Assembly (NCBI GenBank): GCA_964591805.1
Contig: CAZQDD010000008.1
Coordinates: 27,667-91,666, forward strand
Length of the DNA stretch: 64,000 nucleotides
Origin: an uncultured Acidobacteriaceae bacterium
GTDB lineage: Bacteria > Acidobacteriota > Terriglobia > Terriglobales > Acidobacteriaceae
Direction of reading: 5' to 3'
Part shown: in pieces, positions 1 to 64,000 of the stretch
Layout: each line of letters opens with the position of its first letter
How positions within the stretch are numbered: position 1 is the stretch's first letter
Program-made: the position numbers and the translations under genes
The notes under the pieces: generated by a model
What the model was told of the DNA's origin: nothing
Databases searched by the model: none
Seen by the model: only the letters and a program-made list of their open reading frames with translations

Positions 1-1
1 C

Positions 2-1159
2 TTCTCGCTGCTGCCCGAAGGTGACGGCCGCTTTGCCTTTGACGGCCGCGGGGATTTTCTCGAAGAGTTTGGCTCCGAGTTCACCGGCCTCCTGAACGTA
101 ATCCGCCAGCTTCACTCCGAACTCCAGGCCATCCCCAACAAGCCCGATGAAGTCCACAACCTCATCCGCCGCAGCGACGAACTCCACGCCCAGCTCAGCT
201 TCCTCATGGAGAGCCACGAACGCAACACCGTCTATTGGATCGAGCGCCGCGGAGGCCAAAGCGCCAGCGGCCGGCAGCGTAGCGATACCCCGAGCGCCAG
301 CGGCCGGCAGCGTAGCGTTACCCGTAGCCGCCCCGCCAGGAATGAAAACGTCTTCCTCCAGGCCACGCCCATCGACGTCTCGGCCATCCTGCGCCAGTCG
401 CTGTTTGACCGCTTTGACTCCATCGTCCTCACCTCGGCCACCCTCGCCGTGGCCAATGGCTTCAGCTACATCAAGACGCGCCTCGGCCTCGACGGCGCCC
501 GCGAACTCATCGTTCCCTCACACTTCGATTACGAATCGCAGGTCATCTTCTACGTCCCGCCGGACATGCCCGATCCGCGCGATGCGAACTTCTCCGCCCA
601 GGCCACCGTGCGCATCCGCCAGCTACTGGAAATCACCCGTGGCCGCGCCTTCTGCCTCTTCACCAGCCTCGCCCAGATGCAGCAGGTCTACGACGCGCTT
701 CTCGGCCAACTTTCCTACCCCATGCTCTTGCAGGGCTCCGCACCCAAAACCGCGCTCATCGAGCAGTTCCGCGCCACCCCTAATGCCGTCCTGTTCGCCA
801 CCTCGTCTTTCTGGCAGGGAGTCGATGTCCAGGGCGAGCAGCTAAGCGCGGTCATCATCGACAAAATTCCCTTCGCCGTTCCCAGTGACCCAATCGTCCA
901 GGCCCGTGGCCGCGCCATCGACGAAGACGGCGGCAACTCTTTCTTCGATTACTCGGTCCCCGCCGCCGTCATCACCCTCAAGCAAGGCTTCGGACGCCTC
1001 ATCCGCTCCCTCAACGACCGTGGCCTGCTCGCGCTCATGGACAATCGCATCCTCAAGAAACAATATGGCCGGGTCTTTGTCGAAAGTCTCCCCGCCTACA
1101 CCCGCACCACGGATATCCGCAAAGTCGAAGAGTTCTTCGGCTGCTCCCACGACGAATAA
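2..1159 (+). CDS. dinG: ATP-dependent DNA helicase, DinG/XPD family, C-terminal part (5' end lies outside the window)
   Basis: Frame 2 is open from the first base to TAA at 1157-1159. The translation contains VLTSATLAV, LFATSSFWQGVDVQGEQLSAVIIDKIPFAVPSDP and LKQGFGRLIRS, which are typical of the helicase C-terminal domain of DinG-like helicases. The overlapping ORFs 147..845 and 885..1187 are Ser/Pro/Ala-rich artefacts. Confidence 0.75.
   Translation, partial: FSLLPEGDGRFAFDGRGDFLEEFGSEFTGLLNVIRQLHSELQAIPNKPDEVHNLIRRSDELHAQLSFLMESHERNTVYWIERRGGQSASGRQRSDTPSASGRQRSVTRSRPARNENVFLQATPIDVSAILRQSLFDRFDSIVLTSATLAVANGFSYIKTRLGLDGARELIVPSHFDYESQVIFYVPPDMPDPRDANFSAQATVRIRQLLEITRGRAFCLFTSLAQMQQVYDALLGQLSYPMLLQGSAPKTALIEQFRATPNAVLFATSSFWQGVDVQGEQLSAVIIDKIPFAVPSDPIVQARGRAIDEDGGNSFFDYSVPAAVITLKQGFGRLIRSLNDRGLLALMDNRILKKQYGRVFVESLPAYTRTTDIRKVEEFFGCSHDE
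260..325 (+). repeat. 33-bp in-frame tandem duplication inside dinG
   Basis: agcgccagcggccggcagcgtagcgataccccg (260-292) is followed directly by agcgccagcggccggcagcgtagcgttacccgt (293-325). The copies are 30/33 identical and encode SASGRQRSDTP / SASGRQRSVTR. Confidence 0.95.
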
Positions 1160-1411
1160 ATGTGCGAATGAATGGACCGAAGTGTGATTCAAAAACGCGG
1201 GGAAAACGCGAAGTCTGTGCGAAGCAAGAGGTCCAAGTGAAGGAAAAATCCTGGCGAAGTGAACTTCCGAGGGTGCCTCATCTTCGGCGCGCTCTATGCG
1301 CGGCTAAGGTGGGGTAGCTGACTTTGCTTCTGTTGTTGCATTTGTCCTTGTTGCTAAGGCTACTCTTGCTAGCCCCAGAGCCGCCGCGCCCTTTTTGCTC
1401 TTGCTTTGAAC

Positions 1412-1437
1412 CCTTGAAACTTTGAAACCTTGAAACC
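1412..1437. repeat. Short tandem TTGAAAC repeats (ccttgaaac-tttgaaac-cttgaaacc)
   Basis: Read directly in the intergenic region between the convergent genes dinG and 1445..2008. The 18-mer ccttgaaactttgaaacc (1412-1429) recurs exactly at 2569-2586. Confidence 0.9.
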
Positions 1438-1444
1438 TTTTCCT

Positions 1445-2008
1445 CTACAGATCGTCCGTCTCCTGCAACTCCGACTGCACCCATTCCCAGTGCGCCAGCA
1501 CCTCGCGTTCCTCCACGTCCATTTCTTCGTGGAAGTGGTGCGAATGCGGCACCGGCACGCGAATCATCTCCACTTCGGCAAAGTTTTTTTCCTTCAGCCG
1601 CGCCACAATTTGCGCAATCGGCCCATAGGCGTAGATCACCTCGTGGCGATCCAGCACCAGTTGTCCCGCCGGAGGCGCGGCCAGCCACAGGTTATGCCGT
1701 CCATCGCAGGCAAAATAATTCTCAAAGCGGTCCAGCAGCGCCAGAACCTCGACGCGGGTGTGCGGCGTGGCCGACTGATAGCGCCCCGCGGCCGCATCCG
1801 TGCGTGGCGTCACCAGCACGTAGAGCACCCAGAGCGGCTCCGGCAGCAGGGCCAGCAGCTCGCGCAGCAGCCCACCCGGGGGCGCACCCGCGGCAATCAC
1901 CAGCCGTTCCACTCCGCCCATTACCTGGCGCGCATAGCTCGCCGGGTAGCTCCATGCCACGTCTTGGCCGGCGCGAACCGTTCCCAGCTTCCATTTTTGC
2001 GGTGTCAT
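1445..2008 (-). CDS. Hypothetical protein (about 187 aa)
   Basis: I trimmed track ORF 1445..2425 to the ATG at 2008 (MTPQKWKLGTV...). The upstream extension is Gly/Ala/Val-rich, lies antisense to the GNAT gene and is implausible. No recognisable motif. Confidence 0.55.
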   Translation of the reverse strand: MTPQKWKLGTVRAGQDVAWSYPASYARQVMGGVERLVIAAGAPPGGLLRELLALLPEPLWVLYVLVTPRTDAAAGRYQSATPHTRVEVLALLDRFENYFACDGRHNLWLAAPPAGQLVLDRHEVIYAYGPIAQIVARLKEKNFAEVEMIRVPVPHSHHFHEEMDVEEREVLAHWEWVQSELQETDDL

Positions 2009-2044
2009 CGGAGTTATTCTAATTGAAGCCAGAGTCGCGAACCC

Positions 2045-2509
2045 GTGAAACCTGCGCCTTCCATCTCCGTCCAGCGCGCCACCGCCCAGCAGGCCGATGC
2101 CGCCTTCGCCCTCATCGAGGAGTATTACGAAGCCGTCGGCGTCGTTCTGCGCGACGACCGTACCGCCCTTGAGCACTACCTTGCCAGCCCCACCTCGCCC
2201 ATCTGGATCGCCTGCGCCGATACCGCCCCGGCCGGATGCGTCATGCTCCGCCCGCTGCCGGCAATCCCCCAGGCCGCCGAGGTCAAGCGCCTCTACGTCC
2301 GTCCCGCGTTCCGTGGCCTCGGCCTCGCCCACGCCCTCATGCAGGCCGCCGAGCAGCACGCCCGCGACGGCGGCCTCCACTGGCTTTACCTTGACACCAA
2401 GGACGACCTCCACGCCGCCATCCATTTCTATCTCGGCTCCGGATACCAGCCCTGTCGCCGCTACAATGACAATCCCCAGGCCACCCTTTTCCTCCGCAAG
2501 CGCCTCTAA
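2045..2509 (+). CDS. GNAT family N-acetyltransferase
   Basis: 154 aa with a GTG start. The acetyl-CoA binding motif region RLYVRPAFRGLGLAHALMQAAEQHA and the overall size are typical of GNAT enzymes. Confidence 0.8.
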   Translation: MKPAPSISVQRATAQQADAAFALIEEYYEAVGVVLRDDRTALEHYLASPTSPIWIACADTAPAGCVMLRPLPAIPQAAEVKRLYVRPAFRGLGLAHALMQAAEQHARDGGLHWLYLDTKDDLHAAIHFYLGSGYQPCRRYNDNPQATLFLRKRL

Positions 2510-2578
2510 TCCGCCGCTCGCACATTTCAGCCTCCGGCCTCATTGTTTGCCGCTGCCTTTGCCTTCCACCTTGAAACT

Positions 2579-2608
2579 TTGAAACCGCCATCGCACCCCC
2601 CGTATAAT
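2579..2608 (+). promoter_or_regulatory. Candidate sigma-70 promoter for queD-queE-queC (TTGAAA-N18-TATAAT)
   Basis: TTGAAA at 2579-2584, an 18-nt spacer, then TATAAT at 2603-2608. It lies about 110 nt upstream of the queD ATG. This is a sequence match only. Confidence 0.45.
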
Positions 2609-2717
2609 AGGAGACTGCACCACCTCCTTGAGACCTGTGCTGTGTCCCTTTCAATTTCCGAGGGCGCCCCGGCGCAACGTCAAGGCAAACGATGCCCCGC
2701 ATCCCGTCTGGAGATTC

Positions 2718-3095
2718 ATGTTTGAAGTAACCGTGCAAGACACTTTTTCCTCCGGTCACTACCTGCGCAACTACAAGGGAAAGTGCGAAAATCCGCATGG
2801 CCACAACTATCGTGTCCGCGTCACCCTGCAGGCCGCCGAGCTCGACCACGCCGGACTTCTGCTCGATTTCAAGGATTTGAAGCAGGTCATGAAGCCCGTC
2901 GTCGATTACCTCGATCACAGAATGATCAATGACCTCGAGCCTTTCACCGTCCTCAACCCGACCGCGGAAAATCTCGCCAAGTATTTCTTCGACGAGTGCA
3001 GCCGCGGCCTCAAGCAGGTCACCGCGGGCCGGGTCCGCGTCCAGCAGGTCACCATCTGGGAGACCGATACCTCCACCGCAACCTATTACGAATAG
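2718..3095 (+). CDS. queD: 6-carboxy-5,6,7,8-tetrahydropterin synthase
   Basis: MFEVTVQDTFSSGHYL...CENPHGHNYRVRV...LDHRMIND has the His-rich zinc/catalytic motifs and size (125 aa) of QueD. I trimmed the track ORF (2628) to the ATG at 2718. Confidence 0.85.
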   Translation: MFEVTVQDTFSSGHYLRNYKGKCENPHGHNYRVRVTLQAAELDHAGLLLDFKDLKQVMKPVVDYLDHRMINDLEPFTVLNPTAENLAKYFFDECSRGLKQVTAGRVRVQQVTIWETDTSTATYYE

Positions 3096-3100
3096 CTGCC

Positions 3101-3784
3101 ATGCATATCGTCGAAATCTACAAATCGCTGCAAGGAGAAAGTTCTTTTGCCGGACTCCCATGCGTCTTCGTGCGCCTGGCCGGATGTAACCTGCGCTGCG
3201 CCTGGTGCGACTCCGAGTACACCTTCAGCGGCGGCCATAAAATGTCCGAGGTGGAAATCCTCGCCGAGGTGCAGCGCCTGTCGCCCAGCGGCGGCCTGGT
3301 TGAAATCACCGGCGGCGAGCCCATGCTGCAGGATCGCGAACTGATCCCGCTGCTGCGCCAGCTTCTTGCCCTGGGTTACCAGTTGCTGCTCGAGACCAGC
3401 GGCGAGCGTCCCCTCGAACTTGTCCCGCGCGAGGTCCACAAGATCGTCGATGTCAAGTGTCCCGGCAGCGGCGAGCATCTGCGCTTCCGCCCGGAAAACC
3501 TCGCCACCCTCACCGCGCGCGATGAATTGAAGTTTGTCCTCGCCTCGCGCCAGGATTACGATTATGCGCGCGAGTTCATCCGCGGGCACCGGCTGGAGTC
3601 CAGCCCCGCCGGACTCATCCTCTCGCCTGCCTTTCGCAAAGGCGCAACCGGCTCGCGCTCCACGGAAAATTGCCTGCTCGACCCGCGCGACCTTGCCGGG
3701 TGGATGCTGGCCGACAATCTCCAGGTCCGCCTCGGCCTCCAGATCCACAAATTCATCTGGGAGCCGCAACTGAAAGGCGTCTAA
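3101..3784 (+). CDS. queE: 7-carboxy-7-deazaguanine synthase (radical SAM)
   Basis: MHIVEIYKSLQGESSFAGLPCVFVRLAGCNLRCAWCDSEYTF is the QueE N-terminus with a CxxxCxxC-type radical SAM cluster motif. I trimmed the track ORF (2996) to the ATG at 3101, 6 nt after the queD stop. Confidence 0.85.
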   Translation: MHIVEIYKSLQGESSFAGLPCVFVRLAGCNLRCAWCDSEYTFSGGHKMSEVEILAEVQRLSPSGGLVEITGGEPMLQDRELIPLLRQLLALGYQLLLETSGERPLELVPREVHKIVDVKCPGSGEHLRFRPENLATLTARDELKFVLASRQDYDYAREFIRGHRLESSPAGLILSPAFRKGATGSRSTENCLLDPRDLAGWMLADNLQVRLGLQIHKFIWEPQLKGV

Positions 3785-3890
3785 AGTTCGCAGCCCCCAG
3801 GTGGCCCACATCCGCCCGCGGTTGGCGAATGTGGGGAAGAGAATGTGGGAAAGATTCCGCGACCCGACGCCACACTAGAAAGAGAACCTT

Positions 3891-4586
3891 ATGCCCGACT
3901 CCATCCAATCCGTCGTCACTCTCTCCGGAGGCATGGACTCCACCGTCTGCGCCACCCTGGCCGTCCGTGACCATGGCGCGGCGCACGTCGCCGCCCTGCA
4001 CGTCTCCTACGGCCAGCGCACTGAAGCTCGCGAGCAGCGCGCCTTCACCGAAGTTTGCGACCGCCTCGGCATCACCCGCCGTCTCCTGGTGCGCAACCAG
4101 GCGCTCAGCCAGATTGGCGGCTCGGCCCTCACCGACTCCACCCTCGCCGTTCCCATCGCCGGGCCGGAGATCGGCTCCCAGGTTCCCATCACCTATGTGC
4201 CTTTCCGCAACGCCCATTTCCTAGCCGTTGCCGTCAGTTGGGCCGAGGTTCTAGGCGCCACCACCATTTACGCCGGCGCCGTCGCCCAGGACAGTTCCGG
4301 CTATCCCGACTGCCGTCCCGAGTATTACCAGGCCTTCAACCGCCTCATCCAGGCCGGGACCAAGGAGGGCAATATCCAGGTCCTGACCCCTCTGATTGCG
4401 CTCCGGAAAGTGGAGATCGTCAAGCTAGGTCTGGAATTGCAGGCTCCCTTCGAGCTAACATGGTCCTGCTACAGCCGGGAAGATTGTGCCTGCGGCGTTT
4501 GCGAGAGCTGCGCCCTGCGTCTGCGCGCCTTTAGAGCCGCCGGTACCTCCGATCCCATTCCTTATCTGGCGTCGCCCGCCGTCTAG
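3891..4586 (+). CDS. queC: 7-cyano-7-deazaguanine (preQ0) synthase
   Basis: LSGGMDSTVCA is a PP-loop ATP pyrophosphatase motif. The C-terminal Cys cluster CYSREDCACGVCESCALR is the QueC zinc site. Confidence 0.85.
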   Translation: MPDSIQSVVTLSGGMDSTVCATLAVRDHGAAHVAALHVSYGQRTEAREQRAFTEVCDRLGITRRLLVRNQALSQIGGSALTDSTLAVPIAGPEIGSQVPITYVPFRNAHFLAVAVSWAEVLGATTIYAGAVAQDSSGYPDCRPEYYQAFNRLIQAGTKEGNIQVLTPLIALRKVEIVKLGLELQAPFELTWSCYSREDCACGVCESCALRLRAFRAAGTSDPIPYLASPAV

Positions 4587-4645
4587 CCGGGGACGCCTTT
4601 GAGGCGCGCGTGGCAACCAGATCCTGTTCTCCGCTGGAGGCGGAA

Positions 4646-5719
4646 ATGATAAAGCGCACTGCACTCTTTTTCCTGCTCGCCATGATGATCGCCCTGTCCA
4701 CCGTCTGCGCCGTCGCGCAGAACTTCACCGCCATCAAAGGGAACTGCAAGGACGAAGCTGGCAAGCCCATCGCCGGCGTCAACGTCGAGCTTACCAATAA
4801 GGACACCGGCCGTTTGTACACCGCCAAGACCGACAGTAAGGGCGATTATTTCTACCTTGGCGCCACCAGGGGAATCTATAAGATCAGCCTCTTCGGCTCC
4901 GACGGAAAGGTGCTCTTCTCCCTCGACGGCGTGCCCGTCAACCTGGCCGTCGATAACGTCTACGACTTCGACCTGGCCAAGCAGAAGCGCGAAGCCGCCA
5001 AGGAAGTCGGCCTCACCGAGGAGCAGGTGAAGGCCAACGAGGCGGCAAAGAAGGAAAACGAGAAGATCAAGGGTATCAACGCGATGCTGGCCCTGGCCGT
5101 CGAGCAGAAGAGGGACAAGAAATACGACGAAGCGGTGACCACCATGGAGCAGGCCGCCGCGCTTGACCAGAAGCACGACGTCGTCTACGCCTCACTCGCC
5201 GACGCCTATCTGCTCGACAAGAAATACCCCGAGGCCGAATCCGCCTACACCAAGGCCATCGCACTCGCCCCGCCCACCTCAAAAGCCCTTGGCAGCTACC
5301 ACTCAAGTCTCGCCCTGGCCCTGCTGCGCCAGGATAAGACCCAGGCTGGCATGGCCGAGTGTGACAAGACCGCCCAACTTGATCCCTCCCAGGCCGGGCA
5401 GTGCTACTTCAACGAGGGCGCGATCCTTACCAATCAGGGCAAGCCCGACGAGGCCAACCAGGCATTCGACAAGGCCATCGCCGCCGATCCTGCCCGCGCC
5501 GAGGCTTACTACCAGAAGGGCGTCAACCTTCTCGGCAAGGCAACCCTCGGCAAGGATGGCAAGATGATCCCCGTTCCCGGCACGGTTGAGGCGCTCAACA
5601 AATACCTGGAGATCGCCCCCGACGGCAGGAATGCCCAGGCGGCCAAGGACCTGCTCGCCACCCTGGGAGCCGCCGTCCAGACCAGCTTCGGCAACCAGAA
5701 AAAATCCGGCAAAAAATAG
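4646..5719 (+). CDS. Secreted TPR-repeat protein with an N-terminal carboxypeptidase-regulatory-like (CarboxypepD_reg) domain
   Basis: Signal peptide MIKRTALFFLLAMMIALSTVCAVAQ. The segment GKPIAGVNVELTNKDTGRLYTAKTDSKGDYFY is typical of CarboxypepD_reg. The C-terminal half has TPR-like Ala/Tyr/Asp periodicity. Confidence 0.65.
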   Translation: MIKRTALFFLLAMMIALSTVCAVAQNFTAIKGNCKDEAGKPIAGVNVELTNKDTGRLYTAKTDSKGDYFYLGATRGIYKISLFGSDGKVLFSLDGVPVNLAVDNVYDFDLAKQKREAAKEVGLTEEQVKANEAAKKENEKIKGINAMLALAVEQKRDKKYDEAVTTMEQAAALDQKHDVVYASLADAYLLDKKYPEAESAYTKAIALAPPTSKALGSYHSSLALALLRQDKTQAGMAECDKTAQLDPSQAGQCYFNEGAILTNQGKPDEANQAFDKAIAADPARAEAYYQKGVNLLGKATLGKDGKMIPVPGTVEALNKYLEIAPDGRNAQAAKDLLATLGAAVQTSFGNQKKSGKK

Positions 5720-5736
5720 TTTGCCCCACACAGTCG

Positions 5737-5768
5737 AAGGGGACGGCTCCGGCCGTCCCCTTCTTTCT
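5737..5768 (+). terminator. Rho-independent terminator after 4646..5719
   Basis: aaggggacggc (5737-5747), loop tccg, then gccgtcccctt (5752-5762), followed by ctttctt. Confidence 0.7.
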
Positions 5769-5833
5769 TGAACTCCGCCTTGTTCGCGACCGCGCGCGTT
5801 TCCCGCGCCTTGTCTCCAACCAGCGTTTCAGCC

Positions 5834-6064
5834 CTATTGCACCATCGCGATCCGGTCCAGCTCCCGCTGCATCACCTCCAGCGAGCAGCCCGAGCCTTCC
5901 ACCGTGTACGCCGCCGCCCGCGCCGCCTCCAGCGAGACTCCATAGCCGCGGCCCGAGAGAAATGACTGCATCAACTCCGCCGCGTCGCGGGCATCCATTC
6001 CGCTCTGCAGCAGTTCACTGCGCAGCTCTGCAATCTCCAATACGGAAAACTTGTCAATTTGCAT
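5834..6064 (-). CDS. Small hypothetical protein (76 aa)
   Basis: I trimmed ORF 5834..6130 to the ATG at 6064 (MQIDKFSVLEIAEL...). No recognisable motif; coding status is uncertain. Confidence 0.4.
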   Translation of the reverse strand: MQIDKFSVLEIAELRSELLQSGMDARDAAELMQSFLSGRGYGVSLEAARAAAYTVEGSGCSLEVMQRELDRIAMVQ

Positions 6065-6302
6065 CGGGCCACCTCCACACATCTCTAGTAACCCGTTAGA
6101 CTCCGGAAGGTCGCGTTTCGTTACAGACATTGCCTGCCACCCCCCAGTTTGGCTCGCATCGCGACGCCGGGAATTTGAATCCAGGCCGGGACGCCGTCCT
6201 CGCGCCTTTGCCCTCGATTCATCCCCATTTTCGCAATCCGGGGCATAACTGTCTCATCGGACGAACTTCACAAAAGTTGAGAGCACCACGGTTAACTTTT
6301 TC

Positions 6303-6470
6303 TTACTCAGCCTCTTGCGCCAGCAGTACGGGGATCTCATCCTGCACTCTGAAGCGCTTGCCGCACTTGGTGCAACGCAATTTCGTAAAGTCGGCGTTAA
6401 AGCGCAGACCTCCATGGCAGATAGGGCACACCACGATCTTGACCAACTTGGCGGGAATCATCCCTGCCAT
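6303..6470 (-). CDS. Trm112/UPF0434-family small zinc-ribbon protein
   Basis: LVKIVVCPICHGGLRF...LRCTKCGKRFRVQDEIPVLL shows the two CxxC pairs and the D-IP-L ending characteristic of Trm112-like proteins. The start could instead be 6491 or 6461. Confidence 0.7.
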   Translation of the reverse strand: MAGMIPAKLVKIVVCPICHGGLRFNADFTKLRCTKCGKRFRVQDEIPVLLAQEAE

Positions 6471-6551
6471 TCTATCCTTCTCCACTCGCATCCCCGCGCC
6501 AATCCAGCTACACTAAGAGGTAATCCACTCAACAGGAGCCGGGAGACACGA

Positions 6552-7502
6552 ATGCCCGCAATCTTGCTCGACGGAAACCGGTTTGCCTCCGAGATCAAGG
6601 CCGAGATCGCCGAGGAGGTTCAGCAACTTGCTGCCTCGGGACTTCGTCCCGGTCTGGCCGCGGTCCTGGTCGGGAGCCACCCCGCCTCGCAGACCTATGT
6701 CCGCAGCAAGGTCCTCACCTGCGAGCGGATGGGCATTTTCAGTGAGCTGATTACCCCGCCGGAAACCTCGACCACCGCCGAGTTGGTTGCCATCGTCGAG
6801 CAGCTCAACGCCCGCGATGAGATCGATGGCATTCTCGTCCAGCTTCCGCTGCCCGCCCACGTCGATACCAAGCGCGTCCTGCTCGCCGTCTCTCCGGAGA
6901 AGGACGTCGATGGCTTTCATCCCGTCAACGTCGGCAATCTCAGCACCCAGCGTCCCAGCCTCGTTCCCTGCACGCCGTCCGGATGCATGGAGATCCTCCG
7001 CCGCGCCAATATCGCCATCGAAGGCCAGGAGGCGGTCATCGTCGGACGCAGTGACATCGTTGGCAAACCGCTGGCCATGCTTCTCATCAATGCTAACGCC
7101 ACGGTCACCATCTGCCACTCGCGCACCCGCGATCTGCCCTCGGTTTGCCGCCGCGGAGACATCCTGGTGGCCGCCATTGGCCGTCCCGGCTTCATCACCA
7201 CCGAGTTCGTCAAACCCGGCGCGACCATCCTCGATGTTGGCATCAATCACATCACCGACCCGGTCCTGTTCGAGCGCTTCTTCAAGGGCGACGAAAAGCG
7301 TGAAAAGCAGTTCGCCGAAAAAGGCAGCACCATCATCGGCGATTGCGATCCCAGGGTAACCCGCATGGCCGGAGCCTGCACCCCGGTGCCCGGAGGCGTC
7401 GGCAAGCTCACCATCGCCATGCTGATGAGCAACACGGTCAAGGCCGCCAAACTCCGCCGCGGCATCAAGCAGCCTCAGCCCGAGCCCGCCGCCCAAGGCT
7501 GA
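6552..7502 (+). CDS. folD: Bifunctional methylenetetrahydrofolate dehydrogenase / methenyltetrahydrofolate cyclohydrolase
   Basis: MPAILLDGNRFASEIKAEI..., PGLAAVLVGSHPASQTYVRSK, GILVQLPLP, VVGRSDIVGKP and TPVPGGVGKLT are FolD signature segments. I trimmed the track ORF (6315) to the ATG at 6552. Confidence 0.9.
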   Translation: MPAILLDGNRFASEIKAEIAEEVQQLAASGLRPGLAAVLVGSHPASQTYVRSKVLTCERMGIFSELITPPETSTTAELVAIVEQLNARDEIDGILVQLPLPAHVDTKRVLLAVSPEKDVDGFHPVNVGNLSTQRPSLVPCTPSGCMEILRRANIAIEGQEAVIVGRSDIVGKPLAMLLINANATVTICHSRTRDLPSVCRRGDILVAAIGRPGFITTEFVKPGATILDVGINHITDPVLFERFFKGDEKREKQFAEKGSTIIGDCDPRVTRMAGACTPVPGGVGKLTIAMLMSNTVKAAKLRRGIKQPQPEPAAQG

Positions 7503-7538
7503 CCCGTCCATTGCCAACGGCCATCTTCGCCACGCAAC

Positions 7539-7916
7539 CTATTTTGTGAACCACATGTGGACGCCCGTCAGCACCAGGAACACGGCGAAGCCTCTGCGCA
7601 ACGCCGCGTTGGACAACTGCTGCGCCCACCCCCCGCCCACCCATCCGCCCAGCAGCAGACCCAGAAAGATCAGCGCGCCCATCTTCAGGTCCACGTTTCC
7701 CGTGCGGTAGTATTGCCAGAAGGCCAGGGCCCCGGTGGGCGGCAGCAGCACCGCCAGCGACGTTCCCTGCGCCAGTTTCTGGTTGAAGCCTGCGAAGTAA
7801 ACCAGCGACGGCACAATCAACACGCCGCCGCCGATTCCCACCAACCCCGCCAGAATCCCCGCCACGGCTCCGGTTCCCAGTCCCACCATCAGAAATTTTC
7901 CGCTCAACATCTTCAT
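7539..7916 (-). CDS. Small TSUP (TauE/SafE-like) family membrane protein
   Basis: 125 aa from the ATG at 7916. It has four predicted TM segments, and GIGGGVLIVPSLVY and QGTSLAVLLP are typical of the TauE/SafE family. Confidence 0.65.
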   Translation of the reverse strand: MKMLSGKFLMVGLGTGAVAGILAGLVGIGGGVLIVPSLVYFAGFNQKLAQGTSLAVLLPPTGALAFWQYYRTGNVDLKMGALIFLGLLLGGWVGGGWAQQLSNAALRRGFAVFLVLTGVHMWFTK

Positions 7917-8028
7917 GCCATGTTCTCCGCCATCGCAGCCTAGTGTAACCTCACTGGCGCGCCCGCCGCCCAGGAAAGGCTGCCGCGCCTCCCGCGCAAC
8001 TTTCCATCGCCCCGCGCGTCTATAATCT

Positions 8029-9198
8029 ATGCCAGTGAAACAGGCATATACCATGAAAGCTCTACGCCCTTTTGTCCTCGGAATTCTGCTGGCCGCAGCG
8101 TTTTTCTACTACACCACCCATCGCGCCGGCTCCGCCGCTTCCTGGATCACCCGTGATCCCATCCACGTCACCGAGGCCGAGGCCGCTCCCGCGCTTGACG
8201 CCGAGGAGCAGAACAACGTCGATGTCTACAAACGCGTCGTTCCCGCCGTGGTCAACATCACTTCCACCGTCGTCTCCTACGATTTCTTTTTCGGCGCGCA
8301 GGCCCAGCAGGGCGCGGGCTCCGGCTTCATCATTGACAAGGAAGGCCACATCCTCACCAACTTCCACGTCATCGACGGCGCACGCAAGCTGGAAGTCATC
8401 CTCGAAAACAAAAAGCATTACCCGGCCACCGTCATCGGAGCCGACAAGTCGCACGACCTGGCCGTCATCCAGATCAAGGCGCCCAACCTGCAGACCGTAA
8501 CCCTTGGCAACAGTTCCAGCCTCCAGGTCGGCCAGAAGGTGCTCGCCATCGGCAATCCGTTCGGCATCTTCAACGGAACCATGACTCGCGGCATCGTCAG
8601 CTCCATCCGCCAGGTGCAGGAGCCGGACGGCACCTACATCGACGAGGCCATTCAAACCGATGCCGCCATCAATCCCGGCAACTCCGGCGGCCCGCTCCTC
8701 AACTCGCATGGCGAGGTCATCGGCATCAACACCATGATCGCCTCGGCCAGCGGCGGCAGCGCCGGGGTGGGATTCGCCATCCCCATCAACTCCGCCAAAG
8801 CCGTGCTCAACGACCTGGTGCAGTTCGGACGCGTCCGCCGTCCCACCCTCGGCATCCGGCCTTTGCCCGTGCCCATGAACCGCGAATTGGCCGAGCAACT
8901 CGATCTCCCCACCGACAGCGGCGTGCTGGTCATGCAGGTCGTTCCCGGTTCGGCCGCCGCCCGTGCCGGAATCCAGGGCGGCAATCAGCGCGTCTATTAC
9001 GGCAATTACGAAATCGTCATCGGCGGCGATCTCATCGTCGAGATCGACGGCCAGCCGGTCAAGGATACCCAGGACCTTGCCCACCTGATGAACAACCACC
9101 GCTCCGGCGACTCGGTCACCATCGTCTACTACCACGGCAAGAAGCGGCAGAGCGCCCGGGTACAACTCGATGAAGCGAAGAACGGCGCCCGAACCTAG
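8029..9198 (+). CDS. HtrA/DegP-type S1C serine protease with a PDZ domain
   Basis: Catalytic triad contexts are ILTNFHVIDG, HDLAVIQ and GNSGGPL. There is an N-terminal membrane anchor and a C-terminal PDZ-like region (GVLVMQVVPGSAAARAGIQ). The alternative start is at 8053. Confidence 0.85.
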   Translation: MPVKQAYTMKALRPFVLGILLAAAFFYYTTHRAGSAASWITRDPIHVTEAEAAPALDAEEQNNVDVYKRVVPAVVNITSTVVSYDFFFGAQAQQGAGSGFIIDKEGHILTNFHVIDGARKLEVILENKKHYPATVIGADKSHDLAVIQIKAPNLQTVTLGNSSSLQVGQKVLAIGNPFGIFNGTMTRGIVSSIRQVQEPDGTYIDEAIQTDAAINPGNSGGPLLNSHGEVIGINTMIASASGGSAGVGFAIPINSAKAVLNDLVQFGRVRRPTLGIRPLPVPMNRELAEQLDLPTDSGVLVMQVVPGSAAARAGIQGGNQRVYYGNYEIVIGGDLIVEIDGQPVKDTQDLAHLMNNHRSGDSVTIVYYHGKKRQSARVQLDEAKNGART

Positions 9199-9283
9199 CC
9201 TGTCTTTCAGTTCGGGCACCGCGTCATTATCGTTTAAGGTAATATCTCGCAGATAATCATCAACAAGATTATCGGTACCATTC

Positions 9284-9318
9284 AGTCAATCCTTTGCCAC
9301 TTCGCCAAAGGATTGACT
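9284..9318 (+). terminator. Perfect 13-bp hairpin, possibly a terminator for the protease gene
   Basis: agtcaatcctttg (9284-9296), a 9-nt loop, then caaaggattgact (9306-9318), followed by ctttgtgt. It lies 85 nt after the stop inside an AT-rich spacer. The T-tract is weak. Confidence 0.4.
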
Positions 9319-9496
9319 CTTTGTGTAAATTCCGCTTTCCAACGATTAACCCGGACGATAATGGTTCGATGACCTGGAAAGCATTCGCCGCCGCTGTCTG
9401 CGTCTCCCTCACGTCACCGGACAGCTACGGCCACCGTGCAACCTCGCGTAAGATCTCCGCGTAAGTTAGACTAGCCATCGGTGTTCTGGAGAGTTC

Positions 9497-10093
9497 ATGT
9501 TACTTCCCCACGAGTCGTTGATTACTGCCCGCATTACCGATCACCTCGCCCTCATGGCTTCTCTTCTCAAAGATGCTACTTACCTGGCCGCCTTATCCGG
9601 CGCGGCCGTGGCCATGGCTCACGCCTTGCGCGCCGGGAACAAAGTCCTGTTCTTCGGCAACGGAGGCAGCGCCGCCGACGCGCAGCACCTTGCCGCCGAA
9701 CTGACCGGGCGCTTCCTTCTGGAACGCCGCAGCCTGCCAGCCCTGGCGCTTACTACGAACAGTTCCGCCCTCACCGCAATCGGCAATGACTATGGCTTCG
9801 ACGATGTTTTCGCGCGCCCACTCGCCGGACTGGGCGCCGCCGGAGACATTGCCTTCGCCCTGAGTACCAGTGGTAACTCGCCCAACGTACTGCGCGCCGT
9901 TGAGGTCGCTCACGCCAAGCAGATGGTTACCATAGGACTTGGCGGGAGAGCCGGAAAACTGTCCATCCTGGCGCAACATCCTGTCTCGATTCCCTCTGAC
10001 TGCACCCCGCGCATCCAGGAAGCGCACATCCTTACCGGCCATATTCTTTGCGAGATTATCGAACGGGAGTTATTCGACGGCGTCGGACTCTAG
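9497..10093 (+). CDS. gmhA: D-sedoheptulose-7-phosphate isomerase (SIS domain)
   Basis: VLFFGNGGSAADAQHLAAELTGRF, ALTTNSSALTAIGNDYGFDDVF and ALSTSGNSPNV are GmhA/SIS signature blocks. Length is 198 aa. Confidence 0.8.
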   Translation: MLLPHESLITARITDHLALMASLLKDATYLAALSGAAVAMAHALRAGNKVLFFGNGGSAADAQHLAAELTGRFLLERRSLPALALTTNSSALTAIGNDYGFDDVFARPLAGLGAAGDIAFALSTSGNSPNVLRAVEVAHAKQMVTIGLGGRAGKLSILAQHPVSIPSDCTPRIQEAHILTGHILCEIIERELFDGVGL

Positions 10094-10172
10094 CAGCGGG
10101 AGCGGCTTGCTACTTACCACCCGGCATTACTCTTTACTTCTTTACTGAAGAGGTAAGGAAAAAACGCTCGTC

Positions 10173-10628
10173 CTATGTCTGGCGGAACGAGATGTGCTTA
10201 TGGCCGAAAAAGCTGAATACCACGGTGAGAACCGTCAGTAGAGCGCCGGCAATGTATGGAGCTTGTCTATCATAGCCCGAGTAATGTCGGATAATGAAGA
10301 CAACGATGGGCAGCAACGCCATGTTCAACGCGATACTGGTGCTGTAAACGGCTACGCACCGGCACCACTCGCGAAAATAGTTACCCTTGGTCTTGAAGAC
10401 AAACCATTTGTACCCGAGAAAAGAAACCGTAATATTAATCAGCGATGACGGAATGACCGCCAGCAGGTAACTCTGCCGTCCCAGGGGGGCCAGCAAGGCA
10501 GTAAAGAGCGCGAATGTTCCGTACCCAAAGAGAGTATTCCACACTCCGGTGACCAGGTAGCGCAGCAGTTGGCCGGGCGGAACATGTCTGGTCAGTAGCT
10601 GGAGCCAGGATTCGGAAGGTGTGCTCAC
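10173..10628 (-). CDS. GtrA-family membrane protein (putative polyprenyl-phosphate-sugar translocation component)
   Basis: 151 aa with four TM segments. LLRYLVTGVWNTLFGYGTFALF and the C-terminal FVFK/FSFFGHKHISFR pattern are typical of GtrA-like proteins. Confidence 0.7.
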   Translation of the reverse strand: MSTPSESWLQLLTRHVPPGQLLRYLVTGVWNTLFGYGTFALFTALLAPLGRQSYLLAVIPSSLINITVSFLGYKWFVFKTKGNYFREWCRCVAVYSTSIALNMALLPIVVFIIRHYSGYDRQAPYIAGALLTVLTVVFSFFGHKHISFRQT

Positions 10629-10631
10629 GTC

Positions 10632-11636
10632 TCAGGCTCCAGCGCTATTTTCTTCGTTGGTTTTCAGCGGCTCGCCGGGACCGAATTCAAAGTTAACCCG
10701 TTCCAGCTCAATTGCAAATGGCCGCTTCTGCACCATGGTGTGGATTGCGCCGATGTACTCGCCGATCATTCCGAGAAAGAGCAGGTGAATGGATGCAAGG
10801 AAAAAGAATCCGATCAGGATCGGCGCGACGCCAAGGGAAAAGCTTCTCCAATACAAAAGTTTGTACGCAAGGTAGACAAACGAAGTAAGTACCGAGAGAA
10901 CCGCGCCTCCAAATCCGGCAAAGACCGCCAGCCGCAGCGGCACCTTGGAGAGATTTGTAATCCCCAGCATTGCCATATCGTACAAGGTATAGAAGTTGTT
11001 TGCCGTCACTCCGTGCTTGCGTACCGGCTGGTGATAGGGTAACTCCACCCGCGGAAATCCAAGTTCGGCGATGATGCCACGGAAGTAAGGGTATGGGTCA
11101 TCGAGCGATTTGATTAGATCGGCCACCTTGCGGTCGTAGAGACCAAAGCCGGTAAAGTTCTCATAAGTCTCTATTCCGGAGAGCCGGTTCACCAGGCGGT
11201 AGTAACGCTTGCGAATCCAGAACATCAGGCTGCTCTCTTCGCTGGCGACCTTGACGCAGATGACCACCGGCGTACCGGCCTCCCAGTGCCGCACCATATC
11301 CACAATCATCTCGGGCGGATCCTGCAAATCGGCGACAATACCGATCACCGCGTCGCCCGTGGTCTGGTGGAATGCGTGCATGGGTGAGCGGATATGGCCA
11401 AAGTTACGCGTGTTGCGGATGACCTTGACATTCCTGTCCGCCGCCGCAATCGCTTTCAGTACGCCCAAGGTGTTATCCGTGGAAGCGTTGTCGATAAAGA
11501 TGTGCTCGTAGCGGTAGTTACCAAGTGAGGCGACGGCCGCCCTCACGCGTTCGTACAATTCGCGCACGTTTAACTCTTCGTTGTAGCATGGCGTAATAAT
11601 GCTAAGGGTCTTCAATGATTCACTCCGAGTCATCAA
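10632..11636 (-). CDS. GT2 polyprenyl-phosphate glycosyltransferase (GtrB/ArnC/DPM1-like)
   Basis: LSIITPCYNEELNV, IFIDNASTDNT and the DLQDPPE motif of the GT-A fold are present, plus two C-terminal TM helices as in GtrB/ArnC. Its start overlaps the 3' end of the upstream SDR gene. Confidence 0.75.
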   Translation of the reverse strand: MMTRSESLKTLSIITPCYNEELNVRELYERVRAAVASLGNYRYEHIFIDNASTDNTLGVLKAIAAADRNVKVIRNTRNFGHIRSPMHAFHQTTGDAVIGIVADLQDPPEMIVDMVRHWEAGTPVVICVKVASEESSLMFWIRKRYYRLVNRLSGIETYENFTGFGLYDRKVADLIKSLDDPYPYFRGIIAELGFPRVELPYHQPVRKHGVTANNFYTLYDMAMLGITNLSKVPLRLAVFAGFGGAVLSVLTSFVYLAYKLLYWRSFSLGVAPILIGFFFLASIHLLFLGMIGEYIGAIHTMVQKRPFAIELERVNFEFGPGEPLKTNEENSAGA

Positions 11637-12504
11637 ACGTTAGTTGTTCCACGCCGAACTGATCCGCGTGTGCTTCATACCACTGGTAAAGTTCCCGGAT
11701 GCAGGCATTCATCTGGCGCATGCAGGAGCCGCCAATCTCGCTCAACATGCGGGTGTTATCCCCGCTGTACTCCGGACCCATCGCCGGGTTACGCACGATG
11801 ATATCCGGATTGCGGCCCGACGCGGCGGCTACCATTCCCGCCAGTTCCAGCAGCGGAAAAGCTTCTCCTCGGCATACGTTATAAACTTTGTGCCGCGGAT
11901 CGTGTTCAAGGAACCATGCCAGTAACTCCGCAAGCTCGGAAACATAAAGATAGTCGAAGCGGACATCCTGCCGGATCACGATCGGCAGACCCTTCACTAC
12001 GCGCGCGCAGGCGTTTGAAATAAAGCGCACGTCCCATGCTTCGTACTTCCCAAATACTCCGAACAGGCGCAGCACGTAGAGATTGTCCGTAGTCTGGGCA
12101 TGTTTGCTGCAGAGATACTTCGAGAACCCGTACGCATCGGTTGGAATATAAGTGTCGAAGTAATCTTCGCTTACTCTGGCTGGCAGTCCGGCGCGGCAGT
12201 ACTCCGCGCCGGAGCCCAGGTGCAGCATCTTTCCGTACAAAGACCGGTCGAGCGCCAGGTTGAAGAACATCCGGCAGTTGCGGTCGAGCAGGTCGGGCGC
12301 AGCGCCCATGCGGCGGTTGGAGCGTGTGGTTGCCGTGTGCAGAATCACGTCGAACTGCCCCGCGCGCAGAAACTCGCGCACCGAGTTCTGGTCAAGCAGG
12401 TTCAGTTGCGCTGAAGTCGGCGCGACCATGGTGTAACGAGAGCCGAGCGATTCCAGCAGGTTCCGGCCAATGAAACCCGAGCCGCCAGTGAGCAATACTT
12501 TCAC
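11620..12504 (-). CDS. NAD-dependent epimerase/dehydratase (extended SDR)
   Basis: MKVLLTGGSGFIGRNL is a Rossmann GxxGxxG motif, and YGFSK is the catalytic YxxxK. Confidence 0.8.
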   Translation of the reverse strand: MKVLLTGGSGFIGRNLLESLGSRYTMVAPTSAQLNLLDQNSVREFLRAGQFDVILHTATTRSNRRMGAAPDLLDRNCRMFFNLALDRSLYGKMLHLGSGAEYCRAGLPARVSEDYFDTYIPTDAYGFSKYLCSKHAQTTDNLYVLRLFGVFGKYEAWDVRFISNACARVVKGLPIVIRQDVRFDYLYVSELAELLAWFLEHDPRHKVYNVCRGEAFPLLELAGMVAAASGRNPDIIVRNPAMGPEYSGDNTRMLSEIGGSCMRQMNACIRELYQWYEAHADQFGVEQLTFDDSE

Positions 12505-12596
12505 GCCGCCACCAGGCTGAACCGGGAAACCCTGGTCGAGCGTGCCGCATGGCTTCCCGTGGTTTTGCTGTCATCGCCGTGTTTCGATGCCATGGG

Positions 12597-14411
12597 TCAC
12601 TCCGGTAGTGGCGGAACAATCATGTTGGCGGCGAACTCGTCGCGGTCCAGGAACGGCCAGAGGTCTTCGAGCGGTTTGGAAACAAATGATCCGTCGGCGC
12701 GTTGCACCGACGAAAGACGCGGCGCGCGCAATTCATCGGGAATTACCTTCACATCGCAAATCACCGGGCCAGGCATCTCCAGAACCGCGCGCACCGAGGC
12801 ATGCAGATCGGACTGGTCCTCGATTGACACCGCCTTGATTCCGTAAGAGTGCGCAATCTTGAGCAGATCCGGAATTGTGATTCCGGTTTCCTCGCTGCAT
12901 CCGATGTTTGGTGCGCCAAAGAAATTTGTCTGCGAAGCGCGGATGGAGGCGTAGCCATTATTATTCAATACGAAAAACTTGATCGGAAGGCCGAGGTGCG
13001 CAACCGTGGCCAACTCCTGAATGTTCAACTGAAAGCCGCCGTCGCCGTCAACGCAAACCGTGCGCCGGCCTCCGCTGGCGATGCAGACGCCGATGCTGGC
13101 GGCGATGCCATAGCCCATGGCTCCCAGTCCCGCCGTATGGAAGGCGCGCTGGCCTTTACGCACCGGAAAAGCAAAGAGAAAAATTTCAATGCCACTGCCG
13201 GAACTGCCGGAAACAATGCAGTCCAGCGGCGAGGTTTCCGCGGCGATCACTTCGGCGAGATGAAAGATGCTGACGCGGCCACTGGAACGGCGATGCTCGG
13301 CGGTAATCAGGGGATACTTCGTCCTCCAATCCTGGCAGCGCTTCAGCCAGCCCTGGCGGTCGCGGCTGGCAATGTCACTGCGTTGCGCGAGTAATTCGTC
13401 GAGGAAAGCCTTGGCGTCCGCCTGCACCGGCATCTGCACGGTGCCGCCCAACTTCGCCAACTCGGCGGCATCAATATCGACCATCACCTTGAAGGCTCCC
13501 CGCGCCAGGTTCTCCGGGGAATAGCCCACAATAGGCAGGTCCATGCGCGCGCCAATCGCCAGGAGGAAGTCACAATTCTGCAGAACAAAGTTTGCCCCGC
13601 GCGCGGCCAGGGTTCCGGGCCGTCCGGCGAACAGGGGATCGTCTTCGCCCACCATGTCCATGGCCACCCAGGTGGTCTCAACGGGAAGCTGAAGAAGGCG
13701 GATGGTTTCTTCCAGTTGCGGCTGGGCACCCGCCAAACGCACGCCATTGCCGATCATCAGCAGGGGACGTTCGGCTTTGTTCAGCTCTCCGATGATCTGC
13801 TGAACCTGTCGTGAGAGCGCATCGTGCACAGACAAGGATGCGGGCTGGGGCTGGAAGCCGGGGAGCGAACGCTCGTCAATCTGGGCGCCTTGCACGTCGA
13901 TTGGAATGTCGATCCACACCGGTCCAGGCCGCCCGGTGCGCGCCAGATGCACGGCCTTTTCCAGGTGGTAGCGGATACTGGTGGGATCGACGATGGTGAC
14001 CGCGTACTTGGACAGCGGCTCCACGATGGAGACGATGTCGATCTCCTGATTCCCCATCTGCCGCACGCCGCGATGTTTTCCGTTGCCGTCATACATGCGA
14101 TCTGGCCGCTTCACCTGTCCGCTGATGAACAGGCAGGGGGTCGAGTCCAGCCATGCTCCGGCCAGCCCGGTGATCGCGTTGGTACCGCCGGGTCCGGTTG
14201 TAACCATGGCCACGCCGAGTTGATTGGTAAACTTGGCGTAATTCTCGGCGGCAATCGCCGATGCCTGCTCGTGCTGATTGCAGACGTAGTGCAATTCCTG
14301 GCAACGGGCCAGCGAATCGTTCAGGTGCATGGCGCCGCCGCCCACCAGCAGGAAGACGTGACCCACTCCCTGCCCGGCAACAAAGCGCATTACATAGTCG
14401 GACAACTTCAT
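12597..14411 (-). CDS. Thiamine-diphosphate-dependent enzyme (acetolactate synthase large-subunit-like)
   Basis: HEQASAIAAENYAK contains the catalytic Glu region. GLGAMGYGIAASIG and GDGGFQLNIQEL...FVLNNNGY form the ThDP-binding GDG...NN motif. I trimmed the start to the ATG at 14411 (MKLSDYVMRF...). Confidence 0.8.
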   Translation of the reverse strand: MKLSDYVMRFVAGQGVGHVFLLVGGGAMHLNDSLARCQELHYVCNQHEQASAIAAENYAKFTNQLGVAMVTTGPGGTNAITGLAGAWLDSTPCLFISGQVKRPDRMYDGNGKHRGVRQMGNQEIDIVSIVEPLSKYAVTIVDPTSIRYHLEKAVHLARTGRPGPVWIDIPIDVQGAQIDERSLPGFQPQPASLSVHDALSRQVQQIIGELNKAERPLLMIGNGVRLAGAQPQLEETIRLLQLPVETTWVAMDMVGEDDPLFAGRPGTLAARGANFVLQNCDFLLAIGARMDLPIVGYSPENLARGAFKVMVDIDAAELAKLGGTVQMPVQADAKAFLDELLAQRSDIASRDRQGWLKRCQDWRTKYPLITAEHRRSSGRVSIFHLAEVIAAETSPLDCIVSGSSGSGIEIFLFAFPVRKGQRAFHTAGLGAMGYGIAASIGVCIASGGRRTVCVDGDGGFQLNIQELATVAHLGLPIKFFVLNNNGYASIRASQTNFFGAPNIGCSEETGITIPDLLKIAHSYGIKAVSIEDQSDLHASVRAVLEMPGPVICDVKVIPDELRAPRLSSVQRADGSFVSKPLEDLWPFLDRDEFAANMIVPPLPE

Positions 14412-14418
14412 GTGCTGG

Positions 14419-14910
14419 CTATCCCTTGTCCGCAATTGTGCGGGAGATGGAATCGGAAAGAATCATTTCGATCAGTTCGCGCACCGCGCCGTTTCCTCCC
14501 TTGGCGGCCGTAACGAAACGGCATTGCTTGCGGATCGCTGGTTGGGCATCGGCCGGGGCGGCGGGCAGGCCCGCGATTGCAAGCGCCGGCAGATCGTTCA
14601 CATCGTCACCCATGAAGCAGATCTGGTCGAGTGAGAGATTGTGCAGCGCGGCGATTCGCCGCAAGGCCGCCGCTTTGTCCTTGCACGCCTTTTCCACATC
14701 GCCGATTTGCATCTTCGCCGCCAGACGGTCGATCAGCGGGCTATCCTCACCGGAGACGAGGGCCAGCAGCAAGCCCGCTTTCCGGGCCCGTGACAGCCCC
14801 ATGATGTCCGCGAAGTGGAAGCGCTTCCACTCTTCGCCGTTCGGCCCCCACCAGAATGAACCGTCGGTGAGTACGCCATCCACATCCATTGCGATCAGCT
14901 TAATTGCCAC
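14419..14910 (-). CDS. HAD-superfamily phosphatase, KdsC / ulosonate-phosphate phosphatase-like
   Basis: IKLIAMDVDGVLTDG is the DxD nucleophile motif, and FMGDDVNDLPAL is motif IV. Size is about 163 aa. The proposed GTG start at 14910 overlaps the end of the NeuB-like gene by 11 nt. The track extension to 15153 is implausible. Confidence 0.7.
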   Translation of the reverse strand: MAIKLIAMDVDGVLTDGSFWWGPNGEEWKRFHFADIMGLSRARKAGLLLALVSGEDSPLIDRLAAKMQIGDVEKACKDKAAALRRIAALHNLSLDQICFMGDDVNDLPALAIAGLPAAPADAQPAIRKQCRFVTAAKGGNGAVRELIEMILSDSISRTIADKG

Positions 14911-15805
14911 TGCCGGCTCCAACACGGCGCAGCTTCTTGAGGATTGGCTGTTCCCGCTCCAGCACGCGCTTGACGCCATCTCCCATGGAGCGCTCGACGA
15001 CCCGGATGTAGCTGACCAGCTTGGTAATTCCGTTCGGCTCCAGCGAAGCTGCCTGGTCCGATCCCCACATGGCGCGATCGGTTGTGATGTGGCGCTCGAC
15101 GATGCAGGCTCCCAATGCGATGGCCGCAACCGAGGAGGGAAGTCCGGACTCATGTCCCGAGTAGCCCACCGGCAACCCGTAGCGTTCCGCCAAGGTGCGG
15201 ATCGCCTGCAGGTTCAGCTCTTCATAATAGGCAGGATAGGTGCTGCAGGCGTGCAGGAGCACCAGGTTTTCCTTGCCCAGAACTTCCACCGCATGGTCGA
15301 TCTCTTTCACCGTGCTCATACCGGTGGAGAGCAGGATCGGCTTGCCGGTTGCCCGGGTGTGGCGAAGCAGGTTGTCATCGGTCAGCGAAGCCGAGGCGAT
15401 CTTGAAACATGGAACATTGAATCGATGGATGAAGTCGACCGAAGGCTCATCCCAGCAGGATGCAAACCACGGAATCTTTACGGCGCGGCAGTATTGATCG
15501 ATGTCGAGGAAATCCTCGTAGTCGAATTCGAGCGCGCGCTTGAGGTCGCCGTTTGTTGTCCCAAAGGGACTTTCACGAGGTTTGGCCAACTCCTCGGCGG
15601 AATACACGATCTCCACGGTGCGCTTCTGGAACTTGACTGCATCGCAGCCCGCGGCCACGGCGATGCTGATTAAACGCTTCGCCAGATCAACGTCGCCGTT
15701 ATGGTTGATTCCAATCTCGGCGATCACATAACAAGGGTGGCCGTTTCCTATCGTCTTCGTCCCAATTTGTACTGGCTGCAATTTGTTCTGCACTGTCTCC
15801 GACAT
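14900..15805 (-). CDS. NeuB-family (N-acylneuraminate / ulosonic acid) synthase, short form
   Basis: IGNGHPCYVIAEIGINHNGDVDLAKRLI..AGCDAVKFQKR is the NeuB/SpsE signature. The ATG at 15805 is preceded by GGAG. At about 301 aa the protein ends where the SAF (antifreeze-like) domain of canonical NeuB would begin. Confidence 0.75.
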   Translation of the reverse strand: MSETVQNKLQPVQIGTKTIGNGHPCYVIAEIGINHNGDVDLAKRLISIAVAAGCDAVKFQKRTVEIVYSAEELAKPRESPFGTTNGDLKRALEFDYEDFLDIDQYCRAVKIPWFASCWDEPSVDFIHRFNVPCFKIASASLTDDNLLRHTRATGKPILLSTGMSTVKEIDHAVEVLGKENLVLLHACSTYPAYYEELNLQAIRTLAERYGLPVGYSGHESGLPSSVAAIALGACIVERHITTDRAMWGSDQAASLEPNGITKLVSYIRVVERSMGDGVKRVLEREQPILKKLRRVGAGSGN

Positions 15806-16297
15806 AATCCGGTCTCCGCCCCGCAGTCTGGTCCAACGATTCGACAACCCGACCCACTATAAACCTGGCAACCCAGTGTGCCTTGAGTCCCGGCTGCAAC
15901 TGGATGTGCAGCCTTGGGTCCGCGTTCCGTAACATTACAACCCTGCAACCTTGTTTCCATCTTACGGCGCTTCGAGCGCGCCTGCCTTCCAAAACTCGAA
16001 AGCCTCGCGCTGCGGAATTCGGCGACCAGGCTTGCGGCCTCCGGCTCTGCCAGACGCGACATCCGCGCGTTGCTGGTAGCCCAATCTGTCGCCAGCGGAT
16101 TCCGTGCCGGGAAACCAGTCGATTATATATCGATTGCCCGGCGCCACTGTTCCGCCGTTTCGTCTGCGATGGCAGCGAAGCCGGTTCGCGGCGCGGCCCT
16201 GGCACCGCTGGCGACGCAAAGCCGCGCTGCCTGGCATGGCCTCCCGGTTTGACCAGCCGCCGTGCTTGGGTTAGCGTTGGAAAATCTCTGGAGGCAC

Positions 16298-18028
16298 ATG
16301 ATCCCCAATCTCTGCCGCGCCGCGATTCTGGTTCTCTGCTGCTGGTTGCCGCTCTGGCCACTGCTTTGGGCCCAGGGATTTCAGCCGGTTCGGGCGCGCC
16401 ACGCCATGGTGGCCAGCGTGCATCCGGCGGCGTCCAGCGTTGGCGCCAGGATCATGCGCGAGGGCGGCAACGCGGTCGATGCCGCGGTCGCCACCGGCTT
16501 TGCGCTGGCCGTGGTGCATCCATCGGCGGGGAATCTGGGCGGCGGCGGATTCATGCTCTACCGCACCGCCAGGGGCGAGACGCACTTTCTCGACTTTCGC
16601 GAGAAGGCTCCCACGGCGGCCACGCGCGATATGTATCTGGACAAGCAGGGAAACGTGACCGGCGAAAGCCAGTTCGGCTATCGCTCGGCAGGCGTGCCCG
16701 GCACGGTCGCCGGCCTGGTGGATGCCGAGCGCCGCTGGGGCAAACTGGGGTTGGCCAAAGTGATGCAACCGGCGATTCGCCTGGCGCGCGAGGGAGCGGC
16801 GGTCACGCAGTACGAAGCAGCGTCGATGCACGACGCCGATCTGGCGCGCGATCCCGAGTCCAGGCGGATCTTCCAGCGCAACGGCCGTTTCTACGAGCAG
16901 GGCGAAGTCCTGAAACAGCCGCAACTGGCACGGACCCTGGAGCGTATTGCGCGTAATCCCAAAGAGTTTTATCACGGAGCGCTGGCCGCCCGGATCGCGG
17001 CGGCAATCGAGCGCGGTGGAGGGTTGATCACCACCGCCGATCTGGCCGGTTACAAGGTCGTCGAGCGCGTGCCCGTGCACGGAACCTATCGCGGTTATGA
17101 CATTTACAGCGCGCCGCCGCCATCCTCGGGAGGCATCGTGCTGATTGAGACGCTCAACATTCTGGAAGGATTCGACCTGCGTGCGGCCGAGCGCAACTCC
17201 GCCCAGCACTTGCACCTGGTGGCCGAGGCGTATCGCCGGGCGTTCTTTGACCGCGCGGTCTTTCTTGGCGATCCGGACTTCGTGGATGTACCCGTCGCGC
17301 AGTTGATCGACAAGAAGTACGCGGCGGAATGGCGCTCCTCGATTGATCCCAACAAGGCTTCGGTGAGTGCCGATCTGCAGCGGCCGAGCATGGGGCAATT
17401 GGATCAATCGGCAGCCTTGCAGGCTCCCTACCTGGGGCCGGAGAAGCAGGACACCACGCACTACTCCATTGTGGACGCGGCCGGCAATGCGGTTGCGGTG
17501 ACGACCACGCTCAACGACTCGTTTGGCTCGCGCGCCACTCTGCCCGGTCTCGGCTTCCTGCTCAACGACGAGATGGACGACTTTGCGTCCAAGGTGGGAG
17601 TGCCCAACATGTACGGATTGCTGCAGGGCGAAGCCAATGCCATTGCTCCCGGCAAGCGTCCGCTCAGTGCGATGACTCCGACCATGGTGGTGAAGGATGG
17701 GCGGTTGCTGCTGGTGCTGGGCTCGCCGGGCGGCCCCACGATCATTACAACCGTTGCCAACGTGCTGACCAACGCGGTAGATTTCGGCGAAGACGTTCAG
17801 CGTGCGGTGAATGCTCCGCGCTTCCATCACCAGTGGATGCCTGACGAGTTGAGGGTCGAGGCGTGGCAAATTTCACCGGACACTCTTGCGCTGCTGCAGA
17901 AGATGGGACACAAGATCAAGCGCACCGGCTCCTGGGGAGATGCCGAGTGCGTGGCCATCGACTGGAAGACCGGCGAGCGGCTGGGCGCCAGCGACGCGCG
18001 CACCGGCGGCAGTGCCGTAGGATGGTAG
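16298..18028 (+). CDS. ggt: Gamma-glutamyltranspeptidase
   Basis: A signal-like N-terminus is followed by GNLGGGGFML, the autoprocessing/catalytic Thr context QDTTHYSIVD, GLGFLLNDEMDDF and GSPGGPTIITTV. The antisense ORF 16271..17869 is an artefact. Confidence 0.9.
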   Translation: MIPNLCRAAILVLCCWLPLWPLLWAQGFQPVRARHAMVASVHPAASSVGARIMREGGNAVDAAVATGFALAVVHPSAGNLGGGGFMLYRTARGETHFLDFREKAPTAATRDMYLDKQGNVTGESQFGYRSAGVPGTVAGLVDAERRWGKLGLAKVMQPAIRLAREGAAVTQYEAASMHDADLARDPESRRIFQRNGRFYEQGEVLKQPQLARTLERIARNPKEFYHGALAARIAAAIERGGGLITTADLAGYKVVERVPVHGTYRGYDIYSAPPPSSGGIVLIETLNILEGFDLRAAERNSAQHLHLVAEAYRRAFFDRAVFLGDPDFVDVPVAQLIDKKYAAEWRSSIDPNKASVSADLQRPSMGQLDQSAALQAPYLGPEKQDTTHYSIVDAAGNAVAVTTTLNDSFGSRATLPGLGFLLNDEMDDFASKVGVPNMYGLLQGEANAIAPGKRPLSAMTPTMVVKDGRLLLVLGSPGGPTIITTVANVLTNAVDFGEDVQRAVNAPRFHHQWMPDELRVEAWQISPDTLALLQKMGHKIKRTGSWGDAECVAIDWKTGERLGASDARTGGSAVGW

Positions 18029-18046
18029 AGAAAGCGGAGAAACCCA

Positions 18047-18883
18047 ATGCTGAAAGCGATATCGACACACCTGCATCTAAGGGAGCGGCTGCATCCGGGA
18101 ATTCTGGACCGACTGGCCGGGGGAGGAGTCACGGGAATCGAAATCTTTGCCATGCGTGGCCATTTCGATTACGACAGTCCGCAGCAGGTTCGCGAGATCG
18201 CGTCCTGGTTCGCTTCGCAAGACGGAGTCAGTGCGCAGTCGATGCATGCGCCGATGTTCCCCTCGGGGGATCGGGGACGATTCGATTTGCCTCCGCTTAA
18301 CATCGCGGGCCATGATCGGCGGGAGCGCATCGAAGCGATGGACGAGATCAAGCGCGCCATTGCAGCCGGGGAGGCGATTCCGTTTCGTTTCCTTGTATTG
18401 CACGTGGGCGTTGCGGGGGAGGGCTTTGATGAACACAAGTTCGAGCAGGCGCTGACTTCCATCGAGCATCTGCGGGCCTTTGCCAAGCCGCTCGGCATGC
18501 GCCTGCTGCTGGAAAACATCGGCAACGAACTCAGCACTCCGGAACAACTGGTAAAGCTGATCCAGACCCTGCGTTACGATGACATCGGAGTGTGCCTCGA
18601 TCTTGGACACGCCCACCTGGGCCCGGGAGTAGAGACGGCGATTGAAATCCTCAAGCCCTGGATCCGTTCGGTTCACGTGCATGACAATCACGGCGTGAAA
18701 GACGAGCACCTGTGGCCGGGCGAAGGCACGATCGACTTCCCCCGCACCATGGAGTTGCTGCGAGCGGCGCCGCAGGTGCCGGCCCTGGTGCTGGAGATCG
18801 AAGGCGATCCCGCGGGCAATCCCGCCTACGGGAAAACCGTGCCCGGAAAGATGCTTGCGTGCTGGAAAATGCTGGAGCCGTAA
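18047..18883 (+). CDS. Sugar phosphate isomerase/epimerase (xylose isomerase-like TIM barrel)
   Basis: LVLHVGV, LLLENIGNE, CLDLGHAHLG and VHVHDNHG..DEHLWPGEGTIDF are metal-binding motifs of the AP_endonuc_2/TIM-barrel family. The antisense ORF 18077..19270 is rejected. Confidence 0.75.
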   Translation: MLKAISTHLHLRERLHPGILDRLAGGGVTGIEIFAMRGHFDYDSPQQVREIASWFASQDGVSAQSMHAPMFPSGDRGRFDLPPLNIAGHDRRERIEAMDEIKRAIAAGEAIPFRFLVLHVGVAGEGFDEHKFEQALTSIEHLRAFAKPLGMRLLLENIGNELSTPEQLVKLIQTLRYDDIGVCLDLGHAHLGPGVETAIEILKPWIRSVHVHDNHGVKDEHLWPGEGTIDFPRTMELLRAAPQVPALVLEIEGDPAGNPAYGKTVPGKMLACWKMLEP

Positions 18884-19227
18884 GCCGCGCGAAACGAATG
18901 TGGCCAGTGGCGTGAGGCTGGCATGCGGATTCTGCGTGCCGGTCAGATACATCTGTGACAGCAGAGAGGTCATCCTCTTATTTATGGAGACTTGCCTCGG
19001 CGGCAACCTCAGCTCGCAACGTGACAGGAGATGACCATGGCATCCGTCGCCCAATCGCCAGCCGCTCCTGTCTGCGCCCTGTGCTCGCTGGCGCGGCGAC
19101 CGGAAGACGCAGAAGCCGTACTCCGCGGACTTGACTAGTCTGCAGTTCCTCTTCATTCTTAGTGTTTTGTTTCCGAACCGACATTGCAAGGATTTTTCCA
19201 AGCCGGACGAACGGAGCGGGCGCTTCC

Positions 19228-20688
19228 ATGGGCGAACTTTCAGTATCGAAGGGTTCCACAGGTCTACCATGTGGCGAAGCTACGTTCCCAGCTAACCAGC
19301 TGCGCCGGAGCCTTCGCATCCGAGATGGCGTTGCTCTCATAGTTTCCAACGTAGTGGGTGTCGGCATTTTCACTACTCCGGCGATCATTGCCGCGCTGGT
19401 TCCCAATCCGGCTGCAATGCTTGTGCTCTGGATCGTTGGAGGACTTCTGGCGCTTGCGGGAGCAATGTCATACGGCGAATTGGCCAGGATCATCCCTCGC
19501 GCCGGAGGAGAGTACGTATACCTGACGAAGGTGTACGGGCCAGCGGCGGGATTTCTTTCGGGCTGGACGTCGCTGATCGCGGGCTTTTCCGGCGCCGTCG
19601 CTGCCTGTTCCGTGGGACTGGTGGCTTATGCAGGCGAATATTTCCCCCGGATGGCTTCGACCCGCGTTCTCTGGTCGGCCCACGTCTCCGTTCTCGGTCT
19701 CACGTTCACGCCACGGTCGCTAAGCGCTGCTGCAATCATCCTGATGTTTGCCGTGATTCACGTGTTCAGCCTCGGCAAGGTGAAGATTGTGCAGAACACG
19801 CTGGCATTGCTGATTGCAACCATGATCTTTGCATTTGCAATCTGCGGATTTGCGTTCGGGCATGGCTCGTGGACGCACTTTGCGCCGTCGTCTGAACCCT
19901 TGCGCCCGATGAACTGGATGCTGGCGCTGATTCCGGTCATGTTCACCTATAGCGGGTGGAATGCCGCCGCCTACGTGGCAGAAGAATTGCACGATGTAAA
20001 ACGCACGATCGGTCCGGTTCTGCTCATCGGAACCACCATCGTGGTTGGTCTCTATGCGCTCTTGAACACGCTCTATATCTATGCGATTCCGGCCGGGAAA
20101 ATGAGCAGCGCGATCAACGTCGGGGACGTAGCGGCGCAAGCCCTGTTCGGGGTGGGCAGCAACTTTGTGACTCCGCTGTTGATGGTCGCGCTCCTGGGCA
20201 GTATCAGCGCCATGACGATTGCAGGGCCGCGCGTCTATTTCGCCATGGCTCGCGACGGCGCCTTCATACCGGCTTTTGGCCGCACCAGCAGGAGGTTCGG
20301 AACACCGGCGTTGGCAATCGCCCTGCAGGCGATGTGGAGCGTGATCCTGGTTACCGCCGGAAAGTTCGAGCAGATATTGCTCTACACCGGATTCGCGGTC
20401 ATGTTGTCTTCCGGTGTCGCCGTGGCGGGACTGCTGGTGATCCGCCGGGATGAACTGAGACGCAGCCGCGCGGCGCGGATACGAGCGCTGGTTCCCGCGG
20501 CGTTTGTCCTCGCCTGCATCGCGATTGTGCTCAATGCAATACTCCGGGCGCCAGGAACTGCCGCGGTGGGGGCGGCGTTGATTGCCGCGGGAATTCCGCT
20601 CTTTCTGTTTTTGAAAATGGGCAGGACGGAGGGCGCCACGCCGCAGCCTGTCTGCAATAAGGAAATTTCCGTGGAGGAAACATTCTAA
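19228..20688 (+). CDS. APC-family amino acid permease
   Basis: About 12 TM segments. VSNVVGVGIFTTPAII and YGELARIIPRAGGEYVY are typical of amino acid/polyamine/organocation transporters. The alternative start is at 19162. Confidence 0.8.
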   Translation: MGELSVSKGSTGLPCGEATFPANQLRRSLRIRDGVALIVSNVVGVGIFTTPAIIAALVPNPAAMLVLWIVGGLLALAGAMSYGELARIIPRAGGEYVYLTKVYGPAAGFLSGWTSLIAGFSGAVAACSVGLVAYAGEYFPRMASTRVLWSAHVSVLGLTFTPRSLSAAAIILMFAVIHVFSLGKVKIVQNTLALLIATMIFAFAICGFAFGHGSWTHFAPSSEPLRPMNWMLALIPVMFTYSGWNAAAYVAEELHDVKRTIGPVLLIGTTIVVGLYALLNTLYIYAIPAGKMSSAINVGDVAAQALFGVGSNFVTPLLMVALLGSISAMTIAGPRVYFAMARDGAFIPAFGRTSRRFGTPALAIALQAMWSVILVTAGKFEQILLYTGFAVMLSSGVAVAGLLVIRRDELRRSRAARIRALVPAAFVLACIAIVLNAILRAPGTAAVGAALIAAGIPLFLFLKMGRTEGATPQPVCNKEISVEETF

Positions 20689-22100
20689 TGGAGAGAAAAC
20701 CGGTTCTTCTCTTGCTCTTCCTGTTGCTCGGCGGGTTGACTCTATTTTCGGTGCCTGCTTGCTGTCAACTCCCGGCGCCGGAATTCATATCGCTGGATTC
20801 CGCTGCACCGGTGCTGGACGGAACCAGGGAAATATTGCCCGCGGAGTTGAAGCACTCAGACGGCAAATTAAGCCGGGAAGACTGGGACCGATGGGTGCGC
20901 GCGCAAGACACGGCGGTTCGTCACCGTCTGGAAACTGGCGAAGAAGACACGCTGACGAACCTGCTGCGCTTTGGAGTGACATTCACAAAAGAATACAGAA
21001 TCGATCGTGAGTATCTGACCGCGTACGGTCATAGCAGCCTGGTGGATTCCTTTGCCGGCAACCGCGCCAATGACCTGATCCGTGCGCTGGCTTCTCCCGC
21101 AACTAAGAACGAGGGTCTGTTACAGGAGCGTGTACTGCTGGAAAAGAAGGGATTCTCATTCAACACCCCGCAGGAACGCGCACGGCTAAAGAAGTATCTG
21201 CTGGAGAATCTTGCACGCATGCGGGACGAATTCGCGGCTTACCGCGAGAAACTGAAAACCGCTGGAACAGCGGAAGAATCGCAGATGTACGCAGACCGTG
21301 GCATCTCGCTGGATACCAACCTGTGGCCCGACTATGCTCTCGACCGGACCTTTCGAGAAATGTTGGAATCAGGAAAGCTGAAACCGGGCAGTATCAGGAG
21401 GATTGCGATTGTAGGACCCGGGCTCGACTTTGCAAACAAGGAGAATGGAAACGACTTCTATCCTCCACAGACCATCCAGCCCTTCGCCGTGATCGATTCG
21501 CTGACCCGGTTGGGGCTCTCCAACACGGCAACGCTGGAGATGTTCACGCTCGATATAAGCCAGAGCGTCAATGTCCACCTGCAGCGCGCGCGCCGAAACG
21601 CGTCGCAGGGGAAAGCCTACGGTGTACAGCTTCCATGGAACAGTTCGGTTCCATTCAGCCAGGAGTATCTGGCGAGCTTTACCCAGTATTGGAAAAGGCT
21701 GGGAGATCAGATCGGCGTACCGGCGAAACCTGTCGCCGTCCCCGAGGCGCTGGCACAAGAAGTCAACATCCGCGCAGTTTCGATTCGTCCGCAAGTGGTC
21801 GAACGCATCACGCCGATCGATGTCAATATCGTTTTCCAGCGGCTGCCAATCTCGAATCCAGAACAGCAGTTTGACCTCATCATCGGAACCAATATTTTCA
21901 TTTACTACGATGCCTTCGAGCAGTCGCTGGCGAGAGCCAACGTGGCAGCCATGCTCAGGCCGGGCGGCTACCTGCTCACCAACAACCTGCTGGCAGACAA
22001 GGTCGCGTCAAAACTGATTCCGGCACAAACCACCACGATCATTGTCTCTGCCGAACCTCTGATCAAGGAGCAGGTATTCTGCTACGAACGGGAGCGGTAG
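20688..22100 (+). CDS. Hypothetical protein with a signal peptide/anchor and CheR-like methyltransferase-type motifs
   Basis: N-terminus MERKPVLLLLFLLLGGLTLFSVPA. IAIVGPGLDF resembles SAM motif I, and FDLIIGTNIFIYYD resembles the CheR FD.I.CRNVLIYF block. The ATG overlaps the permease stop (TAATG). Confidence 0.5.
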   Translation: MERKPVLLLLFLLLGGLTLFSVPACCQLPAPEFISLDSAAPVLDGTREILPAELKHSDGKLSREDWDRWVRAQDTAVRHRLETGEEDTLTNLLRFGVTFTKEYRIDREYLTAYGHSSLVDSFAGNRANDLIRALASPATKNEGLLQERVLLEKKGFSFNTPQERARLKKYLLENLARMRDEFAAYREKLKTAGTAEESQMYADRGISLDTNLWPDYALDRTFREMLESGKLKPGSIRRIAIVGPGLDFANKENGNDFYPPQTIQPFAVIDSLTRLGLSNTATLEMFTLDISQSVNVHLQRARRNASQGKAYGVQLPWNSSVPFSQEYLASFTQYWKRLGDQIGVPAKPVAVPEALAQEVNIRAVSIRPQVVERITPIDVNIVFQRLPISNPEQQFDLIIGTNIFIYYDAFEQSLARANVAAMLRPGGYLLTNNLLADKVASKLIPAQTTTIIVSAEPLIKEQVFCYERER

Positions 22101-22296
22101 CGCGGCACAAAGTCCGGTGGGGTTCGGCAAACAGCAAACTGCGGATTCGGGCGAGGATTGAAACGAATCAGGAAACTCCGTGACCGACATCACACAGACT
22201 GCCTGCCCGGAGGGCATACTATAATTTCTGCAAACGGCAAGGCATCAGGCTGCAACCCGTGCCATGCCCGCTTCAGATCATCTCAAGGACGGACCT

Positions 22297-22977
22297 ATGG
22301 CAGAAACGAGTGGGGGCAACAGTTCCCAGAGTTGGACGAGCACGCAGGCATACATCATGGCAGTTCTCTGCCTTCTGGTGGGAGGCGCGGTGGGATACCT
22401 GCTGCGCGGTTCCGTGGGCAGCAGCAGCGCTCCCGCACCGGCTGCGGTTGAGCAGCAACCGGGAGTACCGCCGGCCGGCATGGGGCAGCAGATGCCTTCC
22501 CCTGAACAACTAAAGGCAATGGCGGATAAGCAGGCGGCGCCGCTGCTGGAACAGCTCAAGGCAAAGCCCAATGACGCGCCCCTGTTGTCGCAGATTGGCA
22601 ACATGTATTACGACGCGCAGGTTTTTCCGGTTGCAATCGATTATTACCAGAAGGCCCTGGCGATTGACCCGAAGAACTCGTCCGTGCGCACGGACCTGGC
22701 CACCGCGCTGTTTTATAACGGCGACCTCGATCACTCGATTGCCGAGTTTGATCACGCCCTGAAGGATGATCCCAAGAACAGCAATGCACTGTTCAACCGC
22801 GGAATCGTGAAGTGGCAGGGAAGAATGGACGTCAATGGCGCAGTGGCGGATTGGGAGCTGCTTTTGAAGCAGAATCCCAATTACGATCAAGCCGACAAGG
22901 TCCGGATGTATATGGCGCAGGCCAAGAAACACGCCAACATCAAGCCCGGCCAGAAGACCGATAAGCCGGCGATGTAA
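22297..22977 (+). CDS. TM-anchored TPR protein (CcmH/NrfG-like architecture), paralogue of 49676..50332
   Basis: A single TM segment (AYIMAVLCLLVGGAVGYLL) is followed by a Pro/Ala linker and TPR repeats (AIDYYQKALAIDPKN, AEFDHALKDDPKN). It is colinear with 49676..50332. The start was chosen by alignment with that paralogue; the track start is 22264. Confidence 0.65.
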   Translation: MAETSGGNSSQSWTSTQAYIMAVLCLLVGGAVGYLLRGSVGSSSAPAPAAVEQQPGVPPAGMGQQMPSPEQLKAMADKQAAPLLEQLKAKPNDAPLLSQIGNMYYDAQVFPVAIDYYQKALAIDPKNSSVRTDLATALFYNGDLDHSIAEFDHALKDDPKNSNALFNRGIVKWQGRMDVNGAVADWELLLKQNPNYDQADKVRMYMAQAKKHANIKPGQKTDKPAM

Positions 22978-23021
22978 GACTCGATCCGGGCCGTGGTGAC
23001 CTCTGGATCAACCACCATCTG

Positions 23022-23047
23022 GAACCCGCGGATGATTCCGCGGGTTT
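23022..23047 (+). terminator. Hairpin after the TPR gene, a possible terminator
   Basis: gaacccgcgga, loop tgat, then tccgcgggttt. The T-tract has only three T residues. Confidence 0.4.
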
Positions 23048-23114
23048 GATCGTGGGCAAAGAATTCGCGAACCAGACTCGGGAAACGCCAATCCAGGAGT
23101 TCGGGAATTTCTAA

Positions 23115-25256
23115 ATGCAGAACTTTACGGTCGCCGACCTGGTGCAGACCACCTTCGCGACGTTGGCCTTCGCTCTATTTCTTCTTCCTCCCGGATATCT
23201 GCTGGGTCTGGCCAGCAACCTTTTCGGCATGCGCAGCCGTTCCGCGGCCGAAAAGATACTGTTCAGCGTGGCGTTTTCCATTGCCGCCACTCCCATCCTG
23301 GCAGTGCTACTGACGCGAATTTCTTCCTACAAGATCACGCTGGCGTTTTTCCTTCTGCTTGCCGTGATCGCCATGGCAAACGTCCTCAGGCAGCTCCCGC
23401 TTCCGGCAGGATTTTTCAGGGGTATTCGGCAGAGCACATGGCTCCTGCTCGGCATGATGCTGGCCTGGTTCCTGGCCGTGCAGTTCGCGCTCGCCGACCT
23501 GCAGATCGGGCATCGTCTCTACATCAGCTTTGTGGCCTTCGATCACTCCGTGCGCCTGCCGCTGGTCGAGGCGGCGGCAAGAGGTGGAATCCCGCCCCGC
23601 AATCCCTTCTACGGCGTAGGGAAAATTCCCGTTCTTCGATATTTCTACTACTGGTATGTCGTGTGTGCCTTGCCGATGCGGCTGGCCGGCCTGAGCGCCA
23701 AAGGTTGCTTCGACGCCAGCGTGTTCTGGAGCGGACTCGGACTCGGGGCCATCATTCCACTTTTCCTGAAGTACTTCCTTGGCGAGACGGAACATCTTCG
23801 CAGAAAATCCGTGATCGGGATCGCGTTGCTTGCGGTGACCGGCCTGGATCTTCTCCCTTATAGTGCAAAGGTCCTGCACCTTCACGCATTGTTCCCCGAC
23901 ATGGAGTGGTGGGACTCAAACCAGGTCACGTCCTGGCTGGGTTCGCTGTTATGGGTGCCGCATCATGTGGCGGCGCTTACGGCCTGCATGGCTGGCCTGC
24001 TCGCGCTCTCCACGGTCGAGGAGGATCACCCGCTGCGACCCAGGGCCTGGGCCGCGGCATTGGCAGGATTGGCCTTTGCCAGCGCCGCCGGCCTCTCGGT
24101 CTACGTGACCTTTACCTTCGCCGTTTTTGCGATTTGCTGGGCGCTGCAGACGCTCCGGCAGAAGAGAATCAAGACCGTTGCCACCTATGTGGCGACGGCT
24201 GCTTTTTCGCTATTGCTCTCATGGCCTTTCCTGCTGGATTTGCTTTTAAATCCGGCGGCTACGGTTGTGGGCTCCTCCCCTGGCGGCGGGCAATTCGCTC
24301 GTTTCGCGATCCGCGATTGTTCCGATGCGCTCCTGCTCCTGGGCCAGTTGGGCCTGCACAACGTCTGGCTGCTCAATCTGGCGAAGCTGCCGGTACTTCT
24401 GATCGTGTACCTCCTCGAGTTCGGATTTTTCGCCCTGATCATGGTGTTGAATCTGCGCAGAGACCGGCGGAACCCGGTTCCGCTGACCAGGCAGCGCCGC
24501 ATGGCGTGGATGATGTTCGTGGTCTGCCTGCTGACAATGAGCATTGCCAAGTCTGACGCGACGAGTCAAAACGACCTGGGGTACAGGGGTATGCTCGTCG
24601 TCCAGTTTGTCCTGCTACTATGGTCGGCACCGCTGCTGCACGATGCTTTCTACCATAAAGGTGCCAGTGCGCCCGTGGGTCCTGAGCCGGCGTGGATCAA
24701 GAGTCTATTGATTTGCACGCTGGTGCTCGGTGTGGCCGGAACCACGTACCAGTTCGTTACGCTGCGCGTTTACGCACCCCTGGCGGACACCGGGAAGTGG
24801 GCGCGTGCGGAAACCTTTCTTGGCGACCCGGGGTTTGGAGAGCGAACCTACTGGATGCGCGAGGGCTTCAGCCGGCTCAACGGACTCACTTCCTCCAGCA
24901 CGTCGGTGCAATACAACCCGGTGCGGGACGAGGCCCTGATCGCCCGTCTGTATTCCACGCGGCAGACGGCTATGGCAGATGCGTTTTGCGGCAGCGCCTT
25001 TGGCGGCGACCTGCAAAAATGCAGGGAGGCGTTTCCGCGCATCGCCTCGGCTTTCAATTCTCCAAGTGCCGCGCACCGCCTGAATCTGGATGGCTTTTGC
25101 GATGACTTCCGGGTGAATGTGCTGGTGGCCACCGATGTGGACCCTGTCTGGCAGGATAAGAGTAGCTGGGTCTGGGCCCGGCCCAGCCTCCTGTCCAACC
25201 CATCGCTGCGCGCAATCCGTTGCGGCACCGCACCTGGTTCTCCCCTCGGGCGATAA
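23115..25256 (+). CDS. Large polytopic membrane protein of unknown function (713 aa)
   Basis: At least 12 hydrophobic segments are followed by a C-terminal soluble region of about 150 aa. I recognise no defining motif. It belongs to the set of large membrane proteins around the cytochrome cluster. Confidence 0.7.
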   Translation: MQNFTVADLVQTTFATLAFALFLLPPGYLLGLASNLFGMRSRSAAEKILFSVAFSIAATPILAVLLTRISSYKITLAFFLLLAVIAMANVLRQLPLPAGFFRGIRQSTWLLLGMMLAWFLAVQFALADLQIGHRLYISFVAFDHSVRLPLVEAAARGGIPPRNPFYGVGKIPVLRYFYYWYVVCALPMRLAGLSAKGCFDASVFWSGLGLGAIIPLFLKYFLGETEHLRRKSVIGIALLAVTGLDLLPYSAKVLHLHALFPDMEWWDSNQVTSWLGSLLWVPHHVAALTACMAGLLALSTVEEDHPLRPRAWAAALAGLAFASAAGLSVYVTFTFAVFAICWALQTLRQKRIKTVATYVATAAFSLLLSWPFLLDLLLNPAATVVGSSPGGGQFARFAIRDCSDALLLLGQLGLHNVWLLNLAKLPVLLIVYLLEFGFFALIMVLNLRRDRRNPVPLTRQRRMAWMMFVVCLLTMSIAKSDATSQNDLGYRGMLVVQFVLLLWSAPLLHDAFYHKGASAPVGPEPAWIKSLLICTLVLGVAGTTYQFVTLRVYAPLADTGKWARAETFLGDPGFGERTYWMREGFSRLNGLTSSSTSVQYNPVRDEALIARLYSTRQTAMADAFCGSAFGGDLQKCREAFPRIASAFNSPSAAHRLNLDGFCDDFRVNVLVATDVDPVWQDKSSWVWARPSLLSNPSLRAIRCGTAPGSPLGR

Positions 25257-25376
25257 ACCGGAAACCGTGAGGCGGGCCGCACCCGGTTGCCATCCGCTGC
25301 GCGGGTTGGCGCGCAATAGAGTCCGGTTGAAACCTTTCATGCGCAATGGGATACTTGAAACGCTTTCGTCGCCATC

Positions 25377-27692
25377 ATGAATTTCCCCGCAGAGAAATCT
25401 TATCGAATTGCCGTTCTGGTCCTTCTCGTTCTGGTGCTGGCAAATGCGCTGGCCGCAGGGCTGCGCACGGTATCGGATTCCGACATGGGCTGGCACCTTG
25501 CCACCGGCAGATACGTTGTCCAGCATCATTCCATCCCCAGCACCGACGTACTTTCCTATACCGCAGCGGGCATGCCGTGGATCTATCCTCCGTTTGCCGG
25601 AGTACTGCTGTACCTGATCTATGGCGCCTTCGGCTACGCGGGACTCAGCTGGTTCTGCGCCCTGGCATGCGGGGCGACGGTGGCGTACCTGGTGCGCAGA
25701 TGTGATCTTGCGTCTATCGTCTTAGCCATGTGCGCCGTGGAGCCGATTGCGTTTCGCACCGGGCCGCGCGCCGACCTGTTCAACACTGTCTTCTTCACCA
25801 TTTTTCTTGGCGTATTGTGGGCGTTCCAGCGGGGGTCCAACAAACGACTGTGGCCGTTGGCGATCACCATGTTCCTCTGGGTCAACGTGCATCCTGGGTT
25901 CATCCTCGGATTGGCCGTGATTGGCGCCTACCTTTTGCTGGAAGCCTGCGAGTTGCCTTTTGCCGGGCGCCGTCCGGCAGCGCTGGAGCGTCTTCGGCAA
26001 GCGTGGCCGTGGCTCGCCGGAACTGTTGCGGTAACCCTGTTAAACCCCTGGGGCTATAGACTTTATTCCGCCTCGTTCACCCTGGCGGGATTGTAAGGTC
26101 AGCAGCAAGGCGCCTTCAACACATCCGCGTTTATCAACGAATTTCTCTCGGTTCCTCTGTCGTCCCATTTGCTGACACAGCTTGTGGATATCAGGCATCC
26201 CGAGAATGGTTTTACCTGGCTGATGCTGGTTGCCATCGTGGTGATTGCCCTGGCATTGTGGCGAACCCAATTCGGCGCGGCGGTAATCCAGGCAGCGGCC
26301 CTCTATCTTGCGGTCGAGCACGCGCGCTACATCGGGCTCTTCTGCGTGACGACCGTGATCGCCGGTGGCACGCTGCTGGGCGAAGCGTTTAGCACCGGTC
26401 CGCCGGAGCCGGGGCCGCAGTTCCGGCCAAAACCTCAACCACTGATTCGCGTGCCGGTGGTCCTAGCGCTGGTTTTCATTTGTGCCATCTGCGCGATCAC
26501 CGTGCTGCACGCGGCCGATTTCATCTCCAACCGTACCCACGTCGTCTTCCGCACCGAGTCTCGTTTTGGCGCCGGCGAAGCATCCTGGTTTCCCGAGCGT
26601 GCCGCCAGTTTCATCCGGCGCGAACGGCTGCCGGGAAACATTTTCGAGGAGTACGGTCTGGGTGGTTTTGCCGCGTGGCGTCTGGGCCCTGAGCACGCAG
26701 ACTTCATCGATGGGCGCTTCGATCACCTGGCCCCCGCGGTGTTGGTAGAAGAGCAGAAGCTTCTGTCGCAGGCGCCCGGCTCGCCAGCCTGGCAGGCTGC
26801 GGCAGACAAGTGGGGCATCAATGTGCTGCTGATTCTGGAGGCGGAGCCCCGGGCCGTTGACCGCGAGGATGCCATGGCTTTCTGCCAGAGCGCAAACTGG
26901 AGTCCGATCTACATGGACGAAATCTCGCTGGTGCTCGTGCGCAATATTCCATCCAACCGGCCCTGGATCGATCGTCTCCAGATCGACTGCCGCATCCAGC
27001 GGCTCGTGCCACCGCCATCGGCTTCGCGTAAAGACCTCTATGACTACTTCGCCAACGCCGGGGGAATGCTTTACGCATTACAACGCGATCATGAATCTGA
27101 GGCGGCGCTGCGGGGTGCCCTGGTTCTTTACCCGGAGGACCCCAACGCAAGATTGGTGCTGGCACAGCTTTACCAACGTCACCAAATGCTGGACAAAGCC
27201 GAGGCCGAATACCGCGCCAGCCTGGCGCTGAGCGAGAGCGATCAGCCCTGGTATGAGCTGGGGCAAATCTATGTGCAGCAAAGGCGCTTGCCTGAAGCCG
27301 GACAGGCATTTGCGCGAGCTGCCCATCTTTCCGTGAATCCGCTGATTCCATACATGGCGCTGGCGCAAGTAGAACTCTGGCAGAAGCATCCCGAAGCGGC
27401 ACTGGAGGCGTTCTCCGGCGCCGAAAGGAGCAGCCCGTACCGCAGCGGAGCGGAATCGCTGGCGCCCGATCTCTATGCGGAGATCGCCGACGGGCGCTCC
27501 GACGCCCAGTTCATGCTTTCCCATCTCTCCCAGGCGATCGAATTTCAGAAGGAAGCCGTGCGGCTCACTCCGTCCGTCGCCAACCGCTGGAACAAGCTCG
27601 CCGATCTCTATGATTCGGCGGGCCAGTCGGATTTGTCCCAGCAGGCGCGAGAGAAAGCGCGAGAGCTGGACCACAACGCGGGTCCACGCTAA
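25377..27692 (+). pseudogene. GT-C-like polytopic membrane protein with a C-terminal TPR domain, interrupted by one in-frame TAA (26094-26096)
   Basis: Track ORFs 25377..26096 and 26169..27692 are in the same frame (both start coordinates divisible by 3), and no other stop lies between them. The joined product (about 771 codons) is colinear with the intact 787-aa paralogue 46844..49207 across the stop: NPWGYRLYS...stop...IRHPENGFTWL aligns with NPWGWRIYS... Confidence 0.7.
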
Positions 27693-28183
27693 ACCGGAAG
27701 TGTCCCGGATCCCCCCTCAGTTGCCAGCCGCTCGCTTGGCCCCATCGAGCGGCTGGGCAAGTGCACCGCAGTGCGGGGGCGGATTCGTGCCATGATCGGG
27801 CGCTGTCCTGCCGGCCCTAATCGCTGGTTTTGATCAGGTCCAGCCTTTCCCGTGCAGCATCCCAAGCGGTGCCTCGTCCCGGCCCGGTCAGGCGACATCA
27901 AAAACGGTAGCAACAATAAGGATGGCGATCCCACACCTCCGGCGCCCTGGAGAGCACCCCGTCGGAGGTGTGGAATATGGCCAATCCCAGCCTTGGACCT
28001 GTGTCAGATTCCTCAACTGACTCCCCAATGGGCGCAAACCATCACCGTTGGAAATATCAACACTTTGAATATCCAGAGGATTATAGTGTTTAGTTTCAAT
28101 AAATTAAGGAGAATGTATGTGCCAGGTCAGTGATGGATTTTGCAACGGCGACACAATTGCACTTTGCTCTGCCGGAGGCAGGA

Positions 28184-29608
28184 GTGGACAGGGCTCTGAG
28201 GGCAATTTCAATCATGGTTCTAGCGAGCGCATTTTCGGCGGCGGCTTGGGCGGGAATCCATCCGGTTCCCCTGGATCCCAAGCAGGATCCCGCGACCTGC
28301 GCTCAATGCCATGAGGACAAAACGAAGGGCAAGTCGGTCCATTCGGCAATTGCCATGGGCTGTACCAGCTGCCACGAGATCAGAGTAAACAGGGACGTTA
28401 CCCGCACAAAACTCCTCACTACCACTACCGTAGCCCTTTGCATCACCTGCCACGCCGACAAGAAAGCTGCTGACATCAAGGGGAAAATTCATCCTCCGGC
28501 GGTGCGCGACTGTGTGAAGTGCCACGACCCGCACACCTCCGACAACAAAAACCAGCTGCTCAAACCCGAAAGTGGAGACACAAAGGATACGAATCTTTGT
28601 TTGAGCTGCCACAAGATCGGGCTCGACGTCCCGAAAGATGGCAGCCGTCACGCCGCGCTGGATATGGGCTGCGACACCTGCCACGTAACCCACAAGACCG
28701 GCGAGCGCGGCAAGCGCGAATTCGACTTTCACCTGACCAAGGATGCGCCGGCGCTCTGCATCGATTGTCACGACCCGAAAGATGCGGCACTCGTCAAGGC
28801 GCACCAGGGACAGCCGTTTGAGAAGGCGGATTGTCTCTCCTGTCACGATCCGCACCAGTCCACCAGCAAGAAGCTGATGGCGAAGTTCACTCACGTGCCG
28901 TTTGCCGGTGGCCAGTGTGATTCCTGCCACGCCCCGGCCAAGGACGGCAAGGTGGTGCTGATCGCGGCGACGACGAAGGAAATTTGCCTGACCTGCCACT
29001 CCGATAAGGGCGAACAGATTGAGAAGGCGAAAGTGCAGCATCCGGGTGCAGCGGGCGATTGCACCGACTGCCACAGTCCGCATGCCGGCAACTCTCCAGG
29101 GTTCCCAAGGCCGAATCCGGTCGCCGTCTGTTTGACCTGCCATACCGAGCAGGCCGAGCAGGGGAAAAAGGCGCACGTTCACCAGCCGGCGTTCGAGCAA
29201 GGTTGCGCTACCTGTCATGAGCCGCACGGCGGTGATAACTTGCACCTGTTGCGCGCCAAGACTCCGAACGCCCTTTGCCTGGAGTGCCACGGTCCGGATA
29301 CCGAGCCGCCCGCCAAGCTGCAGGGTGAGCACATGGTTACCATCTTCGGCGGCAAGGTGAAGCTGCCGGATACGTATTTCGACAAAGTCGTGGTGCTGCC
29401 AATCCGCTATGGCCTCGGCCATCCCGTGAATGGTCACCCGGTCTCTGACTTGATGGATCCGACAGATGTCACCAAGGTTAAGACTCCGTTGTCGTGCTTG
29501 AGCTGCCATCAGCCGCACTCTTCGGCTCACGCCGACCTGTTGATAAAGGATGAGCAGAACAATATGGAGTTTTGCGACAACTGCCACAAGAACAGATTCA
29601 AGATGTAG
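28184..29608 (+). CDS. Periplasmic multihaem c-type cytochrome, 16 CxxCH motifs
   Basis: Sixteen CxxCH motifs were counted, many as CxxCHxPH. The proposed GTG start at 28184 is preceded by GGAGG (28174-28178). It gives the signal peptide (M)DRALRAISIMVLASAFSAAAWA-G. The track start is 28130. Confidence 0.85.
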   Translation: MDRALRAISIMVLASAFSAAAWAGIHPVPLDPKQDPATCAQCHEDKTKGKSVHSAIAMGCTSCHEIRVNRDVTRTKLLTTTTVALCITCHADKKAADIKGKIHPPAVRDCVKCHDPHTSDNKNQLLKPESGDTKDTNLCLSCHKIGLDVPKDGSRHAALDMGCDTCHVTHKTGERGKREFDFHLTKDAPALCIDCHDPKDAALVKAHQGQPFEKADCLSCHDPHQSTSKKLMAKFTHVPFAGGQCDSCHAPAKDGKVVLIAATTKEICLTCHSDKGEQIEKAKVQHPGAAGDCTDCHSPHAGNSPGFPRPNPVAVCLTCHTEQAEQGKKAHVHQPAFEQGCATCHEPHGGDNLHLLRAKTPNALCLECHGPDTEPPAKLQGEHMVTIFGGKVKLPDTYFDKVVVLPIRYGLGHPVNGHPVSDLMDPTDVTKVKTPLSCLSCHQPHSSAHADLLIKDEQNNMEFCDNCHKNRFKM

Positions 29609-29635
29609 TGCAAGTTTGCGGTGGAGAACAGAGAG

Positions 29636-30988
29636 ATGTTCGCAGTTCCTCTAAATTCGGTTCGCGGTGGCAAGTGGATCGCTCTCGCGCTGCTTCTGTC
29701 CGTCGCCCTAGCCGCACCATCGGCGGCTCACGGTGACAAGAAGAAGAAGAACGCCACTGCGCCCACGCCGAGCGCCCCGGCCAAGCCCAATGATTTCTCA
29801 GCGCTGGTCTGGCCCCAGCCTCCCGACATCATCCGGGTCCGCTACGTGGACTACTTCGCCGGGATGAAGTTCGACCGCACCGATGCGGTTGTGGTGAAGA
29901 AGAAGCAAAGCTGGATGGACCGCATGGCAGGTACTCCAGAGGGATCCGAGAGACAGGAAAAAATGCTCAAGGACTTCCCTTACCAGCTGATCGGGCCTTA
30001 CGGGGTCGCCGCCGATTCCAAGGGCCTTGTGTATGTGGCGGATCAGAAAGTGGGCGCGGTCTTCATCTTTAATACGGAAACCAGGGATGTGCAGCTGATT
30101 GCCAACGGCAAAGACGCTCACTTCGAGTGGATCAACGGCATTGCGATTGACGACAACGATCGCGTCTTTGTCTCTGACGGCAAGCTGGCTCACGTTCTGG
30201 TTTTCAACGCCAAGCATCAGATCGAGGGCCAGATCAGGGAAGGCCTGGTGAATCCGAACGGGTTGGCCATCGATACGGAAAATCGTCTTCTGTACGTGGT
30301 AGACACCCAGCAGGATCAGGTTCTGGTGTATGACCCCGACACCTACAAATTGCTGAGGCGGATGGGTACAGGCGGTAAAAAGCATGCCCTGACTACGCCT
30401 GGAGATTTTGCCGCGCCAACCAACGTGGCGGTCGATGCGGATGGGAATGTTTACGTAACGGACACGCTGAATGACCGCGTGGAGATTTTCGATGCGGACG
30501 GCAACTTCGTCAGCACCTTTGGCAAGAATTGTGACTCACCAGGCTGCTTTGAGCGGCCCAAGGGAATTGCCATTGACTCCGACGGGCACATCTGGGTTGC
30601 TGACGCCATGATGGATCGTTTGCAGGTCTTCAACCGCGAGGGCCAGGTGCTTCTGCCTATCGGCTCGCATGGAAACCTGCCCAGCCAGTTCGACTCGCTG
30701 GTGGGAGTAGCGTTCGACAAGACGAAGAAACGGATTCTCACTACTGAGCAGTACCCGGGCCGGATGCAGGTGTTCCGGTATGTAACCGACGCGGAAGCGG
30801 ATGCCGATCGGCAGCGCCAGGCAGAGGAGCGCAAACAGAAGTATGCAGGCGCGCAAGTGCCGTCTCCAGCCGGCAGCGCGGCGGCAAAGCCGGGAGAAGC
30901 GCCGGCGGTGAAGCCGCCCGAAGCAGGCGTACCGCAGCCGGCCGCGACGCCCGCGCAGGTTAGCGCACAAGGATCCGCGGCGAAGTGA
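29636..30988 (+). CDS. NHL-repeat six-bladed beta-propeller protein with a signal peptide and a C-terminal Ala/Pro-rich tail
   Basis: Six repeats of the type P.G.A.D..G..YV.D....R...F are present. Examples are YGVAADSKGLVYVADQK, NGIAIDDNDRVFVSDG, TNVAVDADGNVYVTDTLNDRVEIFD and PKGIAIDSDGHIWVADAMMDRLQVFN. The N-terminal signal is WIALALLLSVALAAPSAAHG. Confidence 0.8.
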   Translation: MFAVPLNSVRGGKWIALALLLSVALAAPSAAHGDKKKKNATAPTPSAPAKPNDFSALVWPQPPDIIRVRYVDYFAGMKFDRTDAVVVKKKQSWMDRMAGTPEGSERQEKMLKDFPYQLIGPYGVAADSKGLVYVADQKVGAVFIFNTETRDVQLIANGKDAHFEWINGIAIDDNDRVFVSDGKLAHVLVFNAKHQIEGQIREGLVNPNGLAIDTENRLLYVVDTQQDQVLVYDPDTYKLLRRMGTGGKKHALTTPGDFAAPTNVAVDADGNVYVTDTLNDRVEIFDADGNFVSTFGKNCDSPGCFERPKGIAIDSDGHIWVADAMMDRLQVFNREGQVLLPIGSHGNLPSQFDSLVGVAFDKTKKRILTTEQYPGRMQVFRYVTDAEADADRQRQAEERKQKYAGAQVPSPAGSAAAKPGEAPAVKPPEAGVPQPAATPAQVSAQGSAAK

Positions 30989-31110
30989 GCCGCGACAAGT
31001 TTGGGGGCCAAAGGCCGCCGAAACGGAGAGACGAACGACCGCTCCTCCGGAAGCTGTAAACACTGAAGAGATTTAAGGCTCTTCACTATTACCAGGAGGT
31101 TTCACCTTTT

Positions 31111-31986
31111 ATGAAAAAGTTCATGCTCGTCCTCGTTGTCCTCGCCCTTGGCACATTCGTCATGGCGCAAATTGGTGTGCCCACGGGTGACGTTCTGGGC
31201 GCCCACTTGAACTACGGCCGTGGTTGCGCGGCTTGCCACTCACCGCACGGCGGTCAGGCTGGTAACGGCGCGGCCCACACTCAGACTGTCGCAAACTCGT
31301 ACCTCTGGGGCCAGGACACCACTGCCCTGCTAGGTCAGACCATCACGTTCAGCGGCAACACCGTTGAAGTTCTGCCTGCCACTCTTGCTGCCGGTTCGCC
31401 TGACGTCAGCGGCCTCCTGATGTGCCTTAGCTGCCATGACGGCAACTATGCCACTGGCGCCATGATGAAGAACGCGATTTATGAGACCGTGCCGCTAACC
31501 AAGTACGGAGCCAACACGATTCCTACCCTGATGGGCAATGAAGGCGCCCTCGGTGTTGGAGCCGGAAGCTACCTTGCCAACCACCCGGTGGGTCTGAATG
31601 CCACCGTCTCCTGCGGCGGACAGTACAACTGGGATTGCGTCCAGGCTGCCAACGGCACCATCTCGATGACCGGCACCAACTCGGCGCAGTTCGTCAAGGA
31701 CTATGGCTTCTTCGTCTCTCTGTCGGCCTATAACAACACTGCGGTCGTCACCTGCACGAGCTGCCACAACCAGCACTTGATGAACATTGTTTCGGTCACC
31801 AACGGCGCGAAGTCCGGTCTGCCGACTGGCTACTATCAGACCATGTTCTTCATTCGCGCGCCCTACAATGGCGCCAACAGCAGCAACGTAGCGTCGAACC
31901 AGAACGCCCAATTCTGCCGCCAGTGCCACGGTGGCGAAGCGAACGAATCGAACGGCGCCGGCGCGACGATCCCAACCACGTTCTAA
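31111..31986 (+). CDS. Small secreted tetrahaem c-type cytochrome (291 aa)
   Basis: AGGAGG ribosome-binding site and signal peptide MKKFMLVLVVLALGTFVMAQ. The four CxxCH motifs are CAACH, CLSCH, CTSCH and CRQCH. Five further His residues are available as distal ligands. The N-terminal 130 aa are colinear with the N-terminus of the 12-haem protein 36283..38217. Confidence 0.85.
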   Translation: MKKFMLVLVVLALGTFVMAQIGVPTGDVLGAHLNYGRGCAACHSPHGGQAGNGAAHTQTVANSYLWGQDTTALLGQTITFSGNTVEVLPATLAAGSPDVSGLLMCLSCHDGNYATGAMMKNAIYETVPLTKYGANTIPTLMGNEGALGVGAGSYLANHPVGLNATVSCGGQYNWDCVQAANGTISMTGTNSAQFVKDYGFFVSLSAYNNTAVVTCTSCHNQHLMNIVSVTNGAKSGLPTGYYQTMFFIRAPYNGANSSNVASNQNAQFCRQCHGGEANESNGAGATIPTTF

Positions 31987-32002
31987 ATTTGTTGCCTTAC
32001 CA

Positions 32003-32040
32003 GGGGGAGAGAAGTTCTCTCCCCCTTACTTTTGTGTTTG
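32003..32040 (+). terminator. Strong rho-independent terminator directly after the tetrahaem cytochrome gene
   Basis: gggggagagaa (32003-32013) pairs with ttctctccccc (32015-32025), followed by ttacttttgtgttt. It starts 17 nt after the stop codon. Confidence 0.8.
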
Positions 32041-32053
32041 CCAGCGAGGGATC

Positions 32054-33076
32054 ATGAAGTTCCAGCTCTCAGCCTGCGCCCTGCTTTTCGTGGCGTTCGC
32101 TTCGCTTTCAGCCCAGCCCGTCCCATCCCATGCCCCAACAAACTACTCCATCGGCGAGGCAACGGCTCCCATGCAGGTGGTGGGCAAGCCCGTTGCCAGG
32201 GTGAACGGCTCGGTGTTAACGGATAAAGACCTTCAAAGTACGATGTATGCAATGTTTCCGTACGCCCGCCAGCACAACGGTTCAATCCCGAAGGCAATGG
32301 AGCCGGACATCCGGGCCGGCGCGATGAAGATGATGGTCTTCGAGGAACTGGTATATCAGGAAGCATTGCGCCGCAAAATGACGGTGCCTCCCGGAAAACT
32401 GGAGAAGGCCGAGGCTGATTTTGCCCGCCGTTTTAACAGCCCAAGCGAATTCCAGCGGTATTTGCAGGTGGAGTTTCACGGCTCCCGGCCGTTGTTGCGC
32501 AGCAAGATCAGGCGCTCGCTGCTGATTGAGCAGCTATTGAAGCTCGAGATAGAGCAGAAGGCGACGGTCTCAGCGGCCGAACTCAAGGGGTATTACGACA
32601 AGAATCCGGCACGTTTCCACGTCGAGGAATCCTTTGCCTTTCAGACGATCTCCATCCTTCCTCCGGCGAATGCGACCCCGGATCAGTTGAAAGAGGCACG
32701 CAAGCGGGCTGGCGAAGCTCTGACCCAGGCCAAGACGGCGAAAACCTACGAGCAGTTTGGATTGTTGGCGGAGAAGTACAGCGACGACGATTACCGCGTC
32801 GTGATGGGCGATCACAAGGCCGTGGAGCGTGCCAAGTTGCCGCCTTCGGTGGTGCAGGCCCTACTGGCACTCGCACCCGATCAGGCCAGCGGCCTGATCC
32901 AGGTCGAGAACGCCTACACGATCGTCCGCTTGAATAAGCACATCATGGCTGGCCAGCAGAAGTTCGAAGATGTGAAAGCAAGTCTGCGGAAAGAGATGGT
33001 AAGCAAAAAGACCGAGCAGTTGCGCTCGGCCCTCGACCAGAGGCTGCACCAGGGCGCCAAGATTGAGGTACTTTAA
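32054..33076 (+). CDS. SurA/PpiD-like periplasmic chaperone with a parvulin-type PPIase domain
   Basis: Signal peptide MKFQLSACALLFVAFASLSAQP. The SurA_N-like segment is VARVNGSVLTDKDL...FEELVYQEALRRK. The parvulin-like C-terminal part is FGLLAEKYSDD...GLIQVENAYTIVRLNKH. I trimmed the track ORF (31931), whose extension overlaps the upstream gene and terminator. Confidence 0.7.
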   Translation: MKFQLSACALLFVAFASLSAQPVPSHAPTNYSIGEATAPMQVVGKPVARVNGSVLTDKDLQSTMYAMFPYARQHNGSIPKAMEPDIRAGAMKMMVFEELVYQEALRRKMTVPPGKLEKAEADFARRFNSPSEFQRYLQVEFHGSRPLLRSKIRRSLLIEQLLKLEIEQKATVSAAELKGYYDKNPARFHVEESFAFQTISILPPANATPDQLKEARKRAGEALTQAKTAKTYEQFGLLAEKYSDDDYRVVMGDHKAVERAKLPPSVVQALLALAPDQASGLIQVENAYTIVRLNKHIMAGQQKFEDVKASLRKEMVSKKTEQLRSALDQRLHQGAKIEVL

Positions 33077-33283
33077 TTCCATCGCGCGCAGCCTGTGGCG
33101 GAATTCCGGCTGGCTCCGGGTACGGCCGCAGGGAATGGTATTTCAGCCGTGAACGCCATCGGCCCAGGAGCAGCATGGAATCGGGAGCCACTGCGCCATA
33201 TCGCGCAATCCAAGATAGATGCAGACCGCTGCAGAGTGTTAGTATTAACCGATATTTCAACTACTTAGGGATGAGTACAGCGT

Positions 33284-33299
33284 TGGTCTTCTAATTGCT
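33284..33299 (+). promoter_or_regulatory. Candidate sigma-54 (-24/-12) promoter: TGGTCT-N5-TTGCT
   Basis: GG at 33285-33286 and GC at 33297-33298 have the canonical spacing. It lies 35-60 nt upstream of the possible barrel start codons in a 256-nt intergenic region. The -24 half is weak (TGG only). Confidence 0.4.
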
Positions 33300-33332
33300 C
33301 TATCACCGTGTGGTTCTCATTTCGCCACCCCG

Positions 33333-35204
33333 TTGTTTGTGACCACCCGTGAGGGCCTTGTGGTGCGCCGTTCCATACGAAATGCCTTTATTCTTTTGGC
33401 CGGGGCTTTAGTATTGACTGCGCCGCTGCTTGCCCAGCTTCAGGTGGGTGACAACCTCAACCTGCGTCTCAATGGCACACTTTCCGCCGGATACAACGGA
33501 GACTACGGAAACCAGACCAGCTCGGATCACAGCCTTGGGCTGGGCGGCTCCGGCACGGCTTCGGGCTATTACTACAGCCCCAATTTCCTCTCCTTTACGG
33601 CCACGCCATTCTTCAACCAGGCACGGGACAACTCCAGCTATCGTTCCATTTCCGATGCCAGCGGCGTGGACGCGCAGACCGCGCTCTTCAGCGGCAGCCC
33701 CTTTCCGGGATCAATCAGCTATTCCAAGTCTTATAACAGCGAGGGAAACTACGCCGTACCGGGGTTGGCCAACTACACCACCCACGGCAACAGCGACACT
33801 TTTGGCCTTTCATGGGCGGAGCGCGTGCGTGGACGGCCAAGTCTCAGTGTAAGCTTCCAGAGGAGCGGAGGCGAGAATTCAATCTACGGCACCGGGTTGA
33901 ATGCCGATTCCACCGCTCATTCCTTCAACGTGAACAGTTCCTATAACTGGGCGGGCTTCGGCTTGGGCGCCTTCTATTACAAGGGTGCTTCCAACTCGCA
34001 GTTTCCGGAGGTCCTTGCCGGTACGCAACAGATCACCGCGACCAACGCGACGGACCACGGCTACGGTTTCACTGCGTCTCACAAACTTCCCTGGAATGGC
34101 TCAGTGTTTTGCAATTTCAGTAATTCCAGCGTGAACACGAGTTACCTGGGCGAAAGCGAAAACTATTCGGTGGACAATTTCAACGCCGCGGCATCGTTCC
34201 AGCCAACCCAGAAATTGCATGCGTCGTTGAGCATGAATTACTCGAGTAACCTCAGCGGCTCCATTTTCGAAACGGTGCTCGCCTCCGGAGGAGTGGTTTC
34301 ACAATCGACCCAGAGCCCGCCTTCGCACGCTGACGATTTCGCGGCCAGTGCCGGTTATGTGCCTCTGCCGAATATGCTTGTGCAGGGCGAAGTCGAGCGC
34401 CGGACCCAGGACTACTTTGGGATTGAATACGGAAGCAATGCCTACAGCGGCACCGGCAGCTATTGGCGTAAGATCTTCGGTGGCAGTTTTAGTACCACCA
34501 TGTTGGTGGCGGACATAACAATTGATGGCAGCCCCCAGAACTCGCTCGGCTTTACCGTCAACACCAATTTCAACCGCCGGTTCGGAGCCTGGACTGCAAA
34601 TGGTAACTTCAATTATTCGCAGAATGCGGAAACGCTCCTCGTTACCTATACGACTTCCCAATACGGCTACGGGGGTGGTGTGAGGCGGCGCTGGGGGAAA
34701 GTGAGTTGGAGCCTTTCCGCTCAGGCAAACAGAAGCGGTCTAACCGGCTTCACGGGTACCAGCAACCAGAGCACAAGCGCGAGTAGCGGCCTCTCTTACG
34801 GGCGCTGGGCCAACGTGGGTGCAAGTTACTCACAGTCGAGCGGAAACGGAATTCTGACTGGGACCGGGGTCGTGACGGTGCCGGTACCCTCGCCCGTCTT
34901 GCCCGCCAGCTCAGTTATACTCTTTGGCGGCCACAGTTACTCAGTCTCGATCGGCAGTTCGCCGTTGCGCAGACTCACCATCGCGGCGGCCTACGCGAAA
35001 TCGGATAGCAACACTGGGGTCGGTTCGACCGGTTCGACAAACACAACTTCGGTGTTTAACACTCTCGTCCAGTACCAATTCCGGAAGATGTATGTGACGG
35101 GTGGTTTCAGCCAGCTGACGCAAGGATTTAGCGCGTCTGGAACTGTGCCGCAGACCATATCGTCGTTCTATATTGGGGTATCGCGATGGTTCAACTTCTT
35201 CTAG
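33333..35204 (+). CDS. Large outer-membrane beta-barrel protein (porin-like, about 615-623 aa)
   Basis: Signal peptide (VRRSIRNAFILLAGALVLTAPLLAQ; the likely GTG start is at 33360/33363). The protein is Ser/Gly/Asn/Tyr/Thr-rich with alternating hydrophobic residues and has no Cys. The C-terminal beta-signal ends YIGVSRWFNFF with a terminal Phe. Confidence 0.75.
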   Translation: MFVTTREGLVVRRSIRNAFILLAGALVLTAPLLAQLQVGDNLNLRLNGTLSAGYNGDYGNQTSSDHSLGLGGSGTASGYYYSPNFLSFTATPFFNQARDNSSYRSISDASGVDAQTALFSGSPFPGSISYSKSYNSEGNYAVPGLANYTTHGNSDTFGLSWAERVRGRPSLSVSFQRSGGENSIYGTGLNADSTAHSFNVNSSYNWAGFGLGAFYYKGASNSQFPEVLAGTQQITATNATDHGYGFTASHKLPWNGSVFCNFSNSSVNTSYLGESENYSVDNFNAAASFQPTQKLHASLSMNYSSNLSGSIFETVLASGGVVSQSTQSPPSHADDFAASAGYVPLPNMLVQGEVERRTQDYFGIEYGSNAYSGTGSYWRKIFGGSFSTTMLVADITIDGSPQNSLGFTVNTNFNRRFGAWTANGNFNYSQNAETLLVTYTTSQYGYGGGVRRRWGKVSWSLSAQANRSGLTGFTGTSNQSTSASSGLSYGRWANVGASYSQSSGNGILTGTGVVTVPVPSPVLPASSVILFGGHSYSVSIGSSPLRRLTIAAAYAKSDSNTGVGSTGSTNTTSVFNTLVQYQFRKMYVTGGFSQLTQGFSASGTVPQTISSFYIGVSRWFNFF

Positions 35205-36286
35205 CCCAAGCGCGCGGAAGGAGCCTGCGGTTGGCTCTGCGGATGGCCTGCGCTGTACTGCTTCTGCTGACGCCGGCGCTGGCGTCGCGGCAGGCCAAAG
35301 TAGCCGATGTGGGTCCGCCCGACCTTTTGCTGGAAGGCGGCCGCAAGCTGAGCTACGAACGCAGCTTCAGCTCCGAACGCGAAGTAAAACCGAAGCGGGG
35401 CTTCTGGAACAGGGTGCTCGACGTTGTTGCCGGCGAACCGGAGTTCCACTACCTGGTTCGCCCCTATAGTGTCATAACCGATTCCCATGGCCGCATTATT
35501 GTGACCGATCCGGGAGCGCACGGGATCCACATCTTCGACTTTACCCAACAGAAGTATAAGTTCATCTCGCGCCGGGAAAATACGAAGGATCCAATGCATT
35601 CTCCGCAATGCGTCGCCCTGGACGCAGAAGACAACATTTACGTGACCGATTCGGATGCGGGCAAAATCTTCGTGTTCGACTCCAGCGGAAAGTATAAGCG
35701 GGTGATCGGCAGTTTGAGGGGCGGCGAAGGCTATTTCAAGCGTCCCACCGGGATTGCTGTCGATTCCTCCGCACAGCGAATTTACCTGACGGATACACTG
35801 CGCAACCAGGTATTCGTGCTCGATATGCAGGGCAACATCCTGCAGAAAATCGGCAAGAACGGCGAGGGCGACGGGGAATTCAACTACCCCACGGAATTAC
35901 GGCTGGCCGGAGAAAGCCTTCTCGTTGTGGACGCGATGAATTTCCGGGTCCAGGCACTGGATCGCTCAGGAGTTTTTCGCTATGCCATCGGCGCGATCGG
36001 TGACGGTGGCGGATCCATGTTCAGGCCAAAAGGGATTGGAGTCGATTCGGAAGGCGATCTCTATGTGGTGGATGGTTTGTGGGCCGTGGTGCAGATCTTC
36101 AACCCCCAAGGCGATCTACTGTATTCCTTTGGAAAATCAGGGACGCAGCCAGGAGAGTTTCAGTTGCCTGCCGGGCTGTTCATTGATCGCAACGACCGTA
36201 TTTACGTGGTGGATTCCTATAACCGTCGCGTCCAGGTCTTTCATTATTACGGATTGCACCAGCAGACCAAGGGAGGTAGTCAATGA
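35186..36286 (+). CDS. NHL-repeat six-bladed beta-propeller protein (second copy)
   Basis: Repeats include PYSVITDSHGRIIVTDPGAHGIHIFD, PQCVALDAEDNIYVTDSDAGKIFVFD, PTGIAVDSSAQRIYLTDTLRNQVFVLD, PKGIGVDSEGDLYVVDGLWAVVQIFN and PAGLFIDRNDRIYVVDSYNRRVQVFHY. The signal-like N-terminus has an ATG at 35186, overlapping the barrel gene by 19 nt. The alternative start is at 35243. Confidence 0.8.
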   Translation: MVQLLLAQARGRSLRLALRMACAVLLLLTPALASRQAKVADVGPPDLLLEGGRKLSYERSFSSEREVKPKRGFWNRVLDVVAGEPEFHYLVRPYSVITDSHGRIIVTDPGAHGIHIFDFTQQKYKFISRRENTKDPMHSPQCVALDAEDNIYVTDSDAGKIFVFDSSGKYKRVIGSLRGGEGYFKRPTGIAVDSSAQRIYLTDTLRNQVFVLDMQGNILQKIGKNGEGDGEFNYPTELRLAGESLLVVDAMNFRVQALDRSGVFRYAIGAIGDGGGSMFRPKGIGVDSEGDLYVVDGLWAVVQIFNPQGDLLYSFGKSGTQPGEFQLPAGLFIDRNDRIYVVDSYNRRVQVFHYYGLHQQTKGGSQ

Positions 36287-38217
36287 GGTCGAAGGTTTTA
36301 TTGGGATGCCTGATGATCGTATTGGCTGCGGGTAACCTGTTGGCGCAGGTTACGGGCGATGTAATTGGCGTGCACAACCTGGGACCGGGAAGCAAGTCTC
36401 CCATTACCGGTACGAGGAATGACATGTGTTCCTACTGCCATGCTCCCCATTCCGGAACTGGAAAAGGGCCTCTATGGAGTCAGCAACTTTCGACCCAGAC
36501 CTACACTCCCTACACCAGTAGCACCTATGTAGAGAAGGGCAATACCCAGCCGTTTGTAGGCGGCCCCAGCAGTCTCTGTCTTAGCTGTCACGACGGCACC
36601 GTCGCGCCCGGAACGACCCAGCCCTATGGCAAGATAACGATGACTGGGACCATGTACAGCGCCGATGTCTTTGGGACGAACCTTTCCAACTCACATCCCT
36701 TCAGCCTCGTTCTTCCACTCAAGGATTCCATAGTTCTGGTTTCGACCCTTGTTTCAAAGCACCAAACGTCTGATCCAACCGGTGCCATCAAGCTCATCCA
36801 TGGCAATATCGAGTGCACCTCCTGTCATAATCCCCACGTCCAGGCCAAGGATCTGATCTCACTGAACTTCCTGGTCCGCGACAGTTCCAGAGGCCAGATG
36901 TGTCTCGCCTGCCATGACCCAACCCGAACCCTGTCAGGACAGGTCAACCCGATGGCGGTTTGGTCGACGAGCATTCACGCCACGGCTACCAACAAAGTAA
37001 CCATCCAGGCCAGCGTTGGAAGCTACAGTACGGTCGCACTGAATGCATGCATCTCCTGCCATGCGCCCCATGAAGCAGGCGGGCCGTTGCGACTGCTCCG
37101 GGGGCCGAACGAACAGGACTGCATCGCCTGCCACAGCGGCGGTTCGAATATGTCTCCCGCCGCACTCAACATCTATGCCGAGTTCAGCAAGGTCGGGCAT
37201 CCGTTCCCGGCGGGCACCAACACCCATGACGCAGACGAAGGCTTCCCGGCTGCCTCTGGTTCCGTCCCACTCGTACTCCTCAACAATAATCGTCACTCCA
37301 CCTGTGCGGATTGTCATAACGCGCATTCCTCCATGCAAGTGACTACGTTTACCGCGCCACCCGCAATACGCGTCTCGCAGAATGGCATTGCCGGTATCAG
37401 CGCGACGGATGGCACGACGATTGTGAATCCTGCGGTCAATCAGTATGAGAACTGTTTGCGTTGTCATGGCACCAGCGCGGGAAAATCCGTGAACGCCGTC
37501 TTTGGTTACTTGCCGGTGCGGGTAGTTGCCGCCGGCGACCCCTTGAATATCATTCCAGAGTTCAGTTTCACGGCCACGTCGAGTCATCCGGTGACGCACG
37601 TCAGCAACAGTAAGTACGCGCAACCCAGCCTGCTCGCCAACATGTTGGATCTCGACGGAATCACCAAGGGACGCCTGACGGGTACGCAGATTCTATGTAC
37701 CGACTGCCACAACAGTGACGATAACCGCGAGTTCGGGGGTGCTGGTCCGGCCGGCCCGCACGGATCCAAGTGGACGCACATTCTCGAGCGCCAATACCTT
37801 GACAATCAGGCGCCGGGACCGGGACAGCCGATTACGAATCTTTACCCAAATCCTGATCTCAGCGTCAATGGCCCCTATGCACTGTGCGGCAAATGTCACG
37901 ACCTGACCAACCAGATCATGCAGAACACCAGTTTCGTCCAGCACTCGCTCCACATCAACACTGGCTTCTCCTGTTCGGTTTGCCACACCGCTCACGGAAT
38001 GGGTACGACCAGCGCAACCATTACGGGCGAGAGACTGGTGAACTTCGACGCGAATGTGGTTGGCCCGAACGGGGCCACGCCCATCTCCTACAATCGCAGC
38101 GCCAATACTTGCACTCTTACATGCCATGGCTACGCGCATAATGCGGACGGATCGGTCACCGCTGACAAGGCTGCGATTCATGGGGTGAAGAACTTGCCCG
38201 CCGGAAAGGGGAAGTGA
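36283..38217 (+). CDS. Secreted multihaem c-type cytochrome, 11 CxxCH motifs plus one CxxxCH motif
   Basis: The ATG overlaps the upstream stop (ATGA), and GGGAGG lies 6 nt upstream. Signal peptide MRSKVLLGCLMIVLAAGNLLAQ. Eleven CxxCH motifs and CTLTCH (38110-38127) were counted. There is no lipobox Cys. Confidence 0.85.
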   Translation: MRSKVLLGCLMIVLAAGNLLAQVTGDVIGVHNLGPGSKSPITGTRNDMCSYCHAPHSGTGKGPLWSQQLSTQTYTPYTSSTYVEKGNTQPFVGGPSSLCLSCHDGTVAPGTTQPYGKITMTGTMYSADVFGTNLSNSHPFSLVLPLKDSIVLVSTLVSKHQTSDPTGAIKLIHGNIECTSCHNPHVQAKDLISLNFLVRDSSRGQMCLACHDPTRTLSGQVNPMAVWSTSIHATATNKVTIQASVGSYSTVALNACISCHAPHEAGGPLRLLRGPNEQDCIACHSGGSNMSPAALNIYAEFSKVGHPFPAGTNTHDADEGFPAASGSVPLVLLNNNRHSTCADCHNAHSSMQVTTFTAPPAIRVSQNGIAGISATDGTTIVNPAVNQYENCLRCHGTSAGKSVNAVFGYLPVRVVAAGDPLNIIPEFSFTATSSHPVTHVSNSKYAQPSLLANMLDLDGITKGRLTGTQILCTDCHNSDDNREFGGAGPAGPHGSKWTHILERQYLDNQAPGPGQPITNLYPNPDLSVNGPYALCGKCHDLTNQIMQNTSFVQHSLHINTGFSCSVCHTAHGMGTTSATITGERLVNFDANVVGPNGATPISYNRSANTCTLTCHGYAHNADGSVTADKAAIHGVKNLPAGKGK

Positions 38218-38374
38218 CCTCCTGAAGACCTCCGGCCTTCGCGAGCAAGAGATGCACGGGTGAGTGCTGGCTGAGTCAGTAGTTCTGCGAGGCGAAGGGG
38301 CACAACCGTATTCCATTGCTGTTCGCTGAGGTTTCATACGCAGCAGGTCACGGCGTCTTAACCAACTTGACCGG

Positions 38375-39901
38375 ATGAAGTTGTTGAAGACTATGTCCAT
38401 GAGTTTGGAGTCACCAGCACGCGCAACGCGCAGCGCACACGGAGATGGATTTGCCGTTCCCCCGCTACGGGTTCTCACCCTGCTGCTGCTGTTTAACGCC
38501 GCCGCCGTTTATGAGTCCATTCATCTGACCTCGCTGGCTGATGCTGATGTCTGGTGGCACTTGCGCACGGGTATCTGGATTCTGCAGAATCACGCAGTGC
38601 CGCACAGCGGAGTATTTTCGCAATACCCGGCTTTGCCCTGGACGGCTGGCAGTTGGGGCTATGATGGATTGCTTGCGGCAGCGTATAAGTTATTCGGACT
38701 ACGGGCTGTCCCGCTGTCGTTGATGGTGCTCGAGGTTACACTCGCGGTGTCAGCATTTGTGCTGGCGGGCGGCAGGCGACGGCATTTCTGCCTCGCTGTA
38801 ATCCTCGCCATTGCCGCGCAGTACGCTTTTCTGCACGTGCGTCCCCTGCCCAATCTTGGCTCGCTCGTGTTATTTTCCGTCGAGTTGGCGTTGCTATTCC
38901 AGAGCCGGCGAACGGGCAGTGTGCGAGCGCTCCTCTGGCTGCCTCTTCTATTCGTCCTATGGACCAACTTCGACATCCAGTTCGTCTATGGACTCTACGT
39001 TTTGGGCCTGTTCTTCGTATCAGCGTTCACTGCAGAGATCTGCCGCCGTCGCGGCCTGGCTTGGACCAGCGATGCGCCCACCTTGCCGATGGGAGTGATC
39101 GCGGCGGTCGCCGCCGTCTCCGCGGTTGCCACCCTGCTATCGCCCTATACCTATCACGTCTACGAAGCTGCGATCAAGAATGCCACCCCGGTAGCATATG
39201 TCGCGCAACACCACGCCATGAACTTCCGCCACCCGCAACACTACGTGTTATTGTTGCTGGCCATGGCCGCTTTCCTTACTCTAGGAAGGCAACGCTCGCG
39301 TGATCTGTTCAAAATTACGCTTATGATCGCCAGCGCCATGGTATCGTTTCGCATGCAATGCGATGCCGGGTTCCTTGCCTTGGCCTCCGTGGCTGTGATT
39401 GGCGATGCATTCGCAATCGATAAGTCTGAGACAGAGCAGGAGGCTGGCGCACACCTTGGGAAATGGGAATCCCTGGCGGCGGCCGGACTGCTGTTCGTAG
39501 TGACTGCGGCCGCGGCCTACCGTATTCCCTCCGGCAGCCAAGCGCTGTTGAAGAAGATAGGCGAGAGCTTTCCCGTGCAAGCCTCCGATTACATTCGAGC
39601 CAACCAGCTTCCGAATCCCTTGTTTAACGAATATCAATGGGGAGGTTTCTTGACCTGGTATTTGCCCGGGTACCCGGTGGCCATCGACGGACGTAGGGAC
39701 CTTTATGGCGAAGACATCAACCTTCGCTATTTCCAGGTAACAAGCGCCGAGATTCCTCTCAACGCCGATCCCGACTTCGCCAATGCCCAGACGATCTTGC
39801 TACCTGCCAACTCTCTTATGGCCGAGGCGCTTGCTACCATCCCCGACTTCAAGGTGGTATACCGCGACGCCTTAGCCACGGTACTGGTGCGGCAGAACTG
39901 A
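38375..39901 (+). CDS. Polytopic membrane protein, GT-C-like paralogue family (short form without TPR)
   Basis: 508 aa, about 11-13 TM segments. The first-loop motif is ADADVWWHLRTGIWILQNHAVP, and the C-terminal block is NEYQWGGFLTWYLPGYPVAIDGRRDLYGE. It is clearly homologous to 45326..46807 and more distantly to 25377..27692 and 46844..49174. Confidence 0.75.
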   Translation: MKLLKTMSMSLESPARATRSAHGDGFAVPPLRVLTLLLLFNAAAVYESIHLTSLADADVWWHLRTGIWILQNHAVPHSGVFSQYPALPWTAGSWGYDGLLAAAYKLFGLRAVPLSLMVLEVTLAVSAFVLAGGRRRHFCLAVILAIAAQYAFLHVRPLPNLGSLVLFSVELALLFQSRRTGSVRALLWLPLLFVLWTNFDIQFVYGLYVLGLFFVSAFTAEICRRRGLAWTSDAPTLPMGVIAAVAAVSAVATLLSPYTYHVYEAAIKNATPVAYVAQHHAMNFRHPQHYVLLLLAMAAFLTLGRQRSRDLFKITLMIASAMVSFRMQCDAGFLALASVAVIGDAFAIDKSETEQEAGAHLGKWESLAAAGLLFVVTAAAAYRIPSGSQALLKKIGESFPVQASDYIRANQLPNPLFNEYQWGGFLTWYLPGYPVAIDGRRDLYGEDINLRYFQVTSAEIPLNADPDFANAQTILLPANSLMAEALATIPDFKVVYRDALATVLVRQN

Positions 39902-39985
39902 CCCTCCTGGGCGCAGACAATCCGTGACGAACGAAACGTAAAACTGCTACATCGTTCTGATCAAACGTGCGCGGACACGAATGCG

Positions 39986-41488
39986 TCAGTTCCCATCCCG
40001 ACTGTAGATCAGGTAGGCCGCAGCACCGAAATCAGTTCGTTTGTAAAAGATATGGCCGTCGGAGAAGTGTACCAGTCGATAGCCGATTCTGTTCAATGGA
40101 CGGTTTACAATCTTGAAATCGCTTTCCGGGGAAGCGCTGTAGATAATGACATATTCCGGAGCGACGGATTGCAGTTCATCCAGGTTCGTCTCAAATCCAT
40201 AGAATGGCTGCCCGTAGTGGATGTAGGTGGTTGGAATATTGATCAGAATGTCGTGGTTAAAGTAGGCCTGCACTGCTGACATTCCATAGGTGTAACCGAA
40301 AATCGTGGACTTGTCTGCTCCAACCTGTCTCAAGAACCTGGCGGCATCCTCGGAACCGCTGTAAGGGTAAAGGTAATCATTTCTCATTGACACTCCGGCG
40401 TCCCAGATGTTCAGGCAAAACAGGCACGCCAGCAGCGCTATCATCCCGTTCGTTGCCAGGCGCGCAGTGCCGGTAAAAGACCGGGCCTCATTGTCGCTTG
40501 GCCATGCAACCCACAGGCCCGCGATCGCCGCCAGGAATACCGTGCCGTGATGGTGCGGCCGGCCAGCAACCATCACAAACAGCAAAATCATTACCGAGAC
40601 AGAGAGCAGAAACGGCAGCAGCTTCCGCCGCATGCAGCACCATCCTGCCGCTGCCAGCAGGAAGAGAGAAGAAAGTAGCCATTGATCGAAAAAAGCAAAG
40701 TCGACAGCATCCCCAAACCGGCTCAGACTGACCACATGTCTCGTGCTGGCCGGCATCTTGTCCGGCGCGAACATAAGCATGTCATGGGTCGGCTTCAGAA
40801 TGACAAAGAGGAATAGAAAGACGAGAAGCACGGCGCCAATGTAGAAAAAATAGCGCCGCCGCAGTGTTTCGCCCAGCCGTGGCCAATTCCTGATTGCCTC
40901 GACCAGGTAGCACAACCCAAAAGCCGCGGCCAACACAATCCCGTGCAAGGAGACATTTGCGAGCAGAATCAAGGCCAGCGCCATCCGGCCTGGATGTTCG
41001 CGATCACTATAGAAGGAAGCAGTAACGAACAGTAGCAACGGCAACAGGTTGTAAGAGCGTGCTACTACTGCGTACTGGTAGACGATAACGTAGGAAAACA
41101 CCAGCAGGTAACGAAGCGGGCGGGGAAACGGCGCCTTCCACAGAATGAAAGCAACTCCCAGCGCGGCACATATCGCGCCAATCACACCCATCGCACCATA
41201 AGGTGCATGGAAAACATGCTGTACGATCCAAAGAATAGTGTGCCACAGGCCGGGCGTGCCTTCGTAGCGTAATTCGTAAAACCAGATTGACTTCAGATCG
41301 AGATCACGCGCAATCAGCCATGTCTGGGATTCGTCAGCCCAAGGCTCGTGATGCCGCAGGATGAAGGCAACCAGAGTTACCCAGATACCAAACACCCCCA
41401 GATCGGCGATATGCCACCAGCGGCTCTGGAGTCCCGCCGTCTGCTGTTCGGGCAATTCGAGTGTGATCTTTTCTCGAGTGGTCGTCAT
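39986..41488 (-). CDS. Polytopic membrane protein, probable GT-C-fold glycosyltransferase (ArnT/PMT-like)
   Basis: 500 aa, about 11 TM segments. An acidic first-loop motif HEPWADESQTWLIARD follows TM1, as a DE-type GT-C motif would. The C-terminal domain is soluble. GC content is lower than the surroundings. Confidence 0.6.
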   Translation of the reverse strand: MTTTREKITLELPEQQTAGLQSRWWHIADLGVFGIWVTLVAFILRHHEPWADESQTWLIARDLDLKSIWFYELRYEGTPGLWHTILWIVQHVFHAPYGAMGVIGAICAALGVAFILWKAPFPRPLRYLLVFSYVIVYQYAVVARSYNLLPLLLFVTASFYSDREHPGRMALALILLANVSLHGIVLAAAFGLCYLVEAIRNWPRLGETLRRRYFFYIGAVLLVFLFLFVILKPTHDMLMFAPDKMPASTRHVVSLSRFGDAVDFAFFDQWLLSSLFLLAAAGWCCMRRKLLPFLLSVSVMILLFVMVAGRPHHHGTVFLAAIAGLWVAWPSDNEARSFTGTARLATNGMIALLACLFCLNIWDAGVSMRNDYLYPYSGSEDAARFLRQVGADKSTIFGYTYGMSAVQAYFNHDILINIPTTYIHYGQPFYGFETNLDELQSVAPEYVIIYSASPESDFKIVNRPLNRIGYRLVHFSDGHIFYKRTDFGAAAYLIYSRDGN

Positions 41489-41541
41489 GCCGCTCTCAAT
41501 GGAAGCTGTCCGCTTGCGGACGTACGCTCCAAGTCTTTACG

Positions 41542-43431
41542 TTATTGTCTGCCGGAACCTTCCGCGTCGGGCCGCACGAAGACATAGACTGGGTCTCCGA
41601 ACGGATACAATCTGAATACCTGTACGAATTTGTATTTCCTTGCCAACACTTCGACCGCAGCAATAATATCCCGTTGACCGCTGCGCTTCCCATGGCGCCA
41701 GTACGATTCGTTCGCGCGCAGGAATTCCTCCGGTGTCGGCCCGTATATAAGCACTGCCGGCCGTACTCGGAGCAACCTCTCAGCTTCCTCCTTCGCGAAC
41801 GAGTCGGGAACAACGTCAAAGTTATGCGAACTGGAGAACGTTGCAGGTCTGCGTTCCGTCGCACCATAAAAAAATCCAAGTTCCGGATAAATAAAGATTG
41901 TGTCCGCCGGGGTGGAGTTTTCCCGAATGATGCGAATGGTCGAATCGGCGAATTCGATGGTGTTCGCCGGAAGCAAGAATCCCCGTAACTCTGGGAGCGA
42001 CGACTTCATGGTCGCAATCTTCACGGTAGGCTCTTGCCAACCGTTAAACCCGAACGGCACTCTCTCCTTGAACTGGGTTTCGCAGCAAAGCAGCGCACCG
42101 CAAACTGCATAGACAACCCATCGCCGCCAGTTATCGAAATCATTTAAAAGCACTGCTAAAAACAGTCCCAGCCCCGGAATTGTCATGGCTTCAAATGCCG
42201 GATACGAAAGCGAAGTCATGAACGCGACAATGAAAGCAACGGACGCAATCAGGGCGAACTGTGATTGCCTTCTCGAGATGTTTCCGCTCAGGTAACGCCA
42301 GAAGTAATAAGCGATCAGCAGGCCACTTCCGATAAGCGAAATATATATGGTTGGCTTTGCAGCCAGGTCCGGCCTGAATGGGAGAGGCTGCATGGATGAG
42401 GCTCCGATGATACCTAGCCCAAGCAGCAATACCAGTAGAATTCCCTTCAGTGAATCTGTGTCCGTATCCTTCTTTTCTTTGTCCTCGGACCTGCGCAGAG
42501 CTCCCCAGCAGATTACCAGTACAACCAATGCAATCAACGCCGCCCACCAATAGTCCCTCAGGGTCACAATGGTATGCGCGAGGAAGTCACCGGGATGCGC
42601 CGCCTTGGCTGCGGGGCCGGTAATAAAGGCCTGCGTCAGAAATGCGCGAAGGATGCCGAAGTGCACCATCCAGCCAAGCAAGACGGCCGCCGCGAGTGAC
42701 CAACCGGCGGTAAATCCCGCCAGAAACCTTAATGCCTTTTGAGCGCTTTCCAGCCTAACCAGGCAGAGACCCAGAACAAACGGAATTGCCAGAGTCACGC
42801 CTAGCCCTATGGTTTGCTTCGCGGCGAGGCACAGCAGAGAAATAATTCCCGCCAAACACCCGATTGCCGCCACGGCACGCTTGGTTCGCCCGGCATCGAG
42901 CGCATAACTCGCAGCGAACCCATCGGCAATTGCCAGCATGATCGTAAAATGGTTATAGGAGCTCACCGGATCCGCGTAGTCGCCCGCCGAAACCACCATG
43001 GTGACGATCGCGGCCCATGCCGCATCCTTAACGCGAAAGAAACGGACCAGCCAGCCGTACAACAGCAGAGAAAGAATCACTCGCTCAAAAACAGCGTAGC
43101 CCCTCAGTACGATTGGCAGCTTTCCGAAAATAGCAAGCACCGCCGCACAGCGAGCCACCCACAAGGGAGGGACCGGAACATAATAATCTCTGTACGGAAG
43201 GATTCCCTTCAGAAAGAATACTGCGCCCGTGAAGCCGCCATCCCCCGATCTGAGTCCAAGGAAGCGGTTCCAGAAAAGCAGGAAAAAGCAAAGTGTCACC
43301 GAGGCGGTAACCAACGCGCCTGCTATGGCGGTTCTTCCTTTCGAGGAGTGCGAAGCGCTGGAGTCAATTCCCGGATCTGTGACCCGAGCGAATGGGGCTT
43401 GCTCTTCGTTTCTCTGCGGGAAACTGCTCAT
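41542..43431 (-). CDS. Polytopic membrane protein, probable GT-C-fold glycosyltransferase (PMT_2/ArnT-like)
   Basis: 629 aa with more than 12 TM segments. GILPYRDYYVPVPPLW resembles the PYRDF...PPL block I recall from bacterial PMT_2-type proteins. The C-terminal soluble domain is about 170 aa. Confidence 0.55.
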   Translation of the reverse strand: MSSFPQRNEEQAPFARVTDPGIDSSASHSSKGRTAIAGALVTASVTLCFFLLFWNRFLGLRSGDGGFTGAVFFLKGILPYRDYYVPVPPLWVARCAAVLAIFGKLPIVLRGYAVFERVILSLLLYGWLVRFFRVKDAAWAAIVTMVVSAGDYADPVSSYNHFTIMLAIADGFAASYALDAGRTKRAVAAIGCLAGIISLLCLAAKQTIGLGVTLAIPFVLGLCLVRLESAQKALRFLAGFTAGWSLAAAVLLGWMVHFGILRAFLTQAFITGPAAKAAHPGDFLAHTIVTLRDYWWAALIALVVLVICWGALRRSEDKEKKDTDTDSLKGILLVLLLGLGIIGASSMQPLPFRPDLAAKPTIYISLIGSGLLIAYYFWRYLSGNISRRQSQFALIASVAFIVAFMTSLSYPAFEAMTIPGLGLFLAVLLNDFDNWRRWVVYAVCGALLCCETQFKERVPFGFNGWQEPTVKIATMKSSLPELRGFLLPANTIEFADSTIRIIRENSTPADTIFIYPELGFFYGATERRPATFSSSHNFDVVPDSFAKEEAERLLRVRPAVLIYGPTPEEFLRANESYWRHGKRSGQRDIIAAVEVLARKYKFVQVFRLYPFGDPVYVFVRPDAEGSGRQ

Positions 43432-43584
43432 GATGGGTATTCCCCTCGTTTGCTCTGACTGTCTGTACTCCTGATCGGGAGTATGAACTCGTCGCCGTAT
43501 CCAGCTTCATCGATTCGGCGCCCGCTACAACGGAGTAACTCAACAGTGAGTCGATTGTCTCCTGTTCGGTACCACCGCCGGGGC

Positions 43585-45117
43585 TTAGTTGTCTTTGCTT
43601 TCGTGGTAATCCGGTTCGGTATTCACATCCCAGATGTTTCGCTTGTCGATGCGGCCAGAGATGATATTGTCCACGGCCGTCATCGCCGTCAGCATCGAGT
43701 GGTCCTGGTTGTTGTACTTGTGCATGCCATTGCGGCCTACCATGTACAAATTTGAGATCGCATCGACGTACTCACGTACTTCCTGGAAGCGGCCATAGAG
43801 ACCAAAATATGCCGGGTAGGTCTTGGCCATGTGGATCACCACGGCGTCTCGCACATCGCAGCGCTCGATGATGTCAATTTTTGCCAACTCGTCGGCAGCC
43901 AGGCTCGCCATGCTCTCCTCCGGGCGCGTCCATAACTCGTCACCCTCATAGCAGAAGTACTCGGCGCCCAGCCAGACTTTTGATGGGTCGGCCACCAAAA
44001 ACGGGCTCCAATTGTTGAAGACCTGCAGCCGGCCCACGAGCACATCGGGTTCCTGTATATAGATCCAGTTGTCTGCAACCAACTGTCCCGGTTTGCCGCC
44101 CGGATCGCGCACCTTCAGCCTATCTACCAGCAGACCCACGGCGATAAAATCCCGATACTGCAGATTCTCCGCCACCTCGCGCACATTCGCCGGCACGCGG
44201 CTGCCGCCTTCCACCATGGCCTGCACCAACTCTTTCACCGACGTGGTGGAGAAAAAATAGTCGCCCGTGAAGCGGCGCTCGGTGCCGTCGGAGGCGCGCC
44301 CGCTTACGGCCACGATGCGTCCATCTTCCACCTCCACGGATGTGACGTTGAAGTTGGTGATGACCTCGCCGCCCATCTTCAGCACGCGCCCGGCGACTTT
44401 CTCCCACATCTGTCCCGGCCCGAACTTGGGATACAGGAACTGTTCGATCAGCGAGGTTTCGGTGCCCTTCTGGGCGATGTCTCCCGGCTTGCCGGATGGC
44501 TTCAGAAAATGCGCAATGGCCTTGCGGATGGAAAGACCCTTGATGCGCTGCGCGCCCCACTCCGCGCTGATCTTGTTGCACGGAACGCCCCAGACTTTTT
44601 CAGTGTAGGACTTGAAGAACGTGAGATAGAGTTCACGCCCAAAGCGGTTGATGAAAAACTGCTCCAGGTTCTCTACCTTGCGGATGGGAAATAGCGCGGA
44701 ACGCAGGTAGCTGAAGCCGATGCGCACGGTGCGGGCCGGGCCCAGATTCTTCAGGGTCGCCTTGCTGAGCTGGATGGGATACTCGAAGAGCTTTCGCAGA
44801 AAATAGATGCGCGACTTACGGCCTCGCACCAGCATGATGTCGTCCTGCTTCTCCGACTCGCCGGGCGTCTCCCGCGGCAACTGTTCCAGCCACCAGTCCA
44901 TGACGCGGTCGCTCTTGGAAAAGAAACGGTGACCGCCAATATCCATGCGATTACCCTTGTACCGCACGGTGCGCGAGATGCCGCCCATGTAGTCAAAGCG
45001 CTCGAGGACGATGGGGCGGATGCCTGTCCGGGTAAGCAGTTCGTAGGCCGCAGTCAATCCCGCAGGGCCCGCGCCGATGATGACTGCAGTTGGTTGTTCC
45101 ACGTTGATACCGCGCAT
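43585..45117 (-). CDS. NAD(P)/FAD-dependent oxidoreductase (amine-oxidase / UDP-galactopyranose-mutase-like fold)
   Basis: [17 protein letters not shown] is a dinucleotide-binding GxGxxG motif, followed by MGGISRT...[11 protein letters not shown]. At 510 aa it is the first gene of a minus-strand operon with the two GT-C-like genes. Confidence 0.7.
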
Positions 45118-45325
45118 CCCAAATAGTATAAGAATGATTGCAAGGTAAAACTATACCAGCTCCCACACCCTGGAAATGATTTCTGTCCCATCTTGCCTGG
45201 CTAAGGCATCGGTGACATGGACCAGGTCCAGACCTTGGCGCCACGCGGACACCCGCCGCCCTCTCGGCGGCGCAAGGTCCGGCGTTTTCTCCCGTAGGGT
45301 CTTGGATAGCGAGGTGTTCCAGATC

Positions 45326-46807
45326 ATGAGTGTTCTTCAGGAGATACGCGAACTGCTTCGAAAACGTCTCTTGCAGTTGCTCACTCTAGCCGCACTGATG
45401 GCCGGGCTGGGAGGGTATTGCTTCACCCTCAAGTACTGCGTTCTTGACCTCGATCTCTGGTGGCATCTCGGAGTTGGCAATTGGATACTCCAACATCATT
45501 GCGTCCCTCGAACAGGAATCCTTTCGCATACTGCGGCCAGCCGTCCGTGGGTGGCCTATAGCTGGGGATATGAAGTGCTGCTCTCGCTCACCTATCGATG
45601 GTTTGGGCTTCTCGGAGTTGGCCTCCTCGGTGTGTTGCTGACCCTCTTAGTGGCCGGTTGCGTGTACTGGATGCTGCATCGGCTCTCCGGCCGCTTCTGG
45701 GTGGCAACCCCGCTTGCCGTCGTCACCTGTTGGGCGTTTCTCTTTTCCCTGATGCCCAGGCCGGTGTTCTTTTCCATGGTCCTATTCATGGTCACACTTA
45801 CCCTGATTCTGGAAGCTCAGCGCAGCGGCAGGGTGCAAACGCTTTACTGGCTGCCGCTCATCTTTGCACTGTGGGCGAACGTTCACATCCAGTTTATCTA
45901 CGGACTTTTTCTGCTTGGCCTGTTCGTCGCGGTCAACCTGCTGCAACGCCTGGCGGACAGGCTGGCGGTCACGCCCACGTTTGTTCTGCGCCCGTCGCTT
46001 GCGCTCAAACCGTTGGCCGCAATCTTCGCCATTTGCCTCCTGGCCACCTGCATCGGGCCGTACTCGTTTCACCTGTACCAGGTGATCTTCGAGTACTCAA
46101 AGTCCAAGCTTCCCTACGAGATGATCAGGGAGTTGCAACCACTCAATTTTCGCTTTGGCGCTCATTACGCACAGCTCCTATTGGCCGCTGCGGGGTTCTT
46201 CGCCGTCGGATATCAGAAGAGACTGGACCCTTTCAAGTTGGCCCTGCTGATCATTGCCAGCGTCGTCGCCTTCCGCACCATGCGCGATTCCTGGTTCCTC
46301 TGTATTCCGGCAGCGGCCTGCATCGCCGATTTTCCGGTTGAAGACGCCCGCCGCGATCCGGCGGAAACTCCCGTTGAATTGGCCGGCTTGGCGGCCGTCG
46401 TCTTCGTGTTGTTACTGCTGTTCGCGCACAACACCGACTTCAACACCCGCGGCCTTGATGCGGCGATCAGCAGCCAGTTTCCGGTGCGGGCCGTTAACTT
46501 CCTGAGGCAAAATCCTCCCCCGGGGCCGCTCTACAACGATCTTAACTTCGGCGGCTTTCTTATCTGGTACATGCCGGATTATCCAGTGGCGATCGACGGA
46601 CGCAACGACCTCTACGGAGACGAGTTGGATCACAGGTTTTTCAGCTCGGCGAACGGGAACAAATCCTATGCGAGCGATCCTTACCTGAACCAGGCAGGCG
46701 TGGTGCTGCTGGGTAAGGACGTACCCCTGGTCAATCTCTTGAAGATCGACCCGCGTTTCACAATCATCTACGAAGATCGCATCGCCGCGGTTTTTGTCCG
46801 CAGGTAG
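45326..46807 (+). CDS. Polytopic membrane protein, GT-C-like paralogue family (short form)
   Basis: Motifs are LDLDLWWHLGVGNWILQHHCVP and NDLNFGGFLIWYMPDYPVAIDGRNDLYGD. It is colinear with 38375..39901. I trimmed the track ORF (45176) to the ATG at 45326 (MSVLQEIREL...). Confidence 0.75.
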   Translation: MSVLQEIRELLRKRLLQLLTLAALMAGLGGYCFTLKYCVLDLDLWWHLGVGNWILQHHCVPRTGILSHTAASRPWVAYSWGYEVLLSLTYRWFGLLGVGLLGVLLTLLVAGCVYWMLHRLSGRFWVATPLAVVTCWAFLFSLMPRPVFFSMVLFMVTLTLILEAQRSGRVQTLYWLPLIFALWANVHIQFIYGLFLLGLFVAVNLLQRLADRLAVTPTFVLRPSLALKPLAAIFAICLLATCIGPYSFHLYQVIFEYSKSKLPYEMIRELQPLNFRFGAHYAQLLLAAAGFFAVGYQKRLDPFKLALLIIASVVAFRTMRDSWFLCIPAAACIADFPVEDARRDPAETPVELAGLAAVVFVLLLLFAHNTDFNTRGLDAAISSQFPVRAVNFLRQNPPPGPLYNDLNFGGFLIWYMPDYPVAIDGRNDLYGDELDHRFFSSANGNKSYASDPYLNQAGVVLLGKDVPLVNLLKIDPRFTIIYEDRIAAVFVRR

Positions 46808-46843
46808 AGTCCAGATTGTCCGGAGCCTCGCCGCCTGGAATAT

Positions 46844-49174
46844 TCAACGCAAGTTCGATTTCACCTGGCCTTCGCCAAGCTTCGCCGCATTTTCGCGCGC
46901 TCGTTGCGCATCTTCGATTCGGCCTTCAGACTCGTACAACTGGGCGAGTTCAAACCAATCGTCGGCGCGATCGGGAGCAAGCCGCACCACATCTTCTTCG
47001 AACACGATTGCCTGCCTGGAGTTCCGGAGACCGATCCAGGCCATTGCCCTGCCGTGGGCAAGGTTGGCATAGAAAGACTTGTTTTGTTCTATTCCAGCGG
47101 GAGCAACGTCAAGTGCGCGATCGAATGCCTTCAGCGCTTCCTGGGGGCGCTGTTCACCAAGATAGTCGTACCCAATGGAAAGCAGACTCGAGTACCGGTC
47201 TGAGGCCAGATCAGCGACATGTTCCCAAGCTACGATGGCCTCGCCCAACCTTCCTTCCCTCTCATACATCTCCGCCAAAGCTGTCCAAACAGGAGCCTTT
47301 GGGGTGAGCGCTGCCGCCAGGAGATATTCCGATTCCGCAGCACGCGCGTTTCCGGTTTCGGCAAACAGGTTGCCGCGCAGAAAGTGTAGGTAAGAGCTGT
47401 CTGGAAAGATGGCTAACGCACTTGTTGTTGCCGTAAAGGCCTCTGACCTGCGTCCCAAGGCAGACAAAACAGAGGCGGCGTTCGCCCACTGATTAAAGGC
47501 TTTGCTGCCGGACTGCGCAGGGATGACCGCCGGCAAAGGTGCGGTGCCGCAATCGACCTGAGCGCGCTGAATAAGCCCCTCGGTCTCGGGCGCCCGCCGG
47601 ACAAAAACCGCGGAGACTTCGTCCAGATAAACCGGCCGCCAGGTTTCACTTGCGCAGAACTGGCGAAGAACCGGAAAGAACTGCAACGCATCGTATCGTC
47701 CCAGGGGAACGATGATGGCGTACATTCCATAATGCTCTGCTTCATTTTGCCAGGCGGGCGAAGCCGGCAAAGATCCCAGCAGATCACCGCTTCGCCGCAC
47801 CAGTTCCATCCCAAAAGGATCGCCGCGCCCGTCAACATAGTCACGGTGTTTGGGCCCGAGTCTCCACGCAATATAGCCGCCCTCGTCGTAGCTGTTGAAG
47901 ATCTGTTCTGGAATGTTTTCCCGCTCTATGAAAGACGCAGCGCCCTCGGGAAACCACCAGGACAGTCCGGTTCCGAACGATGCCAGGTTGGTGTCCATCA
48001 GGTAAGTCCGGTCAGAAATCACGTCGGCCGACCATGCACATGTGAACACAACGGCGAGGCAACACAATCCAACCTTGAGGATCACCTTGATGCGTGAATC
48101 GCGGATCGCGTTCTGCCAGGTACGCCAGGCCGATGTCAGCACGGCGCTCCCGATCACGACCAGGACCACGCTGAACAAGGCCTGAAACCGCACATGACGA
48201 ATCCCGAGAAAAGCTGCGCCGCCGAGCAGCAAGGCTGGTCCAGGTTGCCGGCGCAATAATGCCAGGGGAATGGCAAAAGCAGCCACCAATAGCAGCAAAA
48301 GAAAACTGTCGGGATTGCGTGGGGACAGCCCGGCGAGAACGCTGGTCCAGTTCAAATTCGCCGGAGCCCATTCGGCGATGGAGATGGCCGCAGACTGAGT
48401 CGTCATAGGAGCCATGAACCCGAGCATTTGTGAGTAGATCCGCCAGCCCCACGGGTTAACAAAAGTCGCGGCGAATGTGGCCACCAGCCACGGCCACGAG
48501 CTTCGCAGCCGGTGCCGCGCAGCTTGGCGCCGTTCGGGCCACACCATGTCAAAGCATTCGAGCAGAACGTATCCGCCCAGTAGCGCCAATCCTGCGGCAA
48601 GCCCCAGGTGCAAGTTGACCCATGCGATCATCAGGGCCGGCAAAAGCCACAGGCGGGCCCGCCCGCTCTCATGCTGCTGCCAAATCAAGCTCAGAAAAGT
48701 GGCAAATAGCAGCAGCGTAAACATATCGGCTCGAGGGTTTGTGTGTACCGCAATCAGTGGGACTGCCAGAATCGCTAATCCAACGCTGATCAGTGAACCC
48801 CGCCGCAGCAAGAGGGCAACAGTCCCGGCGCAGACCACAGCTCCAAGCCAAGACAACAACGAATATCCGCCCAGGAGATAGAGAGCATAAAAGAACAATG
48901 CAGAGCCAACCGGATAAATCCAGGGCTGGCCTTGGGCTGTGTACGAGAGCACGTCCGTCGCGGGGATCTGGTGGTGTTGAGCAATCCATCTCCCGGTTGC
49001 CAACTGCCAGCCGAGGTCATATTGGGTAAGGGTCCGCAGACCCGTCAGCAACGCGTAACCCAGCGCAACCACGCAGAGCAGAAGGTGCAGGTTCCGGTCC
49101 AGGGGAAGACCCTGCGGGCTCGCCGCAGCCGAACTGTTGTGCCCGGTCAGGATTTGCTCTGAAGTTGTTTCCAT
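46844..49174 (-). CDS. Polytopic membrane protein with a C-terminal TPR domain, GT-C-like paralogue family (long form, intact)
   Basis: Motifs are QYDLGWQLATGRWIAQHHQIPATDVLSYT and FNSYDEGGYIAWRLGPKHRDYVDGRGDPFG. The C-terminal 250 aa or so are TPR-like. It is the full-length counterpart of the interrupted 25377..27692. The start is at 49174 (METTSEQ) or 49207. Confidence 0.75.
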   Translation of the reverse strand: METTSEQILTGHNSSAAASPQGLPLDRNLHLLLCVVALGYALLTGLRTLTQYDLGWQLATGRWIAQHHQIPATDVLSYTAQGQPWIYPVGSALFFYALYLLGGYSLLSWLGAVVCAGTVALLLRRGSLISVGLAILAVPLIAVHTNPRADMFTLLLFATFLSLIWQQHESGRARLWLLPALMIAWVNLHLGLAAGLALLGGYVLLECFDMVWPERRQAARHRLRSSWPWLVATFAATFVNPWGWRIYSQMLGFMAPMTTQSAAISIAEWAPANLNWTSVLAGLSPRNPDSFLLLLLVAAFAIPLALLRRQPGPALLLGGAAFLGIRHVRFQALFSVVLVVIGSAVLTSAWRTWQNAIRDSRIKVILKVGLCCLAVVFTCAWSADVISDRTYLMDTNLASFGTGLSWWFPEGAASFIERENIPEQIFNSYDEGGYIAWRLGPKHRDYVDGRGDPFGMELVRRSGDLLGSLPASPAWQNEAEHYGMYAIIVPLGRYDALQFFPVLRQFCASETWRPVYLDEVSAVFVRRAPETEGLIQRAQVDCGTAPLPAVIPAQSGSKAFNQWANAASVLSALGRRSEAFTATTSALAIFPDSSYLHFLRGNLFAETGNARAAESEYLLAAALTPKAPVWTALAEMYEREGRLGEAIVAWEHVADLASDRYSSLLSIGYDYLGEQRPQEALKAFDRALDVAPAGIEQNKSFYANLAHGRAMAWIGLRNSRQAIVFEEDVVRLAPDRADDWFELAQLYESEGRIEDAQRARENAAKLGEGQVKSNLR

Positions 49175-49519
49175 GTTTTCCACAACGCGCAGAATAATTC
49201 CAAACAATAAGCAGCCTTGCTGCCAAACACAAACGCCGCCGCCAACTTCCGGTGGAGTTCCTATCTTCAGTAGTTTACGACGAATCGCGGGATTAACCTG
49301 TTGGCTGCGGCCAATCCTTCTGCGGCGGCTCGCGCGGTTCTCAAGGAACTTTGGCTCATGTCAATCACCCAGCGGCGCAACTCGACCTTTGGGGCATCTC
49401 GCGCACAGGCTGCGCTAGAAGCCGTAAAATCCGGCGTCGCAGTCTGCTCGTCCCCGGACACGCTTCACGTATGTTATTCATAACATGAGACTAGAAGTGT
49501 TCTTTTTGAGCAGCGCCTT

Positions 49520-49535
49520 TGGCAGCCGAAGTGCT
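49520..49535 (+). promoter_or_regulatory. Candidate sigma-54 promoter: TGGCAG-N5-GTGCT
   Basis: GG at 49521-49522 and GC at 49533-49534 have canonical spacing. It lies in the 500-nt divergent intergenic region, about 140 nt upstream of the TPR gene 49676. Confidence 0.35.
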
Positions 49536-49675
49536 ACTCTCATCACCAAGTAAGTTCGCGCGCCACCATCACCGTGCCATCCGTGAGCATTTGCCTGCGT
49601 AGACGGCAGCGCCACCGAGTTCAAAGCGGCCATATTTGCCACCAGCCCGCGGACATCCTTAGGAGTTACTGAAAG

Positions 49676-50332
49676 ATGGAAAATCAACCCCCCACCGCCA
49701 GTGTCGAGTGGACCTCGACAAAGGTCTATACCCTTGGTGTGATCTGCCTGGCACTCGGAGTCGCTCTAGGCGCACTGTTCCACGGTCCGGCCCAGCCATC
49801 GCCTGTCCCTGCGGCCATCGTTGCATCCGATCAGCAGATACCACCTGGCGCCGGGCAGATGCCTCCGCCGTCCGCCTCGGGAAATCCCCATGCGATGTCA
49901 CCGAGCCTGGTCAAGGATCCTGCGCTTGAGAAACTCAAGAGCGATCCCAATAATTTCGATTTGCTCTCGCAGGCTGGAAATGCAGAAATGAAGGCCAATG
50001 ACCCGAAGTCGGCGGAAGGCTACTACATCCACGCGCTTAACGTGAAGGATGATCTGGACGTTCGCATCAACCTGGCAAATGCATATTTCCGGGCGGACGA
50101 CGCCGATCAGTCCCTGGCGGAGCTGGCGAAAGTGCTTAAGGTGGATCCCAGGAACGATAAGGCCCTTTACAACACGGGAATGGTGCGGCTGCTAGGCAAA
50201 AACGATCCGAACGGCGCCATCGCCGTCTGGCAAACCTTTTTGAAATACCACCCGGACCATCCCCATAAAGCCCAAGTGCAGGAGATGATCAAGCGGGTAC
50301 AGAACGCAACCAGACTCAAAGCCCAGGGATGA
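49676..50332 (+). CDS. TM-anchored TPR protein (CcmH/NrfG-like cytochrome c biogenesis accessory architecture)
   Basis: A single TM segment (VYTLGVICLALGVALGALF) is followed by a Pro-rich linker and TPR repeats. It sits directly upstream of resB-ccsA and is a paralogue of 22297..22977. Confidence 0.6.
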   Translation: MENQPPTASVEWTSTKVYTLGVICLALGVALGALFHGPAQPSPVPAAIVASDQQIPPGAGQMPPPSASGNPHAMSPSLVKDPALEKLKSDPNNFDLLSQAGNAEMKANDPKSAEGYYIHALNVKDDLDVRINLANAYFRADDADQSLAELAKVLKVDPRNDKALYNTGMVRLLGKNDPNGAIAVWQTFLKYHPDHPHKAQVQEMIKRVQNATRLKAQG

Positions 50333-50729
50333 GCAGGTCCTCGCGCCAGGCGCAACCCTTGCGAGCAGTATCGGTTGCGTGGCAGCGTTCCTGGGCGCTT
50401 CGCGGGACAATGCAAAAACTCGCCATGGCCGCCTACCCGCCGCCGGGTGATTTCCAGCCCACCGCGGGCCTTGCGCAGGAGATAAAGTAATATCAAAGGG
50501 GCGGGAATTCACCTTCAGGCCAGCCGGTCCCAGGGTGGAAGTGGGCTCAGCCAGGCTGGCAAGAGCTGGATTCCAGGATGTGGATTTACGCTCATCGTTT
50601 GGAATCATGAGTGAACACACTCGAAAATCGGCGATTGATGCGCGATATGCCCCATGATTGGTCCGGAAATATAACTTTGCAATCTACATAATTCACTCGA
50701 AACAAACCGCTTGCTCGGTAGGTCGCAAT

Positions 50730-50745
50730 TGGCCCACCAGTTGCA
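50730..50745 (+). promoter_or_regulatory. Candidate sigma-54 promoter: TGGCCC-N5-TTGCA
   Basis: TGGCCCACCAGTTGCA matches the TGGCAC-N5-TTGCA consensus at 10 of 11 fixed positions with correct spacing. It lies 39 nt upstream of the resB ATG. Confidence 0.55.
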
Positions 50746-50783
50746 ATTCAAGATTTGTGCTGTTCAAGGAGCAGGAGCCCGGC

Positions 50784-52241
50784 ATGGGTTTGAAGTCAAT
50801 CTGGACCAAGTTGTATCAAACGCTCGCTTCCGTACGAACGGGTATCTTCCTCATTATCATAGTGGGTGTTTTCTCTGCCATTGGCACGGTCATTTTGCAG
50901 CGTCCCACCTCGGAGCCCGAAGATGTGCAGCGCGCATATTCACCGGAGACCCTGATGTGGCTCGACCGTCTCGGTCTCACCGATATTTTCCATGCCTGGT
51001 GGTTCCTGCTCTTACTGTCATTATTCTGTGTCTGCCTGATTTTCGTTTCGGTGGACCACTGGCCGAATTCCTGGAAGGTCTACTCCAAGCCCATCCGTTT
51101 CGCCGAGCCTCACTTCCGCGCCAGCCTGCCCCGCACGGTAAAGATCGCAGTGACCGATGAAGCCGGCGCGCTGACGGTTGCCGAACGCGTGTTGAGCCGC
51201 TTCGGTTTCAAACCGGAACGGGTGACTGAAAATGGTGCCACCGGGATATACGCCGAAAAGCAGCGCTATTCTGTCTTTGCCGTTTACCTGGTACACCTGA
51301 GCCTGCTCTGCATTTTTGCCGGATACATCGTGGATGGCATCGTGGGTTATCGCGGCAACATCATGGTCCCGGAGGGACAGGCCCTCGGGCAGATCACCTT
51401 GCGGGATGACCGGGGCGGCCAGAGCAAGAAGACGCTTCCGTTCCTCATTCGTTGTGATGGCGCCGGGGAAGAGACCTACGCCGACGGCAGCCCGAAAAAA
51501 TGGTGGTCCAAGCTGGCGCTGATCGAAGGTGGCAAGCAGGTTGCCGCCAAAACGATCGTGGTGAATGACCCCTTCGTGTACCACGGAATTCGGATTTATC
51601 AGGCGAGCATGGGACAGTCGAGCACACCCAGAACCCTCACCTTCGCGGCAACGCCAACCAGCGGGGGAGAAGCGGCGCCAGTCGAGGTTCCTTTGAATGG
51701 CAAGGCGGTGCTGGCCGACGGTGAGAGCCTTAGCGTGCTGCGCTGGGTTCCTGATTACTATGTTCAGGATAACGAGGTCTACAAAAAGTCCGACGAGCCG
51801 GAGAATCCGGCGGTCCAGCTTGGCCTGACCAACGCCAAGGGTGAGACCAGGAAACTCTGGATCCTCTATTCGCAGTTGAACAGCACCAAGGGACAAGATG
51901 CGCCCTATGAGTTTGCACTCAAGAGCGCAACATGGGAGAAATACACGGGCCTGGAGGTTTCACACCAGCCCGGGCAGTATGGAGTCTGGATAGGCGTCGT
52001 GCTGATGGCCTGCGGCTTAGTGATCGCCTTCTATACCCAGCATGTCCGCATCTGGGCCGCGATCGCCGATGACGGCAAGGGCGGAAAGCTCCTCTGGGTG
52101 GGTGGCACGACCAACAAGAACCGCGACCGCTTCCAGGTAAAGTTTGAGCAGATCAAGACGGCGCTGCAAGAGGAGCTCGGCGGAGCCACCTCCAAGGCCG
52201 GCCAAAAGAATCATGAAGAGAAGACGCTGACCCAGGCATAG
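50784..52241 (+). CDS. resB: Cytochrome c biogenesis protein ResB/Ccs1 (system II)
   Basis: [39 protein letters not shown] is a typical ResB N-terminus. There is a large periplasmic domain and a C-terminal TM segment. It is followed by ccsA. I trimmed the track ORF (50658) to the ATG at 50784. Confidence 0.8.
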
Positions 52242-52273
52242 AGTCCGGGGCCAACCTAAGGAGTTATAAAGTT

Positions 52274-53686
52274 ATGTCAGACGCACACGTGGAACCGCAG
52301 CGCCCGGCCAGTGGAGCCACCCTGCTGGTTCTGGTAGGACTGGGAATTGCCTTCGCGTTGCTGGTGGCGCTGCTGGCTGCGGCCAAGACGCACTCCGGCC
52401 CCATCTATGGCGAGGCAAATATGCTCTATGCGGCGCTGGTTCTGTACACCGGCGCGGCAACCCTCTACATGGGATACGGTGTGACGGGGATCGAACGCTA
52501 CGTCAGCGCCGCCTCGCTGCTGACAGCGCTTGGCTTTATCGCCAATACGGCCGCCGTGGCGCATCGTTGGTCGGTGGCTGGCCGTCCGCCATTCTCCAAC
52601 ATGTATGAGATGTTGCTCAGCTTCGTCTGGACCCTCGCCTTGCTGACGCTGATTGCCGAGCGCGCCTACAAGGTCAAGATCATCGGATCGATCACCATGC
52701 CAATTACCGTGGTCTCCGTGATTCTCATGCAGCTGCTGCCAAGCGACGTGCGGCCCCTGGTTCCGGCGCTGCAGTCCACCTGGTTGCAGGTGCATGTGAC
52801 CCTCGCCATGCTCTCCTACGCGGCCTGCGCGGTCAGCTTTGCGCTGGCCCTGATGTTCCTGATCCAGGACAACATGAAGACCGAATCATTCCAGGCGTTG
52901 ACTTCCGCGGGAATGGTTGCGATCTACGCAGCGATGCTGCTGACGCGCTTCCGCTCGGGCGCCCTTGGGGTGACCGCCTACGATCTGGAAGCCAAGACCG
53001 AAGTGATGGTTTCACGCGGCCATCCGCTGTTCATTCAAATTCCCGACCTGGGCTGGCTTTACCTGCTGGTTCTGCTCTCGGCGCTGGCGCCCCTGGCACT
53101 TTACATTGTGGGGCAACTCAAGAAGGATGCCTCGTGGTTCGACGTTGCCAGCAAGGGCATGTTTGTCACCCTGATGCTGCAAGCGGCAGGGCTGGCAATC
53201 TTTGTCGCCCGCGTCAAGCACGGCCAGTACGGCGCGCCCGAGGCAGACGGCCTCTACTCGACCGCCTTGCCGGCCAATCCTTTCCTGCTCGCGGGCATGG
53301 TGGGCAGCATCGTTGCCGGTCTGCTCTACCTGCTGCTCCTGTGGAGGCGTGAAGGGTTGCAGAGAATGATGCCATCGGCCAACGATCTGGACCGCGTCAC
53401 TTACAAGATCATCTGCATCGCCTTCCCGCTGCTGACCTTGATGATCGCCGCCGGAGCCTATTGGGCGAACCAGGCGTGGGGAAGCTACTGGAGTTGGGAT
53501 CCGAAGGAAACCTGGGCGGCCATCACCTGGCTGGTCTACGCCGGCTACCTGCACATGCGCATCACCCGGGGTTGGAAGGGCCGCCGCGCAGCGTGGTTTG
53601 CCATCCTGGGTTTTGCCGTGGTCATCTTCACCTTCTTCGGCGTTACCTATCTGCTGCCTGGTCTGCATGCCTACGCTGCGGGCTAA
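52274..53686 (+). CDS. ccsA: Cytochrome c biogenesis protein CcsA/ResC (system II haem-handling protein)
   Basis: Polytopic, with the WWD-domain signature [26 protein letters not shown] near the C-terminus. AAGGAG lies upstream. Confidence 0.85.
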
Positions 53687-53705
53687 TCCGGATTTCTGAG
53701 TTCCC

Positions 53706-53739
53706 GGCCGCCGCGCTGAGTCGCGTCGGCCCTTTTTTT
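53706..53739 (+). terminator. Rho-independent terminator after ccsA
   Basis: ggccgccgcg, loop ctgagt, then cgcgtcggcc (one mismatch), followed by a run of seven T residues (53733-53739). Confidence 0.75.
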
Positions 53740-53935
53740 GCCATGGCCGGCGCGCCTGCCGGAACGTCGGCAACCACGCTGCGCGAAGCATTCTGGCTGG
53801 CTAATTCCGCCCCTGGGGCAGCCATTTCTGACCGTCGCTTTCCACCGCGATTTTCCGCATCCGGTGGAATGACTTTGCTTTTCGCGGTTGCGCCCGGATA
53901 ATGGAACCAGCTTTGTACTCTCCGAGGAGATCCCG

Positions 53936-54991
53936 GTGGGCCGACTTCGCCTGAACTGGCAAATCAAGACGTTGTTGCCGGTGGCGCTGGTGATGATCAA
54001 CGGATTGCTGCTGTTCATGCTGGTGACCCTTACCTTGCAGGACCCGGCGCGCAATCAGGTCCTGGCCGTGGCCGCTGCCGGCGGCATCGTAATCTGTGCC
54101 GTTCTCTTCATGGTGCTCGCGGTTGTGATCCATCGTCCCATGGTGGAGTTGCAAGCAAAAATGGCGCGGGTGCGTTCCGGCGATCTGTTTGTGAATGTGG
54201 GCTTTGCCGGCCGCAACGATGAAATCGGCGACCTCGGCCGGCACTTCAACGAAATGGTGCAGCAGCTGCGCGAGAGCCGCGAGGAGATTGAGCGGCTGCA
54301 CCGTACTCAGATGTCCCGCGCCGAGCATCTTTCGACCTTGGGCGAGATGGCCGCTGGATTGGCCCACGAGATTCGCAACCCCCTGGCCGGCATCGCCGGG
54401 GTCATGGAAATTGTCGGGCGCGACTTACCCCCCAATTCCGCCGCGATCAGCGTGCTGGGCGAGGTCCGGCACGAGGTGGTTCACATCAACAAGATCGTCA
54501 GCGAACTGCTGGAGATTGCGCGTCCCAAGCCGCCGGTCTTCCGGCTGGCAAACCTGGTGTCGGTGGCCGAGCACGCCGCCCTGTTCGCACGCGATCAGGC
54601 GGCGGCCAGGAAAGTAACATTGGAAGTGATCAGGAACGAAGTGCTCCCGAACCTGGAATTTGATAGTGGACAGATCCATCAGGTGCTGCTGAACCTGGTG
54701 TTGAATGCGGTCCAGGCCTGCGGTGAAGGCGGCAGTGTCCGCGTCGAGTTCTCGTCCGATGAACGTACGGTCACCGTGACCGTGGCCGACACGGGGAAGG
54801 GAATTCCGCCGGCCGTACTGCCGAATATCTTCCGGCCCTTCTTTACTACCAAGGGAAACGGCACCGGCTTGGGGCTCTCCCTGGCGCGCCGCATCGTGGA
54901 GGATCACGGAGGGCGGCTTGAAGCCACCAGCGAACTGGACAAGGGAAGTGAATTCACATTGGTCCTCCCGAAAACCAGACCAACCGAGTGA
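53936..54991 (+). CDS. Sensor histidine kinase (2 TM, HAMP, HisKA, HATPase_c)
   Basis: Two TM helices are separated by a roughly 9-residue loop. A HAMP-like region (DEIGDLGRHFNEMV) is followed by the H-box LAHEIRNPL and the N/G boxes LLNLVLNAVQA, DTGKGI and GTGLGLS. The proposed GTG start at 53936 follows GAGGAG; the track start is 53888. Confidence 0.85.
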   Translation: MGRLRLNWQIKTLLPVALVMINGLLLFMLVTLTLQDPARNQVLAVAAAGGIVICAVLFMVLAVVIHRPMVELQAKMARVRSGDLFVNVGFAGRNDEIGDLGRHFNEMVQQLRESREEIERLHRTQMSRAEHLSTLGEMAAGLAHEIRNPLAGIAGVMEIVGRDLPPNSAAISVLGEVRHEVVHINKIVSELLEIARPKPPVFRLANLVSVAEHAALFARDQAAARKVTLEVIRNEVLPNLEFDSGQIHQVLLNLVLNAVQACGEGGSVRVEFSSDERTVTVTVADTGKGIPPAVLPNIFRPFFTTKGNGTGLGLSLARRIVEDHGGRLEATSELDKGSEFTLVLPKTRPTE

Positions 54992-55077
54992 ATCGGGCAC
55001 GGGGAACCTGCGAAAGCCTCCACCGGATATGCTCTTCCGTGATAATCTCAAGAACCGATTTCGGGTAACCGATCTAG

Positions 55078-56574
55078 ATGCCGAGTGAAAAAGTCCTAAT
55101 CGTCGATGACGAAAAGTTGGTGCGTTGGTCCCTGCGCCAGAAGTGCGAAGAGTGGGGATACCAGGTATCGGAAGCCGAGAATGGCACGGACGGACTGCGC
55201 CTGGCCCACAACGACTCTCCCAACCTGGTGTTGCTGGACGTGCGCCTGCCCGACATGAACGGCTTGCAGGTGCTGCAGCGTCTAAAGCAGGCGGGAGACG
55301 CGCGCGCCATCATCATGATTACGGCGGACCCTCAACTGGAAGACGTAAAGCAGGCCCTCAAACAGGGCGCATACGATTTCATCGGAAAGCCGATCGACTA
55401 CGACGAACTGCGGGTCGCGGTGAAAAACGCGCTGGAAGCAACCAAGTTGCGTTCCGAGAACGAGACGCTGAAGAAAGAGGTGATGCAGCGCCGCCGCGCC
55501 TCCTATCACGATGTGGTCGGCGAGTCCCAGCGGATGCACGACCTGATGTCGTTCGTCAACAAGGTTGCCTCCAGCGAAGCCACCACCATCCTCATCCAGG
55601 GCGAGAGCGGAACGGGTAAGGACCTGATCTCTCGCGCCATTCACTTCGAGAGCCGGAGAAAAGACAAGCCGCTGATCGTCATCAATTGCTCGGCGATTCC
55701 CGAGACCCTGATGGAGGCCGAGCTCTTCGGCCACGAAAAGGGCGCATTCACCGACGCAAAATCGATGAAGAAGGGCTTGTTTGAACAGGCGGATGGCGGC
55801 ACGCTCTTCCTGGATGAGATTGGCGAACTCTCCGGCCTGTTGCAGGCCAAACTGCTCAGGGTGCTGGAGGAGCAGGTCATCCGCCGAGTCGGCGGCGTGA
55901 AAGACCAGGAAGTGGATGTGCGCGTGATTGCCGCCAGCAACCGCGATCTGGAGCGCGCCGTACGCGACGGACAATTCCGCCAGGATCTCTACTACCGCCT
56001 GGCCATCATTTCGCTCTTCCTGCCGCCGCTGCGTGACCGCCGCGAAGACATTCTGCCACTGGTGCACTTTTTCATCGAGCGCTACAACAAACGATTTCGC
56101 AAGTCCGTACGCGGTATTACTCCGGAGACCCGCGAGCTGCTGACCAAGTATGACTGGCCCGGCAATGTGCGCGAACTGAAAAACGCAATCGAACGCGCCA
56201 TGATTCTTGAAGACGACGACTTGCTGCGTCCGGTCTACCTGCCATTTTCCGTCGGTTCGCCCCTCAGCAGCCTGACCGCCTTTGAAGTCTCGTCGGGAGG
56301 AAACGTCGCGGCCGGCAGCGGGCTCATCCTGTCCCCGCCTGAGACCCAGGTCGTCAACGGCAAAAACCTGCCCCGGCTATCGATTCCGGAAGGCGGCACG
56401 AGCCTGGAGGAGATCGAGCGAACTTTTGTCGAAATGGCAATGCAGCAGGCCAATCGTAACCAGACCCAGGCAGCCAAACTGCTTGACATCAGTCGCGACG
56501 CTCTACGCTACAAGCTGAAGAAATTCGGTCTGATGCATTCGGAAGACGAAGAGGTGAGTACTCCCCGGCAGTGA
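55078..56574 (+). CDS. Sigma-54-dependent response regulator (NtrC family: REC, AAA+, Fis-type HTH)
   Basis: The REC domain has LLDVRLPDMNG. Walker A is GESGTGKD. The GAFTGA-type loop reads EKGAFTDA. Also present are ELFGHEKGAF, RVIAASNRDL and the C-terminal HTH NQTQAAKLLDISRDALRYKLKKFG. Confidence 0.9.
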   Translation: MPSEKVLIVDDEKLVRWSLRQKCEEWGYQVSEAENGTDGLRLAHNDSPNLVLLDVRLPDMNGLQVLQRLKQAGDARAIIMITADPQLEDVKQALKQGAYDFIGKPIDYDELRVAVKNALEATKLRSENETLKKEVMQRRRASYHDVVGESQRMHDLMSFVNKVASSEATTILIQGESGTGKDLISRAIHFESRRKDKPLIVINCSAIPETLMEAELFGHEKGAFTDAKSMKKGLFEQADGGTLFLDEIGELSGLLQAKLLRVLEEQVIRRVGGVKDQEVDVRVIAASNRDLERAVRDGQFRQDLYYRLAIISLFLPPLRDRREDILPLVHFFIERYNKRFRKSVRGITPETRELLTKYDWPGNVRELKNAIERAMILEDDDLLRPVYLPFSVGSPLSSLTAFEVSSGGNVAAGSGLILSPPETQVVNGKNLPRLSIPEGGTSLEEIERTFVEMAMQQANRNQTQAAKLLDISRDALRYKLKKFGLMHSEDEEVSTPRQ

Positions 56575-56648
56575 AGCAGGCGAACGGCGGAGAATTCGGG
56601 ACGCGGATTTCCGTCGCATGATTCCAGGGTGTAATCCGCACTTCCAAG

Positions 56649-56671
56649 CGGCCCTCGCGGCCGTTTTTTTT
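56649..56671 (+). terminator. Short GC hairpin plus T8 run after the response regulator gene
   Basis: cggcc, loop ctcgc, then ggccg, followed by tttttttt (56664-56671). Confidence 0.55.
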
Positions 56672-56864
56672 CGACACTTCCGCCGCCATTCACCATGGGC
56701 CCCGGAAATCGGAGCGATGGCTCCGCAACCAAAGATGCGGAATCGTCCGCACATCTGGGGCAATTCGCACAGAGGAAAAGACGAGTCTTGCACAAGCAGC
56801 GTAGTGGTTAATTCTAAGTGGTTGAAAAGAAAAAGAAAAACTTCACGAGAATTTGTGTACAGTT

Positions 56865-56880
56865 TGGCCCACTATGTGCC
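56865..56880 (+). promoter_or_regulatory. Candidate sigma-54 promoter: TGGCCC-N5-GTGCC
   Basis: TGGCCCACTATGTGCC has canonical GG/GC spacing and shares the first eight bases (TGGCCCAC) with the resB candidate. It ends 29 nt upstream of the proposed hemA TTG start. Confidence 0.45.
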
Positions 56881-56908
56881 TTTCTACGAGGGACAAAGGA
56901 GAATTTCC

Positions 56909-58195
56909 TTGGAACCGACCTTGGTGGTGATCGGCATCAGCCTCCGCAGCGCCAAACTGGCCACGCGTGAGCGCTTTCTGCTGGACACTGGCAAGAGATC
57001 GGAGGCGCTCTCCGCGTTGGGCCGCTCGGATGCGATCGATGAAGTAATCGTTCTCTCCAATTGCAACCGCACCGAATTTCTTGTCTGGACGCAGGATGCT
57101 TCCGAGGCTGCCAACTCGGTGCTCCGCTTCTTGACGCGGTCGAGCAATTTGAAGCTGGCGGAGTGGTCGAACTTCTACCGGCTGGTAGGCGATGCTGCCG
57201 TGGCCCACATCCTGCGCGTAGCATCAGGCATTGATTCTCCCGTCTTCGGCGAACCGGAGGCAGCCAATTCTGCCCTTTCCGCCTGGCAACAGGCACAGAG
57301 AGCCAGCACCACCGGACGGTTTCTTGACGCGTTGATGGCCAAGGCATTCAGCGTGTCGTCCCGAGTTCGACAGGAGCTGGGGACTGCTTCGACCAAGACA
57401 ACCACGGCAGAGGCCGCGCTTGCAGCGTGCCGCGAGTCGCTTGGCGACCTGCGCCACAGCCGCGTTCTCATCCTGGGTGCAGGGCAGATGGCCCTGGCCG
57501 CGGTGCGCGAGTTTCAAGCTGCGGAGACCGGTGAAATCACGGTCGTGAATCGCAACTGGGATCACGCCCTGCAGCTTGCCCGGCAGTGCAAGGTCAAGGC
57601 AGCCCACGCGGAAACCTTATGGGAACAGGTCCTGCGGGCAGACGCGGTTGTTTCCGCCGCCGCGCAGCGGGTGCTGCTGACGCGCGAGGAAATGGAAGTT
57701 GTGCTGCGCGAGCGCAAGGACAGGAAGATCGTAATCGTCGATCTGGGTGTACCCCGCACGGTTGATTTCCAGGTTCGCACTCTGGCCGGAGTTACCGCCT
57801 ACGACCTCGACGATCTTTGCGACGCCATGGACAGGAGTGAGCAACGCCGCACCATGCTGCCGAAGGCGGAACGCATCATCGCCGAAGAGGCCGCGGGTTT
57901 TCGCAATAAGCTTCTGTCGGAGTCGATCCTGCCCACGATTTCCGCCGTGCGCGAGAGGCTGGAACTCATTTGTCAGCAGGAAATGGATCAGTTGAACGAA
58001 CAGTTCGGGCCCTTTACCGAGGATCAGGCGGTCGCCTTGGCGGCGCTCTCGGCGCACATCACGCAGCGCATTTCGGCGACGATGGCGAGGCAGCTGAAAG
58101 AGATGCCGGGGCGCTCCGAGTTGACCGCTGCCATTCAGCACCTGTTTCAACTGGAAGTGCACATCTCAAAGGCCGCCCCCAAAGTTACTGACTAG
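56909..58195 (+). CDS. hemA: Glutamyl-tRNA reductase
   Basis: LVVIGISLRSAKLATRERF, NRTEFLVW, VASGIDSPVFGEPE and ILGAGQMALAAV are HemA signature blocks. The proposed TTG start at 56909 lies 7 nt after AAGGAG. I judge the track extension from 56618 to be non-coding. Confidence 0.85.
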   Translation: MEPTLVVIGISLRSAKLATRERFLLDTGKRSEALSALGRSDAIDEVIVLSNCNRTEFLVWTQDASEAANSVLRFLTRSSNLKLAEWSNFYRLVGDAAVAHILRVASGIDSPVFGEPEAANSALSAWQQAQRASTTGRFLDALMAKAFSVSSRVRQELGTASTKTTTAEAALAACRESLGDLRHSRVLILGAGQMALAAVREFQAAETGEITVVNRNWDHALQLARQCKVKAAHAETLWEQVLRADAVVSAAAQRVLLTREEMEVVLRERKDRKIVIVDLGVPRTVDFQVRTLAGVTAYDLDDLCDAMDRSEQRRTMLPKAERIIAEEAAGFRNKLLSESILPTISAVRERLELICQQEMDQLNEQFGPFTEDQAVALAALSAHITQRISATMARQLKEMPGRSELTAAIQHLFQLEVHISKAAPKVTD

Positions 58196-58428
58196 TCAGG
58201 CGATCACTCCCGCTGCATCCCGGTCAATCTGTTTCGTTCCCCACGATCCCAAATCGAACCCTAACCACCCTGTACCGATCCGGGAACAACTGCGCCTGAT
58301 GGTTTGAGCAGGCCGCTGCTGTCTGCCGGCTCATCTTCCGTTATAGAACACAGATGCTTGGTGCAGGCAGTTTCGCGGAACGTCGCGTCGCCCACATCGC
58401 GTCTGCCGGTTGATCCGGGGAGGGTGGA

Positions 58429-58902
58429 ATGAAGCGCATGGCGTTGCTATTCGTAATGGTACTGAGTGCCGCAACTTTCTTGCAGGCCCAGGGCCACTGG
58501 TCCTTCAAGGGCACCGTGATCAAAATGCGAATGACCGATTGCGCGATGCAGCGCGGTTTCATGGCCACCATGTCTGGAGTTTCGGCGCCTGCCGGGATTA
58601 TGTGCCCGGAGTTTACGGTGATGAGCGACAAGGTCGTGTACGTGGTCGTGGGGCGGCGCGGCGAAGAGTTTATTCCCCTGGCGGAGGATATGGAATTCCT
58701 GATCCGCAAGAATGAGCTGGTCATCTTTTCCGACGACGAGAAAACAAAAACGCATTTTGCGATTCAGCAGATGACACTGCGCGCGGACTGGGATCGCGAG
58801 GAGGAACGCAAGGAACAAGCCGCGAGAATGATGGATCGCAGCGCGGACTACGAAGTGCGTAATTCTCCCCGGGCCTCCATGGTTTCCACCAACGCAAGAT
58901 GA
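58429..58902 (+). CDS. Small secreted hypothetical protein
   Basis: Signal peptide MKRMALLFVMVLSAATFLQAQG. No recognisable motif. Confidence 0.55.
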   Translation: MKRMALLFVMVLSAATFLQAQGHWSFKGTVIKMRMTDCAMQRGFMATMSGVSAPAGIMCPEFTVMSDKVVYVVVGRRGEEFIPLAEDMEFLIRKNELVIFSDDEKTKTHFAIQQMTLRADWDREEERKEQAARMMDRSADYEVRNSPRASMVSTNAR

Positions 58903-58993
58903 TGCTTCGAAGGGCATCCCGATCGCGCTGTCGCGTACCGCGCAACCAACCGGCGGATGCAGCCGTTCGTGAGGATGAACGGAGGGTTTTGCA

Positions 58994-59923
58994 ATGCAGC
59001 TTTCGACGCGGAGCCGAATCGCACTTTTCCTGTTCTCATTACTCGTGGCCATTGTGCTGTCATTCCTTCCTCTCCGTGCCGCCGATGAAACCGGTTACAC
59101 GTTCCGGGCCGGCACGAACGAAGTGCGGCTCGCCTTCGCAGCCTCCGACCGCCAGGGCCGCGTCATCAAGACATTGCAGAGCTCTGACGTTGCGGTGGTG
59201 GACAACGGATCGATCATTCGCCGCTTTCGCAGTTTCCGTTCCGCCTCTGAAAGCCCGCTGGAACTGGTGGTCGTGCTGGATGCCAGCGACTCGGTCGAAT
59301 CGCAAATTCCACTGGAGATCGCCGCGGTAAAAAATTTTGTTGAAGACTCGGCCTGGGGAGAGCGGGACAGGGTGTCAATTCTGTCATTCGGCGGGCTGCA
59401 GCCAGAGCTGCTTTGCGCGCGGAACTGCCATGAAGAAGCCGCGCGAATCAAGCTGAGTGCGCTGCGCGCCAACGGCGATACGCCACTGTACGACGCGCTG
59501 TTTCAGGCGGCGGAGATCCTGAAGGAAAACCGCGATCCCGCGTCCCGTCCAGCGATGATTCTGCTCTCCGATGGCGCGGACACGATCAGCATGCACTCGC
59601 TGCCCGACGCCCTAAACGCAGCGCAGAATTTGCAGTCCCCTATCTACTCGGTCAACTCCCGCTCCAGAAAATCCGCGCCGGGCAACGGGGATGGGGTGCT
59701 GGATTATCTTGCCGTGTGCACGGGTGGACTGAGTTTTGCGCCGGGACAAAACGTGGAGGAAGTTTTGCGCGTGGTACTGGAAGATCTGCACAGCGGTTAC
59801 GTGCTGACCTACGAGTTGCCCGAGCGATCCATGGGGCCGCACTCGGTGCAAATTCTTCCGACCAGGGATCCGGCACTGCAATTCCGTTCACGCCGGGCCT
59901 ACAACAATACTTCAAATGAGTAG
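58994..59923 (+). CDS. VWA (von Willebrand factor A) domain protein, acidobacterial type
   Basis: An N-terminal anchor is followed by a beta-rich region and then the MIDAS-type VVVLDASDSV motif and GDTPLYDAL. The architecture resembles the VWFA-related domain proteins abundant in Acidobacteria, as far as I recall. Confidence 0.7.
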   Translation: MQLSTRSRIALFLFSLLVAIVLSFLPLRAADETGYTFRAGTNEVRLAFAASDRQGRVIKTLQSSDVAVVDNGSIIRRFRSFRSASESPLELVVVLDASDSVESQIPLEIAAVKNFVEDSAWGERDRVSILSFGGLQPELLCARNCHEEAARIKLSALRANGDTPLYDALFQAAEILKENRDPASRPAMILLSDGADTISMHSLPDALNAAQNLQSPIYSVNSRSRKSAPGNGDGVLDYLAVCTGGLSFAPGQNVEEVLRVVLEDLHSGYVLTYELPERSMGPHSVQILPTRDPALQFRSRRAYNNTSNE

Positions 59924-60160
59924 AACAGGAAATAAGTATAAAAACGGAACAATCCGGCGGGGTGTGGGGTACGGAGCAAACGCGCCGGCGGCGGCCAGAC
60001 GATTGGCGAGATGGATAATCGTTTGGAAGGCGAAATTTAGCATTCCGGCAATCGTTTGGCACAGCTCCGAAGGATTGGCAAGACAGGCAAATTTCCCTCT
60101 GGCAACCATTGCCTGATTGGACAATGGTTGCCAGGGTTCGGCCGTGGTCGCGGCCGAGGT

Positions 60161-61327
60161 TTACAGGGAACGCTGATAAACTTCCTTCAATTCTTCCAGG
60201 GAGAGCACAACGGGATTCGCCTTCATGCTGCTGGCGCGAGCAGATTTGCTCACCACCTCATCGGCGTCGCCGGCGGTCATACCGAATTTTGCCAGTGGCG
60301 GGATCGCCAGTTCGCGGCTGAGCATCTGCACGAACTCAACACCGTCGGCAGGTTCCGCCGCCGGGTTTCCGGTGAGGCTGCGGGCGACGGTGCGATAGCG
60401 CTGGAGCATGGCTTCGGAGCCCTGGTCTCCGACGGCCTTGAGGTGCGCGATGTTAGCCGCCATGCCATGGGGAAGAATGGCGGCGCAGATGGCGCCGTGG
60501 GGCGCGGGGAACATGCCGCCAATCACGCCGGCAAAGCCGTGCACGACGCCGAGGCCGGCATTGGCCAGGGCCAGGCCGCCGAAGAGACTGACCAGCGACA
60601 TCCCGGTGCGAGCCTCCATGTCAGTGCCATCGTGGAAGGCGCGCGGCAGCGATTGCGCACCCTGGGGGATGGCCTGCAGGCAAAGCGCATCGGTGAATGG
60701 ATTGGCGCGCGCCGATGTGTAAGGCTCGATCACCTGGGTGAGTGCGTCCATGCCGCTCCAGGCGGTTGTGCTTGGAGGAAGATTGCGGGTGAGATCGGGA
60801 TCAACGATGGCGGCGACAGGCAGCATGGAGGCCGAGCGCAGGCTGACCTTGACGGCATGCTCAGGCGAGAAAAGCACGGCGTTGCGGCTGACCTCGGCGC
60901 CGGTGCCCGAGGTGGTGGGGATGGCAATGCAGGGTGCGCTGGCGTGCTCCATCGGGTGGCCCTTGCCGATCACCTCGAGGTACTCGAACAGGTCGGAGGT
61001 GTTGCGCATGAGTGCGGCGATGGCCTTGCCGGTATCCATCACGGCGCCGCCGCCGATGGCGACAACTCCGTCGCAGCGCGCCTCGATGGCCATCGCCACG
61101 CTCTTTTGTATTACGGGAATGCTGGGCTCGGAATCGACACCGAGATGGACGACCTCGATTCCTGCCTGGATCAAAAGGTCGATGACCGGTTGCAAGGAGT
61201 CCACGGGATTGTAGGTGACGACAAGCACGCGGCGGAGAGCATGACGAGCGGCTAGGGCGGGTAACTGGGCGACTTTGCCTCGTCCAAAAAGAATCTGCTG
61301 CGCGGTGGCGAATTCGAAGGATTGCAT
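60161..61327 (-). CDS. Iron-containing (group III) alcohol dehydrogenase
   Basis: AIGGGAVMDTGKAIA, IAIPTTSGTGAEVS and the GVVHGFAGVIGGMF..PHGAICA His motifs are present. The antisense ORF 60056..61255 is rejected. Confidence 0.85.
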   Translation of the reverse strand: MQSFEFATAQQILFGRGKVAQLPALAARHALRRVLVVTYNPVDSLQPVIDLLIQAGIEVVHLGVDSEPSIPVIQKSVAMAIEARCDGVVAIGGGAVMDTGKAIAALMRNTSDLFEYLEVIGKGHPMEHASAPCIAIPTTSGTGAEVSRNAVLFSPEHAVKVSLRSASMLPVAAIVDPDLTRNLPPSTTAWSGMDALTQVIEPYTSARANPFTDALCLQAIPQGAQSLPRAFHDGTDMEARTGMSLVSLFGGLALANAGLGVVHGFAGVIGGMFPAPHGAICAAILPHGMAANIAHLKAVGDQGSEAMLQRYRTVARSLTGNPAAEPADGVEFVQMLSRELAIPPLAKFGMTAGDADEVVSKSARASSMKANPVVLSLEELKEVYQRSL

Positions 61328-61574
61328 GGGATTAGCTCCTGAGCAATCATCCTACAACCCTGGAAGCTGGCTGCGCGGGAAAATGTTGGGCTGGGAGCGG
61401 CGATTCCCGGCGGGGTTGGGAGGTTGAAGCGTCCCCTGCGGCCGCACGGGAGATTCAAGCGGTGCTCGAGTCGTCGCCTGGCTGGCGACGGCACTCTTGG
61501 GAAAACGCCCGGCCAGGGCAGCGCCCACACGGGGTGCGAGCGCTGCGGGCAAAAACAAAAGAACGGGCCGCTGG

Positions 61575-63917
61575 CTATTGCAAGGTGACAAGGACCTCGA
61601 TGACGCCGGTGCCTTGGTCGAGTGAGCCGAGCGCCTTGCCGACGACGGCGCCGAGCATGCGGTTGCGGTCAGTGCCCTTCATGGCGTGGCCGGGGGTAGA
61701 GGATGAGACCAGCAGGTCGCCGCGATGGATGGGACCATTTTCGGCAGTCACCTTGCAGGGCACGATTCCCACCATGGCGAGGGGAATTTCCGAGGCCAGG
61801 CGGGGATCATCCATGGTGTGAGGCGTGGCCAGGATTCCGGGCTTGGTGGCATAAATGCCGGCGACCAGGGTGGAATAGGGTTGGGAGACCTGTTTGAACT
61901 GGCGGTCGCGGGCGGGATCGACCGTCATCAGGTCTCCGGGAGCGTAGGCGGCAACCGCACCTTCGACCTCGACGGACTCGGCAAAGTCGGCCCCGCCGGT
62001 TTGGGTGCCGTTGTCGAAGAAGCCCTTGCCGGTGGCGTCAACGCGGAAGACGTTGGTGGCGACGGCACTCGAGTTCACGACCTGCCCGAGTAGCACCGTG
62101 CCTCCGGTGCCGGCCTGGAAGAGACCGGCGTTGCCGCCGGAAACGGGAGTGCAGCCGCTGTTGGTACAGGTGCTGCCGACTCCGTAACCGACGACGCCAT
62201 AACCATTGGGGTCAAATGATTGTCCCCACACGGCATAGCCACTGGGACTGAAAACCTGTCCCTTGACCCCGACCGTGCTTCCGGTGTTTGCGCCGGAGTA
62301 GCCAAAAACGCCAACACCAGAAGTCGAATATACGACACCCTCAACCCCGGCTACGCCGCCGGATGTAATTGTGGAGACGCCTACGACTGGAACGCCTAAA
62401 CCGGTGGTTTGGCCAACGACTGCGGAAGCGGCCGATGCGGCGTTGGTGGCAATTGCGTAGATCACGTTGGCCCCGGCATCGCCCGAGGCCGAGGTGGCAT
62501 AGATGGTGTTCGGCGACAGGCCGGTGTTGTCATCCTCCACCTTGAGCCCGAAACCATATTGGCCGGTTCCCACGTTAATGGTCTGCGGGAGAGTGAAAAC
62601 ATTGGCGGCCACAAGGCTGGCCGCGCCCGTAACCTTGGAGACGCTGACGTCATGCACCTTGGCATCGGTGATGCCAAGGCTGGCGACAGCAACGGTGGGA
62701 ACTGAGGCGGTGCCTGCGACCGTGATGGACGAGTCCCCCGCTTTGACCGAACTGACCCCGCCGCCGCCCCCGGTCGCGGCCGTTGTCTGGGTGGTGCCGT
62801 CGGGGAACCGGAAGCCGCCGCTGGTGCTCTGGATGACGCCATTGACGGAGAGCGGAAAGGCTGGCGTAGTGGTGCCGATGCCGACGTTGCCGGTGTTGTC
62901 AATGCGCAGACGCTCGGCGCGGGAGGTGGTGCCGTTCCCGGTGGTCGCAATGGTCATCGCCGTACCGTTGGCGGATGAAGTCCAGTTCTCGGTGGCGATG
63001 AAGCTGACCTTGACCCGGCTGCCGGGGAACGCCGAGCCGTTGTATCCGGCGGCGGCGAACTGTCCGAGGTTGTCGCCGCTCCGGGTGGCGAGCGGGGTGG
63101 TCGAGGTGCCGCGGGCGCTGATGAAGTTGAAGTTAGGCGAGTCGCCTGGGGTGTTGGAATAGTTGTCGATGCGCAGTGTGGGGTTGGTTCCCGAGACTTC
63201 CAGCGGGTTGGCCGGTTTGGTGGTGCCGATGCCGACGTTTCCGCCGGTCTGGAAGATCAACGAGTTGCCGAGGTCTCCTGCGGTATCGGTAAAGACCGGC
63301 AGGTATCCGGCAATGGCGCCCGAGGCCGCGATGGCGGCAACGACAGCCTTGTTGACGGCCGCGTTTACGGCAGCCGTGTTGATGTAAGCGCCAGGCGCGG
63401 CGGAGGATGGCGGAACGGTGACGGCGTCGGCGCGCAGGAAGGCCGACGCGGGCAGGCCGCCGAGGGTCTCGGAGTCCGAGGCTTTGAGCGCGTAGGGAAC
63501 GCTGACCAGCAGGACGCGAGGCTGTTCGGGCTGACCCTCGGCTTGGACGCCGAGCCAGCGCGCTTCCCCGTTGCTGAAGACTTCGACCGGGATGCCGTTG
63601 ACGCTGCGTGCGCCGAGCAGCGAGTTGTAATGGCCACTGGAGTCAACAGTGATGTTCTGGACTTCCTGCCAGAGCGGAGCGCCCCCGGTTTGATCCTTGT
63701 AAAGCGCGAAGATGACGCCAGCGGTTCCGGCCTGGGCACCGGAGATGGTTCCGCTGAACTTGACCAGATGCGGCACCGTGACGCCGTCTTCAGCGTAGGC
63801 ACGGCCGAGCACAAGAGTGGCGCATAACACGATGGTAGCCAAGATTGTAACCAGGATTGTAACCAAGCGGCGTAGATGGGGAACGAGCGAGTTGCCAACG
63901 GCGTGCCGTCCAGACAT
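61575..63917 (-). CDS. Large secreted Gly/Thr/Ser/Ala/Val-rich surface protein, tail-fibre-like, with a distinct C-terminal domain
   Basis: An N-terminal anchor/signal is followed by the VSVPYALKASDSETLGG block, which is common in tail-fibre-like proteins. About 450 aa of low-complexity G/T/S/V/N beta-type sequence follow. The C-terminal globular part begins GGADFAESVEV, resembling the DYAE-type autoproteolytic (peptidase G2-like) motif. Confidence 0.6.
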   Translation of the reverse strand: MSGRHAVGNSLVPHLRRLVTILVTILATIVLCATLVLGRAYAEDGVTVPHLVKFSGTISGAQAGTAGVIFALYKDQTGGAPLWQEVQNITVDSSGHYNSLLGARSVNGIPVEVFSNGEARWLGVQAEGQPEQPRVLLVSVPYALKASDSETLGGLPASAFLRADAVTVPPSSAAPGAYINTAAVNAAVNKAVVAAIAASGAIAGYLPVFTDTAGDLGNSLIFQTGGNVGIGTTKPANPLEVSGTNPTLRIDNYSNTPGDSPNFNFISARGTSTTPLATRSGDNLGQFAAAGYNGSAFPGSRVKVSFIATENWTSSANGTAMTIATTGNGTTSRAERLRIDNTGNVGIGTTTPAFPLSVNGVIQSTSGGFRFPDGTTQTTAATGGGGGVSSVKAGDSSITVAGTASVPTVAVASLGITDAKVHDVSVSKVTGAASLVAANVFTLPQTINVGTGQYGFGLKVEDDNTGLSPNTIYATSASGDAGANVIYAIATNAASAASAVVGQTTGLGVPVVGVSTITSGGVAGVEGVVYSTSGVGVFGYSGANTGSTVGVKGQVFSPSGYAVWGQSFDPNGYGVVGYGVGSTCTNSGCTPVSGGNAGLFQAGTGGTVLLGQVVNSSAVATNVFRVDATGKGFFDNGTQTGGADFAESVEVEGAVAAYAPGDLMTVDPARDRQFKQVSQPYSTLVAGIYATKPGILATPHTMDDPRLASEIPLAMVGIVPCKVTAENGPIHRGDLLVSSSTPGHAMKGTDRNRMLGAVVGKALGSLDQGTGVIEVLVTLQ

Positions 63918-64000
63918 GGATCCTCCATTCTCAAGTTGTTGGTTGAAAATTGATTTCTAACAACAGCGCAGATGAGACCAAAGAAGGATGATGTTGGAGC

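Follow-up and report, generated by a model that had tools for sequence, protein, structure and literature searches.

The six-gene operon described here probably belongs to a split pathway for a 3,6-dideoxyhexose that is 4-C-branched, its branch being polyhydroxylated and very long; the operon would provide the enzymes for the side chain, for branching, and for lipid loading. Most likely, it is a widespread, uncharacterized variant of a known branched-sugar pathway. The first-pass annotation regarded the system as unusual; it is not wholly unexplained, since its YerE-like ThDP enzyme places the operon under the unifying scheme for acyl-branched sugars (Steitz et al. 2022, PMC9306805), which includes the pathways of erwiniose (ErwE/ErwF/ErwI/ErwJ), caryophyllose (MMAR_2331/2332), and gastriose (MyGE/MygF/MygI).

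The window, that is, the whole 64,000-nt stretch of DNA analyzed, derives from an acidobacterium of peat soil. The six packed genes lie on its minus strand, and domain and profile matches confirmed both their positions and all six identities assigned in the first-pass annotation. The NeuB-family synthase (14900-15805, minus strand) starts with ATG and has 301 aa, and its sole Pfam match is PF03102 (264 bits). The match to TIGR03569 covers model positions 1-274 of 329, and thus the SAF domain is truly absent, as had been suspected. This is a trait of the family: all 120 best homologues have 275-339 aa and contain PF03102 only, and the closest solved structure, 6ncs, is likewise short (290 aa). 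The KFQK, FKIAS, STG, HACSTYP, and GYSGHE motifs are common to the window synthase and solved NeuB-family proteins. We propose that it condenses PEP to form a 3-deoxy-2-ulosonate phosphate. The KdsC-type HAD phosphatase (14419-14925, minus strand; 168 aa) starts with a GTG inside the end of the NeuB gene, giving an overlap of 26 nt. It scores 116.9 bits with TIGR01670, over the cut-off of 106.95, and contains a DVDGVLTDG motif, and at the equivalog level it matches KDN-9-P phosphatase and KdsC best.

The ThDP enzyme (12597-14411, minus strand) is separated from the HAD gene by 7 nt and has all three TPP domains. It has 604 aa from an ATG start, or 612 aa from an alternative upstream TTG at 14435. 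Among solved proteins, it is closest to JanthE (8rph; full-length match, 423 bits) and PpYerE (5ahk, 277 bits), and from this resemblance it is assigned as a YerE-like carboligase. JanthE of Janthinobacterium sp. HH01 is itself YerE-like and has a broad donor range, with physiological substrates that are unknown (PMC12188165). A housekeeping acetolactate synthase, which the first-pass annotation had named as a point to check, was rejected: the enzyme falls below all AHAS profile cut-offs, and the true ilvB-ilvN pair is located on contig C13. The proposed reaction is decarboxylation of the ulosonic acid and its addition to C-4 of CDP-4-keto-3,6-dideoxyglucose, in line with the earlier idea that the ThDP enzyme acts on the 2-keto acid product.

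The extended SDR (11620-12504, minus strand; 294 aa) has Epimerase and RmlD_sub_bind domains, lies 92 nt from the ThDP gene, and is kept in the cluster of relatives. It is proposed to be a YerF-like reductase of the branch carbonyl because the published scheme has such a step (PMC9306805). The GT2 of the GtrB/ArnC type (10632-11636, minus strand; 334 aa; PF00535) shares 17 nt with the SDR gene. In NCBIfam, it is closest to PgfS (170 bits) and ArnC (112 bits), with both scores far under the cut-offs, and its best solved relative is GtrB sll0501 (155 bits), followed by ArnC. Two C-terminal hydrophobic segments are found at residues 232-257 and 265-298. After a spacing of 3 nt, the last gene (10173-10628, minus strand) encodes a small membrane protein of the GtrA family (151 aa; PF04138, 48 bits) with three hydrophobic segments above the threshold. 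The GtrA gene adjoins the GT2 gene in relatives too. The GtrB/GtrA reading of the first-pass annotation is supported. The GtrA protein is proposed to be the flippase partner.

At least 560 NeuB-like relatives are present in species genomes, and the locus counts given here are from the best 80. A HAD homologue is found in 73/80 of these loci and a ThDP gene in 57/80, an arrangement far beyond chance. In this operon, as in most relatives, the NeuB, HAD, and ThDP genes overlap or nearly abut. Not one of the 57 loci with a ThDP gene contains a CTP_transf_3 gene; conversely, no ThDP gene is found in the eight loci with a CMP-transferase, which are all from Chloroflexota, or in three further CMP-transferase loci (L096-L098), from Acidobacteriota genomes. 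A quick tree placed the ThDP-adjacent NeuB copies and 15 copies with neither gene in one clade of 73 (SH-aLRT 99), which holds the window synthase and has no CMP-linked member. Other Acidobacteriota have more distant NeuB-family genes beside YerE-like genes, including one with a SAF domain and one cupin fusion. L001, the closest relative, counts against the pathway reading: its match to the ThDP gene is about 15 kb off and contains TGA stops.

In relatives, the NeuB-HAD-ThDP genes directly follow rfbF-rfbG-rfbH, the genes for CDP-4-keto-3,6-dideoxyglucose. The gene string (e.g., in L002, L022, and L033) is RfbF-RfbG-RfbH-NeuB-HAD-ThDP-(FkbM)-SDR-(FkbM)-GT2-GtrA-GmhA, and rfbFGH adjoins the ThDP homologue in most complete loci. 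In the present genome, these genes are unlinked to the operon, a point against the reading, with rfbF on contig C38 (428 bits with TIGR02623) and rfbG-rfbH on contig C14 (505 bits with TIGR02622 and 735 bits with PRK15407, respectively), all above the cut-offs. Only 11 of 151 Acidobacteriota genomes have rfbH, but it is present in all nine of those with the ThDP homologue, and also in 5/5 additional cluster-bearing genomes. The 64,000-nt window contains no CTP_transf_3 gene, and the genome as a whole has one strong copy, KdsB-like in look, on contig C19. The first-pass annotation was thus right that the operon has no CMP-transferase. The pathway is nevertheless not nucleotide-free, and the absent nucleotidyltransferase is explained by the position of the string behind rfbF-rfbG-rfbH in relatives. 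Most likely, the pathway branches a CDP-3,6-dideoxyhexose, and the operon covers the half of it that deals with the side chain and lipid loading.

The gmhA gene (9497-10093, plus strand; 198 aa) is convergent with the operon, 79 nt from GtrA. Its score with TIGR00441 (183 bits) is under the cut-off of 209, but the protein is about half identical to Burkholderia pseudomallei GmhA and retains the AQH..E and IQE.H...GH stretches. Its link with the NeuB gene, earlier called speculative, is conserved in 26/80 loci in divergent, convergent, and co-directional arrangements. In L024, gmhA is embedded between the HAD and ThDP genes, and its start and stop overlap them. No heptose kinase or GmhB gene was found in any of the 80 loci, and a second gmhA of this genome belongs to a complete GDP-heptose set. 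GmhA is proposed to supply the aldose phosphate to the NeuB-like synthase. As a counterpoint, gmhA lies within 9 kb in only about one-third of loci, and it could be an LPS-core gene travelling with envelope loci.

For the GT-C step, the candidates put forward in the first-pass annotation show no supporting homology to an ArnT-like GT-C that is encoded directly after rfbG-rfbH on contig C14, adjoining a PagL gene. The rfbH/ArnT-like adjacency was found again in the genome of the closest relative, and the ArnT-like protein is the best candidate. A polytopic membrane protein in the window (23115-25256, plus strand; 713 aa), which had no match in a Pfam search, shares 34% identity, across 718 aa, with a family of membrane proteins flanking the cluster in six related loci. 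The sole lead on its function is an Atlas cluster with DUF2298 in 12% of members, making it a weak candidate for a third, GT-C-like component.

Here, we propose a pathway based on what was observed, namely, which genes are present, how they are linked in relatives, and how they co-occur, and we infer all of its chemical steps. GmhA would convert sedoheptulose-7-phosphate to D-glycero-D-manno-heptose-7-phosphate; the heptose phosphate substrate is the least certain step, and we suggest it tentatively. The SAF-less NeuB-like synthase would condense the heptose phosphate with PEP to a 3-deoxy-2-ulosonate phosphate, from which the KdsC-type phosphatase would remove the phosphate. The resulting free α-keto acid would not be CMP-activated but would serve as the donor for the YerE-like ThDP enzyme. 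After decarboxylation, the acyl-anion equivalent would be added to C-4 of CDP-4-keto-3,6-dideoxy-D-glucose, supplied by the rfbF and rfbG-rfbH products. The SDR would reduce the branch carbonyl in a YerF-like manner, the GtrB-type GT2 would move the CDP-bound branched sugar onto polyprenyl phosphate, and GtrA may assist flipping of the lipid-linked sugar. Finally, a GT-C enzyme, possibly the ArnT-like protein, would transfer the sugar to an envelope acceptor. In solution, 3-deoxy-2-ulosonic acids exist largely as rings, a form that may make them poor ThDP donors. To our knowledge, no GtrB-type enzyme uses CDP-sugars, and we know of no carrier that has a glycan with such a sugar. ErwE, MMAR_2332, and MyGE use aldolase-made C4-C8 hydroxylated 2-keto acids as donors (PMC9306805), and in the best reading the NeuB/KdsC pair replaces this aldolase.

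YerE uses pyruvate, which is also among the several donors taken by JanthE (PMC9306805, PMC12247030), and the ThDP enzyme could therefore work without the NeuB product. The genes might then make two independent products for one glycan: a free Kdn- or Kdo-like ulosonic acid, CMP-activated by the KdsB-like enzyme on contig C19, and a two-carbon-branched (yersiniose-type) CDP-sugar, which alone would go to the GT2. Orthologous NeuB-like genes do adjoin CMP-transferases in Chloroflexota and some Acidobacteriota. However, the mutual exclusion of ThDP and CMP-transferase genes across the 80 loci and three extra genomes, the tight packing of NeuB, HAD, and ThDP genes, the separate clade of ThDP-linked NeuB copies, and the pairing of YerE-like genes with several distinct NeuB lineages make this unlikely. 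We consider it very unlikely that the ThDP enzyme only decarboxylates its substrate, as do the many simple 2-keto-acid decarboxylases of the superfamily. In such a route, an alternative raised in the first-pass annotation and consistent with a window devoid of CDP-sugar genes, the ulosonic acid would become a 2-deoxy-aldose for reduction or epimerization by the SDR, and CDP-sugars would be uninvolved. It would not supply the nucleotide-activated donor needed by a GtrB-type GT2, the closest characterized relatives of the enzyme are ketone-accepting carboligases, and the association of its homologues with rfbH and rfbFGH also speaks against it.

The GT2-GtrA pair might also be an unrelated neighbor, such as a common module for glucosylation or Ara4N-like decoration, with the branched sugar being used by cytoplasmic glycosyltransferases encoded elsewhere. 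Of the 41 loci with a ThDP gene and 8 kb on both sides, only 22 include the GT2, other GT2 genes are present in some relatives, and the lower G+C content at 10-12 kb (0.54 versus about 0.60) could mark a separate acquisition. The 17-nt overlap speaks against this, as does a GT2 orthologue (53-88% identity) that follows the pathway genes immediately in Acidobacteriota, Verrucomicrobiota, Planctomycetota, and Vulcanimicrobiota; moreover, the clusters usually contain no Wzx/Wzy-type or serial glycosyltransferase genes. An unrelated pair thus appears rather unlikely, and we prefer the pathway with a lipid-loaded branched sugar.

The preferred pathway shares with the acyl-branched-sugar scheme a YerE-like ThDP enzyme, a reductase, CDP-4-keto-3,6-dideoxyglucose genes, and a dedicated maker of the hydroxylated 2-keto-3-deoxy acid donor. 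It differs in that a NeuB-family synthase and a KdsC-type phosphatase, rather than a pyruvate aldolase, would make the donor from PEP and a sugar phosphate, a longer branch (C8-C9) is predicted, a GtrB/GtrA lipid-loading module forms the last part, and the genes are spread over three contigs. In the yersiniose A pathway of Yersinia pseudotuberculosis (DdhABCD/AscA-D, YerE, and YerF), the same CDP-sugar undergoes ThDP-dependent addition at C-4 and then NAD(P)H reduction, but YerE adds a two-carbon branch from pyruvate, and NeuB, KdsC, and GmhA are not involved. JanthE (PDB ID: 8rph/8rpi/8rpj), the closest solved relative of the window enzyme, has CDG in the ThDP motif, where the latter has GDG. 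The KDN-9-phosphate, Neu5Ac-9-phosphate, and Kdo-8-phosphate routes likewise condense PEP with an aldose phosphate before dephosphorylation by a KdsC-family HAD enzyme, and a CMP-transferase is retained beside the sister NeuB copies in Chloroflexota. Here, by contrast, the SAF domain and the CMP-transferase are missing, a heptose phosphate is the probable substrate, and the ThDP enzyme apparently consumes the product. The GT2 with two C-terminal helices and the GtrA protein resemble three-component periplasmic glycosylation systems (GtrA/GtrB/GtrC, ArnC/ArnE-F/ArnT, and CsbB/YfhO), as does the encoding of an ArnT-like GT-C beside the precursor genes rfbG-rfbH, whereas the GT-C gene lies outside the operon and a CDP-linked branched dideoxy sugar, not a UDP-sugar, would act as the donor.

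The operon at 10173–15805 consists of six genes on the minus strand that overlap or are separated by very short gaps. The NeuB-family synthase (14900–15805, 301 aa, PF03102) is followed by a KdsC-type HAD phosphatase (14419–14925, 168 aa), whose GTG start lies within the 3′ end of the NeuB gene, and by a three-domain ThDP enzyme (12597–14411, 604 aa). An extended SDR (11620–12504) comes directly after the ThDP gene, and the operon ends with a GT2 (10632–11636, PF00535) and GtrA (10173–10628; PF04138, 48.1 bits against a cut-off of 26.1). gmhA (9497–10093) is on the plus strand and convergent to the operon. The six gene identities given in the first-pass annotation were each supported by Pfam and NCBIfam, and the nearest homologues were found in Terriglobales and other Acidobacteriota. 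A promoter and terminator scan of the window gave nothing above chance. The G+C content is 0.54 at 10001–12000 (GT2, GtrA, and SDR) versus approximately 0.60 in the flanks; membrane-protein composition or separate acquisition could be the cause of this drop.

The operon was compared with 80 loci encoding close relatives of the synthase (67–87% identity) from Acidobacteriota, Verrucomicrobiota, Planctomycetota, Vulcanimicrobiota, Pseudomonadota, Actinomycetota, Nitrospirota, Thermodesulfobacteriota, and Chloroflexota. The neighborhoods are raw ORFs from a crude longest-ORF gene call that includes some antisense artefacts; all ORFs were clustered all-against-all, and the representatives were scanned. 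The recurrent order begins with RfbF (glucose-1-phosphate cytidylyltransferase), RfbG (CDP-glucose 4,6-dehydratase), RfbH (3-dehydrase), the NeuB-like synthase, the HAD phosphatase, and the ThDP enzyme, the last being present in 57 of the loci. The middle part is occupied by FkbM methyltransferases or by a block of a TIM-barrel isomerase, a Gfo/Idh/MocA protein, and short SDRs, and the end by the extended SDR, GT2, GtrA, and GmhA. The window operon is a reduced version of this cluster, without rfbFGH and without the methyltransferases. The NeuB, HAD, and GT2 genes are present at L076, a locus of Acidocella aquatica NBRC 112502; the genus Granulicella is covered by a single kind of source, a MAG. 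The rfb genes, which adjoin the YerE-like ThDP gene in the relatives, are located on two other contigs of the same genome: rfbF stands alone on contig C38, and rfbG and rfbH, each above its equivalog cut-off, overlap on contig C14. The earlier statement that the operon has no nucleotidyltransferase holds; the genome encodes the cytidylyltransferase RfbF elsewhere. Elsewhere in the window, a xylose-isomerase-like TIM-barrel gene (18047–18883, plus strand) follows a gamma-glutamyltransferase gene; its product and the isomerase of the relatives' cluster share a Pfam family, yet the two are not close homologues, as the search gave no hit between them.

A PEP-dependent synthase and a phosphatase constitute the standard route to a free 3-deoxy-2-ulosonic acid, which is a hydroxylated 2-keto-3-deoxy acid. 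The window synthase scored 263.7 bits on PF03102 (cut-off 22.1) and 264 bits on the NeuB equivalog model TIGR03569, under the cut-off of 400. Canonical NeuB, PseI, and SpsE carry a C-terminal SAF (antifreeze-like) domain, whereas no SAF match was obtained for the window protein in the profile search. The domain is truly absent, as had been noticed from the sequence, because the TIGR03569 match ends at position 274 of 329. Each of the best 120 homologues measures 275–339 aa and contains PF03102 alone; judged from these sequences, the absence of SAF is a trait of the family, not a peculiarity of the window copy. The KFQK, FKIAS, LSTGMS, LHACSTYP, GYSGHE, and ERHIT stretches align with the same stretches in 6ncs, the nearest solved structure (290 residues), and in 1vli. 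Following Neisseria meningitidis NeuB, these motifs are presumably metal and PEP binders. Because KFQK, FKIAS, STG, HACSTYP, and GYSGHE are retained, we take the synthase to be probably active. The HAD protein scored 116.9 bits on TIGR01670 (KdsC/YrbI subfamily; cut-off 106.95), with the DxDxT nucleophile motif present as DVDGVLT, and did not reach the cut-offs of the KdsC and KDN-9-P phosphatase equivalog models. Its gene was found in 73 of the 80 loci. At two loci (L007 and L017), the ThDP gene directly follows the NeuB gene without a HAD gene between them, and the phosphatase may be encoded elsewhere in those genomes or be dispensable.

Among solved proteins, the ThDP enzyme matched JanthE (8rph) over its whole length with 423 bits, followed by PpYerE (5ahk, 277 bits) and the best AHAS (239 bits). 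The possibility raised in the first-pass annotation, an acetolactate synthase with its small subunit nearby, was not borne out. The protein scored 348.8 bits on TIGR00118 (cut-off 538.35), below every acetolactate-synthase cut-off, and a housekeeping AHAS is ruled out, as the true ilvB (711.8 bits) and ilvN lie together on contig C13. Because the enzyme is closest to JanthE and PpYerE and co-occurs with rfbH, it bears the signature of a YerE-type enzyme, for which carboligation is predicted, with a carbon branch being placed onto CDP-4-keto-3,6-dideoxyglucose. A homologue of the ThDP enzyme (E up to 1e-90) was found in nine of 151 evenly sampled Acidobacteriota genomes; rfbH, present in only 11 of the 151, occurred in all nine. 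As the genomes are mutually related, this co-occurrence describes a pattern and does not amount to a statistical test. rfbH was also present in five of five further genomes bearing the cluster, in two of them not within 9 kb. In the genome of the closest relative (G001), the ThDP orthologue is located approximately 15 kb from the operon (G001:C3:337890–339674; fetched as L093 and L094), and the match is broken by TGA stops, which could be assembly errors or signs of a decaying gene.

The product of the synthase and phosphatase could meet two fates. It could be activated with CMP as a sugar in its own right, with the ThDP enzyme adding a separate, pyruvate-derived branch, or it could itself be the donor of the ThDP enzyme. 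Genes for CMP activation do occur beside close relatives of this synthase. Eight Chloroflexota loci carry a CTP_transf_3–HAD fusion and a second copy, and three Acidobacteriota loci with 55–56% orthologues (L096–L098) likewise contain a cytidylyltransferase. None of the eight, nor of these three, has the ThDP gene. Conversely, the domain search, in which a cytidylyltransferase domain was required in the match, detected no NeuA/KdsB-type cytidylyltransferase in the 57 loci that carry the ThDP gene. A quick maximum-likelihood tree of NeuB unites the ThDP-adjoining copies and 15 copies whose loci have neither gene in a clade of 73 rows (SH-aLRT 99) without a CMP-linked member; the CMP-linked copies are placed immediately outside it. 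Other Acidobacteriota also have more distant NeuB-family genes that adjoin a YerE-like gene inside rfbFGH clusters. Because the ThDP and CMP-transferase genes are mutually exclusive in the loci compared, the ThDP-linked clade has no CMP-linked member, and distant NeuB genes also stand beside YerE-like genes, the comparison supports the acid as the probable donor of the ThDP enzyme rather than as a separate sugar. The same exclusivity and tree favor the earlier idea that the ThDP enzyme acts on the 2-keto acid product, which is its predicted role. The window's own genome has a single strong CTP_transf_3 gene, presumably kdsB. The distant NeuB-family proteins paired with YerE-like genes include a 542-aa protein with a C-terminal cupin fusion (L100:9391–11019, minus strand) and a 367-aa protein with a normal SAF domain (L099:12119–13222, plus strand).

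The link between the operon and gmhA, originally offered as speculation, gained support. Of the 80 loci, 26 have gmhA no more than 9 kb from the synthase, in divergent, convergent, and co-directional arrangements; at L024, gmhA stands between the HAD and ThDP genes, and the neighboring stops and starts overlap. No heptose-7-phosphate kinase or GmhB was found in any of the 80 loci, and a further gmhA of the window's own genome is located on contig C14 as part of a complete hddA/hddC–gmhB set. The window GmhA scored 183 bits on the equivalog model (cut-off 209). Its alignment with solved GmhA proteins covers the full length, and the one with Burkholderia pseudomallei GmhA keeps AQH..E and IQE.H...GH, which we take to be catalytic and zinc-site motifs. 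That the synthase would use heptose-7-phosphate directly is the simplest reading of this gene content, to which we give somewhat less than even odds.

The eight Chloroflexota clusters (L051, L053, L057, L067–L069, L074, and L080) contain two or three NeuB paralogues and two cytidylyltransferases, one of them HAD-fused, and they also keep GmhA, the TIM-barrel isomerase, Gfo/Idh/MocA, and SDR. This gene content resembles a pathway to a CMP-activated ulosonic acid, which may likewise begin with a heptose phosphate. No description of this NeuB/cytidylyltransferase/GmhA pathway in Chloroflexota was found in the literature.

The extended SDR has only remote solved relatives. As it is the sole reductase of the window operon, the YerF role would most naturally fall to it. 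The GT2 has two hydrophobic C-terminal segments (residues 232–257 and 265–298), and the closest solved proteins are GtrB (sll0501) from Synechocystis (155 bits) and ArnC (111 bits); the PgfS and ArnC equivalog cut-offs were not reached. Together with the GtrA match, this agrees with the initial GtrB/GtrA assignment. In four phyla, the pathway genes are followed by a GtrB-type GT2, and the clusters mostly lack other assembly genes. This arrangement fits a decoration that is built on polyprenyl phosphate before its transfer outside the cytoplasm. For the transferase, the leading candidate is an ArnT-like GT-C (PMT_2) encoded after rfbG–rfbH on contig C14 and beside PagL; the rfbH/ArnT-like adjacency recurs in the genome of the closest relative (locus L001), i.e. 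in two genomes only, and an ArnT-like gene is near the cluster in just one of the 80 loci. Because the ArnT-like gene adjoins rfbG–rfbH and PagL, the acceptor is hinted to be lipid A or LPS. The GT-C candidates downstream of the operon in the window, which had been put forward for this step, are not supported by homology: the GT-C/TPR genes there are not homologous to the ArnT-like protein.

On contig C14, a PagL-like lipid A deacylase, rfbG, rfbH, and the ArnT-like GT-C stand in a row (C14:13526–19084; L091:5527–11088). Thereafter, an HpnI-like GT2 and the complete GDP-heptose set (an hddC–gmhB fusion, hddA, and gmhA) are on the opposite strand, and the whole looks like a putative lipid A/LPS modification island. 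In the window, a 713-aa polytopic membrane protein (23115–25256, plus strand) has relatives of 569–748 aa that adjoin the sugar cluster in six loci. It matched no Pfam family, and the one hint at its identity comes from an Atlas cluster, 12% of whose members have DUF2298; as a third component, it is a weak lead.

Here, we propose a pathway for the operon and its partner genes. The NeuB-like synthase would condense D-glycero-D-manno-heptose-7-phosphate with PEP, yielding a ten-carbon 3-deoxy-ulosonic acid. Decarboxylation by the ThDP enzyme would leave a nine-carbon chain that is grafted onto CDP-4-keto-3,6-dideoxyglucose. The resulting 15-carbon monosaccharide would then be loaded onto polyprenyl phosphate and transferred to lipid A or LPS by the ArnT-like GT-C. 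To our knowledge, no natural ten-carbon 3-deoxy-ulosonic acid of this kind is known. The complete scheme, from a heptose-derived C10 acid through a 15-carbon sugar to ArnT-like transfer, as a common envelope decoration of peat and soil bacteria of many phyla, is tentative, and we regard it as rather unlikely to be correct in full. Of the first-pass interpretation, the gene identities, the SAF-less synthase, and the probable use of the acid by the ThDP enzyme are retained; the nucleotide-free reading is given up, and the GT-C candidates gain no support. Four points are new here: the distribution of the pathway across three contigs, the GtrB/GtrA coupling, the rfbGH–ArnT-like pairing, and the evidence for gmhA as the substrate supplier.

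If the proposal is correct, the products of NeuB-family synthases would not only become CMP-activated sialic-acid-like sugars but have a second metabolic fate, as large α-keto acids supplied to ThDP carboligases, and branched "higher-carbon" sugars, known so far from yersiniose to gastriose, would reach C14–C15. A previously unseen envelope decoration would be predicted in Acidobacteria and in further phyla that are abundant in soil and peat. Every step of the pathway is within reach of soluble recombinant enzymes. JanthE is described as YerE-like, with no known physiological substrates (PMC12188165, PMC12247030), and the pathway would hint at the type of cellular donor used by JanthE-type enzymes, which are in development as biocatalysts. 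A full-text search, with Krug et al. 2024 and the supplement of PMC9306805 outside its scope, found no paper on the pairing of NeuB with a YerE-like enzyme.

The closest known systems are the acyl-branched-sugar pathways. ErwE, MMAR_2332, and MyGE accept hydroxylated C4–C8 2-keto acids as donors (Steitz et al. 2022, PMC9306805). Dedicated aldolases in the erwiniose, caryophyllose, and gastriose clusters were proposed to make these keto acids, and a YerF-like reductase to complete the branch (PMC9306805). No pyruvate aldolase of the HpaI, BphI, or citrate-lyase type was present in the operon or in the gene families that recur across the 80 loci. The ThDP enzyme and the acceptor genes are common to both, and the SDR would be the counterpart of the reductase. 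The donor comes from an aldolase in the acyl-branched-sugar pathways, whereas the NeuB/KdsC pair is located directly before the ThDP gene here instead, and the window pathway adds a lipid-loading module.

Follow-up and report, generated by a model that had tools for sequence, protein, structure and literature searches.

An unnamed family of membrane proteins with a predicted GT-C glycosyltransferase fold accompanies an OmcE-type cytochrome cluster of Acidobacteriaceae

Surface glycosylation has been described on OmcE and OmcS filaments (PMC9473688). Downstream of most omcE clusters of Desulfuromonadia stand GT2, GT4 and GT39, sugar-modification and TPR genes; in Geobacter and Geomonas OmcE is glycosylated where glycosylation genes exist, and in the one species without such genes it is unglycosylated (bioRxiv 10.1101/2025.10.22.684050). 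The enzyme behind the glycosylation of these nanowires is named neither in PMC9473688 nor in that preprint. The core of the Geobacter/Geomonas clusters consists of two multihaem cytochromes, two beta-propellers, OmcE and a large beta-barrel, and is followed by GT-C-class (there GT39) and TPR proteins. In the account of Shen et al. 2025 given in PMC13194489, the osc (OmcS companion) cluster of Geobacter follows the same logic, in that OscH, a PPIase, serves folding and OscE/F/G serve secretion, and the role of OscD is given as 'morphology'. The porin-scaffold-cytochrome cluster EET1 of peat Terriglobales/UBA7540 (Fiorito et al. 2026, bioRxiv 10.64898/2026.05.27.727921) shares with the locus described here the OmcE-like MHC, the order Terriglobales and the peat origin, and its core of cytochrome, propeller, barrel and PPIase appears to match; the terms 'glycosyl' and 'tetratricopeptide' are absent from the main text of that paper.

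The stretch of DNA analysed (the window) comprises 64,000 nucleotides from an uncultured Acidobacteriaceae bacterium. The cytochrome cluster recognised in the initial annotation proved to be real, with multihaem cytochromes of 16, 4 and 11 CXXCH motifs encoded within 28130-38217. The gene order, all on the plus strand, is the 16-haem cytochrome MHCa (28130..29608; 16 CXXCH; Pfam Paired_CXXCH_1, E 3e-67), the first of two NHL-repeat beta-propellers (29621..30988; Pfam NHL, E 8e-25), an OmcE-like tetrahaem cytochrome (31111..31986; 291 aa, 4 CXXCH, signal peptide), a SurA-like periplasmic PPIase (32054..33076; ORF from 31931, public call of 340 aa; Pfam Rotamase_2 and SurA_N), a putative outer-membrane beta-barrel (33333..35204; 623 aa, no Pfam match, ending ...RWFNFF), the second NHL-repeat propeller (35186..36286; Pfam NHL, E 3e-25, and DUF5128, E 7e-26) and the 11-haem cytochrome MHCb (36283..38217; 11 CXXCH, with Pfam match), which lies directly upstream of FS1. 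The profile of 21 tetrahaem orthologues, most of which have 4 CXXCH and 8 His, matches PDB 9YUQ, the OmcE filament of D. soudanensis (E 1.6e-9, over residues 1-217 of 218), and the 31111 protein is a candidate nanowire subunit and a candidate glycosylation acceptor. The 33333 protein is taken to be a barrel from its size, position and C-terminal Phe, the position being that of the 'large beta-barrel' of OmcE clusters. Two multihaem cytochromes, two propellers, an OmcE-like tetrahaem protein and a putative barrel are the elements by which such clusters are defined (bioRxiv 10.1101/2025.10.22.684050), and the cluster at 28130-38217 is, as judged from its encoded proteins, OmcE-type.

The likeness to the Geobacter/Geomonas clusters extends to the genes for GT-C-class and TPR proteins that come after the core. 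The phylum differs, the Acidobacteriota being outside the five listed for omcE clusters (bioRxiv 10.1101/2025.10.22.684050), and the window holds a compact, strongly syntenic set of orphan GT-C families, whereas the Geobacter/Geomonas sets comprise 15-70 genes of GT2, GT4 and GT39; the core in the window, unlike those sets, has no exporters or cytoplasmic glycosyltransferases.

The swarm of large polytopic membrane proteins reported around the cytochromes was found again, with seven members within 23115-49207, the membrane domains of all seven being without a Pfam or NCBIfam match. Four of them are paralogues, and all motif peptides previously cited for them were recovered from the respective ORFs, namely the first-loop peptides SDSDMGWHLATGRYVVQHHSIP (25377), ADADVWWHLRTGIWILQNHAVP (38375), LDLDLWWHLGVGNWILQHHCVP (45326) and QYDLGWQLATGRWIAQHHQIP (46844, minus strand) and the C-terminal block peptides WGGFLTWYLPGYPVAIDGRRD and EGGYIAWRLGPKHRDYVDGRGD. 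The kinship deduced from the common first-loop and C-terminal motifs agrees with BLASTP (E 3e-149 to 4e-10): the long forms 25377 and 46844 are 38% identical over 761 aligned aa (E 3e-149), the short forms 38375 (FS1) and 45326 (FS2) are 37% identical (E 3e-95), and long and short forms match each other at E 6e-23 to 4e-10. The end-to-end alignment of the four has 52 invariant columns. The motif set of the family is x-D-x-W-W-H-L-x-T-G-x-W, N-x-Y-x-W-G-G-F and I-D-G-R-x-D. Of the 'D-x-D' read earlier in the first loop, the second Asp is invariant, whereas the first position may be D, N, G, S or Q; nearly all FS2 orthologues retain D-x-D. D58, H73, R285, D438, R440 and D498 are invariant in an alignment of 22 short and long forms; the first-loop Asp, D438 and R440 remain so among 36 divergent representatives. 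Elsewhere E or another residue rarely takes the place of D58, and R285, at the periplasmic start of TM8, is nearly invariant in the wider set.

As described before, the four divide into two long forms, which carry TPR repeats (Pfam TPR_2, E 5e-11 and 4e-13), and two short ones. FS1 (38375..39901, plus strand; 508 aa) is started at 38393 in public gene calls, and FS2 (45326..46807, plus strand; 493 aa from ATG) is called publicly from a TTG at 45302. The long form at 46844..49207 (minus strand; 787 aa) consists of a GT-C-like membrane domain, a C-terminal periplasmic domain and TPR repeats; its homologues number at least 1,656 and go by no other name than 'TPR repeat protein'. The second long form (25377..27692, plus strand) belongs to the family but is not the single ORF it had been taken for: an in-frame TAA (26094-26096) divides it into ORFs of 239 aa (25377-26096) and 507 aa (26169-27692), and its 38% identity to 46844 runs across the stop. 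Independent peat metagenomes yield the identical split product on 16 contigs, which makes it a genuine nonsense mutation or split gene, and the 25377 long form is probably a pseudogene or split gene. Not every copy is thus needed, which counts against the glycosylation reading proposed below.

That the paralogues belong to no named family was corroborated: Pfam and NCBIfam are silent on the membrane domain of the window proteins and of 36 diverse relatives, and a PDB sequence search with the family profile gave no match. The family comprises about 34,000 clusters at 50% identity, the members of which have so far been annotated merely as 'hypothetical' or 'TPR repeat protein'. The idea of a GT-C architecture is borne out at the level of the fold by an AlphaFold2 model of FS1 (pLDDT 84.8, pTM 0.84; 56-sequence alignment), for which Foldseek against the PDB gave 24 significant matches, to GT-C enzymes only, in the classes DPY19, STT3/OST, AftA, ArnT, PglB and AglB (E 7e-7 to 5e-4, prob 1.0, TM 0.43-0.55), the top match being DPY19 7zli (E 6.7e-7, TM 0.55, 12% identity). 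The likeness does not go beyond the fold (rmsd 11-14 A, 11-15% identity), which counts against reading the protein as an active enzyme. The same search left O-antigen ligases and transporters, which had been named as classes that would contradict the GT-C placement, at noise level, so the placement stands; transporters gave only E > 0.3 and TM about 0.1 with the models of FS1 and of the 39986 protein. An O-antigen ligase, a Wzy-type polymerase or a transporter was also rejected for want of a Wzy_C or other Pfam match and of a structural match. Judged by this model, the large unnamed family to which all four paralogues belong is one of inner-membrane proteins with a GT-C glycosyltransferase fold.

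The known GT-C families were rejected one after another. For STT3/PglB/AglB (GT66) the Pfam and NCBIfam models are silent, a PDB search with the profile of the C-terminal domain found no OST, and WWDYG is absent, the equivalent stretch being W-Y-L-P-G-Y-P-V in the short forms and W-R-L-G-P in the long ones. For PMT/GT39, PMT_2/GT83 and TMTC there is no PMT, PMT_2 or DUF1736 match, and no MIR domain, in the window proteins or the 36 relatives; the PMT models do work in these genomes, as a separate 742-aa protein in a related locus matches PMT/PMT_2 weakly. The C-mannosyltransferase DPY19 (GT98) is the best structural match, yet FS1 has no Dpy19 Pfam match. With the solved GT-C(A) enzymes (DPY19, STT3/PglB/AglB, AftA, ArnT) FS1 shares the overall fold, the N-in multi-pass domain, the acidic residue of the first loop followed by juxtamembrane helices, and, beyond the final TM helix, a soluble extracytoplasmic domain; it differs from them in having its own motifs, no sequence match to their Pfam, NCBIfam or PDB entries, and 11 predicted TM helices as against the 13 of PglB, ArnT and DPY19.

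Protein O-mannosylation is the function of TPR-bearing GT-C enzymes, for instance TMTC1-4. The long forms, and only these, have the TMTC-type architecture of TMTC1-4 and the bacterial PMT_2-TPR proteins, in which a GT-C membrane domain is followed by extracytoplasmic TPRs, but they carry an additional alpha/beta domain with DGR between the two. The short forms, unlike TMTC, have no TPRs, and separate small TM-TPR genes occur alongside. One of these (22264..22977, plus strand; CcmH/CycH-like TPR in Pfam) has a homologue downstream of FS1 in 38/63 loci, and the other (49676..50332, plus strand; also with Pfam match) has a conserved position after FS2 or a long form.

The N-terminus of FS1 is predicted to be cytoplasmic, and its C-terminus forms a small periplasmic domain with the invariant D438-G-R440. 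The cytoplasmic loops 131-137, 178-184, 226-230 and 306-310, located with the sequence and the model helices, are Arg-rich, which puts both the first loop and the C-terminal domain on the periplasmic side. In the family (D58) and in the 39986 protein alike, the first extracytoplasmic loop has an acidic position that is conserved; the start of the first periplasmic loop, which holds the invariant Asp, is what we take to be the catalytic-base position in ArnT, PglB and PMT. We tentatively propose, at a little under an even chance, that the four paralogues glycosylate a secreted product of the cluster in the periplasm and that the OmcE-like subunit is the likeliest acceptor.

Non-catalytic GT-C-like subunits are known, and the presence of one of them, PIG-U, among the weak Foldseek matches of 39986 counts against an enzymatic reading. 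The proteins might then be an inner-membrane platform or chaperone for apocytochromes, for haem loading or for handing subunits over to the propeller-barrel secretion machine, their TPR domains binding unfolded cytochrome like CcmI/CycH. Consistent with this are the weak matches to the CcmH/CycH apocytochrome-chaperone TPR model PF23914 (E 6e-8 to 3e-4, below the cut-off) that the TPRs give both in the long forms and in the small TM-TPR proteins, the System II cytochrome c maturation genes for ResB and CcsA that adjoin the cluster (50658..53686, plus strand; Pfam ResB, E 1e-88, and Cytochrom_C_asm, E 2e-49) and the lack of a conserved donor-synthesis gene in the cluster. The invariant residues, however, are those expected for catalysis (the first-loop acid and periplasm-facing Arg/Asp pairs), their pattern is kept over the roughly 34,000 clusters, including members far from cytochromes, and a second, unrelated GT-C with a D-E first-loop motif (39986) is present in the same locus, so that we regard a non-enzymatic role as improbable.

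The reading as periplasmic glycosyltransferases dedicated to the cytochrome cluster draws on synteny, which was followed in 66 Terriglobales FS1 loci from species-representative genomes, some counts being taken over 63 loci. The presumed co-occurrence with multihaem cytochromes holds for the short forms: a homologue of the 11-haem cytochrome lies at most 10 kb upstream of the FS1 orthologue in 60/66 loci, directly upstream in 52, and in one related locus the cytochrome stop overlaps the FS1 start. An FS2 orthologue is found within 10 kb downstream of FS1 in 53/63 loci, usually convergent. We read FS1 and FS2 as dedicated accessory genes of the OmcE-type nanowire cluster. Long-form homologues adjoin the cytochrome cluster in two of the three loci sampled (L088 and L089). 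Six of the 66 loci, including that of the isolate Granulicella sp. S156, have FS1, mostly with FS2, but no cytochromes within 10 kb, and two distant members (P0439 and P0413) stand in other contexts away from cytochromes. A distribution independent of cytochromes, considered at the outset as evidence against a linked function, thus applies in part to the family at large, whose members also occur without them, and not to the two short subfamilies.

For the other three membrane proteins (23115, 39986 and 41542), neither BLASTP nor profile comparison detected similarity to the four-member family or to each other. The 39986 protein (39986..41488, minus strand; 500 aa) also has a GT-C fold according to an AF2 model (pLDDT 89, pTM 0.89), whose significant Foldseek matches are to GT-C enzymes only: ArnT (E 6.5e-5) and ALG9 (E 4.9e-4), then AftA, STT3, AftB, ALG3 and PimE; it has no Pfam match, H47, W50, D52, E53, R61 and D62 of its first loop are invariant, and it is an accessory gene found in 16/63 related loci. 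The orphan polytopic proteins at 41542..43431 (minus strand; 629 aa; no Pfam, NCBIfam or PDB sequence match) and 23115..25256 (plus strand; 713 aa; no Pfam or PDB match, and a profile without similarity to the other families of the locus) are present in merely 2/63 and in 7/63 related loci, respectively. An FAD/NAD(P)-dependent oxidoreductase of the PRK07208 family (43585..45117, minus strand; NCBIfam NF005546, 789 bits), amine-oxidase-like and distantly similar to UDP-galactopyranose mutase (TIGR00031, E 1.4e-7), occurs in 18/63 related loci and is possibly a sugar-modifying accessory enzyme.

Accessory genes also bear on the nature of the acceptor. In some loci MBOAT, AlgX-like, carbamoyltransferase (with DUF5989) and SGNH/GDSL (GDSL-TPR) genes are found, which are typical of polysaccharide modification rather than of protein glycosylation and count against the latter. 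Active GT-Cs could instead act on a lipid-linked glycan, an exopolysaccharide, LPS or another envelope glycoconjugate, whose part would be to anchor or insulate the nanowire or conduit or to give it room; the cytochrome-anchoring Xap polysaccharide of Geobacter offers an analogy. Many GT-Cs act on lipids or glycans, and ArnT, AftA, AftB, EmbA-C, PimE and ALG enzymes are among the best matches; several GT-C families crowd one locus, as in arabinan or LLO pathways, and some family members occur without cytochromes. We nevertheless consider a non-protein acceptor unlikely, as the conserved core has no polymerase, exporter (Wzx/Wzy/Wza, ABC), initiating transferase or cytoplasmic glycosyltransferase, the gene for a secreted cytochrome is immediately followed by the conserved unit of FS1, FS2 and TM-TPR, proteins are the more usual ligands of TPR domains, and the OmcE filaments themselves are reported to be glycosylated (PMC9473688).

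Among protein acceptors, lipoproteins with an NHL or another beta-propeller, or else the barrel, could take the place of the cytochromes, the family glycosylating secreted propellers and the cytochrome link being secondary. Two genes before FS1, almost all loci have a propeller gene, tandem long forms adjoin a 1,091-aa NHL protein without cytochromes in L087, a 1,126-aa NHL protein is near in L004, and the distant member P0413 is flanked by three Kelch propeller genes upstream and a TPR gene downstream. These are a few anecdotal contexts, though, propellers are common in Acidobacteria, and the published glycosylation concerns OmcE/OmcS filaments (PMC9473688; bioRxiv 10.1101/2025.10.22.684050); propellers or the barrel as the principal acceptors appear quite improbable.

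The window contains a GtrB/ArnC-type polyprenyl-phosphate glycosyltransferase (10632..11636, minus strand; GT2 with two C-terminal TM helices; Pfam Glycos_transf_2), similar over its full length to GtrB 5EKP (E 2.5e-44) and also to ArnC (5e-31) and DPMS (1e-12). Its presence counts for the glycosylation reading, and it may produce the lipid-linked sugar donor. It is only weakly tied to the cluster: the gene lies about 16 kb from the cytochromes with unrelated genes between, and no counterpart turned up in the 10 kb flanking related loci. The cytochrome cluster itself has no flippase, GT2 or GT4, which likewise counts against glycosylation. We infer for FS1 and FS2 enzymatic activity, donor, acceptor and dimerisation along the following lines. 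The GtrB/ArnC-type synthase would load a sugar on undecaprenyl phosphate, which would then be flipped; at the periplasmic face FS1 and FS2, which may pair as a heterodimer like Pmt1-Pmt2 or EmbA-EmbB, and the TPR-bearing long forms would attach the sugar to a secreted cluster product. At the time of transfer the protein substrate would already have been exported by Sec and received its haem, but would not yet have passed the barrel, and the TPR domains and the small TM-TPR proteins would hold it; the acceptor would most likely be the OmcE-like subunit, or else other surface cytochromes or propeller lipoproteins. It is tempting to speculate further, though we think it doubtful, that FS1 and FS2 are a dedicated, possibly heterodimeric protein glycosyltransferase of an unrecognised GT-C family modifying OmcE-type subunits in the periplasm, and that the whole family of about 34,000 clusters is a new general class of bacterial protein-glycosylating enzymes pairing with TPR modules for different secreted substrates, such as cytochromes and beta-propellers.

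The sugars of nanowires may serve insulation, bundling or secretion. Glycosylation genes beside OmcE clusters were already known from Desulfuromonadia (bioRxiv 10.1101/2025.10.22.684050); the present analysis adds a very large GT-C-fold family without a Pfam or NCBIfam model. The two orphan GT-C genes behind the OmcE-type cluster, with their recurrence in 60/66 sampled loci, provide a compact candidate in abundant peat and soil Acidobacteria, and the four paralogues are the best candidates so far for putting sugars on OmcE-type nanowires or the envelope. According to a recent preprint such clusters are transcribed deep in peat, where they may influence the balance of CO2 and CH4.

Seven large polytopic membrane proteins were recovered by ORF listing and translation at 23115-49207, where the initial annotation had placed seven or more, together with every peptide that it had quoted. 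Four of them had been read as paralogues, and both BLASTP and a collinear MAFFT alignment with 52 invariant columns bear this out. The two long forms, 25377-27692 (+) and 46844-49207 (-), carry C-terminal TPR repeats and match each other with an E-value of 3e-149 (38% across 761 aa); the two short forms, 38375-39901 (+; 508 aa, FS1) and 45326-46807 (+; FS2), lack these repeats and match with E 3e-95 (37%), and long against short forms gave E-values from 6e-23 to 4e-10. The three further proteins, named 23115, 39986 and 41542 after their lower coordinates, showed no similarity to this family or to one another by BLAST or profile-profile comparison; in the latter, hhalign related neither the 39986 nor the 23115 profile to the family or to each other. 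The 25377-27692 long form is cut into ORFs of 239 and 507 aa by an in-frame TAA (26094-26096). The 239-aa product recurs on 16 contigs from independent peat metagenomes, so the stop is a real nonsense mutation or a split gene and no assembly error. The 25377 copy is genuinely split or pseudogenised across the population, and this reproducible nonsense mutation in one paralogue is new.

Scanned against Pfam and NCBIfam, the seven membrane proteins matched TPR models only, with nothing on the membrane domains. The membrane domain was also unmatched by Pfam in all 36 sampled family members, and a PDB sequence search with the family profile found no match. The 457 relatives of the short form are all annotated as 'hypothetical' and have no Pfam domain, and those of the long form, at least 1,656, are annotated only via their TPRs. 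In a full HMMER scan of 1.84 billion representatives, 34,272 clusters passed E <= 1e-3, and 9,000 passed the stricter E <= 1e-30.

The GT-C-like architecture that had been proposed for these proteins is supported at the level of the fold by a model of one short form. The AlphaFold2 model of the 38375 protein, built on an alignment of 56 sequences, was confident (pLDDT 84.8, pTM 0.84) and showed a membrane part of 11 transmembrane helices with a small C-terminal domain of alpha/beta type. When the PDB was searched with it in Foldseek, all 24 significant matches (E 6.7e-7 to 4.8e-4, prob 1.0, TM 0.43-0.55) were GT-C glycosyltransferases, namely DPY19, STT3/OST, AftA, ArnT, PglB and AglB. EmbA/B/C came next in the ranking at weak E-values, and the transporters that appeared in it were noise, with TM about 0.1. 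The Arg-rich loops at residues 131-137, 178-184, 226-230 and 306-310 indicate, by the positive-inside rule, a cytoplasmic N-terminus, so that the first loop and the C-terminal domain of the modelled protein are predicted to face the periplasm.

A survey of 14 short and 8 long forms showed that D58, with which the first periplasmic loop opens, is invariant, as are H73, D498, R285 at the periplasmic start of TM8, and D438 and R440 of the 'IDGR' block, in which G439 is nearly so. The first-loop Asp, D438 and R440 were still invariant in a second survey of 36 much more divergent representatives. Of the D-x-D motif described for the first loop, only the second Asp is conserved, and the first position varies. 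The FS1 orthologues of L014 and L041 (at about 10001-11460), two related loci without cytochromes, have Glu in place of the first-loop Asp (…LGGLEVWSH…), which retains the acidity. The C-terminal block 'W..GYPV.IDGR' had been suspected to be a degenerate OST motif 'WWDYGYPV...DG'; this suspicion was dropped, as a profile of the C-terminal domain found no OST in the PDB, its top matches being collagenase and epoxide hydrolase at E > 0.4.

The family thus has the GT-C fold and the first-loop acid. It differs from STT3, of which it shows neither a model match nor the WWDYG motif, from PMT/PMT_2/TMTC, whose models do not match it, and from DPY19, as judged by the Pfam scan. It is a large, unnamed GT-C-fold family, best filed as a new one inside the GT-C superfamily.

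The 39986 protein, whose 507 relatives are likewise 'hypothetical' and Pfam-less, gave a confident model (pLDDT 89, pTM 0.89) that matched only GT-C enzymes in Foldseek: ArnT at E 6.5e-5, ALG9 at 4.9e-4, then AftA, STT3, AftB, ALG3 and PimE. Its first loop contains the invariant motif H-x-x-W-x-D-E...R-D. By this model it represents a second orphan GT-C-fold family of the same locus, which is counted as new. Scanning the homologues of 39986 and of 23115 against Pfam yielded no meaningful match, and PDB sequence searches with the 23115 and 39986 profiles and with the single 41542 protein gave nothing; neither Pfam nor the PDB holds a detectable relative of the 23115 or the 41542 protein. The gene at 43585-45117 specifies an FAD oxidoreductase of PRK07208 type that distantly resembles UDP-galactopyranose mutase.

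The cytochrome cluster (28130-38217) encodes, in order, a 16-haem cytochrome, an NHL propeller, a tetrahaem protein, a SurA-like PPIase, a putative barrel (623 aa, no Pfam match, C-terminal residue Phe), a second NHL propeller and an 11-haem cytochrome. As a single sequence the tetrahaem protein (31111-31986, 291 aa) found no match in the PDB; a profile of 21 orthologues, which typically contain four CXXCH motifs and eight His as expected of a bis-His tetrahaem OmcE, matched the whole 218-aa chain of 9YUQ, the OmcE nanowire of Desulfuromonas soudanensis, at E 1.6e-9. By this homology, Acidobacteriota has an OmcE-type nanowire cluster, although the five phyla listed in the 2025 OmcE preprint (bioRxiv 10.1101/2025.10.22.684050) do not include it; in gene content the cluster corresponds to the minimal omcE cluster of that preprint. 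It is likewise consistent with 'EET1', a cluster whose transcription in peat Terriglobales was reported recently and which was described in 2026 without these GT-C genes (bioRxiv 10.64898/2026.05.27.727921). The five N-x-S/T sequons of the OmcE-like protein are about what its N/S/T-rich composition predicts and do not count as evidence of glycosylation. In some related loci (L004/L011, L079) the gene occurs in two or three tandem copies.

With the short-form alignment as query, a single genome from each GTDB species was scanned. Of the 453 relatives recovered, the 80 best loci were analysed, a set that the query biases toward FS1 orthologues. Almost all came from Terriglobales, Acidobacteriaceae, Korobacteraceae or Sulfotelmatobacter MAGs of peat and soil. 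By tblastn with the window proteins, the order 16-haem cytochrome, NHL, OmcE-like, PPIase, barrel, NHL, 11-haem cytochrome, FS1, FS2, TM-TPR was kept, FS2 being usually convergent and followed by the gene of a small membrane-anchored TPR protein. Upstream sequence of 9 kb or more was available for 66 loci. The 11-haem cytochrome lay upstream of FS1 in 60 of them, and in 52 of these 60 immediately so and on the same strand; in one locus the FS1 start overlaps the stop of the cytochrome gene. Downstream, FS2 was present in 53/63 loci and the TM-TPR gene, after FS2 and often as a tandem pair, in 38/63. The accessory genes vary (39986 in 16 of the 63, the FAD enzyme in 18, 23115 and the long form in seven each, 41542 in two). 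In six loci, one of them from the isolate Granulicella sp. S156, FS1 is present, in most cases together with FS2, but no cytochromes lie within 10 kb. The proposed co-occurrence with cytochromes therefore holds for the FS1 and FS2 subfamilies, which are tightly tied to the OmcE-type cluster, but the family as a whole reaches beyond it.

Of three long-form homologues sampled (about 60% identity), two adjoin the cytochrome cluster; the third (L087) has a tandem copy beside it, along with the FAD enzyme, an MBOAT and an NHL protein of large size. Two distant family members sit in unrelated contexts. One of them, the short form P0413 (L095:1-12495, contig_54290, ERZ25039489), follows three genes for 700-730-aa Kelch beta-propellers and overlaps the start of a separate TPR gene, with no cytochromes nearby, which hints that the family may serve other secreted substrates. 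The L087 and P0413 neighbourhoods would also suit a rival reading in which the propeller proteins are the true acceptors. Variable accessory genes next to the cluster of relatives (L004:13060-17829, L006:12987-17138, L087:12676-15955, L088:5815-8043) encode a NodU-type carbamoyltransferase with DUF5989, AlgX-like and GDSL/SGNH-TPR proteins, an MBOAT accompanied by an AMP-binding enzyme, and a protein of 742 aa that matches PMT/PMT_2 weakly. Such genes are typical of glycan modification, and the polysaccharide-type ones, found in some loci, favour an alternative acceptor, a glycan or lipid.

Two small membrane-anchored TPR proteins (22264-22977 and 49676-50332) bracket the locus. Their weak similarity to the TPR domain of the apocytochrome chaperone CcmH/CycH suggests another alternative, namely that the family proteins act as a non-catalytic chaperone or platform. 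The genes directly downstream (50658-58195) are those of ResB and CcsA, which belong to System II cytochrome c maturation, of a histidine kinase with a HAMP domain, of a sigma-54-dependent response regulator and of HemA; the omcE region of Desulfuromonadia is likewise described as bordered by resB/ccsB. Just upstream, 20688-22100 encodes a protein of 470 aa whose N-terminus resembles a signal peptide and whose only match, to a CheR-type SAM methyltransferase, is weak (E 5.5e-4, below cut-off); on independent contigs (L090, L092, L093) this gene likewise stands ahead of the TPR and 23115 genes. The protein encoded at 61575-63917 (-), 780 aa long and rich in Gly, Thr, Ser and Ala, has a hydrophobic segment near its N-terminus and is unmatched in Pfam; from its sequence, it looks like a secreted fibrous or adhesin-like protein.

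A GtrB/ArnC-type GT2, an NAD-dependent epimerase/dehydratase and a TPP-dependent enzyme are encoded in a row at 10632-14435 (-). The GT2, about 16 kb upstream of the cytochrome cluster, has two C-terminal TM helices and is homologous over its full length to GtrB (E 2.5e-44) and to ArnC (E 5e-31), i.e. a polyprenyl-phosphate sugar synthase; the three genes look like a possible donor module for a lipid-linked modified sugar. They were absent from the flanks of the related loci, a weak test of conservation because the upstream flanks end within the cytochrome cluster.

The best-supported reading is that these proteins are periplasm-facing, polyprenyl-phosphate-sugar-dependent glycosyltransferases, with activity, donor and acceptor putative, and that they would modify a secreted product of the cytochrome cluster before its export. 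TMTC enzymes recognise protein substrates through TPRs, and by analogy the TPR domains may do the same, both those that form part of the long forms and those of the separate proteins encoded next to the short ones. The recurrence of FS1 and FS2 as a pair suggests a heterodimer or two sequential steps. From cryo-EM, surface glycosylation is reported on OmcS and 'extensive' glycosylation on OmcE (PMC9473688). In Desulfuromonadia, GT2, GT4, GT39, TPR and sugar-modification genes usually come after the omcE cluster, and OmcE is unglycosylated in the species without them (bioRxiv 10.1101/2025.10.22.684050). Glycosylation genes beside omcE clusters are thus already known from another phylum; new are the size of the unannotated GT-C-fold family and the specific orphan GT-C pair, strongly syntenic with the OmcE-type cluster.

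Follow-up and report, generated by a model that had tools for sequence, protein, structure and literature searches.

A seven-gene block in a peat-soil Terriglobales acidobacterium that may join an Mtr-like outer-membrane conduit to OmcE-family cytochromes

The closest described relative of the locus reported here is the omcE cluster of Geobacter and Desulfuromonas. The signature of this cluster has been defined, and OmcE homologues have been listed for five phyla, Acidobacteriota not among them (bioRxiv 10.1101/2025.10.22.684050). In both OmcE and OmcS, haem is coordinated by a histidine across the subunit interface (PMC9473688). For the Geobacter OmcS system, an osc operon has been reported in which OscH serves folding and OscE/F/G serve secretion (Shen et al. 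2025, as summarised in PMC13194489). Desulfovibrio ferrophilus IS5 also has outer-membrane cytochromes clustered with NHL propellers (Deng et al. 2018, PMC5815863); a search of that paper for a porin found no mention of one. Within Acidobacteriota, a three-gene core termed 'EET1' was described in May 2026 from genomic and transcriptomic data and is transcribed in peat (Fiorito et al., bioRxiv 10.64898/2026.05.27.727921). It comprises a porin most similar in structure to MtrB, an NHL propeller with DUF5128 called a 'scaffold', and a multihaem cytochrome, assigned to the cell exterior, that matches OmcE (7TFS) (bioRxiv 10.64898/2026.05.27.727921).

The window, a 64-kb stretch of DNA from an uncultured Terriglobales acidobacterium of peat soil, carries seven co-oriented open reading frames (g1–g7; 28130–38217, plus strand). 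They encode a 16-haem cytochrome, an NHL propeller, a 291-aa tetrahaem cytochrome, a SurA-like PPIase, a 623-aa barrel, a second NHL propeller and a 12-haem cytochrome. The initial annotation had proposed this block and these product types, and open reading frames at the expected coordinates, CxxCH counts and domain matches bore it out, down to the 16, 4 and 12 haems of g1, g3 and g7. The acidobacterial host, which it had mentioned only conditionally, is confirmed. Inspected by eye, the N-termini of 7/7 products are positively charged and contain a hydrophobic segment together with an AxA-like site, as expected from the signal peptides it had assigned to all of them. We consider it fairly likely that the block encodes an extracellular electron-transfer apparatus, in which an Mtr-like conduit feeds OmcE-family extracellular cytochromes. 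The two readings offered earlier, a conduit and a filament assembly system, probably describe complementary halves of a single system. Judging from the block, it is probable that Acidobacteriota, a dominant soil group, pass respiratory electrons to the cell exterior.

By description, g5-g6-g7 corresponds to the EET1 core, and the hosts of both are Terriglobales from peat. The porin-NHL-cytochrome part is therefore already known, and a system of this kind is not wholly new to the phylum, for which the initial annotation knew of no characterised example. EET1 differs in having three genes and one NHL propeller, where the present block has seven genes and two propellers, and its cytochrome has 13 haem motifs, including non-canonical ones, versus 12 in g7. 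The text and supplements of the EET1 preprint make no mention of a tetrahaem OmcE homologue, a 16-haem MtrA-like protein or a PPIase, and no comparison of gene order with the Geobacter omcE locus was noticed there. New here are two sequence homologues of OmcE (g3 and g7 residues 1–211), the homology of the propellers to that of the Geobacter omcE cluster, the MtrA-like nature of g1 alongside an MtrB-matching g5, and a gene order shared with the Geobacter omcE locus. The conserved set unites a Shewanella-type outer-membrane conduit with two relatives of OmcE.

Two genes carry the argument for a conduit. The product of g1 (28130–29608, plus strand), predicted to be periplasmic, has 16 CxxCH motifs in eight paired units (Paired_CXXCH_1 x8, Pfam), and MtrA is its closest match in the PDB (6r2q_A, E = 2.9e-20). 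Its score against the DmsE-family model, 172.5 bits, lies under the cut-off of 192.2, and no curated Mtr-family model was passed by the block. The barrel gene g5 (33333–35204, plus strand) had no match among Pfam or NCBIfam models; its AlphaFold2 model has 28 long beta-strands (mean pLDDT 70.4), for which the best Foldseek match is MtrB (6r2q_B, E = 3e-11, TM 0.46). The protein ends in the aromatic beta-signal SRWFNFF, with W619, F620, F622 and F623 invariant in 35 homologues, in line with the outer-membrane barrel ending in Phe that had been annotated. The porin-cytochrome logic proposed at the outset is thus supported by both partners. We propose that g1 is the electron feeder entering g5, and that g5 acts as its sheath and/or as the pore through which the OmcE-like cytochromes leave and at which they are anchored.

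The third component of such a conduit could be g7 (36283–38217, plus strand), whose 12 haem motifs (11 CxxCH and one CxxxCH) are all conserved in 61 homologues. Residues 1–211 form a complete OmcE-like tetrahaem module: the g7-family profile spans the whole of OmcE (7tfs_A, E = 8e-23; 9yuq_N, 6.5e-18), and g7 is 29.5% identical to Geobacter OmcE (BLASTP, E = 5e-15). The eight-haem extension (residues 212–644) resembles surface cytochromes of the MtrC/OmhA type, with 56 bits against PF22113 (MtrC/MtrF domain II/IV; cut-off 30) and a profile match to OmhA over residues 187–338 (6qvm_A, 2e-5). An MtrA-homologous rod, an MtrB-matching barrel and a surface cytochrome with an MtrC-type domain are shared with MtrCAB of Shewanella and with Pcc/Ext of Geobacter. 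Unlike in those systems, g1 has 16 haems rather than 10 and g5 about 28 strands rather than 26, the putative surface cytochromes are members of the OmcE family, and the operon also includes propellers and a SurA-like chaperone.

All this could also describe a plain Mtr/Pcc conduit that builds no filament: g1 inside g5, g7 as the sole surface cytochrome, the propellers as scaffolds as in EET1, and g3 as a periplasmic shuttle like STC/CctA or PpcA. The MtrA, MtrB and MtrC-type likenesses fit such a conduit, small periplasmic cytochromes are common in EET clusters, no part of the block is conserved more widely than the porin-NHL-cytochrome trio, and polymerisation of g3 is something that we infer. 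We nevertheless regard this alternative as unlikely, though a serious one, on account of what g3 and its surroundings look like.

The homology of the tetrahaem protein g3 (31111–31986, plus strand; four CxxCH motifs) is to OmcE, which forms filaments, and not to c3, STC or PpcA-type shuttles. The two best PDB matches of its family profile were 9yuq_N (3.3e-12) and 7tfs_A (1.3e-4), both from solved OmcE filament structures (PDB 9YUQ and 7TFS), and a comparison of the g3 and OmcE families by hhalign gave a probability of 99.1% (E = 6.7e-19). OmcS was never returned by PDB searches with g3, g7 or their family profiles. The signature [N-terminal His]-CxxCHxxH-CxSCHDG-(N/D/S)HP-CxxCHxxH-CxxCH is conserved in all three families, at H32, C39, H46, C105, H158, C215, H222 and C269 in g3, at H31, C49, H56, C99, H138, C178, H185 and C207 in g7 and at H31, C51, H58, C103, H149, C201, H208 and C226 in OmcE. 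In 34 homologues with 31–80% identity to g3, the four CxxCH motifs, H32, H158 and H222 are invariant and H46 is present in at least 90%; the same eight haem-ligating histidines occur in OmcE, although eight conserved histidines per four haems are expected equally of any bis-His tetrahaem cytochrome. The OmcE fold of g3 is assigned from sequence, because the AF2 model was poor (pLDDT 51) and a structure search with it returned no match. Compared with OmcE, g3 is longer by about 50 aa inserted ahead of haem 4 and by a C-terminal tail of 18 aa. The g7 module is nearer to canonical OmcE, so that either protein, or neither, may polymerise. We regard g3 as a likely filament subunit and a candidate for the major extracellular one.

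A terminator-like hairpin (32002–32036, plus strand; 11-bp stem with 7 G-C pairs and a T-rich tail) lies 16 nt past the g3 stop codon and is the strongest such site within 27.5–38.5 kb. A hairpin and T-tract were present 3′ of g3 in 58 of 92 homologues (63%), compared with 0–6% for the other six genes. We propose that it is an attenuator that raises g3 mRNA above that of the downstream genes, a g3-specific feature that speaks against a mere shuttle. The argument lacks a Geobacter precedent, since no terminator directly follows omcE there.

The block was found in Acidobacteriota MAGs only, setting it apart by phylum from the omcE cluster. In 80 species-representative loci, all from Acidobacteriota-type MAGs, g1–g7 was complete and in order in 40, and g3–g7 in 63, so the block is conserved among related genomes, as the initial annotation had asked to be checked, and its recurrence in this arrangement is far beyond chance. 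Median identity across genomes was 44% for g3 and 39% for g5, the fastest-diverging genes, and 67% for g1 and 68% for g6, the most conserved. This matches a published pattern of slow evolution in the periplasmic cytochromes of conduits and fast evolution in outer-surface and nanowire cytochromes (PMC12977616). That g3 diverges as fast as the barrel fits surface exposure better than a periplasmic shuttle; moreover, g3 is duplicated in several genomes, and hairpin, fast divergence and duplication are signs of a major surface subunit.

The two propellers and the chaperone point in the same direction, as Mtr/Pcc conduits described so far need neither. Both g2 (29621–30988, plus strand) and g6 (35186–36286, plus strand) match NHL and DUF5128, as expected for the six-bladed propellers annotated earlier, and are paralogues with 30% identity. 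The former has a type-I signal peptide, a poly-Lys mature N-terminus, a Pro/Ala-rich C-terminal tail and an additional SGL match (Pfam). Its identity to the Geobacter propeller encoded in the omcE cluster is 29% (E = 2e-32); that of g6 (DUF5128, E = 7e-26) is 35% over the full length (E = 5e-54), making g6 the closest counterpart. Together with the OmcE homology of g3 and g7, this substantiates the cytochrome-filament reading. Unlike the Geobacter propeller, neither has a lipobox and they are not lipoproteins: a lipobox-like motif was present in only 1/58 g2 orthologues, and the N-terminal Cys of g6 is no lipobox because it precedes the hydrophobic core. The SurA-like parvulin chaperone annotated at g4 (32054–33076, plus strand) was recovered with matches to SurA_N_3, SurA_N, Rotamase_2 and Rotamase (Pfam; one parvulin PPIase domain) and with E. 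coli SurA as best PDB sequence match (E = 1e-10). Its true start is probably the ATG at 32054 and not 31931, since public gene calls begin there and give 340 aa. The gene always lies immediately upstream of the barrel gene.

Gene order provides a further argument against a plain conduit. The Geobacter nanowire locus runs cytochrome, cytochrome, NHL propeller, OmcE and a 752-aa barrel, with resB-ccsB adjoining, and is colinear with g1-g2-g3-(g4)-g5; propeller, OmcE and cytochrome homologies were detected by BLASTP, g1 matching both the 9-haem (E = 2e-26) and the 8-haem (3e-18) paired-CXXCH cytochromes. In both, cytochromes, propeller and OmcE-like protein precede a very large outer-membrane barrel, and resB-ccsB and polytopic and TPR membrane proteins lie nearby. 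The acidobacterial block differs in having a single 16-haem cytochrome in place of the Geobacter pair, two OmcE-like proteins, one with a fused extension of eight more haems, a SurA-like PPIase ahead of the barrel and a second propeller. No sequence similarity could be detected between its barrel and the Geobacter one, the block lacks GT2 and GT4 genes, and no glycosyltransferase was recognisable within the 64-kb window. Kinship with the omcS neighbourhood, suggested initially, stands as regards the folding and secretion genes that the literature reports for osc, while it is to the omcE cluster that the block is closest. We take OscH to be a PpiC-type PPIase and OscE/F to be NHL-repeat proteins. 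As far as its summary describes it, the osc operon (Cell Chem Biol) likewise combines a nanowire cytochrome gene with other multihaem cytochromes and with secretion and folding factors; unlike osc, the block has no OmcS-like hexahaem protein.

In the apparatus that we favour, an inner-membrane quinol dehydrogenase would pass electrons to the periplasmic rod g1, which would carry them across the outer membrane inside g5; no inner-membrane quinol-oxidising cytochrome was recognisable within the 64-kb window. Outside the cell, electrons would reach the OmcE-family cytochromes, with g7 at the barrel mouth and g3, made in excess owing to its attenuator, possibly polymerising head to tail as OmcE does, one histidine coordinating a haem of the neighbouring subunit. 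By analogy with OscH and OscE/F/G, g4, g2 and g6 may be periplasmic folding, export and assembly factors, g2 being proposed as an assembly or scaffold factor. Electrons would probably end on an insoluble or polymeric acceptor, such as Fe(III) minerals, humics or particulate organic matter of peat.

The direction of electron flow cannot be read from sequence, and the same hardware might run inward, drawing electrons from Fe(II), from reduced humics or from a partner cell in lithotrophy or syntrophy. Mtr-type conduits are bidirectional (rates cited in PMC9473688), and the D. ferrophilus clusters of NHL propellers and multihaem cytochromes have been linked to electron uptake (PMC5815863). We found no sign of a lithotrophic electron sink in the window, and core-carrying peat MAGs have been reconstructed as organotrophs, making uptake improbable. 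A last alternative is a multihaem redox enzyme of the periplasm and its accessory proteins, for instance a reductase of nitrite, hydroxylamine or sulfite. This reading, of a kind raised in the initial annotation and already disfavoured, is scarcely credible despite weak sub-threshold matches to NrfB, NrfH and HmcA models, because the CxxCK catalytic motif is absent, NrfA, HAO and octahaem-reductase families gave no match at curated cut-offs, the best structural matches point to OmcE, MtrA and MtrB, and the conserved block includes a 28-strand outer-membrane barrel; the conduit reading stands.

The upstream flank (23115–27692, plus strand) encodes a polytopic membrane protein (g0a, 713 aa) and a split polytopic and TPR gene (g0b/g0c), for which TPR repeats were the only family match. 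It is kept in close relatives and is possibly linked to the cluster, perhaps through glycosylation or assembly. The downstream flank (38375–49207, no single strand assigned) contains three polytopic membrane proteins (g8, g9 and g10), an amine oxidase and two further genes. Within it lie a g8 paralogue (45302–46807) and a 787-aa polytopic and TPR protein (46844–49207, minus strand), whose two halves are matched by g0b and g0c. Genes like g8 and g9 adjoin g7 in many other genomes. Further on (50757–58195, plus strand), Pfam matches identified the System II cytochrome c maturation proteins ResB and CcsB, a histidine kinase with a HAMP domain, an NtrC-type sigma-54 response regulator and HemA, all likely to serve supporting functions.

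Translation of the open reading frames, together with motif counts, recovered the seven plus-strand genes of the initial annotation (g1–g7, 28130–38217) exactly as described. Three of them encode multihaem cytochromes, namely g1 (28130–29608, + strand; 492 aa, 16 CxxCH motifs), g3 (31111–31986, + strand; 291 aa, four CxxCH) and g7 (36283–38217, + strand; 644 aa, 11 CxxCH and one CxxxCH). No further ORF of the 64-kb window contained more than one such haem motif, and no six-haem protein was found in the window. Pfam and NCBIfam identified both putative propellers, g2 and g6, as six-bladed NHL/DUF5128 propellers and also confirmed g4 as a SurA-like parvulin chaperone, with a SurA N-terminal domain and a parvulin domain. 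The best PDB sequence match of g4 was E. coli SurA (E = 1e-10), and its true start is probably the ATG at 32054.

The whole region recurs identically on bog and peat metagenome contigs. The named records related to it are MAGs of Terriglobales, Terracidiphilus and Candidatus Sulfotelmatobacter, with no cultured isolate among them, and the host is an uncultured acidobacterium. For a broader view of conservation, we scanned for relatives of g3 using one genome per species, which returned 80 loci, all from MAGs named as Acidobacteriota lineages save one labelled Binatia. The initial annotation had proposed conservation of the block in related genomes as a check, and g1–g7 indeed kept the same order in 40 of the 80 loci (g3–g7 in 63); most of the others were on truncated contigs, or had g1–g2 nearby and a second, inverted g3 paralogue after g7. 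The system is real and strongly conserved, and its original interpretation as a candidate trans-outer-membrane electron conduit or cytochrome-filament assembly system is supported and sharpened. The median identity to the window protein was highest for g6 (68%) and g1 (67%), followed by g7 (59%), g2 (56%) and g4 (54%), and lowest for g3 (44%) and the predicted outer-membrane barrel g5 (39%). In Geobacter and Shewanella, the most rapid evolution is reported for surface and nanowire cytochromes, and a slow one for periplasmic cytochromes embedded in a conduit (PMC12977616). The fast divergence of g3 and the barrel and the slow divergence of the periplasmic g1 mirror this pattern.

As a single sequence, g3 had no match in the PDB (phmmer), and its relation to OmcE was revealed by the family profile only. 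The top two PDB matches of this profile were the OmcE filament structures of Desulfuromonas soudanensis (9yuq_N, E = 3.3e-12) and Geobacter sulfurreducens (7tfs_A, E = 1.3e-4), with E values of all remaining matches >0.03. Profile–profile comparison of the g3 family with 26 OmcE-family proteins gave an hhalign probability of 99.1% (E = 6.7e-19). In an alignment of g3 with 33 homologues (34 sequences, 31–80% identity to g3), the four CxxCH motifs (C39, C105, C215 and C269), H32, H158 (as HP) and H222 were invariant, as were the CLSCHDG context of haem 2 and, among few others, G38, F194, Y198, F268 and E279; H46 was present in at least 90% of the sequences. The four CxxCH motifs and H32, H46, H158 and H222 thus provide exactly eight histidines for four bis-His haems. 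An AlphaFold2 monomer model built from the same 34-sequence alignment reached a pLDDT of 51 and yielded only noise in Foldseek, an uninformative outcome that is expected when a coil-rich haem protein is modelled without its haems. After haem 4, members of the g3 family carry a C-terminal tail (31930–31986; ...QFCRQCH..SNE..G...T.F) that includes the invariant E279 and, in most members, a terminal Phe, whereas Geobacter and Desulfuromonas OmcE end right after the fourth CxxCH, without this conserved tail. The tail might serve as a signal recognised by the barrel or propeller, or belong to a subunit interface.

An OmcE module is also present in g7. Its N-terminal 115 residues are homologous to g3, and full-length Geobacter OmcE aligned to residues 1–211 with 29.5% identity (BLASTP). 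The g7-family profile (19 homologues) matched 7tfs_A across the whole of OmcE (E = 8e-23), as well as 9yuq_N (E = 6.5e-18). The OmcE family conserves H31, C51xxCH..H58, C103xSCHDG, H149-P, C201xxCH..H208 and C226xxCH, and this ligand signature was found both in g3 and in residues 1–211 of g7 (19–61 homologues for g7). Past residue 211, g7 has eight further conserved haem sites. This extension matched the MtrC/MtrF domain II/IV model PF22113 (56 bits vs a cut-off of 30) and was weakly similar to the surface cytochrome OmhA (6qvm_A); the domain model alone was passed, with no match of g7 to the OmcA/MtrC family model TIGR03507.

For g1, a cytochrome made up of eight paired-CXXCH units, the top hit in the PDB was MtrA from the Mtr complex (6r2q_A, E = 2.9e-20). 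The g1 protein scored 172.5 against the DmsE-family model TIGR03508, below the cut-off of 192.2; the family of this model is decahaem, and g1 has 16 haems. For g5, which had been annotated as a 623-aa outer-membrane barrel ending in Phe, there was no Pfam or NCBIfam family match, and the barrel was corroborated by an AlphaFold2 model from 35 homologues with 28 long beta-strands (mean pLDDT 70.4) and by an invariant W-F-x-F-F at the C-terminal end of the family. MtrB was the best Foldseek match of the model (6r2q_B; E = 3e-11, TM 0.46, 11% identity), with 26 strands compared to the ∼28 predicted for g5. Across genomes, g5 adjoins the region of the subunit gene, an adjacency that is itself conserved.

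We recovered Geobacter sulfurreducens OmcE from the protein collection and took its locus for comparison. This locus comprises, in order, purHDE, a small cytochrome, resB, ccsB, a 9-haem cytochrome, an 8-haem cytochrome, an NHL/DUF5128 propeller, OmcE, a 752-aa protein without family (the barrel), GT2, a polytopic+TPR protein, GT2, GT4 and sugar-modifying enzymes. Its content agrees with the signature published for nanowire-competent omcE clusters, in which OmcE is accompanied by two multihaem cytochromes, beta-propeller lipoproteins and a large barrel, and glycosylation genes often come next (bioRxiv 10.1101/2025.10.22.684050). In BLASTP searches, the 9-haem and 8-haem cytochromes of the locus matched g1 (E = 2e-26 and 3e-18), and its propeller matched g6 over the full length (35% identity, E = 5e-54) as well as g2 (29% identity, E = 2e-32); g2 and g6 are themselves paralogues with 30% identity. 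Given the propeller, cytochrome and OmcE matches, g1-g2-g3-(g4)-g5 is colinear with cytochromes-propeller-OmcE-barrel. Both clusters share a tetrahaem subunit with eight ligand histidines, an adjacent large barrel, homologous propellers and two further multihaem cytochromes (here g1 with 16 and g7 with 12 haems). They differ in that the barrels have no sequence similarity, the acidobacterial propellers have no lipobox, and here a SurA-like gene precedes the barrel while a second propeller and the extended OmcE-like g7 follow it. For the barrels, g5 had no BLASTP match to the 752-aa Geobacter protein and an hhalign probability of 0.1%, in a comparison of limited sensitivity with one sequence on the Geobacter side. 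For the propellers, motif inspection of g2, g6 and their orthologues revealed type-I-like signal peptides instead of a lipobox; a lipobox-like motif was seen in one of 58 g2 orthologues, and the motif matches in g6 precede the hydrophobic core. Straight after the signal peptide, g2 and its orthologues carry a lysine run (D-K-K-K-K-K; 29730–29760), and g2 ends in a charged, Pro/Ala-rich tail of ∼65 aa (30790–30988) that is absent from g6.

The strongest terminator-like element between 27.5 and 38.5 kb, an 11-bp G+C-rich hairpin with a T-rich tail, is located at 32002–32036, 16 nt past the g3 stop codon. Among the related loci, a hairpin and T-tract was present ≤90 nt downstream of 58 of 92 g3 homologues, compared to 0–6% for the other six genes. 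A partial terminator after one gene of an operon is the usual route to an excess of structural subunit over assembly machinery, for example in pilus and fimbrial operons. By analogy, we infer that the hairpin behind g3 may be an attenuator giving an excess of g3. No terminator was found directly after Geobacter omcE. Promoter scans returned 35 sigma-54 matches vs 38.7 expected, i.e. nothing above chance, and fewer sigma-70 sites than expected, so that no promoter was assigned; Rfam and tRNA scans detected no RNA genes in the window. Many of the related loci have a second g3 paralogue, either inverted and directly behind g7 (L013, L014, L020, L026–L031, L033, L034 and L037) or in tandem with the first (L025 and L045), and the terminator-like hairpin was missing from most of the paralogues inspected. 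Such pairs are reminiscent of the major and minor subunits of filament systems.

We consider it very probable that the cluster encodes an apparatus for extracellular electron transfer that is homologous to the omcE cluster. That g3 actually forms filaments is an evenly balanced call, and for the combined statement, an extracellular electron-transfer apparatus with g3 filaments, we lean towards acceptance. In such an apparatus, electrons would presumably flow from the periplasm to g1, which would enter the g5 barrel like MtrA enters MtrB, with g7 placed outside, at the barrel. Over-produced g3 would polymerise head to tail as OmcE does, where a haem is ligated by a histidine from the neighbouring subunit (PMC9473688); in g3, the candidate for this histidine is H32. 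The g4 protein could chaperone the giant barrel and/or the coil-rich cytochromes, and g2 and g6 might serve export and assembly, in the way reported for OscH and OscE/F/G in the OmcS system (PMC13194489). As the main alternative, the same genes could form a conduit without a filament, with the OmcE-related g3 acting as a periplasmic shuttle, which we judge unlikely. A reading of the cytochromes as periplasmic redox enzymes was rejected because motif counts revealed no CxxCK motif and Pfam and NCBIfam no catalytic-family match.

Within the favoured apparatus with g3 filaments, g7 might be a polar adaptor or cap that joins the trans-outer-membrane conduit to the cytochrome nanowire, although we regard this role as rather improbable. 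Its OmcE module (residues 1–211) would dock one end of the g3 polymer through the OmcE-type His–haem interface, and its other end would not be extendable by more subunits because the chain continues in cis into the eight MtrC/OmhA-like haems. These haems could either contact the barrel-embedded, MtrA-like g1 at the base of the filament or be exposed to an acceptor at its tip. According to the authors of the D. soudanensis OmcE study, the OmcE operons that they examined encode no base, tip or stopper candidate (bioRxiv 10.1101/2025.10.22.684050); if true, a g7 cap would bear on the unsolved problem of the anchoring, initiation or termination of cytochrome nanowires.

A preprint dated May 2026 described EET1, a three-gene 'porin-NHL-CytC' core found in 49 Acidobacteriota MAGs (Terriglobales, UBA7540) from Swedish bogs and transcribed through the peat profile (bioRxiv 10.64898/2026.05.27.727921). 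Judged by the published description, the g5-g6-g7 genes are the EET1 core, sharing its order, domains, structural matches to MtrB and OmcE, and Terriglobales host. The text and supplements of this preprint do not mention the PPIase, the tetrahaem protein or the 16-haem protein; one NHL propeller only is described, and no gene-order comparison with the omcE locus is presented (bioRxiv 10.64898/2026.05.27.727921). With respect to OmcS, no OmcS chain was among the PDB matches of g3, g7 and the family profiles (E up to 1 or 10, according to the search). Compared by class only, the functional classes of folding and secretion proteins of the OmcS osc operon are present here too. OscH and OscE/F/G are reported to act in OmcS folding, export and assembly (PMC13194489), in line with the statement in the initial annotation that the omcS neighbourhood combines NHL-repeat genes and a PpiC-type PPIase with multihaem cytochromes. 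The system is not categorically new: it is a variant of OmcE-type nanowire and porin-cytochrome systems, in a phylum where only the core was noted.

Terriglobales acidobacteria dominate acidic soils and peat, where more CO2 is produced anaerobically than methanogenesis can account for and few inorganic electron acceptors are available. A conserved and transcribed apparatus able to carry electrons past the outer membrane, possibly on OmcE-type filaments, would let them respire particulate organic matter or minerals. Acidobacteriota, which are not among the five phyla in which OmcE homologues have been listed, would then join them (bioRxiv 10.1101/2025.10.22.684050). One operon unites an Mtr-like conduit, two OmcE-family cytochromes (one minimal, the other fused to a surface module), a SurA-like chaperone and two propellers, a compact natural system for studying nanowire export, anchoring and charging, an acknowledged open question for both OmcS and OmcE.

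The flanks of the cluster contain eight polytopic and/or TPR proteins, none of which could be classified by family. A crude hydropathy scan counted 7–13 hydrophobic segments in those at 23115–25256, 38375–39901, 39986–41488 (minus), 41542–43431 (minus) and 45302–46807, and these five, which include the upstream gene g0a and the downstream genes g8, g9 and g10, had no Pfam, NCBIfam or PDB sequence match; the same searches gave no family for the upstream gene g0b. The 501-aa protein at 45302–46807 is a paralogue of g8 (37% identity), and g8- and g9-like genes adjoin g7 in many other acidobacterial genomes. One of the proteins encoded between the glycosyltransferases of the Geobacter omcE cluster is likewise polytopic+TPR in architecture, but BLASTP found no similarity to the flank proteins. 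No recognised glycosyltransferase was found in the flanks, and the omcE cluster variant with a glycosylation island (GT2, GT4, GT39, TPR) is common, not universal. The flank polytopic proteins may be unrecognised GT-C-type glycosyltransferases for surface cytochromes, which is a guess since the family, PDB and BLASTP searches were empty. Upstream of g1, g0b (25377–26096; 239 aa, polytopic) and g0c (26169–27692; 507 aa, TM segments and TPR) correspond to the N- and C-terminal parts of a 787-aa polytopic+TPR paralogue 20 kb away (46844–49207, minus; 50% and 35% identity, respectively), indicating that the upstream copy is a split gene. The split was present in all four near-identical contigs examined and could be a frameshift, a pseudogene or a genuine split.

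Genes for ResB, CcsB, a HAMP histidine kinase, a sigma-54-dependent NtrC-type response regulator and HemA are located at 50757–58195, 12–20 kb downstream of g7. ResB and CcsB constitute System II of cytochrome c maturation, and HemA is glutamyl-tRNA reductase. The Geobacter omcE cluster likewise adjoins resB-ccsB. As System I (ccm) genes were reported in EET1 MAGs (bioRxiv 10.64898/2026.05.27.727921), both maturation systems may be present. Further upstream, 13115–23000 encodes NeuB (sialic/nonulosonic acid synthase family), a HAD phosphatase, a TPP enzyme, a gamma-glutamyltranspeptidase, an amino-acid permease, a 470-aa protein without family and a small TPR protein of the CcmH/CycH type. The presence of NeuB, ∼8 kb upstream of g0a and ∼13 kb upstream of g1, is a hint of a nonulosonic-acid glycan pathway close to the cluster. 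Within positions 1–12000, the GC skew is strongly negative (about −0.17) until ∼10 kb and then near zero, and the GC content falls to 0.54 at 10–12 kb; the shift may reflect a change of coding strand.
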